Positions 1 through 25,567 are shown, counted from the first letter of the stretch. The stretch is DNA of 25,567 nucleotides from a virus (IMGVR_UViG_3300006927_000070:1-25567), one strand, 5' to 3'. The notes: generated by a model from the letters alone, not told the origin. A program made the numbers and translations.

Positions 1-150
1 CCATCAAGAGCTGCAGATTTAGTACAAGCTTATGATCAAACTACAAATACTGTATATCCAGTATCAAATACTCAATCATTTATAGCATCAAGTAATCAAA
101 ATATAGGTGATTATAATAGATCTATTAGAAGTCATCAAAGTGCGGGGTAA
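1..150 (+). CDS. 3' end of a gene truncated by the window edge, possibly tape measure protein
   Basis: Frame 1 is open from base 1 to TAA at 148-150 (PSRAADLVQAYDQTTNTVYPV...HQSAG). Identity is inferred only from its position before Dit-like and hub genes. Confidence 0.45.
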   Translation, partial: PSRAADLVQAYDQTTNTVYPVSNTQSFIASSNQNIGDYNRSIRSHQSAG

Positions 151-156
151 TAAATA

Positions 157-612
157 ATGGCATTACAAGTATGTTTATATGACGGTGGATCAATAAGATA
201 TGCATTAAAAGCAGATTCTTTTTCTATTAACTATGTAAAAACACCTATTCAAACACCTCTTCCACAAGGTGCAGATCCTGTTGTTTTAGATTTTGGACAT
301 TTAAGACCAACTATAACTATTAGTGGACTTGTAGATACAACGGCTCCCGGAAGTGTGGAAAATGTATCTGGTCCAAATAAAGGTAGTAGTACAACTTATA
401 CAGTTCCTAGTAAAGCTTTATTAGAAGATTTTGTAACCACCAAATTTTATGATTCTAGTAGTCAAATAGTACAGATAATGCTTTCTGACGGCTCATCTTC
501 TGCTGTAGCAACTTATGATGCAGCTATTTCACAAGCAAGATTTGATTTAGCTCCGGCTACTGAAGATAGATTTAGTTTTACTTTGGTATTATTAACCAAG
601 AAAAGGAGTTAA
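157..612 (+). CDS. Putative distal tail (Dit)/tube-fold tail protein
   Basis: 151 aa, beta-rich pattern (PLPQG..VLDFG..RPTITISG; RFSFTLVL), located between a probable TMP and the hub/spike gene. Confidence 0.5.
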   Translation: MALQVCLYDGGSIRYALKADSFSINYVKTPIQTPLPQGADPVVLDFGHLRPTITISGLVDTTAPGSVENVSGPNKGSSTTYTVPSKALLEDFVTTKFYDSSSQIVQIMLSDGSSSAVATYDAAISQARFDLAPATEDRFSFTLVLLTKKRS

Positions 613-615
613 AAA

Positions 616-3600
616 ATGACCCTTACCACCTTTGAACAAAAAGCTTCAAAAGTATACGCTTGGGTACAAGTGGGTGAACTTAATGACACGTCAGATGATG
701 GGGGTGATGGAGCTAACACTGGTATATCTAATTCTAGAACAGGTATAACAGTTAGAAACACTAGATTTAATGGTGAAGCTAATTCTATTGGACATAGAAT
801 AGAAGAAGGAATGGAAGTTCTTATAGATTCAGAAATTATGAAAGTTACAGATTGTGATAGTAGAACAGATACTGAAATAACTGTAACAAGAGGTGAGCAT
901 ACTCATGCTAAAATAGGTAGTATAGGGGGTGCTGCAGCAGCACATTTAACAGGGGCTGCTATTTATGCGTGGTCTGAATTAAAAGATTTAGCTACCGGGG
1001 CACCTTTAATTCAACATTTAACTATTACTGAATCAGTATATGAACCAACCATGCTTGAATTAACTTTAAGTCATCCTCCTCAAACAACTAGATATGGTGT
1101 AGGAACTTTAGAGGGGTTAATAAAAGAAAGAACTCCTTTAAAAGTAGTTGAAGGAGAAAATTTTTCTGTATTATTTAGAGGTAATATAAATCGTATTACT
1201 AGACAACATGCATTAGAAGAGGGAAATACTTTAGATGTTGTAGCTTTTGATAATTTATATGAGTTTGGTAGAAGTAAAATAGGTGGGGCTGATGCTGATG
1301 TAAAAATAAACGGTTCGGGAGGTGGTGTTGTATCTGTAGCTGATGGAGGATTAAATCAATCAGTAGGTAGTGTATATCTAGTTTCAGATGTAATTAAAGC
1401 TTATATTCAAAGATTTCAAAAAGGTGGATCAGCAAGTACACTAGGAGTAGGTGAGAATATTACAACTGCAGAAACTGTATCAGGTAGTTCAGCAAGATTT
1501 GAAACTTCCGCAGCTACTAAAGAAAGTAATAATGTTAATACTACTGTTAATTTAGGTACAAGTAATACCAGTGTATTACGAGGTATAACTCGATTAGCGA
1601 TGTCAGATAGTCATGTAAACGGTGTTAAATTTGGATATAATTATTATTTAGATCCGAATAATACGAGTTTTTCTACAGGACATAAATCTGTCCCAGTATT
1701 TAATTATTTTAAATCTAGTTTTATGCCAGCTCCGTCTCAACATACTTCACCTAATACTTCTACTATGAATATTGATTATGATAAATCTGGTGGAGTTACT
1801 CAAAATAGTGATACTAGATTAATGAAACCCGGAGCTTCTTTTGATGCTATAGATGTAGACAGAATAAATACAATAAATGTACGTTATAGAAGTCCTCATT
1901 CAGGAGATTTACAAGAAATTGAGTTTGAAATATTTCATTATGATAAAATTAAAAATACTAATAATAGATTAGATTCAGCATATAGTTCAACTTCTGGAGG
2001 TAAAGAGTTTATAGCTCCAAAATTTTCTATTGCATCTGCTGATGGAGGAAGTACAGCCCTTTCTCCAGATGTAGTAGGAGTTGATGATCCTTTATTAAGA
2101 GTTACTGGAACAATTACTGAGTGGCAAAGTAGAGTAGTAGATGAAAATGATAATATAATAGGGTATTTACAATTTATAAGTAATCAATGGGGAGCGTATA
2201 GTGCTGATGATGAATCCGATACAGTGGGATTTGCATTATTATCAGGTACAAGTACACGAAGAGCTAACTCTGATGTAGCAGCGGAGGAAAAATTATATTT
2301 AAATAAATATGCAAATAATGATTATATTCAATTAACAGCAGTAACTGATCCAGCAGCTCCAAATTCTTATCGCCCTCAAGCAGCTGCAAATGAAAAAATT
2401 ATGGTTAATTTAGATGTCGGATTTATTGATAATTTTAATGATATTAGACAAGCTGTAGCAGCTAAATTTTCTCAAGCTCAAGCTTCTAAAATAAGAGGTA
2501 GATTTCAAGTAGATGGTAAATATCCAACCACCTGTTTTGATCAACAAGCATTAGGTGCAGACACAATAGGAACTACAACTGATGCGTCATATACAATAAC
2601 TGAATTTACTGATGCTAGTAGAGGAGCTGGGCTACAAGAACATGGAAATTTAGGACATTCAGTTTCAACATATTCATCGTTAGGTTTACGAGCTGGGCAT
2701 AGTATAGCTAAATTAACTGGAGCTAATGGAACAGTTGATACTCATGGATACTTAGCAAGAGTATCTAATACTAATACTGGAGTTGATCTGACTTTTAAAT
2801 TAAATTCAGGAACAATATCTGCTGATGATTATTTTAGATTACATGTGCCTGTAAGAGCAGGACATGTAATTAATGTTGAATCAGGATTCCATAATATAGC
2901 TATTACTACAGGAGGTACGTGTGTAGTAACTTCTTTAGTATATTATGAATCAGGTGAAAGATCATATACAGATTTTGAGACTTTAGGATTAAGTCAAGCA
3001 GCTACTCAAGAAGTAATCGCTTCTCCTAGACCATTAGGAAATAATTTAGATGATTATACAGATGATGATTATAAACAATTTAGTGAAATTTTTACTCAAC
3101 AGGGAGTAGCGGTTCCTCCTTTGTTTACAGGATCAATTATGCCGGGAATCACTTCAGCTCCTACACAAAGAACGGGTTATGCAATACGTTGGACTAAAGG
3201 TATTTTGTATTACGGAGGTCGCCAATATGGTATAGCTGCTGGAGATTCATCTTCATTAGCAATGTCTACTGCTGATACTGATAATGATGGATTATCTGAT
3301 ACACAATATATATTATTTTTTGAACCCGGTGCTAGTAAAACTGCTTTTCAATTTAATACCTCATTGCATTTTGAGCGAAGAAATGAAAGTGAAGGTAGAT
3401 CTACGGCTGCTGTACATACTAGACCTTATTCAAGTAGAAGATTAAAAATTGCAACATGTTGGTCATCAAAATCAAATGCTCACGCTACTGCTTCTACAGA
3501 AGGGGCTTTAGTTAAAATATTTCCGGCTATACAGTTAGGAATGTCTAGACTACAAGATGATAGTACAAATTATTCAAGTGTAACTCAAGACACTGGTCCT

Positions 3601-4077
3601 ATTCCTCCAATGATAATAGGTGGAAGAATGTTATCAGGAGATGTAGCACATCATTGGCAACCAACTGAAGACGATACATATAACTTAGGTATTGCAACAG
3701 GAGGTTCTGGAAGCACTGCCTTTAGATGGAAGCAATTAATTGCAGGAACAACAACAATTTCAACATCAGATGCAAGAGAAAAAATAAATATTAAAGATAA
3801 CAATTTAGGTTTAGATTTTATAAATGACTTAAGACCCGTATCTTTTGAGTGGCAGAATCCTAAAAAAACGGGGTCAGTTCATAGAGGTATTGTTGCTCAA
3901 GAAGTTGTCGAGGTTTTAAAAAAATATGGTATAAATGATTTAAGTGAATTTGCTGCGATTACTAAACTTGGAGATAGTTATGGGGCAAGATATGAAGAAT
4001 TTGTAGCTCCATTGATTAAGGCAATTCAAGAACTATCTGCGAAAGTAGAACAGTTAGAAAATGAAGCCGAAGAATAA
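616..4077 (+). CDS. Tail hub/central spike protein with C-terminal peptidase S74 intramolecular chaperone
   Basis: SD AGGAG upstream. N-terminal IDSEIMKVT..ITVTRG..AAAH module; hub-like LFRGNINRI..LDVVAFD; C-terminal S74 signature SDAREK..LRPVSFEW..GIVAQEV..YEEFVAPLIKAIQEL with terminal coiled coil. Confidence 0.85.
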   Translation: MTLTTFEQKASKVYAWVQVGELNDTSDDGGDGANTGISNSRTGITVRNTRFNGEANSIGHRIEEGMEVLIDSEIMKVTDCDSRTDTEITVTRGEHTHAKIGSIGGAAAAHLTGAAIYAWSELKDLATGAPLIQHLTITESVYEPTMLELTLSHPPQTTRYGVGTLEGLIKERTPLKVVEGENFSVLFRGNINRITRQHALEEGNTLDVVAFDNLYEFGRSKIGGADADVKINGSGGGVVSVADGGLNQSVGSVYLVSDVIKAYIQRFQKGGSASTLGVGENITTAETVSGSSARFETSAATKESNNVNTTVNLGTSNTSVLRGITRLAMSDSHVNGVKFGYNYYLDPNNTSFSTGHKSVPVFNYFKSSFMPAPSQHTSPNTSTMNIDYDKSGGVTQNSDTRLMKPGASFDAIDVDRINTINVRYRSPHSGDLQEIEFEIFHYDKIKNTNNRLDSAYSSTSGGKEFIAPKFSIASADGGSTALSPDVVGVDDPLLRVTGTITEWQSRVVDENDNIIGYLQFISNQWGAYSADDESDTVGFALLSGTSTRRANSDVAAEEKLYLNKYANNDYIQLTAVTDPAAPNSYRPQAAANEKIMVNLDVGFIDNFNDIRQAVAAKFSQAQASKIRGRFQVDGKYPTTCFDQQALGADTIGTTTDASYTITEFTDASRGAGLQEHGNLGHSVSTYSSLGLRAGHSIAKLTGANGTVDTHGYLARVSNTNTGVDLTFKLNSGTISADDYFRLHVPVRAGHVINVESGFHNIAITTGGTCVVTSLVYYESGERSYTDFETLGLSQAATQEVIASPRPLGNNLDDYTDDDYKQFSEIFTQQGVAVPPLFTGSIMPGITSAPTQRTGYAIRWTKGILYYGGRQYGIAAGDSSSLAMSTADTDNDGLSDTQYILFFEPGASKTAFQFNTSLHFERRNESEGRSTAAVHTRPYSSRRLKIATCWSSKSNAHATASTEGALVKIFPAIQLGMSRLQDDSTNYSSVTQDTGPIPPMIIGGRMLSGDVAHHWQPTEDDTYNLGIATGGSGSTAFRWKQLIAGTTTISTSDAREKINIKDNNLGLDFINDLRPVSFEWQNPKKTGSVHRGIVAQEVVEVLKKYGINDLSEFAAITKLGDSYGARYEEFVAPLIKAIQELSAKVEQLENEAEE

Positions 4078-4513
4078 AGTTGTTAGACTACGGGAAAGAA
4101 ATCCCTTTATGTCAACAGCTGAAATTGCCAAACAAGTTGGCATAACTAGGCAATATGCTAGAGAAGTTTTATTGAAAAATAATCTGCAAACTAACCCGCC
4201 TAAACCTAAACGTGTGGTATACTGTAAAGTATGCACAGAAATAACTACTGATCGTGGTGGAATCCATAAAGGAAACTGCTCCTTTAAGTGGAAATTTAAA
4301 AGACTTGAATGTTCTTGGTGTTCAGTTCCTTTTTATAGAACTAGAAAACGTATAAAACATGGATACAAATTAAAATTAAAAAATGTATACTGTTCACAGC
4401 AATGTTATCAGGATAAGAGGAAAGACGATAGTGAAAATAGACAACGATTTAATTTTAAAATGGGAACCGAAGATAAACAGGATGGTATCGAACATTTATA
4501 TACAGGGTTATGA
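4061..4513 (+). CDS. HTH plus zinc-finger DNA-binding protein (putative regulator)
   Basis: HTH NPFMSTAEIAKQVGITRQYAREVL, followed by CKVC..HKGNC and CSWC..YCSQQC metal-binding motifs. Confidence 0.7.
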   Translation: MKPKNKVVRLRERNPFMSTAEIAKQVGITRQYAREVLLKNNLQTNPPKPKRVVYCKVCTEITTDRGGIHKGNCSFKWKFKRLECSWCSVPFYRTRKRIKHGYKLKLKNVYCSQQCYQDKRKDDSENRQRFNFKMGTEDKQDGIEHLYTGL

Positions 4514-4976
4514 TAGAGATGACTTATCCCAAGAATTACGTTTAATTGTTATAAAAGCTGCTAAATTATATAACCCTAATAGAAATGCCATTTTTCATAC
4601 TTATTTACATACTGCTATGGCAAATAGGCTTAAAACTTTATGGGTTCAAGCAAGTAAAAAACTACAAAGTTATAGTTTAGACATGCAATCTGATTCAGGT
4701 GATGACAATTCTTATAAATTAAGTGACTTTGTAAAACAATTAGATAACAATTTAGATGAAGTAGATTTTATTGATTGGATAGATTCGTTAGACTTAGATC
4801 AGGGAGAAAAACAATTCCTTACAAATAAACTACAAAACCACACTATGAAAGACATTGAAGAGAAATTAAAAAAGATTTCTGATAAAAAGATAGTCAATGG
4901 AGAAGAAAGTGTGGTAAACTACTCAATATACAAAGTAAAAAAATCACTTAGAAATAAGTTAAACGAAGAGAAGTAG
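4431..4976 (+). CDS. Phage-encoded sigma-70 family (SigH/ECF-like) sigma factor
   Basis: Region 2 pattern DRDDLSQELRLIVIKAAKLYNPNRNAIFHTYLHTAMANRL; region 4-like HTMKDIEEKL..IYKVKKSLRNKL. Start moved to the in-frame GTG at 4431, which follows AGAGGA. Confidence 0.8.
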   Translation: MKIDNDLILKWEPKINRMVSNIYIQGYDRDDLSQELRLIVIKAAKLYNPNRNAIFHTYLHTAMANRLKTLWVQASKKLQSYSLDMQSDSGDDNSYKLSDFVKQLDNNLDEVDFIDWIDSLDLDQGEKQFLTNKLQNHTMKDIEEKLKKISDKKIVNGEESVVNYSIYKVKKSLRNKLNEEK

Positions 4977-4978
4977 TA

Positions 4979-6217
4979 TTGGAAAATTTTAATTTTATCG
5001 AGTCTGGAGTTATTTTCAGTTTGTGTGATTCGGGGAATTTCAAGAATTTTACTTATTCCCCAAAAGATTTTGCAGAGCATGGAGAAACCTACAAATTTAT
5101 TCAACAATATATTGATGAATATTCAGACTTCCCCACACCAGAAATTTTATTAGAGAAATTTGACACTCTTAAATCTGAAGCCCAATCCGTTAATTTTAAT
5201 TATGCATTAAATGAATTTGGTAAACAAGTTATGTTTAGGAATATTGTTAATGCTTTTGATTCAAATCAATTAATGTTAGATGATAATCCTAAAAAAGCAT
5301 TAGGAATGATTATGGATGATCTAAATGATGTAGAGATATTACATGATGAAGATGTTAATCAATATGATAATGGTGGCTTAGATAGATACGAAGAGTGGCA
5401 AAGAAGAAGTTCTATTAGAAAAATGGGGGATGGTTTAATAGGTATACGGACTCCTTTCCATATGATTAATGCAGCAGGTGTTGGATGGCAAGCTGGAGAT
5501 TTAATTACTGCTTATGCTAGACCGACAGTAGGAAAAACATGGTTATGTTGTAAACTTGCCTCAGATGCGATAAGAAGTGGTTATAAAACTTTACTTGTAT
5601 CTACTGAAATGACTTCTTCAGCTATTGCTTTGAGAATGGATGTATTACTTGGGCAATCATTAGGATATAAATTATCTCATAGTGCTTTACGAAATGGTAG
5701 AGCTATAGATGAAAATGAGTATAAAAAATTTCTAACGGAAGTTAATTTTAAAAATTTACTAGTATGCGATCATATTAGTGGAGAAGATAGTATCTCTTTA
5801 CCTAGTATCACGAATTTAGTACGGAAGTATAGTCCGGATGTACTTATTATTGATGGAGTATATTTAATTTCTACTGCTGATAGGAATAAAGCAGCTTGGG
5901 AACAATCTCATTCTTTATTTTATGGGTTAAAAACTATGGCATTATCTACAAATACAACAGTTATAGCCTCAACTCAAGCAACAAGAGATGCCTCAAATAT
6001 GTATAATCAACCAACTGCAGGACAAGTAGCCTTTGGAGATGCTTTAATTAGAGCTTCAGATGTAGCTATATCAATGTGTATGATTGAAGATGAGCCACAA
6101 CTAAGAGAAATAATGTTTCAAAAATATAGAGATGGAGATTTAGGAGCTTCAACTACTGAATTTATTTGGGATGTAGATAAAGGTAGAATAGAGGAGAATC
6201 ATGACACGCTTAATTAA
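4979..6217 (+). CDS. dnaB: DnaB-like (SF4) replicative helicase
   Basis: Walker A ARPTVGKT, STEM, Walker B LIIDG, TQATR, KYRDG arginine-finger motif; TTG start. Confidence 0.93.
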   Translation: MENFNFIESGVIFSLCDSGNFKNFTYSPKDFAEHGETYKFIQQYIDEYSDFPTPEILLEKFDTLKSEAQSVNFNYALNEFGKQVMFRNIVNAFDSNQLMLDDNPKKALGMIMDDLNDVEILHDEDVNQYDNGGLDRYEEWQRRSSIRKMGDGLIGIRTPFHMINAAGVGWQAGDLITAYARPTVGKTWLCCKLASDAIRSGYKTLLVSTEMTSSAIALRMDVLLGQSLGYKLSHSALRNGRAIDENEYKKFLTEVNFKNLLVCDHISGEDSISLPSITNLVRKYSPDVLIIDGVYLISTADRNKAAWEQSHSLFYGLKTMALSTNTTVIASTQATRDASNMYNQPTAGQVAFGDALIRASDVAISMCMIEDEPQLREIMFQKYRDGDLGASTTEFIWDVDKGRIEENHDTLN

Positions 6218-6422
6218 TACTAAATGTGGTAAATGTTCTGAGGGTGGTAAATTAAGAGTAGGTAAAACTATAATTGATATGTATTCATTATTAAAAAAAG
6301 AAGTATTAGGATTAGTGCGTAACGATCCTTATTGTTTTCAGTGTGGCACAACTTTTCCAGATGGATTTTGGAAGGAGGAAAATGGGTATCTCTACAGGGT
6401 ATATCTCCCGAAGTTTAAATAA
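6201..6422 (+). CDS. Small zinc-ribbon protein
   Basis: CGKC...CFQCG; SD GAGGAG upstream; lies between helicase and primase. Confidence 0.65.
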   Translation: MTRLINTKCGKCSEGGKLRVGKTIIDMYSLLKKEVLGLVRNDPYCFQCGTTFPDGFWKEENGYLYRVYLPKFK

Positions 6423-6423
6423 T

Positions 6424-7299
6424 ATGATTAATTCAATAGATTGGACACAAGCACTACTTAATTTAGGCATAGATGTGCCTGTAGGTAATGAAGAAATATC
6501 TATATTATGTCCTTTTCATAATGATACAACAGAATCTTGTTCAATAAATACAGACAAAGGTGTATGGATTTGTTTTGCTGGATGTGGGCAGGGAAGTTTA
6601 AAAAATTTCATACAACAATATATGGAGTGGGATTTTCAACAAGTCAATTTATATATTACTGATTATAAAAATACAATTAAAAGTAATATATTTAATATAC
6701 CATCATTCACTATCGAAGATTTATCATTACCTGAAGTATCTATACCATATAAATCTGGTAGTGTACCTAGATGGATATTTGACAGGGGTTTTAATAAAAC
6801 TACTATGCGTAAATGGAATTGTAGTATAACTCCTTCTAATGGTTTAGTAATTCCAATTCAAGATAAAGATTCTAGAACTGTAGGTTGGATTACTAGACAA
6901 GAAAAAATGATACCTAAATATTTATATTCAAAAGGACTTAAAAAGTCTTACGTATTATTTGGTCAATCATACATACAACCTTGTGATGCAGTGTGTATAA
7001 CAGAAGGTACTTTGGATACTATGTGGTTAGATCAATTAGGATTTCCATCTGTTTCATTACTTGGAATGAGTATGTCTAATAGACAACGTGATTTATTATT
7101 GACATTGCCTACTAAAGAGATTATACTATGTTTAGATAATGATGAAGCGGGGCAAATAGGTAAACAAAGAGCTATGAAATTATTAGGTAATAAAATCAAA
7201 GTTTCTTATATTAATATACCTAAAGAATATAAAGATGTGCAAGATATCAAATCTTATGATATAATTAATAATATAATTAATAATAAAAAATATTGGTAA
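6424..7299 (+). CDS. dnaG: DnaG-type DNA primase (CHC2 zinc finger + TOPRIM)
   Basis: CPFHND..CFAGC zinc finger, PKYLYS, TOPRIM ITEGTLD and LDNDEAG. Likely start is ATG 6424, right after the upstream stop. Confidence 0.92.
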   Translation: MINSIDWTQALLNLGIDVPVGNEEISILCPFHNDTTESCSINTDKGVWICFAGCGQGSLKNFIQQYMEWDFQQVNLYITDYKNTIKSNIFNIPSFTIEDLSLPEVSIPYKSGSVPRWIFDRGFNKTTMRKWNCSITPSNGLVIPIQDKDSRTVGWITRQEKMIPKYLYSKGLKKSYVLFGQSYIQPCDAVCITEGTLDTMWLDQLGFPSVSLLGMSMSNRQRDLLLTLPTKEIILCLDNDEAGQIGKQRAMKLLGNKIKVSYINIPKEYKDVQDIKSYDIINNIINNKKYW

Positions 7300-7309
7300 C
7301 GGAGGATAT

Positions 7310-8041
7310 ATGTCAGGAATCAGTATGATACAAAATAATATAACAAGTAGAGAAACTAGGTCTGCTCAAGCTGCCGCAGCTAATGGTAAGGAAGTTTGGT
7401 TAAAAGATGGAGATCAAGTTTTTATGAAATCTATGGCTACAGGAGAAGAAGGTGATATACATATGGAAGAATTTTATGTATATGAATTTCAACAGGGAGC
7501 TGATAGAGGTTGGACAAGTGTACTAGTTGAAAATGGAGAACCAGTTGATTCTGTTCCAAGTGAAGCTATGGTGCATGAGGATGGTCGAAGGAAAGCTCCA
7601 AAACACAAGTTCGCACTTTGGGGGTATGTAACTGAAATATTGCATACAGAACAAAGAGTAGACTCTTGGGAACAAATAACTAGTCCGTCTGGTTCAAAGC
7701 TTTATAAAGAAACAGTTAATGATTTTAAAGTATTAACTCTATCTTTTGGAGCACAAAATAGTAATTGGAATCAATTCGTAGATATATACGAAGATGATGG
7801 TTCGTTGGATAAAAATGTTATAAGAGTGAGAAGAAGAGGTACAAGCCTAGACACTACTTATACAATTACTTCTACATCAGGTGATTTAGATTTACCTGAA
7901 GATAAACAAGCAGAAGTAAAAAATCTTACTCCAATAAAAGAGTATGTAGGTCAAAGATATGGTACTTTAGAAACAGAAACAGATGCAGTACCATCTGATG
8001 CTGTAGCTATTGATAACGATGATGACGACTCTTTATTCTAG
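7310..8041 (+). CDS. Single-stranded DNA-binding protein (T4 gp32-like)
   Basis: Between primase and polymerase; RRRGTSLDTTYTI motif; acidic tail ending in a hydrophobic residue (DNDDDDSLF); SD GGAGGA. Confidence 0.75.
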   Translation: MSGISMIQNNITSRETRSAQAAAANGKEVWLKDGDQVFMKSMATGEEGDIHMEEFYVYEFQQGADRGWTSVLVENGEPVDSVPSEAMVHEDGRRKAPKHKFALWGYVTEILHTEQRVDSWEQITSPSGSKLYKETVNDFKVLTLSFGAQNSNWNQFVDIYEDDGSLDKNVIRVRRRGTSLDTTYTITSTSGDLDLPEDKQAEVKNLTPIKEYVGQRYGTLETETDAVPSDAVAIDNDDDDSLF

Positions 8042-8060
8042 AGCATCAACCTCCATAACA

Positions 8061-8100
8061 GCAGACTCTCCGGATTTAAATGTCCTTCCGGGGAGTTTGC
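8061..8100 (+). promoter_or_regulatory. 14-bp stem-loop between ssb and polA
   Basis: GCAGACTCTCCGGA (8061-8074) pairs with TCCGGGGAGTTTGC (8087-8100) with two G-U pairs and a 12-nt loop. No U-tract follows. Confidence 0.7.
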
Positions 8101-8111
8101 ATAATTTACCT

Positions 8112-10088
8112 ATGATTGTAACCTCAGACACATTTACAGATACATTAAATTCTTTACCTGATACATCTGAATGGATTATAGATGTAGAAACTAACGGATT
8201 TAATCCTTATAATATGAATCAAATATGTGGAATCGGATTAGTTCCATTGAATTATTCTGATGCAGAAGCATATTATTTTCCATTTAGACATCAATCAGAA
8301 GAACCTAATTTAACTCAAACTGAATTAAATCAATTAGTATCTTTTATAAATGATAAATGTGACACTATTATAGGGTACAATGTTAAATTTGATTCTAAAT
8401 TTTTGGAGAATGAAGGTGTTAATATAGACAAGATGAAACTTGTTGATGTATTAGTGATGGTTAGAATGACTGAATCTACTATAGTAAATAGATTAAGTTT
8501 AACTGATACTATAATAAGGAGTTACGGCGAAGAAGCTGGACTTTATGATTTAGAGACTAAAAAAGTTTTGAAGAAAAACAAATGGTTTAAAGATTTTTCT
8601 TTAGCTCCACCATCTGTACTTGGTCCATATTGTATAAAAGATGTATATTGGACTCATAAAGTTTACACTGATAGATTACGAAAATTAGAAATAAGTAAAC
8701 AATTAGAATTATTTGAGTTTCAGTGTGATTTAACTAAAACTTTATATATGATGGAGAAAAGAGGGGTAGTAATAGATAATAAATATGCTAATAGTGCGTA
8801 TGAAAAAACTGTTGCTAGAATAGAAGTATTAAAAAATCGTATATATGACTTAGTAGGACATGAATTTAATATAAGTAGTACTAAACAATTAGGAGAAACC
8901 TTTAATAATATGGGTATTCATTCTCCTTTAAGAACTGCAAAGGGTGCAGAAGCGTGGAATGAAGAAGCCTTAGTAAGACTTAACTCTCCTTTAGCAGGAT
9001 TAGTAAGACAATATAGAGCTTTAGAAAAAATACGATCTACTTACATAGAACCTTATTTAGAATTACCTGTGCTTCATACAAGTTTTAATAATTGGGGCAC
9101 TGTTACAGGAAGATTGTCTTCTAGTTCACCTAACTTACAGAATATACCTAGAGATATTGTATATGTTGAAGATAGAGATTTATCTGAATCTGATAAAGAA
9201 GAAGTAAAGGGTAGAGTAGCGGCTATAGTTTCAAGTAAGGGTGGTAACGCTAATACAGAATTAACTGATGAAGTATTAAATACTTGGAGTTTCTTAGGTG
9301 GAGATAAATTTGATATTGAAGATACTAGACAAATAGCCATAAGAAATATTTTTATACCTAGAGACGATTACAAAATGGTGGCATATGACTACTCTCAAAT
9401 GGAAGTTAGAGTATTTATGCACTATGTAAACAATGAAGAGATGAATAAACTCATGAAACAAGATAATGTTGACTTTCATGGAGAGGCAGCAAAGATAGCT
9501 TTTAACATTACTGAAGATGATACTCAATTTAAATTTTATAGACAATTAGCTAAATCAATTACTTTTGGAGTTATATATGGTATTGGTAAAGATAAATTAG
9601 CGTTGCAATTAAATACTACTCCTATTTTAGCTGCTGATTATAAGAATACATATTTACAAAATATGAAAGGCTCTAGAAGATTCTTTAATTCCGTAGTTAG
9701 AACTATTAAAACAGAAGGAATGGTTAGGAATAAATATGGTAGAATATATAGAGTACCTAATGAATTTGGTTATAAAGGTGTAAATTATCTTATTCAAGGT
9801 ACTAGTGCAGATATAATGAGTGAACGTATGGTTGCTGTGGCAAAATACCTAAAGGATAAGAAGAGTAATTTACTTCTACAAGTACATGATGAGATTATTT
9901 GTGAAGTACATAAAGACGAAGTAGATGAAGTTGCTCCTAAAATAAAAGAACTTATGAAAGAAAACAGTTTAAATATTCCTTTAGAGGTTGATATGGAAGT
10001 ATGTTACCCTTCGTGGGCAATTAAAAAAGATTTTGAAGAGAAAAAAGTTACTATATTTAAATTAGAAGATTATATAGAGTGGGATTAA
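8112..10088 (+). CDS. polA: Family A DNA polymerase with 3'-5' exonuclease, no 5'-3' exonuclease domain
   Basis: ExoI DVETNG, ExoII YNVKFD, ExoIII YCIKD; TGRLSSSSPNLQNIP; motif A DYSQMEVR, motif B RQLAKSITFGVIYG, motif C QVHDE. Start placed at ATG 8112, after the hairpin. Confidence 0.96.
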   Translation: MIVTSDTFTDTLNSLPDTSEWIIDVETNGFNPYNMNQICGIGLVPLNYSDAEAYYFPFRHQSEEPNLTQTELNQLVSFINDKCDTIIGYNVKFDSKFLENEGVNIDKMKLVDVLVMVRMTESTIVNRLSLTDTIIRSYGEEAGLYDLETKKVLKKNKWFKDFSLAPPSVLGPYCIKDVYWTHKVYTDRLRKLEISKQLELFEFQCDLTKTLYMMEKRGVVIDNKYANSAYEKTVARIEVLKNRIYDLVGHEFNISSTKQLGETFNNMGIHSPLRTAKGAEAWNEEALVRLNSPLAGLVRQYRALEKIRSTYIEPYLELPVLHTSFNNWGTVTGRLSSSSPNLQNIPRDIVYVEDRDLSESDKEEVKGRVAAIVSSKGGNANTELTDEVLNTWSFLGGDKFDIEDTRQIAIRNIFIPRDDYKMVAYDYSQMEVRVFMHYVNNEEMNKLMKQDNVDFHGEAAKIAFNITEDDTQFKFYRQLAKSITFGVIYGIGKDKLALQLNTTPILAADYKNTYLQNMKGSRRFFNSVVRTIKTEGMVRNKYGRIYRVPNEFGYKGVNYLIQGTSADIMSERMVAVAKYLKDKKSNLLLQVHDEIICEVHKDEVDEVAPKIKELMKENSLNIPLEVDMEVCYPSWAIKKDFEEKKVTIFKLEDYIEWD

Positions 10089-10089
10089 T

Positions 10090-10272
10090 ATGGAAATAAA
10101 AGCTAGGAAAAATGAATCTTTTGAAAATTTGTTAAGACGTTTTAAAAAACAATTACAAAAAGACGATACTCTTAATATATACAGGGAAAATCAAGAGTTT
10201 ATTCCTAAAAGTGTAAAAAGAAAAGAAAAGAAAACAAATAAGTTAAGAAAAAGTAGGGAAAATAGTGGATAA
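10090..10272 (+). CDS. rpsU: Ribosomal protein bS21 homolog
   Basis: 60 aa, basic; IKARKNESFENLLRRFKK...RENQEFIPKSVKRKEK matches the bS21 pattern (E..E.ALRRFKK / R..F.KPS.KRK.K). Confidence 0.85.
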   Translation: MEIKARKNESFENLLRRFKKQLQKDDTLNIYRENQEFIPKSVKRKEKKTNKLRKSRENSG

Positions 10273-10633
10273 AAAAGATAAAAATATATTTTGGTGTGAA
10301 GAAAATGATGATGAAACTATATACTATGATGGTTTAAAAGAGGCATTTATAGGATTAGGTTATCAACAATTTAATGGACCTTATGCTGTATATGATAGAG
10401 AAAAAGCAATAGAAATTATTGCAAGAGATTTTTATGATACCAAGAAAAAAGAGTATGATTTTGATAAAATGACTGCTGAAGAAAGATTAAGTACAGTGCA
10501 AGAAGTGGGAGATGAGTGTTATCAAGAAGCTATGGAGTATTTTGAGTACAATACTGAGGGGGCATGGGTAGGAGATAGAACTCCAATATTTGTTCAAATG
10601 AAAGAATTATTAACACCTATGGAGGAAGAATAG
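10265..10633 (+). CDS. Conserved phage hypothetical protein (acidic)
   Basis: Motifs DGLKEAFIG, AVYD and EAMEYFEYNTEGAWVGDRTPIF resemble a recurrent phage family of unknown function; GTG start overlaps rpsU. Confidence 0.65.
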   Translation: MDKKDKNIFWCEENDDETIYYDGLKEAFIGLGYQQFNGPYAVYDREKAIEIIARDFYDTKKKEYDFDKMTAEERLSTVQEVGDECYQEAMEYFEYNTEGAWVGDRTPIFVQMKELLTPMEEE

Positions 10634-10634
10634 T

Positions 10635-10982
10635 ATGCCTGCAGGATGGAAAAACCCTAAACTTCAATATAATTTTACATCAGGAGAATATGAAGATAAG
10701 AAGAAAAATTATCCAGATTTAACATGGAAGGAATATAGAGACATGAAAGGATATCCTGATATATCGAATGATGCTATAGGAAATTCTACTGATCCAACAC
10801 ATTATCATTTAGAGATAGAACCTTGGGATTTTATACATGCAAATAAGTTATTATTTGCAGAAGGAAATGTAATAAAATATATATGTAGATGGAAAGATAA
10901 AGGTGGTGTTGAGGATTTAAAGAAAGCTAAACAATACATAGATATGCTAATAGCTAAGGAGTTAATAAATGAAACTGAGTAG
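10635..10982 (+). CDS. DUF3310 (SaV / T7 gp1.7 nucleotide kinase-like) protein
   Basis: PTHY..IEPWDFI..FAEGNVIKYICRWKDKGGVEDLKKAKQYI signature; SD GGAGGA. Confidence 0.88.
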   Translation: MPAGWKNPKLQYNFTSGEYEDKKKNYPDLTWKEYRDMKGYPDISNDAIGNSTDPTHYHLEIEPWDFIHANKLLFAEGNVIKYICRWKDKGGVEDLKKAKQYIDMLIAKELINETE

Positions 10983-11376
10983 ACCAATGCGGGATAATTC
11001 TGGTAAGACTGTAGGAAGATATTCTCCAGATGAAAATATACTTATTAGAAAGTTCAATTCCTACGATAGGCATATTTTAAGATGGGTTCATGTGCTTGAA
11101 GAAGGTGAAGCGTCAACTTTTGATACAGATTTAATAAGAAACTTAGAAGCAACGGTAGCTAACTATGGTAATAGTTTAGACATGCTAGTTCTGATAGATG
11201 TGTATACAAACGAAGATTTTAACCTTTCAATACCATATAAAGAATTTTTAAAACATACGGATAATAAAAAGAAGTCATATCCACACCGTGGAGAAAATAA
11301 AAATAATTATAAACAATATGAAATACCAATAAAACATATGATAAAGGAGACCAAAAATGGCAAAAGTAGGACTTAA
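10969..11376 (+). CDS. Hypothetical protein
   Basis: 135-aa ORF with SD AAGGAG, overlapping both neighbours; no family recognised. Confidence 0.65.
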   Translation: MKLSRPMRDNSGKTVGRYSPDENILIRKFNSYDRHILRWVHVLEEGEASTFDTDLIRNLEATVANYGNSLDMLVLIDVYTNEDFNLSIPYKEFLKHTDNKKKSYPHRGENKNNYKQYEIPIKHMIKETKNGKSRT

Positions 11377-11593
11377 ATTAGGATTTACATTTAGAGTAGG
11401 TCCACTAGATAGAAATCAATATGCAAGAATGGATATGGAAATTCATGATCTTGATACTGAATTAGCAATGGATAAGCAATTAGAGGAAGCTGGGTTAACC
11501 ATAGATAAAGCTTACCAAGTAGTTCATGATAAAGTTAATAATGAGATTAGAAATATTCTACTAAAGAAGGGTAAGAAAAAGGATGGAAACTGA
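11357..11593 (+). CDS. Hypothetical protein
   Basis: SD AAGGAG; beta-hairpin-like N-terminus (KVGLKLGFTFRVG..YARMD) followed by a helix. Confidence 0.7.
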   Translation: MAKVGLKLGFTFRVGPLDRNQYARMDMEIHDLDTELAMDKQLEEAGLTIDKAYQVVHDKVNNEIRNILLKKGKKKDGN

Positions 11594-11864
11594 ATATATT
11601 AGAGCTATAGTTACTGAACAGTTTTTAGCAGAAAGAGAATTACAAGAAAAAGAATTTGGAGATCAAACTAAACATTCTGATGATTATTGGACTGTAATAT
11701 TAACAGAAGAAGTGGGAGAGGTGGCAAGAGAAGTATACGAAAAAAATGCACATAATTTATACAATGAGCTTATTCAATGTGGAGCAGTATGCATGGCTTG
11801 GGCTGAAGCAATACAAAGAAGAAACATTGGTAGGGATATAGAGGAAGATTCAGATTTAATATGA
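11583..11864 (+). CDS. MazG-like all-alpha NTP pyrophosphohydrolase
   Basis: ILTEEVGEVAREV...YNELIQCGAV (EExxE...ExxQ motif of small phage MazG-like proteins). Confidence 0.78.
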   Translation: METEYIRAIVTEQFLAERELQEKEFGDQTKHSDDYWTVILTEEVGEVAREVYEKNAHNLYNELIQCGAVCMAWAEAIQRRNIGRDIEEDSDLI

Positions 11865-12862
11865 AATCAACATCAAAAGAAATTTTTGAAAGTTTATTAA
11901 ACGATAAAAAAGTTAAAGCTACAAGAGGAGATGACGTTAGTTTTGAGTATGGTAAAATACCTTTTAACATACCTCAACTAGATAAAATTACTAATGGGGG
12001 TATACCTAGAAAAAGATTTACTCTTTTATTCGGTGGATTTTCATCAGGTAAATCTTATATAGCAGCACAGTTATGTAAATCAGTTCAACAAAATGGGGGT
12101 GTACCTGTATGGGTTGACTTAGAAAAATCTTGGGATAGTAAGTGGATGGAGAACTGTGGATTAAATACTAGTGAGATGATATTATATAACCCCGATACTT
12201 CTGAAGAAGCTTTCAAAGCAATTAGAAATTCATTACAAACAGGAGCAGATATAGTAGTTATAGACAGTGTTGCTGGTTTAGTTCCCTCTGACATTTTTAC
12301 AAATGAACAGGGTATTGGGTATAGTCCTATAGGTTGGCAATCTAGAACATGGAATCAAATGTTAATGAGACTTATACCTGAATTAAAACACGGTGGAGCT
12401 TTAGTAGCAGTAAATCAGACTAGAGGAACTATGGGTAATGTACAACTTATGGATACAATGCCGGGTGGAGAAGGTCAAAAATATTTCACTCATTGTTGTA
12501 TGCATTTTACTAGAGGTTCTTGGATATTAAAACAAGGTGCGAATAAACCTGCAAAGATGAGTGATAGGATAGGTTTTGAAATTAATGTTAGACTACTAAA
12601 AGATAAGTTTGGTGGAGAGAAATTTGAAGAAGCTATCGTACCATTTAAACATAAGGGTGGTATAGATATAGTAGAAACATATATTCGTATGGCATTAGAA
12701 GAAAACTTAATTAAACAGAGTGGTGCGTGGTATTACTATAAAGATGGAAAATTTCAAGGTATAGCTAAAGTAGTAGATTGGTTTAAAGAGAATCCTGATG
12801 TATATAAGGAGTTAGTGAATGACACGGAAAAGTCATACATTACAGGAAAATCTGATAGCTAA
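11861..12862 (+). CDS. recA: RecA/UvsX-like recombinase
   Basis: GGIPRKR, Walker A GGFSSGKS, DLEKS, Walker B VIDSVAGL, NQTR, MPGG, KDK, IKQSGAWY. Confidence 0.95.
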   Translation: MKSTSKEIFESLLNDKKVKATRGDDVSFEYGKIPFNIPQLDKITNGGIPRKRFTLLFGGFSSGKSYIAAQLCKSVQQNGGVPVWVDLEKSWDSKWMENCGLNTSEMILYNPDTSEEAFKAIRNSLQTGADIVVIDSVAGLVPSDIFTNEQGIGYSPIGWQSRTWNQMLMRLIPELKHGGALVAVNQTRGTMGNVQLMDTMPGGEGQKYFTHCCMHFTRGSWILKQGANKPAKMSDRIGFEINVRLLKDKFGGEKFEEAIVPFKHKGGIDIVETYIRMALEENLIKQSGAWYYYKDGKFQGIAKVVDWFKENPDVYKELVNDTEKSYITGKSDS

Positions 12863-13103
12863 AGTACTTGATGAAACAGGGCTTAGATATGCTAGGCAAA
12901 CACCTGTAGGTAAATACTTACCTGACTTCATAGTAACAGAAATAAATGTTATAATAGAAGCAGATGGTCCATTTGGACACTTTGCTAAAAGAGATGCAGT
13001 TAGAGATGAGTATTTAAAAGAAGCGGGATATGAAATATGGCATATCACAGAAAAAACATATAAAGATATAAAGGAAAGATTATGGCAGGAATTAAAGCTA
13101 TAA
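12819..13103 (+). CDS. DUF559/Vsr-like PD-(D/E)XK endonuclease
   Basis: RQTPVGKYLPDF..IIEADGPFGH..RDAVRDEYLKEAGYEIWHI; SD AAGGAG. Confidence 0.85.
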   Translation: MTRKSHTLQENLIAKVLDETGLRYARQTPVGKYLPDFIVTEINVIIEADGPFGHFAKRDAVRDEYLKEAGYEIWHITEKTYKDIKERLWQELKL

Positions 13104-13759
13104 ATAAAAAGAACCCTAGTAAGGGTGGTAAAAGAACTAAAAATCAAGATAGATGGTTGTTAAAATCTATTGATAATGTATTAGGTAGGAAAAACAGTCC
13201 TCCAACTAAAGGTAAATTTTATCCTTCTGTATTTGGTAATCCTTGCGATAAGTATCTTTATCTTGCATATAATGGATTATTAGATTGGGATATTATACAA
13301 CCTAGAGTACAAAGAATATTTGATCATGGTGGAACTTTTGAAGGTCGCATGAAAAAATATTTAGAAAAAGCTAATCTTTATATTGATGATGAAGTTACTG
13401 TAAAATATGATGATCCTCCAATTTCAGGTAGAATTGATTTTATTATTACACACGAAAAACATGAAGAAGCTTTATTAGAATTAAAAACTATTAAAAATGA
13501 AGATTTTAAAGAACTGAAAGAAACTCCAAAACATGAACATTTAATTCAATTACAGATTTATCTTAATATAACTGATCGTAATTATGGAGTAGTTTTATAT
13601 GAAAATAAAAATGACCAAAATTTAAAAGCATTTAAAGTTGACAGAGATAAAAAAGTGTGGGAAGATGTTCTTAATAGATGTGAAAAAATAATGGAGATGA
13701 CTACAGAACCTGACCAATGTACAGGTATGTGGTATTGTAAATGTAAAAACAGGAGGTAA
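13082..13759 (+). CDS. Cas4-like PD-(D/E)XK exonuclease (solo, phage type)
   Basis: YPS..PC, ISGRIDF, LELKT, QLQIY and C-terminal cysteines CTGMWYCKC. Confidence 0.85.
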   Translation: MAGIKAINKKNPSKGGKRTKNQDRWLLKSIDNVLGRKNSPPTKGKFYPSVFGNPCDKYLYLAYNGLLDWDIIQPRVQRIFDHGGTFEGRMKKYLEKANLYIDDEVTVKYDDPPISGRIDFIITHEKHEEALLELKTIKNEDFKELKETPKHEHLIQLQIYLNITDRNYGVVLYENKNDQNLKAFKVDRDKKVWEDVLNRCEKIMEMTTEPDQCTGMWYCKCKNRR

Positions 13760-13761
13760 TA

Positions 13762-14247
13762 ATGGAAAAAAGATGGGGTTATGAAAATGCAATAGAGTTT
13801 GCAAAGAAAGAAAGAGATTCTATACCTAATGTTCCTTGGGTTGAATTTCACCAAAATGCAGCAGATAGTCTAGATTTTGCTGATGTTATAGGGGCGACTA
13901 ATAAAGAATTAGAAGAATACTTATCTAGATATGGTGGGACTAAAGCTATACTAGAACAAGTAGTAGCGAGTCATGAAATGAAACTAGGAGCAATGCAAGC
14001 TCAGTTTGATGAAGAATATAACGCAGCATTTGCAAAACTTATGCAAGAAATATCAGGTAAGAAACCAACTAGAGATGAAGCTAGAGGATTAATTATGTCT
14101 TCTAATAAAAATTTGATAGAATTATTTAAACGTAAGACTGAAATGGAAGCCGCAAAGAAGTATGAAGAAGGTAGATTGAAACTATATACTCAATGTTGGG
14201 TTACTATTTCTAGAATTGTAGCCCTTAGGACTAAAGGAATTGAGTAA
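13762..14247 (+). CDS. Helical coiled-coil protein, possible UvsY-like recombination mediator
   Basis: SD AGGAGGT; all-helical pattern ending ISRIVALR; located in the recA-nuclease cluster. Confidence 0.5.
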   Translation: MEKRWGYENAIEFAKKERDSIPNVPWVEFHQNAADSLDFADVIGATNKELEEYLSRYGGTKAILEQVVASHEMKLGAMQAQFDEEYNAAFAKLMQEISGKKPTRDEARGLIMSSNKNLIELFKRKTEMEAAKKYEEGRLKLYTQCWVTISRIVALRTKGIE

Positions 14248-14251
14248 ACTT

Positions 14252-14261
14252 TAGTATAATA
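14252..14261 (+). promoter_or_regulatory. TAGTATAATA promoter-like box 1
   Basis: Intergenic, just after a stop and before SD AGGAGG (14266-14271); identical to three other intergenic copies. Confidence 0.75.
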
Positions 14262-14279
14262 TATTAGGAGGAATTTTTT

Positions 14280-14432
14280 ATGTTAGGAAAATTGAGACCT
14301 CAGATATTTCTTGCCATTGTAGTACTCGGTGTTATGAGTGCCTTAGGTGTATACTACGGACATATTGAAATAGCTACAGGATGTACGGGGGGTATAATAG
14401 CATTAGGCATGAAAGTATTAGAAAACGAATAA
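14280..14432 (+). CDS. 50-aa two-TM membrane protein, holin-like (absent from ORF track)
   Basis: SD AGGAGG; MLGKLRPQIFLAIVVLGVMSALGVYYGHIEIATGCTGGIIALGMKVLENE has two hydrophobic segments and charged ends. Confidence 0.75.
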   Translation: MLGKLRPQIFLAIVVLGVMSALGVYYGHIEIATGCTGGIIALGMKVLENE

Positions 14433-14454
14433 AGATTATTATAGGAAGTATATT

Positions 14455-14538
14455 ATGATAAAAGAAAAAATAATGCAATATATAAGTAAATGGAGACAGA
14501 GAAGTTATGAGAAAAGTGATAATAAAATCAGTGCTTAA
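14455..14538 (+). CDS. Possible 27-aa peptide
   Basis: AGGA upstream; MIKEKIMQYISKWRQRSYEKSDNKISA fills the gap between two small ORFs. Confidence 0.3.
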   Translation: MIKEKIMQYISKWRQRSYEKSDNKISA

Positions 14539-14674
14539 AAGCTTACCAGTTGCTAGTTCTTTAGCAGTGGGAGCTGGTTTAACATTAGCACTTATGAATA
14601 GAGAAAAATTAGAGAATAAAATATTTGATAAATTAACAGCTCGTCAAATATTTAAAGAAAACATCCCTTTATAA
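14507..14674 (+). CDS. 55-aa single-TM membrane protein (absent from ORF track)
   Basis: GGAG upstream; MRKVIIKSVLKSLPVASSLAVGAGLTLALMNREKLENKIFDKLTARQIFKENIPL; ends 6 nt before the ruvC start. Confidence 0.6.
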   Translation: MRKVIIKSVLKSLPVASSLAVGAGLTLALMNREKLENKIFDKLTARQIFKENIPL

Positions 14675-14680
14675 TAAAGA

Positions 14681-15160
14681 ATGAAATATTTAGGACTAGA
14701 TACATCTAGTAAAGCAATTCATTGTGTTATATTGGATGAAAATGGGGACTTAATAGAATCATATAAAGCCACTTGTAATACTAAAGATTCTTTTAAAAAA
14801 CGATTCCCTCCTTTAATTCATGAATTTGCACGAATTGTAATAGATGAAATTGATTTTGAAACCGTAGATTACGCTGTAATAGAAGAACCTATTTTTGCAC
14901 AAAATAGAAATGTAGTGCGTACTTTATCGGAAGTAGTTGGAGCAGTATGGACAATAATGTGTATGAGTGAAATTCCAACTACTATAGTAGATAATGGAAC
15001 TTGGAAAAAAAATATAATTGGTAATGGAAAATCTACAAAAGATGATATAATGAGTTATGCACAAGAAAAGTGGGGAGATAAATTCCCCGAACAAGATTAT
15101 GCAGATGCAGCTTGTATCGCACTGTATGGAGTAAAGGAGAATAATAATGGGAATTCCTAA
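14681..15160 (+). CDS. ruvC: RuvC-like Holliday junction resolvase
   Basis: YLGLDTS, AVIEEP, TWKKNIIGNGKSTKDDI, DYADAACIA catalytic pattern. Confidence 0.88.
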   Translation: MKYLGLDTSSKAIHCVILDENGDLIESYKATCNTKDSFKKRFPPLIHEFARIVIDEIDFETVDYAVIEEPIFAQNRNVVRTLSEVVGAVWTIMCMSEIPTTIVDNGTWKKNIIGNGKSTKDDIMSYAQEKWGDKFPEQDYADAACIALYGVKENNNGNS

Positions 15161-15635
15161 AGGATATAAAAAAGCAAATGATAAACCAACTTTTGCTTTT
15201 TATGACAAACCAAAAGCTAAAGATATTAAAATAGAAGATAAATTACCTGAAGGTATGACAGCCGAAGAATTTAAAGAGAAGTATGGTAAAGTTGTTTGGT
15301 GTAATTATTATAAATGTTTACATAACGTACAACCTAAAGGAGCGAAACGAACTATAGCTACTTTATTAGAAAATCCTAACTATAAACCTCTAGGAACTAA
15401 AGATGCTATGATTCAAGGTGTATGCACAAAATCGGAAATAGGCATTAAATTTAAAGAAATAAAAACATCTGGTGGAGTAAAACATAAAGTACCACAATGT
15501 TTTAATGCTGCAGATAATAAAAATAAACATAATATGGACTTTAGTAAATTATTACAATCAGATGGTAGTCCATTCGGAGGAAGCATTGAATCAGGAAACG
15601 CTGATACAGGATGGTCTAATGCTATGTACACGTAA
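15147..15635 (+). CDS. Hypothetical Cys-motif protein (DUF1540-like spacing)
   Basis: VWCNYYKCLHN...VCTKSEIGI...PQCF; SD AAGGAG. Confidence 0.6.
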   Translation: MGIPKGYKKANDKPTFAFYDKPKAKDIKIEDKLPEGMTAEEFKEKYGKVVWCNYYKCLHNVQPKGAKRTIATLLENPNYKPLGTKDAMIQGVCTKSEIGIKFKEIKTSGGVKHKVPQCFNAADNKNKHNMDFSKLLQSDGSPFGGSIESGNADTGWSNAMYT

Positions 15636-16138
15636 TGCCTAAGAAATTTCCAAAAGTTATAAAAGAACGAGCATTTAAATTATATCTTTCTGATGATTAT
15701 TCTGCTAGAGAAATAGCTCAACAAATTTCTGCCGAACATAGAACTGTAGTTAATGAGCAGACTATTTATGCATGGGTTAGACAAGATGATTGGAAAATTA
15801 AAAGAGCAGAAGTGCAAACTAAAGCAATTGAAAAAGTTCAAGAAAGTGAATCTTCAAAACTTGCAAAAATGCAAGATGAACATCAATCACTTTATAAAAG
15901 TATTAGAAATAAAGCTGGATCAGAATTACAATTATTAGATTTTGAAAGAGCTTTTGATGCAGTTAAAGCTTTGGATATAGGAATACAAGGAGAAAGACAA
16001 GTAGCAGAAGGTTTAATTAATATTCAATTTATACAAGATGTTGTTAATATTTTGGTGGATGAAATTGATGATGAAAAATTAATTAAAAAAATTGCTACTA
16101 AATTAAAAGTTTTAATGGCATCAAAAGAAAATGCGTGA
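15635..16138 (+). CDS. terS: Terminase small subunit
   Basis: N-terminal HTH (AFKLYL..SAREIAQQI..EQTIYAWVRQDDW) plus coiled coil, overlapping the terL start. Confidence 0.78.
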   Translation: MPKKFPKVIKERAFKLYLSDDYSAREIAQQISAEHRTVVNEQTIYAWVRQDDWKIKRAEVQTKAIEKVQESESSKLAKMQDEHQSLYKSIRNKAGSELQLLDFERAFDAVKALDIGIQGERQVAEGLINIQFIQDVVNILVDEIDDEKLIKKIATKLKVLMASKENA

Positions 16139-17774
16139 TGAATTAACTACATATGAAAAGGCATTTGAATTACTCGCAGAGAAATTAGAAAAGAGTAATA
16201 AATTTGCTATAGGAAGTTTCTGGGAATTTGTTAGAGATATCTGGTCAGAAGGGTTTGAACACCCTGAGTATTTTAAAGCTTGGCATGTAGGAAAATTATG
16301 TGAAGAAGTTGAAGAATGTATTGAAAATAAATTAAATTATCTCGCTATATTACCTAGGGCACATTTCAAATCTACAATATTAGGGCACGCCTTTAGTATT
16401 TGGAGAAGTTTAAAAGTACAAGGTAATGCTAATATTTTATATTTGTCTTATAGTGATACTATGGCTAAGTATCATATATCTGAAATTAATAAAGAAGTTA
16501 ATCGTAATCCTATATTAAAGGAAATGATGACTAATAGAGCTCCTAAAGCTGATTTTACTTTTAGATATGACACAGGAAACGGTGGTAGTGCAGAGATATT
16601 ACATGGGGGATTATTTTCTTTCAAAAGAGGTATGCACGTTAATGGGGCATTAATTGCTGATGACATATTGAAAGACCCTGAAAGTCCTTTAGCAATAGGA
16701 CAAATGGCTAAAATTGAAGACCATTTTCTTACAGAGTCTCTATTCATACCTAATCGAGATGTACCAGTAGTAGTTGTGGGAACACCTATGATGCCCGGAG
16801 ATTTACTGACAGTACTAGAGAGAGATGAAAGATTCGTATCTAGAAAACTTCCTGCTCTTGATCCCGAACCGGGTAGAAGAGTATTGATGCCAGAATTATA
16901 TAGTGAACAATGGTTACTAGAACAACAAAAAGCTAAACCTAAATCATTTGCATCAGAGTTTTTGTTACAACCTCATTTTAATACAGAAGCATATTTCGGT
17001 ACTGAAGATATTGAGAAGTGTGAGGATGATAATTTAAGATCTTTACCTACAACTTTAAAACATAATTTTGAAGATGATGAAGATATCTTTGCAGGGTTTG
17101 ACGTAGGTAAAAAAAGACACCCATCTCATTTAGTAGTATTCAAAAGAAAAGGTGAACGTATAGAACAGATTCATCAATCATGGTTAGATGGTTGGGATTA
17201 TTCAGATCAAATAGTATATTTAAATGAAGCTGCTGAAAATTTCGGACTTACAAAAGGTTACATAGATAATACAAGAGGTGAGTTAGAGGATAGAGGATTA
17301 GCTAGAGCTTGGTATCCTTTAGCATTTAGTTTAAGGTCTAAAAATAATATGGCACATATATTTGAAGAATACATTCATTCAGGTAATTTATTTTTAATAA
17401 GAGATCATAGACAAAGACAACAAATTCTTTCTGTAAATAATGAATTAAAAGCTCCTGAGACCCCTATGGGTCATGGGGATGCTTTCTTTTCTATTGCTAT
17501 GGCATTACAAGCTGCATATGAAACAGGTATTTATAACATGCAAACTATAGGTGATTTACAAGATTTCGTATCAGATGTAGAACCTTCATTAAAATATCAA
17601 AATTTAGATAAAAATAAACCAGAAAAGCTACTTGATTTTGATAAAAAAGTGTATAATGATAACAGCATAGATTTACAAGCACCCAATCCTTCGTGCACGG
17701 AAGATGTTTGTGGTCCCTCATTATGGGTGCCCGCTAGAGGTTTATGTTTATACTGCAATTATCGAAGATCATAG
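16131..17774 (+). CDS. terL: Terminase large subunit
   Basis: Walker A variant PRAHFKST, Walker B LIADD, coupling motif VGTP, nuclease GFDVG and HGDAFFSIA. Confidence 0.92.
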   Translation: MRDELTTYEKAFELLAEKLEKSNKFAIGSFWEFVRDIWSEGFEHPEYFKAWHVGKLCEEVEECIENKLNYLAILPRAHFKSTILGHAFSIWRSLKVQGNANILYLSYSDTMAKYHISEINKEVNRNPILKEMMTNRAPKADFTFRYDTGNGGSAEILHGGLFSFKRGMHVNGALIADDILKDPESPLAIGQMAKIEDHFLTESLFIPNRDVPVVVVGTPMMPGDLLTVLERDERFVSRKLPALDPEPGRRVLMPELYSEQWLLEQQKAKPKSFASEFLLQPHFNTEAYFGTEDIEKCEDDNLRSLPTTLKHNFEDDEDIFAGFDVGKKRHPSHLVVFKRKGERIEQIHQSWLDGWDYSDQIVYLNEAAENFGLTKGYIDNTRGELEDRGLARAWYPLAFSLRSKNNMAHIFEEYIHSGNLFLIRDHRQRQQILSVNNELKAPETPMGHGDAFFSIAMALQAAYETGIYNMQTIGDLQDFVSDVEPSLKYQNLDKNKPEKLLDFDKKVYNDNSIDLQAPNPSCTEDVCGPSLWVPARGLCLYCNYRRS

Positions 17775-17786
17775 AGGAGGTTTATT

Positions 17787-19664
17787 TTGGTCACATTATC
17801 ACAACAAGCAGAAACAGTAGCATCAAAAAGATATTATTTAAAGGACGAGTCAGGAGAACCAGAAGAAACTGTAAGGGGTTTATTTCAAAGAGTTGCAGAA
17901 GCCATCGCTTTATCTGAAATACAGTATGGAAAATCTAATGCTGATACGGATTTAACACAAAAAGAATTTTATGATATGTTATCTAATCTTGATTTTGTTC
18001 CTAATTCTCCTACGTTAATGAACGCTGGAACTGAACAAGGAACTTTGTCTGCATGTTTTGTGCTACCTTTAGAAGATAGTATGGAAGATATAATGAAGAC
18101 TGCACATGATATTGCTATGGTTCAAAAATTTGGAGGGGGCACAGGATTTGCATTATCTAAATTACGACCAAGAGGAGACCACATTAAAACTACACATGGT
18201 ATAGCTTGTGGTCCAATTCAAGTATTACAAACTTTATCAAGAGTCTCTTCTATGATTACTCAAGGCGGAAAAAGAGATGGAGCCAATATGGCAGTTATGT
18301 CTATTGATCATCCAGACATTCTTGAGTTTATTAATTGTAAAAAAGTAGAAGGAGATATACATAACTTTAATATATCAGTTGGTGTAAGTTCTAATTTTAT
18401 GAAAGCAGTAGAATCTGATAGTGAATATCCCTTGATTAATCCACATACTAATAAAATCGTTGGTTATTTAAATGCTAGAGAAGTATTTTCTAAAATAATT
18501 TATGGGGCATGGAGGAATGGTGAACCGGGAATAATATTTTTAGATAATATAAATAAAGATAATCATGTTAAATCACAATATGGAGAGATGATTGCGACCA
18601 ATCCATGTGGTGAACAACCATTGTTAGCGAATGAATCATGTAATTTAGGGTCAATTAATTTAGCTAATTTTGTAGATGTTAAACAAATAAAACCTTATAT
18701 TAAATGGGAAGACCTTAAAACCACAATTAAATTAGCTACAAGATTTTTAGACAACGTAATTGATGCTAATTATTATGCAACTTCTGATATAGAAAAAATG
18801 ACTAAATCAACTAGAAAAATTGGTTTAGGTGTCATGGGATTTGCTGATATGCTTACACAACTTAGAGTTCCCTATGATTCTAAAGAAGGTAGAATAATTG
18901 GAAATGATGTAATGAAATTTATTAGAACTCATGCGGATGAAACTTCTAAAGAATTAGCTGAAGAAAGAGGTGTTTTTCCTGCATGGCATGAAAGTGACTA
19001 TTCTGAGGATGCAAAATATAGGAATGCATGTAGACTAACTGTTGCTCCAACGGGAACTATATCTATGTTTGCAGATACATCTAGTGGTATTGAACCCTTA
19101 TTTTCGTTGGCATATAGAAAAATGAATATATTAGAAGGGGAAACTCTTTTTTATGTAAATAAATATTTTGAACAAGATGCTAAAGAATTAAATTTTTATT
19201 CAGAAGATTTAATGGAACATTTATCAAATGGTGGTTTATTAAAAGATAGAGGTGAAATTCCAGAAGATATAAAAGAACTTTATAAAACTTCTCCTGAAAT
19301 ATCTCCTGAATCTCATGTTGGAATGCAAGCAGCTTTTCAGGAATATTGTGATTCAGGTATTTCTAAGACGATAAATTTTGCAAATGATGCTACAATAGAA
19401 GATGTGCATACAGCTTATATTGATGCATGGAAGTCTGGATGTAAGGGTATAACTGTATATAGAGCTGGTAGTAGGGATAAAGAAGTGTTAGTTACAGCAC
19501 ATAAAACTGAAAATAATGAACAACTTAATTTTTTTGATGAAATAGAAACACCAATTAGTGATGAATATTTCTTTGCTGAATGTTGTGATTCACCTAGAAT
19601 TGCAATGGAATCAGGATGTAGAACATGTAAATCTTGTGGTTGGAGTGCTTGTTATATAGCATAG
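17787..19664 (+). CDS. nrdJ: Class II (adenosylcobalamin-dependent) ribonucleotide reductase
   Basis: PNSPTLMNAG, SACFV, GGGTG, TNPCGEQ, CNLGSINL, APTGT, SSGIEP, KGITVYR; C-terminal GCRTCKSCGWSAC ribbon; no ATP cone; no adjacent nrdB; TTG start after AGAGGAGG. Confidence 0.93.
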   Translation: MVTLSQQAETVASKRYYLKDESGEPEETVRGLFQRVAEAIALSEIQYGKSNADTDLTQKEFYDMLSNLDFVPNSPTLMNAGTEQGTLSACFVLPLEDSMEDIMKTAHDIAMVQKFGGGTGFALSKLRPRGDHIKTTHGIACGPIQVLQTLSRVSSMITQGGKRDGANMAVMSIDHPDILEFINCKKVEGDIHNFNISVGVSSNFMKAVESDSEYPLINPHTNKIVGYLNAREVFSKIIYGAWRNGEPGIIFLDNINKDNHVKSQYGEMIATNPCGEQPLLANESCNLGSINLANFVDVKQIKPYIKWEDLKTTIKLATRFLDNVIDANYYATSDIEKMTKSTRKIGLGVMGFADMLTQLRVPYDSKEGRIIGNDVMKFIRTHADETSKELAEERGVFPAWHESDYSEDAKYRNACRLTVAPTGTISMFADTSSGIEPLFSLAYRKMNILEGETLFYVNKYFEQDAKELNFYSEDLMEHLSNGGLLKDRGEIPEDIKELYKTSPEISPESHVGMQAAFQEYCDSGISKTINFANDATIEDVHTAYIDAWKSGCKGITVYRAGSRDKEVLVTAHKTENNEQLNFFDEIETPISDEYFFAECCDSPRIAMESGCRTCKSCGWSACYIA

Positions 19665-19684
19665 TTCTCAGTTTTATAAAAAAA

Positions 19685-19694
19685 TAGTATAATA
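19685..19694 (+). promoter_or_regulatory. TAGTATAATA promoter-like box 2
   Basis: Intergenic after nrdJ, ahead of SD AGGAG and ATG 19712. Confidence 0.75.
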
Positions 19695-19711
19695 ATAGTA
19701 GGAGAAAAGAT

Positions 19712-20122
19712 ATGCCTATAGGAAATATGTTAAGAGATAGACAAGAACAGTATGTTGCCCAAAAGGACACTGCTGGAACTTGGAGAATTCTTGATACTTG
19801 GCACAAAGATTTGACTAAACTAAACCCGGAAGATGAAGTAGATGACTCAAGTGAGGCAGTTACTATTATATCAGAAGGGGGATTTCTAGCTTTAGTTAGA
19901 GAAGCAACTAGATTAGGAGTATTACAAAATGCGGCTATGATGGAGAATGAAGCTTTGGCTGATCAAGTAGTAGAATTAAAAGAAGAAAACGATAGATTAC
20001 GAATACAAAATGAAAATACCCCTGCAACAATACATGAAGATAAAGCAGGATTAAAACAACATGCAATAAACACGATAGCTAAAATAGTGGCTATAGATAG
20101 TGTTGAAGTAACCAAGGAATAG
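19712..20122 (+). CDS. Hypothetical protein with coiled coil, upstream of portal
   Basis: SD AGGAG; ENEALADQVVELKEENDRLR heptads. Confidence 0.75.
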   Translation: MPIGNMLRDRQEQYVAQKDTAGTWRILDTWHKDLTKLNPEDEVDDSSEAVTIISEGGFLALVREATRLGVLQNAAMMENEALADQVVELKEENDRLRIQNENTPATIHEDKAGLKQHAINTIAKIVAIDSVEVTKE

Positions 20123-20127
20123 CATAT

Positions 20128-22089
20128 ATGAAATTAGGAGATTATCTTCCAGAAGTTCCTGAAATGGCTAAAACAATGGGTCAATTAGGCTCTCAGATAG
20201 ATATATTCAATGATTTAATGTTGAATAAAGCTGCAGGAGATACTGGTAGTGGACCTACATTTGGTGTCGATTACATAGTAAACACTTATGTAAGAAACCA
20301 ACTCGCATATAGAAAACAATTAATTCAAGATTTACAAACTGTAGCGTATACTGCTGAAGAATTAAGAGCTCCAATTTTACATATAACAGGTGAAGTATTT
20401 AGAAGAGGTATCCAATTTGAACCTGTTGTAGAAAATCCTGATGAATCTCAATTAGATAGAGTCAAAGAGTTTATGGATGACTGTAATGTTTTTGATCAAG
20501 GTTTAGAAGAAGTATTACGACAATTTCATTGGGATTTAAATACTGTAGATGATGCATTTTTATACTTTGCAAAAGAATATTATGATGCAGGAGATAGTAA
20601 ATTACGTTCTAGAGTAACTGAAATTAGAAGAATAAATCCTGCTCTTATAGAATTTGATTTAGATGAAACAGGATTACCTAAAAACTCACATTTCTTTTGT
20701 CCTTTACATAGAGAACAGATAAAAGAATCTCCAGAAGAATGCCCAGAAAAAAAGTGTGAACAACAATTACAACCTGCTATGTATAGATATTTATACAGAA
20801 CAGAAGTACATTACTTTTTAGATAGTGAAATTGTACATTTATCTAAATTCAATCCAACTGAGACTTATGGTTGGTCACCTATTTTAACAATATTTGAAAA
20901 AGCTCTTACTTTAATCGGTATGGATAGAAACTTATATAGGTATTTCTTTGAAAGAAAAATGCCTGCATCTATGGTTATGGTAACTACAGATGATCCTGAA
21001 AGTTTAAAGAGAGAAAGAGAAGCTCTTGCAGCTAAAACAAGGTCAGATCCAAACTATATACCAATGATAGCTGTATCTTCTAGAACTAATAGAGGTAGAG
21101 TTGACATGGTAAGATTATTCCATACATTACAAGAAATGGATTACTTACCTGTAAGAGCTGAAATTAGAGAAAGAGTTTCTGCTATATGGGGTGTTGCCCC
21201 AATGTGGCAAGGAGCCCCAGATTCATTTGGTGGTTTAACACAACAAACAGCCCAATTAACTGTAATGGGTAGAGTTGTTGAAAGAGATCAACGCCAAATA
21301 ATGGAAAAAATATTTCCAGCTGTTTTAGATAATTTTGGTGTAACAGATTGGAAATTAGTATTACCTAATCCTGAAGAAAAAGCAGAAGCGACTAGAATTG
21401 CTCAATCACAACAAAAAGCTGCTATTGCTCAACAAATGTTAAGTATGGGATTTGATGTAACACTTAAAGGTAATAAATTAGGAATTGATCAACTTGACTT
21501 TATAGTAACAGGTGAACCTGTTCCAACTGCTAAATTACAAGGAGAACAACAAGCACTTGCATTAGAACAAGCAGAACAACAAGCTGCTATGCAAGAAACA
21601 ATGATGGAACAACAAGCAGCTCAAGAAGGGGGTGGTCAACCACCACAAGAAGGAGAAGCCCCAGAGGGTGAAGAAGAAGCCCCAGAGCGTGAAGGAGGGG
21701 CTCAAGAAGTACCTATTGAAAATGCAGTACCAGATACTCCCAGAGGATTAGAAAATATAGAATCTAAAAATATTAAAAATCCAAATTTAAAAAAATCAAC
21801 TCTAACATCTACATGGATAGATAGTCTAGCTAATCAAGGTTATAACTATCCCATTATTAAAGAAGTATCTGCAAATGGTCAACAAATATGGTTTGCTAAT
21901 AATGGAGAAGAATATGTAGGTAATCTTACAGGAACTGGTATAGATAAAATTGAAAAGGCATACTTCGGTAATCCAGTATTTTCTGATGTAGGAGGAAAGA
22001 AACCACTTAGCGATGCTTACACAGCAGAAACAGGAGATGGTACATCAAAGCGTAAAGCAGTAGATGTATCAGAAGATGAGGATAACTAA
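20128..22089 (+). CDS. Portal protein with Cys/His insertion and long C-terminal extension
   Basis: EIRRINP, EIVHL..YGWSPI, YFFERKMP, EMDYL..RERVSAIWGVAP match the HK97-type portal pattern; downstream of terminase. Confidence 0.88.
   Translation: MKLGDYLPEVPEMAKTMGQLGSQIDIFNDLMLNKAAGDTGSGPTFGVDYIVNTYVRNQLAYRKQLIQDLQTVAYTAEELRAPILHITGEVFRRGIQFEPVVENPDESQLDRVKEFMDDCNVFDQGLEEVLRQFHWDLNTVDDAFLYFAKEYYDAGDSKLRSRVTEIRRINPALIEFDLDETGLPKNSHFFCPLHREQIKESPEECPEKKCEQQLQPAMYRYLYRTEVHYFLDSEIVHLSKFNPTETYGWSPILTIFEKALTLIGMDRNLYRYFFERKMPASMVMVTTDDPESLKREREALAAKTRSDPNYIPMIAVSSRTNRGRVDMVRLFHTLQEMDYLPVRAEIRERVSAIWGVAPMWQGAPDSFGGLTQQTAQLTVMGRVVERDQRQIMEKIFPAVLDNFGVTDWKLVLPNPEEKAEATRIAQSQQKAAIAQQMLSMGFDVTLKGNKLGIDQLDFIVTGEPVPTAKLQGEQQALALEQAEQQAAMQETMMEQQAAQEGGGQPPQEGEAPEGEEEAPEREGGAQEVPIENAVPDTPRGLENIESKNIKNPNLKKSTLTSTWIDSLANQGYNYPIIKEVSANGQQIWFANNGEEYVGNLTGTGIDKIEKAYFGNPVFSDVGGKKPLSDAYTAETGDGTSKRKAVDVSEDEDN
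21649..21690 (+). repeat. Two imperfect 21-nt tandem repeats in the portal linker
   Basis: GAAGGAGAAGCCCCAGAGGGT / GAAGAAGAAGCCCCAGAGCGT encode EGEAPEG / EEEAPER. Confidence 0.8.
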
Positions 22090-23261
22090 TGTCTAAATTT
22101 AATCCTAAAGATGCCTCGTATAAAAATGTACCTAAAACTGCTTCCCCTAAATCTCCAAACGAACCCGGTGAATACGAAGATCATTCCTATAATCATAGAG
22201 AAGTAAGACCTGATGGTGCGACAGTTTATTATTATGACAATGGTGTAAAAGCCATACATCATCCTAAAAAAACAGGAGCTACTTATCATCGTAGAGCAGC
22301 TGATCATCATAAAAAAGAAGCTGATAAAGCTGTGGATTCTAAAAAAAGTAAATCAGCTCTAGCACATTTAAAAGCTAGATTAGGTCATTTGTTAGCTGCA
22401 GACGATAAAGATTCTAAAGTAGAAAAGTTATATAAAGATTTTGGAGGAGCTGAGTCAGGAGCTAGTGATATTGTAGCAGTAGCATCTGATCCGGGTATAT
22501 TTACTAACACTTATAGTGGTACTAATACTAAAAAGAATAAAAGTAAAAAGAATGAAGTAGAAGAAAATAAGAAAAATAAAAAGAAAGCTAGTGGTCCAGA
22601 TAAATTAGATAAGTGGTTAAAAGATACTGAAGAAAAGACACTACATTTATTTGATCTTACTAAATCAGATCCTACCCCTAAATATGATAAGGGCAGAACA
22701 GGAGGATTAACTCCTGATCATAATGTAAAAACATCTTTAGAAGAAAGAGATATGGAATCATGGATGGAAGCTAGAGAAAAAAATGCAGAAGATAGAGCTT
22801 TCGGTCTTAAAAAAACTGCACAATTAAGTGATTATGTAGTAGATTTAATTAATGATGTGCGAAAAGAACTAGATGATGATTCTCCAAAATATGTTGAGCA
22901 GTATGCTGATCAAACTCAAGAAGAATTTGACAATCAATTAGAAGCTTATGATTGGTTAACAGAACAAATTGTAAATGATTTTAAAAAAACTCAAATAGAT
23001 TTTAGAAAAAACCCTGAAAAATATAATGTATTTGTAAAACCAAACGATGAGTCTGTGGAAAAAATGGAAACAGACTGGTCAAAAACCAAAAAAGATGATA
23101 AACTAATTAATATGCCTTTTTTAAATCATTATAAAAAATCTATAGAAGGTAGGAGGGAAAACCCTCCAATAGTAGAAAAACAGTATGGGACTAAAAGAAG
23201 CCCCAGACCAGACCCAAACGGGCATAGGAACCCACCTAATAGGAGGATTCCTAAAGATTAA
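22089..23261 (+). CDS. Highly charged low-complexity protein, possible internal head protein
   Basis: TAATG-coupled to portal; rich in K, D, E and H, with few hydrophobic segments. Confidence 0.65.
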   Translation: MSKFNPKDASYKNVPKTASPKSPNEPGEYEDHSYNHREVRPDGATVYYYDNGVKAIHHPKKTGATYHRRAADHHKKEADKAVDSKKSKSALAHLKARLGHLLAADDKDSKVEKLYKDFGGAESGASDIVAVASDPGIFTNTYSGTNTKKNKSKKNEVEENKKNKKKASGPDKLDKWLKDTEEKTLHLFDLTKSDPTPKYDKGRTGGLTPDHNVKTSLEERDMESWMEAREKNAEDRAFGLKKTAQLSDYVVDLINDVRKELDDDSPKYVEQYADQTQEEFDNQLEAYDWLTEQIVNDFKKTQIDFRKNPEKYNVFVKPNDESVEKMETDWSKTKKDDKLINMPFLNHYKKSIEGRRENPPIVEKQYGTKRSPRPDPNGHRNPPNRRIPKD

Positions 23262-23281
23262 TATTAGCACAGGAGAGTATA

Positions 23282-24640
23282 ATGACAACATTCGTCATAC
23301 CAGAAGAAGCAAAAGAAGAGATAGTAAAAAGAAAAATGGCAGGAGCAACATGGAGTTCCCTTTCACGATGGGTAAAAGATAGATGGGGTATAGAAGTACA
23401 CAGAACCACATTACAGAAATGGTATGATAGAGAAGTAGACCTTATAGATGAAGAACAATCATGTGACATGGAAGAAATGGAAGCAGATTTTTCTCCTGAA
23501 GTTCATGCAAAACTAGCAAAAAAAGTTGAAACTTACAAAGGTGAAGCTAGATATTGGAAGAAAGTTGCAGAAGCTTCTATCAAAAAAGAAGCTAAAGAAG
23601 ATTTACTTATAGATTCAATTAAAAAATTCACTCCCTCTTATAAAGAAGTTAAAAAATATAAACATCGAAAACCCTCCGGAAAAATAAAAGGTAATAGTGT
23701 TCAGTCTATGATTGCCCCACTTACTGATACTCACGTTGGAGATAATGTAGAAGCTGATCAGATGATGGGTTTGAATGCTTATAACATAGATATATTTAAT
23801 AGAAGATTATTTGGTTGGGCAAATCAATTAATTACTTTAGCAGAACTTAGACGTAATTCCGCAGAAGTTGGAGAGCTTGTAATTCCTATGTTAGGAGATA
23901 TGATTAGTGGAGATATCCATGAAGAGCTTGCTAGAACCAATAATGATCATTGTATGGGACAAATGATACGAGGAGCTAATCTTATTGCTCAAGCATTAAT
24001 GTTAATTGCCCCACATTTTGATAAAGTACGTGTACCTTGTGTAGTAGGTAACCATGGTCGTATGACTAGAAAACCTCCTATGAAAAACAAATATATGGAT
24101 TGGGATTACATGTTATATCAATGGATATCTGTATTCTGTGCTGAACAGAAAAATATAGAATTCCATATTCCTAAATCATTTATGACTACAGTTAATGTAT
24201 GTAACAGAGATATATTGCTAGCACATGGAGATTTCATCAATGGAGCTGGAAGTGGTACTGCAATCAATAGAGGTGTTAGTAACATGCGAAATGTTATGGC
24301 ATTCCAAAAGGGATTGAAAGATGAAGTTATACAGCTACAGGATAATATTCTTGACGGAGTACCTGAACGATTTGAATCTGCATTGATAGGTCATTTTCAT
24401 AGAATAGATGAAATAGATATTGGAACAGGAGCAGTTCACATCTGTGGTTGTATGAAAGGTGGAGATGAATTTGCTATGCAACGAGTCCAAGCTATCAATA
24501 AACCAAGACAACTAGTGCTATATTACCATCCAAAATATGGGGAAATCGGAAAAGAAATTATCTATTTAAATAGATATGATAATTCTAATAAACAATTTAA
24601 CGATATATTACCTGACGTTTGGTCAAAAACTTTTAACTAA
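23282..24640 (+). CDS. Calcineurin-like metallophosphoesterase with N-terminal HTH and coiled coil
   Basis: All five motifs present: DTH, GD, GNHG, HGD, GHFH; N-terminal GATWSSLSRWVKDRWGIEVHRTTLQKWY. Confidence 0.87.
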   Translation: MTTFVIPEEAKEEIVKRKMAGATWSSLSRWVKDRWGIEVHRTTLQKWYDREVDLIDEEQSCDMEEMEADFSPEVHAKLAKKVETYKGEARYWKKVAEASIKKEAKEDLLIDSIKKFTPSYKEVKKYKHRKPSGKIKGNSVQSMIAPLTDTHVGDNVEADQMMGLNAYNIDIFNRRLFGWANQLITLAELRRNSAEVGELVIPMLGDMISGDIHEELARTNNDHCMGQMIRGANLIAQALMLIAPHFDKVRVPCVVGNHGRMTRKPPMKNKYMDWDYMLYQWISVFCAEQKNIEFHIPKSFMTTVNVCNRDILLAHGDFINGAGSGTAINRGVSNMRNVMAFQKGLKDEVIQLQDNILDGVPERFESALIGHFHRIDEIDIGTGAVHICGCMKGGDEFAMQRVQAINKPRQLVLYYHPKYGEIGKEIIYLNRYDNSNKQFNDILPDVWSKTFN

Positions 24641-24652
24641 TTAAGTTCAATT

Positions 24653-24662
24653 TAGTATAATA
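24653..24662 (+). promoter_or_regulatory. TAGTATAATA promoter-like box 3 (leaderless arrangement)
   Basis: TATAAT at 24656-24661 is followed after 5 nt by ATG 24667; no SD. Confidence 0.72.
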
Positions 24663-24666
24663 GAGT

Positions 24667-25071
24667 ATGCATCCTATTGTACTACAACGATATAGACAAG
24701 CTGTGATAACTGCTATCCAAGCGACAGTTCAAGAGATATTTACTAAGTCTCAAGAAAATTGCCCAGTGGTTACTGGTAATTTAAGAAATTCAGGATCTAT
24801 TACAAGTGCTAATCCAACAGAAGGAGATTATACAATCTCGTATAATATTAATGATTCTGCCCCTTATGTCCAATTAGTTGAAGAAGGTGGGTATGTTAAC
24901 AGTTATAATAGGAGAAATCCAAGAACAGGAACTGTACATGCAGTACAAGGATATCCTGTTGAGGGAAGATTTTTTATAAAGCAAGCAATAGAAGATGTAT
25001 TTAGTGGACAATATAATCTTTTAATAACTAACGCAAATATAGGTAGTCAAGGGTACTACGTTAATATATAG
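24667..25071 (+). CDS. HK97 gp10-like neck/tail-completion protein
   Basis: CPVVTGNLRNS, APYVQLVEEG, GRFFIKQAIE motifs. Confidence 0.78.
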   Translation: MHPIVLQRYRQAVITAIQATVQEIFTKSQENCPVVTGNLRNSGSITSANPTEGDYTISYNINDSAPYVQLVEEGGYVNSYNRRNPRTGTVHAVQGYPVEGRFFIKQAIEDVFSGQYNLLITNANIGSQGYYVNI

Positions 25072-25086
25072 ACAGAGGAGAGCAAA

Positions 25087-25299
25087 ATGTCAGATTTAGA
25101 AGTATCACAATCTCAAGAATGGATCATCGCAAGACATTCTAGAATGGTGGGAAAAATATTAGATTTAGTTGAAGCATCTATACCAGAGGGAAAACAATGC
25201 GAAAAACTCAAAAAATTACTACAAGTTCCCTTATATGACTTTAGAAATGAGATGTTAAGGTTAGAAAACGGGGAAATTGATACTGATTTCGTTGAATAA
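25087..25299 (+). CDS. Hypothetical protein
   Basis: SD AGAGGAG; 70-aa helical protein. Confidence 0.7.
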   Translation: MSDLEVSQSQEWIIARHSRMVGKILDLVEASIPEGKQCEKLKKLLQVPLYDFRNEMLRLENGEIDTDFVE

Positions 25300-25330
25300 T
25301 ACCTATATTTTTTTATATTTATACTTAAAT

Positions 25331-25340
25331 TAGTATAATA
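25331..25340 (+). promoter_or_regulatory. TAGTATAATA promoter-like box 4
   Basis: In the largest intergenic gap, preceded by an AT tract, about 130 nt upstream of ATG 25470. Confidence 0.75.
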
Positions 25341-25382
25341 AAAGTGACTATAAAATTATAATGTTTTATACTTAATTGTAAA

Positions 25383-25463
25383 AAGGTCGGAGGTGGCTTA
25401 GACCAACCTTATTTAAGGTTAAACATAAGTAATTTTTTATAAATTAAACCTTAAACAAGGAGG
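25383..25463 (+). promoter_or_regulatory. Structured 5' leader with alternative hairpins
   Basis: GGTCGGAG/CTTAGACC stem; AACCTTA 25405-25411; TTTAAGGTT 25412-25420; AACCTTAAA 25447-25455; SD AAGGAGG 25457-25463. Confidence 0.55.
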
Positions 25464-25469
25464 CTATAA

Positions 25470-25567
25470 ATGGCTGATGAAATTCTAAACAGGATTGAAA
25501 AGCACATGGAAGGTACGTCATTAGGTTTGGCGGCTCTTGCAGAAGTGCTTCAGAAAATGGATGGAAG
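25470..25567 (+). CDS. 5' end of a gene truncated by the window edge, possibly capsid scaffold/head protein
   Basis: SD AAGGAGG; MADEILNRIEKHMEGTSLGLAALAEVLQKMDG is open to the edge. Function inferred from position only. Confidence 0.7.
   Translation, partial: MADEILNRIEKHMEGTSLGLAALAEVLQKMDG

Follow-up and report, generated by a model that had tools for sequence, protein, structure and literature searches.

Avoidance of CCWGG and other short motifs in a family of marine phages, and loss of GATC in carriers of certain variable-slot genes

Motifs missing from a marine phage fragment

Why should a phage do entirely without a five-base word? The question arose from a 25,567-base stretch of viral DNA (the window, taken at its whole length), in which a first-pass annotation had seen no CCWGG. 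Counting confirmed the absence (CCAGG 0, CCTGG 0 in 25,567 bases). When 5-mer counts were compared with a Markov null, CCWGG was the most depleted (0 against 13.8 expected). Permuting synonymous codons within the 30 called genes of the window (codon shuffles) gave 12.2±2.0 expected sites, with a minimum of 6 over 1000 shuffles, and CCSGG was enriched by the same measure (13 against 2.5 expected). The annotation had also listed ten coding Pro-Gly pairs, at 346, 1828, 3142, 3325, 12461, 16794, 16869, 18525, 22164 and 22491, as written exclusively with CCC-GGN or CCG-GGN. All ten positions and codons were exact; CCS was used in 10/10 pairs compared with 27/278 of the other Pro codons (P ~7e-11). 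An eleventh Pro-Gly pair, at 8088, precedes the likely start of the polymerase gene (8112).

The window is a 25.6-kb co-directional block of a tailed dsDNA phage, 32% in GC and CG-poor. It was found in 20 runs from 17 studies, every one labelled marine metagenome. The genes encode a tail protein, sigma-like factor, helicase, primase, family A polymerase, S21, RecA, DUF559, Cas4-like and RuvC-like nucleases, terminase, ribonucleotide reductase (RNR) and portal. Two relatives, G366 and G367, rated 99-100% complete, measure 81 and 82 kb, and the window is part of a marine phage of ~80 kb that likely infects small-genome Dehalococcoidia. No tRNAs were found in the window or in 24 related loci, and none of the 30 window proteins matched a methylase or restriction family. 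The features discussed below are as follows.

1..25567, no strand: tailed dsDNA phage fragment without CCWGG, GGCC, GCGC, CGCG, CGWCG and CGNNCG
346..22496, + strand: ten coding Pro-Gly pairs, all CCS-GGN, making up 10 of the 13 CCSGG sites
10090..10272, + strand: ribosomal protein S21 gene
10969..11376, + strand: slot gene of 135 aa, of no known family, between DNA polymerase and RecA
12819..13103, + strand: DUF559/Vsr-like nuclease with weak likeness to T7-type endonuclease I
13082..13759, + strand: Cas4-like exonuclease, a core gene in CCWGG-free and CCWGG-tolerant relatives
17310..17318, + strand: Trp-Tyr-Pro of the terminase (Trp-Trp-Pro in GGCC-tolerant relatives)
17787..19664, + strand: RNR, the main host clue

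The first-pass annotation had treated CCWGG as a lone case. It is in fact one of several banned motifs, and the absence of GGCC and GCGC had been missed. In codon shuffles, GGCC (0 against 6.1, P=0.002), GCGC (0 against 5.6, P=0.004) and CGCG (0 against 3.4, P=0.023) were all absent where sites were expected, and GATC (51 against 72) and TCGA (11 against 31) were partially depleted. GCCCC and GGGCA were in excess; avoidance of GWGCWC as the reason for this was not supported (4 against 7.5 expected).

Opposite motif bans within one phage family

The ban recurred in related phages. CCWGG was absent from a nearly identical record of 34 kb and from two relatives with complete genomes (observed/expected 0/20, 0/60 and 0/52), 66 close loci with a summed, redundant length of 624 kb contained none, and the motif was absent from 194 of the 214 viral loci in the first three scans. 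The ban spans 32 to 45% GC, the relatives of 43-45% GC being likewise devoid of CCWGG, and extends down to about 62% terminase identity. In the low-GC branch GGCC, GCGC, CGWCG and CGNNCG are absent alongside CCWGG.

Fifty dereplicated loci of at least 8 kb comprised 45 without CCWGG but with CCGG, 3 without CCGG but with CCWGG, 2 with both and 0 lacking both. In a quick RNR tree (64 rows), a CCWGG-tolerant group of 7 rows (support 97) was nested among avoiders, and L059/L061 formed a second tolerant branch. CCN-GGN always contains either CCWGG or CCGG, and a lineage that keeps Pro-Gly can therefore ban only one of them. The phage family took both ways, banning CCWGG or, in a nested sister clade, CCGG. 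G368 harboured 39 CCWGG and 0 CCGG, with CCW in 28/28 Pro-Gly pairs. Within the tolerant group CCW was used in 28/28, 23/23, 14/14 and 15/15 pairs of G706, G707, G708 and G709, respectively, and the codons were mixed in G710 (4 and 3).

Avoidance also reached the protein level. Trp-Pro always spells GGCC and has been lost from proteins: it was absent from those of the window (3.9 expected), G366 (10.1 expected), G367 (8.5 expected) and other GGCC-free genomes, and occurred 6 and 3 times in the GGCC-tolerant G004 and G370. It was also absent from G368, G709 and G710, in which a few GGCC occur. Where the terminase of the window reads Trp-Tyr-Pro, those of the GGCC-tolerant G004, G370 and L064 read Trp-Trp-Pro, which spells GGCC. 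Candidate hosts keep Trp-Pro at expectation (58 against 54.7). We found no report of dipeptide loss in open-licence literature.

These results establish the avoidance of CCWGG as genuine and place it within a known phenomenon, restriction-site avoidance. While avoidance as such is textbook, the codon constraint is visible here directly: a genome with Pro-Gly has to tolerate either CCWGG or CCGG, sister clades have settled this in opposite ways, and dipeptides vanish from proteomes. The number of banned motifs, palindromic or degenerate, was approximately 5 to 20 per phage genome, with lineage-specific additions such as GATC, AAGCTT, GGWCC, CASTG and RGATCY. Such a list provides a view of the defences present in uncultured hosts. 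To our knowledge, CGNNCG matches no enzyme specificity, and no report of it as a restriction-modification (R-M) site was found in open-licence literature, where one passage containing the string proved to concern a sequencing ambiguity. In 41 loci without CGWCG it occurred 3 times compared with 110 times for CGNNNCG, and it may represent an undescribed specificity.

Passages of Rusinov et al. 2018 (PMC6286503) link the elimination of sites with orthodox Type II systems and with phages that are non-temperate. As in the phages treated there, short palindromes are fully eliminated here, several at once, in the absence of an own methylase. Differences from those passages are that the host enzymes have not been identified in our case, that avoidance extends to proteins with the loss of Trp-Pro, and that the switch from CCWGG to CCGG could be mapped on a tree. 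Marine phages described in parts of two further reports (Hiraoka 2022, PMC8919816; PMC9516812) methylate CCWGG, GGCC/RGCY and GGWCC. The same motifs are under pressure in both cases; those viruses methylate them, whereas the family of the window removes them.

A variable slot and the loss of GATC

The position between DNA polymerase and RecA is swappable, and in relatives it holds DUF7004, PD-(D/E)XK-like or HNH-like genes. The PD-(D/E)XK-like proteins form two groups, one of which is common to L020 and the distant G368 clade; the D...E-x-K pattern in the c5/c7 proteins was read by eye, and these also gave a weak NOV_C match. GATC was below 15% of expected in 14/15 carriers of DUF7004 or PD-(D/E)XK genes versus 0/17 non-carriers (Fisher 3e-8; 32 rows hand-kept from 58 after dropping repeats, with lineages that are not independent). 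The exception was the carrier L042, with 18 GATC against 61 expected.

Across the 309 kb of a wider set of 25 viral DUF7004 loci, 951 GATC were expected and 3 were present, with 0 or 1 per locus. Judged by match to five core proteins, 8/25 fall in the family of the window and 17/25 have no match or one of only 27%. A methylase motif was present in 1/25 of these loci, and a methylase-motif gene in 28/49 metagenome DUF7004 loci of at least 3 kb. Of 19 neighbouring genes of bacterial DUF7004, hand-picked mostly for a methylase motif, 10 were Dam-type methylases (PF02086), 5 N4/N6 methylases and 1 DpnII. This arrangement resembles GATC loci of the DpnII/MboI type, from which the viral genes differ in usually lacking a methylase and residing in GATC-free DNA. 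The DUF7004 structure model had a pLDDT of 93, and its best structural match (Z 6.6) gave no clear fold match. Neither plasmids nor cultured phages yielded a match to DUF7004, and we found no report on its function in open-licence literature. No earlier mention of a link between DUF7004 and GATC turned up in a look-up.

The c7 protein, on the other hand, matched 33 phage records, mostly pelagiphages. Five cultured phages with a c7 homologue contained 0/100, 0/150, 0/157, 0/145 and 0/86 GATC (observed/expected), whereas HTVC010P, which lacks the homologue and shares its host with two carriers, contained 126 against 142 expected. HTVC011P, chosen as a negative control, turned out to carry a c7 homologue (E 7.5e-14).

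Taken together, the loss of GATC in slot-gene carriers suggests that some of the DNA-cutting enzymes are the viruses' own. The DUF7004 and PD-(D/E)XK slot genes of the relatives, we consider, probably encode GATC-cutting enzymes that have no methylase partner. Events may also have run the other way, with hosts driving GATC out first and the slot gene then being picked up safely. The link is correlative; it offers DUF7004, and a hypothetical gene common in cultured pelagiphages, a function open to experiment, and it implies that part of the site avoidance put down to hosts shields phages from a weapon they carry themselves. We found no report of solitary phage GATC nucleases in those portions of the open-licence literature that were covered, parts of PMC12707154 included.

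T4 endonucleases II/IV and chlorovirus R-M systems are virus-encoded nucleases that spare the viral genome by means of modified bases or a partner methylase. In the phages studied here, unlike these, protection is predicted to come from the absence of sites. Marine lytic phages may commonly carry small restriction-type nucleases without methylases and protect themselves by site erasure, a generalization whose GATC part we regard as quite probable. If it is true, at least three different GATC cutters alternate in the slot of this family: DUF7004, possibly a new nuclease fold (the lack of a fold match is not evidence for this), is one, and another corresponds to the gene without annotation that follows DNA polymerase in many pelagiphages. 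The words missing from a viral genome could then be used to predict what its uncharacterized genes recognize.

The window itself keeps its 51 GATC, and its slot gene belongs to another family. The single-sequence model of that gene was poor (pLDDT 53), and it had no Atlas match, no cultured-phage match and no alignment with the c5 family. GCACAC is at most a candidate target: it was 0 against 17 in three carrier genomes, but a single copy was present in each of three overlapping carrier loci from a different lineage.

Likely host and source of the CCWGG avoidance

The only cellular match to RNR in a genome scan was a Dehalococcoidia record (58%). Among 301 Dehalococcoidia genomes, RNR identity reached 60-62% in nine, the next best being 53%; the RNR of the window is 60-63% identical to that of one Dehalococcoidia lineage. 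In a more careful RNR tree (31 rows) the phage clade stood beside the G098 family with weak support (81/46). A transporter gene of G366 showed 67-69% identity to G098 and G328; G098 was the best match among 301 genomes of the order, and a named match reads Chloroflexi. S21 gave no host clue, with at most 51% identity to the Dehalococcoidia tested. Small-genome marine Dehalococcoidia are thus the likely, rather than demonstrated, host, since the search covered this class alone.

R-M genes for CCWGG, which the first-pass annotation had proposed to look for in the predicted host, were present in the larger genomes of the likely host family and not found in its small-genome candidates, whose assemblies are incomplete. 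Among 121 genomes of the family, EcoRII-C was detected in 5, MvaI/BcnI in 16 and HaeIII in 7, all in genomes of at least 2.2 Mb; the target of the MvaI/BcnI matches could be CCWGG or CCSGG. In G347 the genes for a C5 methylase, a nicking enzyme and EcoRII are adjacent, and G316 avoids CCWGG itself (13 against 158). G328 and G373, of the small-genome genus, carry methylase-plus-endonuclease cassettes whose target could be CCWGG or another motif. Six small low-GC genomes (356 kb sampled), when pooled, displayed no self-avoidance of CCWGG (336 against 353), GGCC (347 against 262) or GCGC (132 against 127). Small host assemblies may miss defence islands.

We are highly confident that a nuclease is the cause of the CCWGG avoidance. 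The selection suspected by the first-pass annotation is supported by a ban that is absolute, family-wide and met by codon choice, with deamination products that are not enriched. As for its source, we favour Type II restriction in part of the host population (probability roughly 0.55). A CCWGG-cutting endonuclease inside host cells would destroy unprotected phage DNA, and this enzyme would most likely be a Type II restriction enzyme carried by some hosts only. No C5 or N4/N6 methyltransferase family matched in two complete relatives: PF00145 and PF01555 matched 0/5 phage records, these 2 included, and no methylase was found among 145 further proteins of at least 80 aa (142 cluster representatives and three picked). 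The phage is presumably unmethylated and lytic, and each site would therefore cost infections. Even patchy, mobile R-M systems would still purge a site in very large populations. The purge of GATC would be a separate case, predicted to be due to the phage's own slot gene. Two points speak for host restriction: the few phage nuclease genes seen could not account for as many as 5 to 20 banned motifs in each genome, and enzymes of the CCWGG type occur in the likely host family. The banned site is, as for EcoRII/MvaI/BstNI-type systems, exactly CCWGG and not CCSGG. The reading is weakened by the confinement of these enzymes to genomes of at least 2.2 Mb, rather than the small low-GC candidates, by the lack of self-avoidance in those candidates, and by a host link of moderate strength. 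In addition, HTVC011P and HTVC019P lack CCWGG while HTVC010P, on the same host strain, has 29 against 30 expected, indicating that the phage matters and not the host alone.

The link between GATC and the slot gene makes phage-owned nucleases a serious rival. In this explanation, a CCWGG nuclease of the phage, unaccompanied by a methylase, breaks down the host chromosome and any co-infecting DNA while site absence protects the phage, and the ancient ban is the footprint of a still unrecognised enzyme. The relatives appear to do just this for GATC, the link extends to viral DUF7004 loci with little or no match to the family of the window, and bacterial DUF7004 often adjoins Dam-type methylases; candidate hosts, moreover, are CCWGG-rich and mostly without C5 methylases. 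For CCWGG, however, self-avoidance lacks a candidate gene. No gene tracks CCWGG status within the sequenced core, the tolerant records being incomplete in the early region. The DUF559/Vsr-like nuclease, like the Cas4-like one, is present in free and tolerant relatives alike, and residues of core nucleases that differ between the two kinds of lineage are confounded with phylogeny. The slot gene of the window was rejected as a CCWGG cutter, as slot genes vary among CCWGG-free genomes and this one is missing from most. EcoRII-C and MvaI were unmatched in five phage records, 2 of them complete (controls were silent in those searches; the profiles did match in host-family genomes), and one or two genes hardly explain 5 to 20 bans. 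We therefore consider a phage-owned CCWGG nuclease possible but rather unlikely. A small gene of G366 gave a DUF3574 match and a sub-cut-off SAM-lyase match.

Alternatively, the cutters may come from co-infecting phages with solitary nucleases, avoidance serving as armour in phage-phage conflict. Solitary GATC nucleases are predicted in unrelated marine phages, and relatives without a slot nuclease are still partially depleted in GATC, as is the window (51 against 72), but an ancestor carrying the slot gene also explains this depletion. No CCWGG-type nuclease was identified among the phages studied here, and we judge this explanation improbable.

Modification-dependent selection, also raised in the first-pass annotation, received little support. 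Here an orphan methylase of the host would mark CCWGG, and sites would be lost by deamination of 5-methylcytosine or removed as targets of a modification-dependent nuclease. The motifs banned across the whole family are indeed all cytosine-rich palindromes, and in L249, a low-GC genome of the host family, a C5 methylase adjoins a GmrSD-domain gene. Decay by deamination was rejected, as its products in the window are near expectation (CTWGG 22 against 26.6, CCWAG 22 against 20.1), and mutation cannot force rare codons at 10/10 Pro-Gly pairs. Few genomes of the candidate genus have a C5 methylase (above cut-off in 1/15; Dam-type in 2/15, one with stops), and no CCWGG target is assigned to the N4/N6 methylase of 110/121 family genomes. 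The chances of this explanation are slight.

Compositional or codon-pair bias without any nuclease, which a CG-poor genome of 32% GC might suggest, is scarcely credible and was refuted by the codon-preserving shuffles with their 12 sites and enriched CCSGG, by the equally CCWGG-free relatives of 43-45% GC, and by the CCGG-banning clade, which shows the mirror pattern at the same GC. At the protein level Pro-Gly is depleted, but Gly-Pro is likewise depleted.

Dipeptide loss in two pelagiphages

Pro-Gly, Gly-Pro and Trp-Pro were each absent from the called genes of the cultured pelagiphages HTVC019P (L402) and HTVC011P (L538), where 21 and 19 Pro-Gly pairs, respectively, were expected. As both genomes lack CCWGG, CCGG, GGWCC and GGCC altogether, we concluded that the three dipeptides had therefore been abandoned. 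HTVC010P, grown on the same host strain, retained 15 Pro-Gly pairs.

Further word biases

Among 41 loci of low-GC relatives (for example L260-L269), CGNNCG occurred 3 times and CGNNNCG 110 times; judging from these counts, CGNNCG is possibly an undescribed recognition site. Across the window, GCCCC (21 vs 7) and GGGCA (26 vs 9) were in excess, and GCACC (12 vs 28) and GGTGA (26 vs 43) were in shortage. GGAGTT/AACTCC, perhaps a phage regulatory motif, was almost wholly missing from the long coding sequences of the two complete relatives (loci L260-L269; 2 vs 34 in G366 and 0 vs 26 in G367), with overall counts of 16 and 12, respectively.

Genes of the slot and GATC

The following are DUF7004 genes, and HNH-like genes that relatives hold at the variable position between the DNA polymerase and RecA genes.

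L023:4760-5263, DUF7004 gene
L025:4682-5263, DUF7004 gene
L035:984-1649, DUF7004 gene
L197:3154-4047, HNH-like gene, relative that keeps GATC
L186:3072-3926, HNH-like gene, relative that keeps GATC

Bacterial gene neighbours and the GATC-free viral carriers led us to predict that the DUF7004 product is a GATC nuclease. AGCT, CATG or TCGA was also missing from unrelated DUF7004 viruses (L494-L498, L500 and L406).

Other genes and the likely host family

Further genes of the window and its relatives were as follows.

Window 10090-10272, gene for ribosomal protein S21
Window 14280-14432 and 14507-14674, a pair of short hydrophobic ORFs, both conserved
L261:5073-5375 (G366), small gene with a DUF3574 match and a sub-cut-off SAM-lyase match
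L263:18219-19364, L273:18689-19999 and L274:4416-4820, host-type genes of relatives

The S21 gene was not seen between polymerase and RecA in the CCWGG-tolerant clade or the higher-GC branches. The small G366 gene is possibly an anti-restriction gene. The host-type genes include those for a Bmp substrate-binding protein, a member of the poly(A)/CCA-adding enzyme family, thioredoxin and Hsp20. In the likely host family (within Dehalococcoidia), the genomes G316, G321, G345, G355 and G430 each gave 16 to 23 N4/N6 methylase matches, and themselves avoid CCWGG and GGCC.
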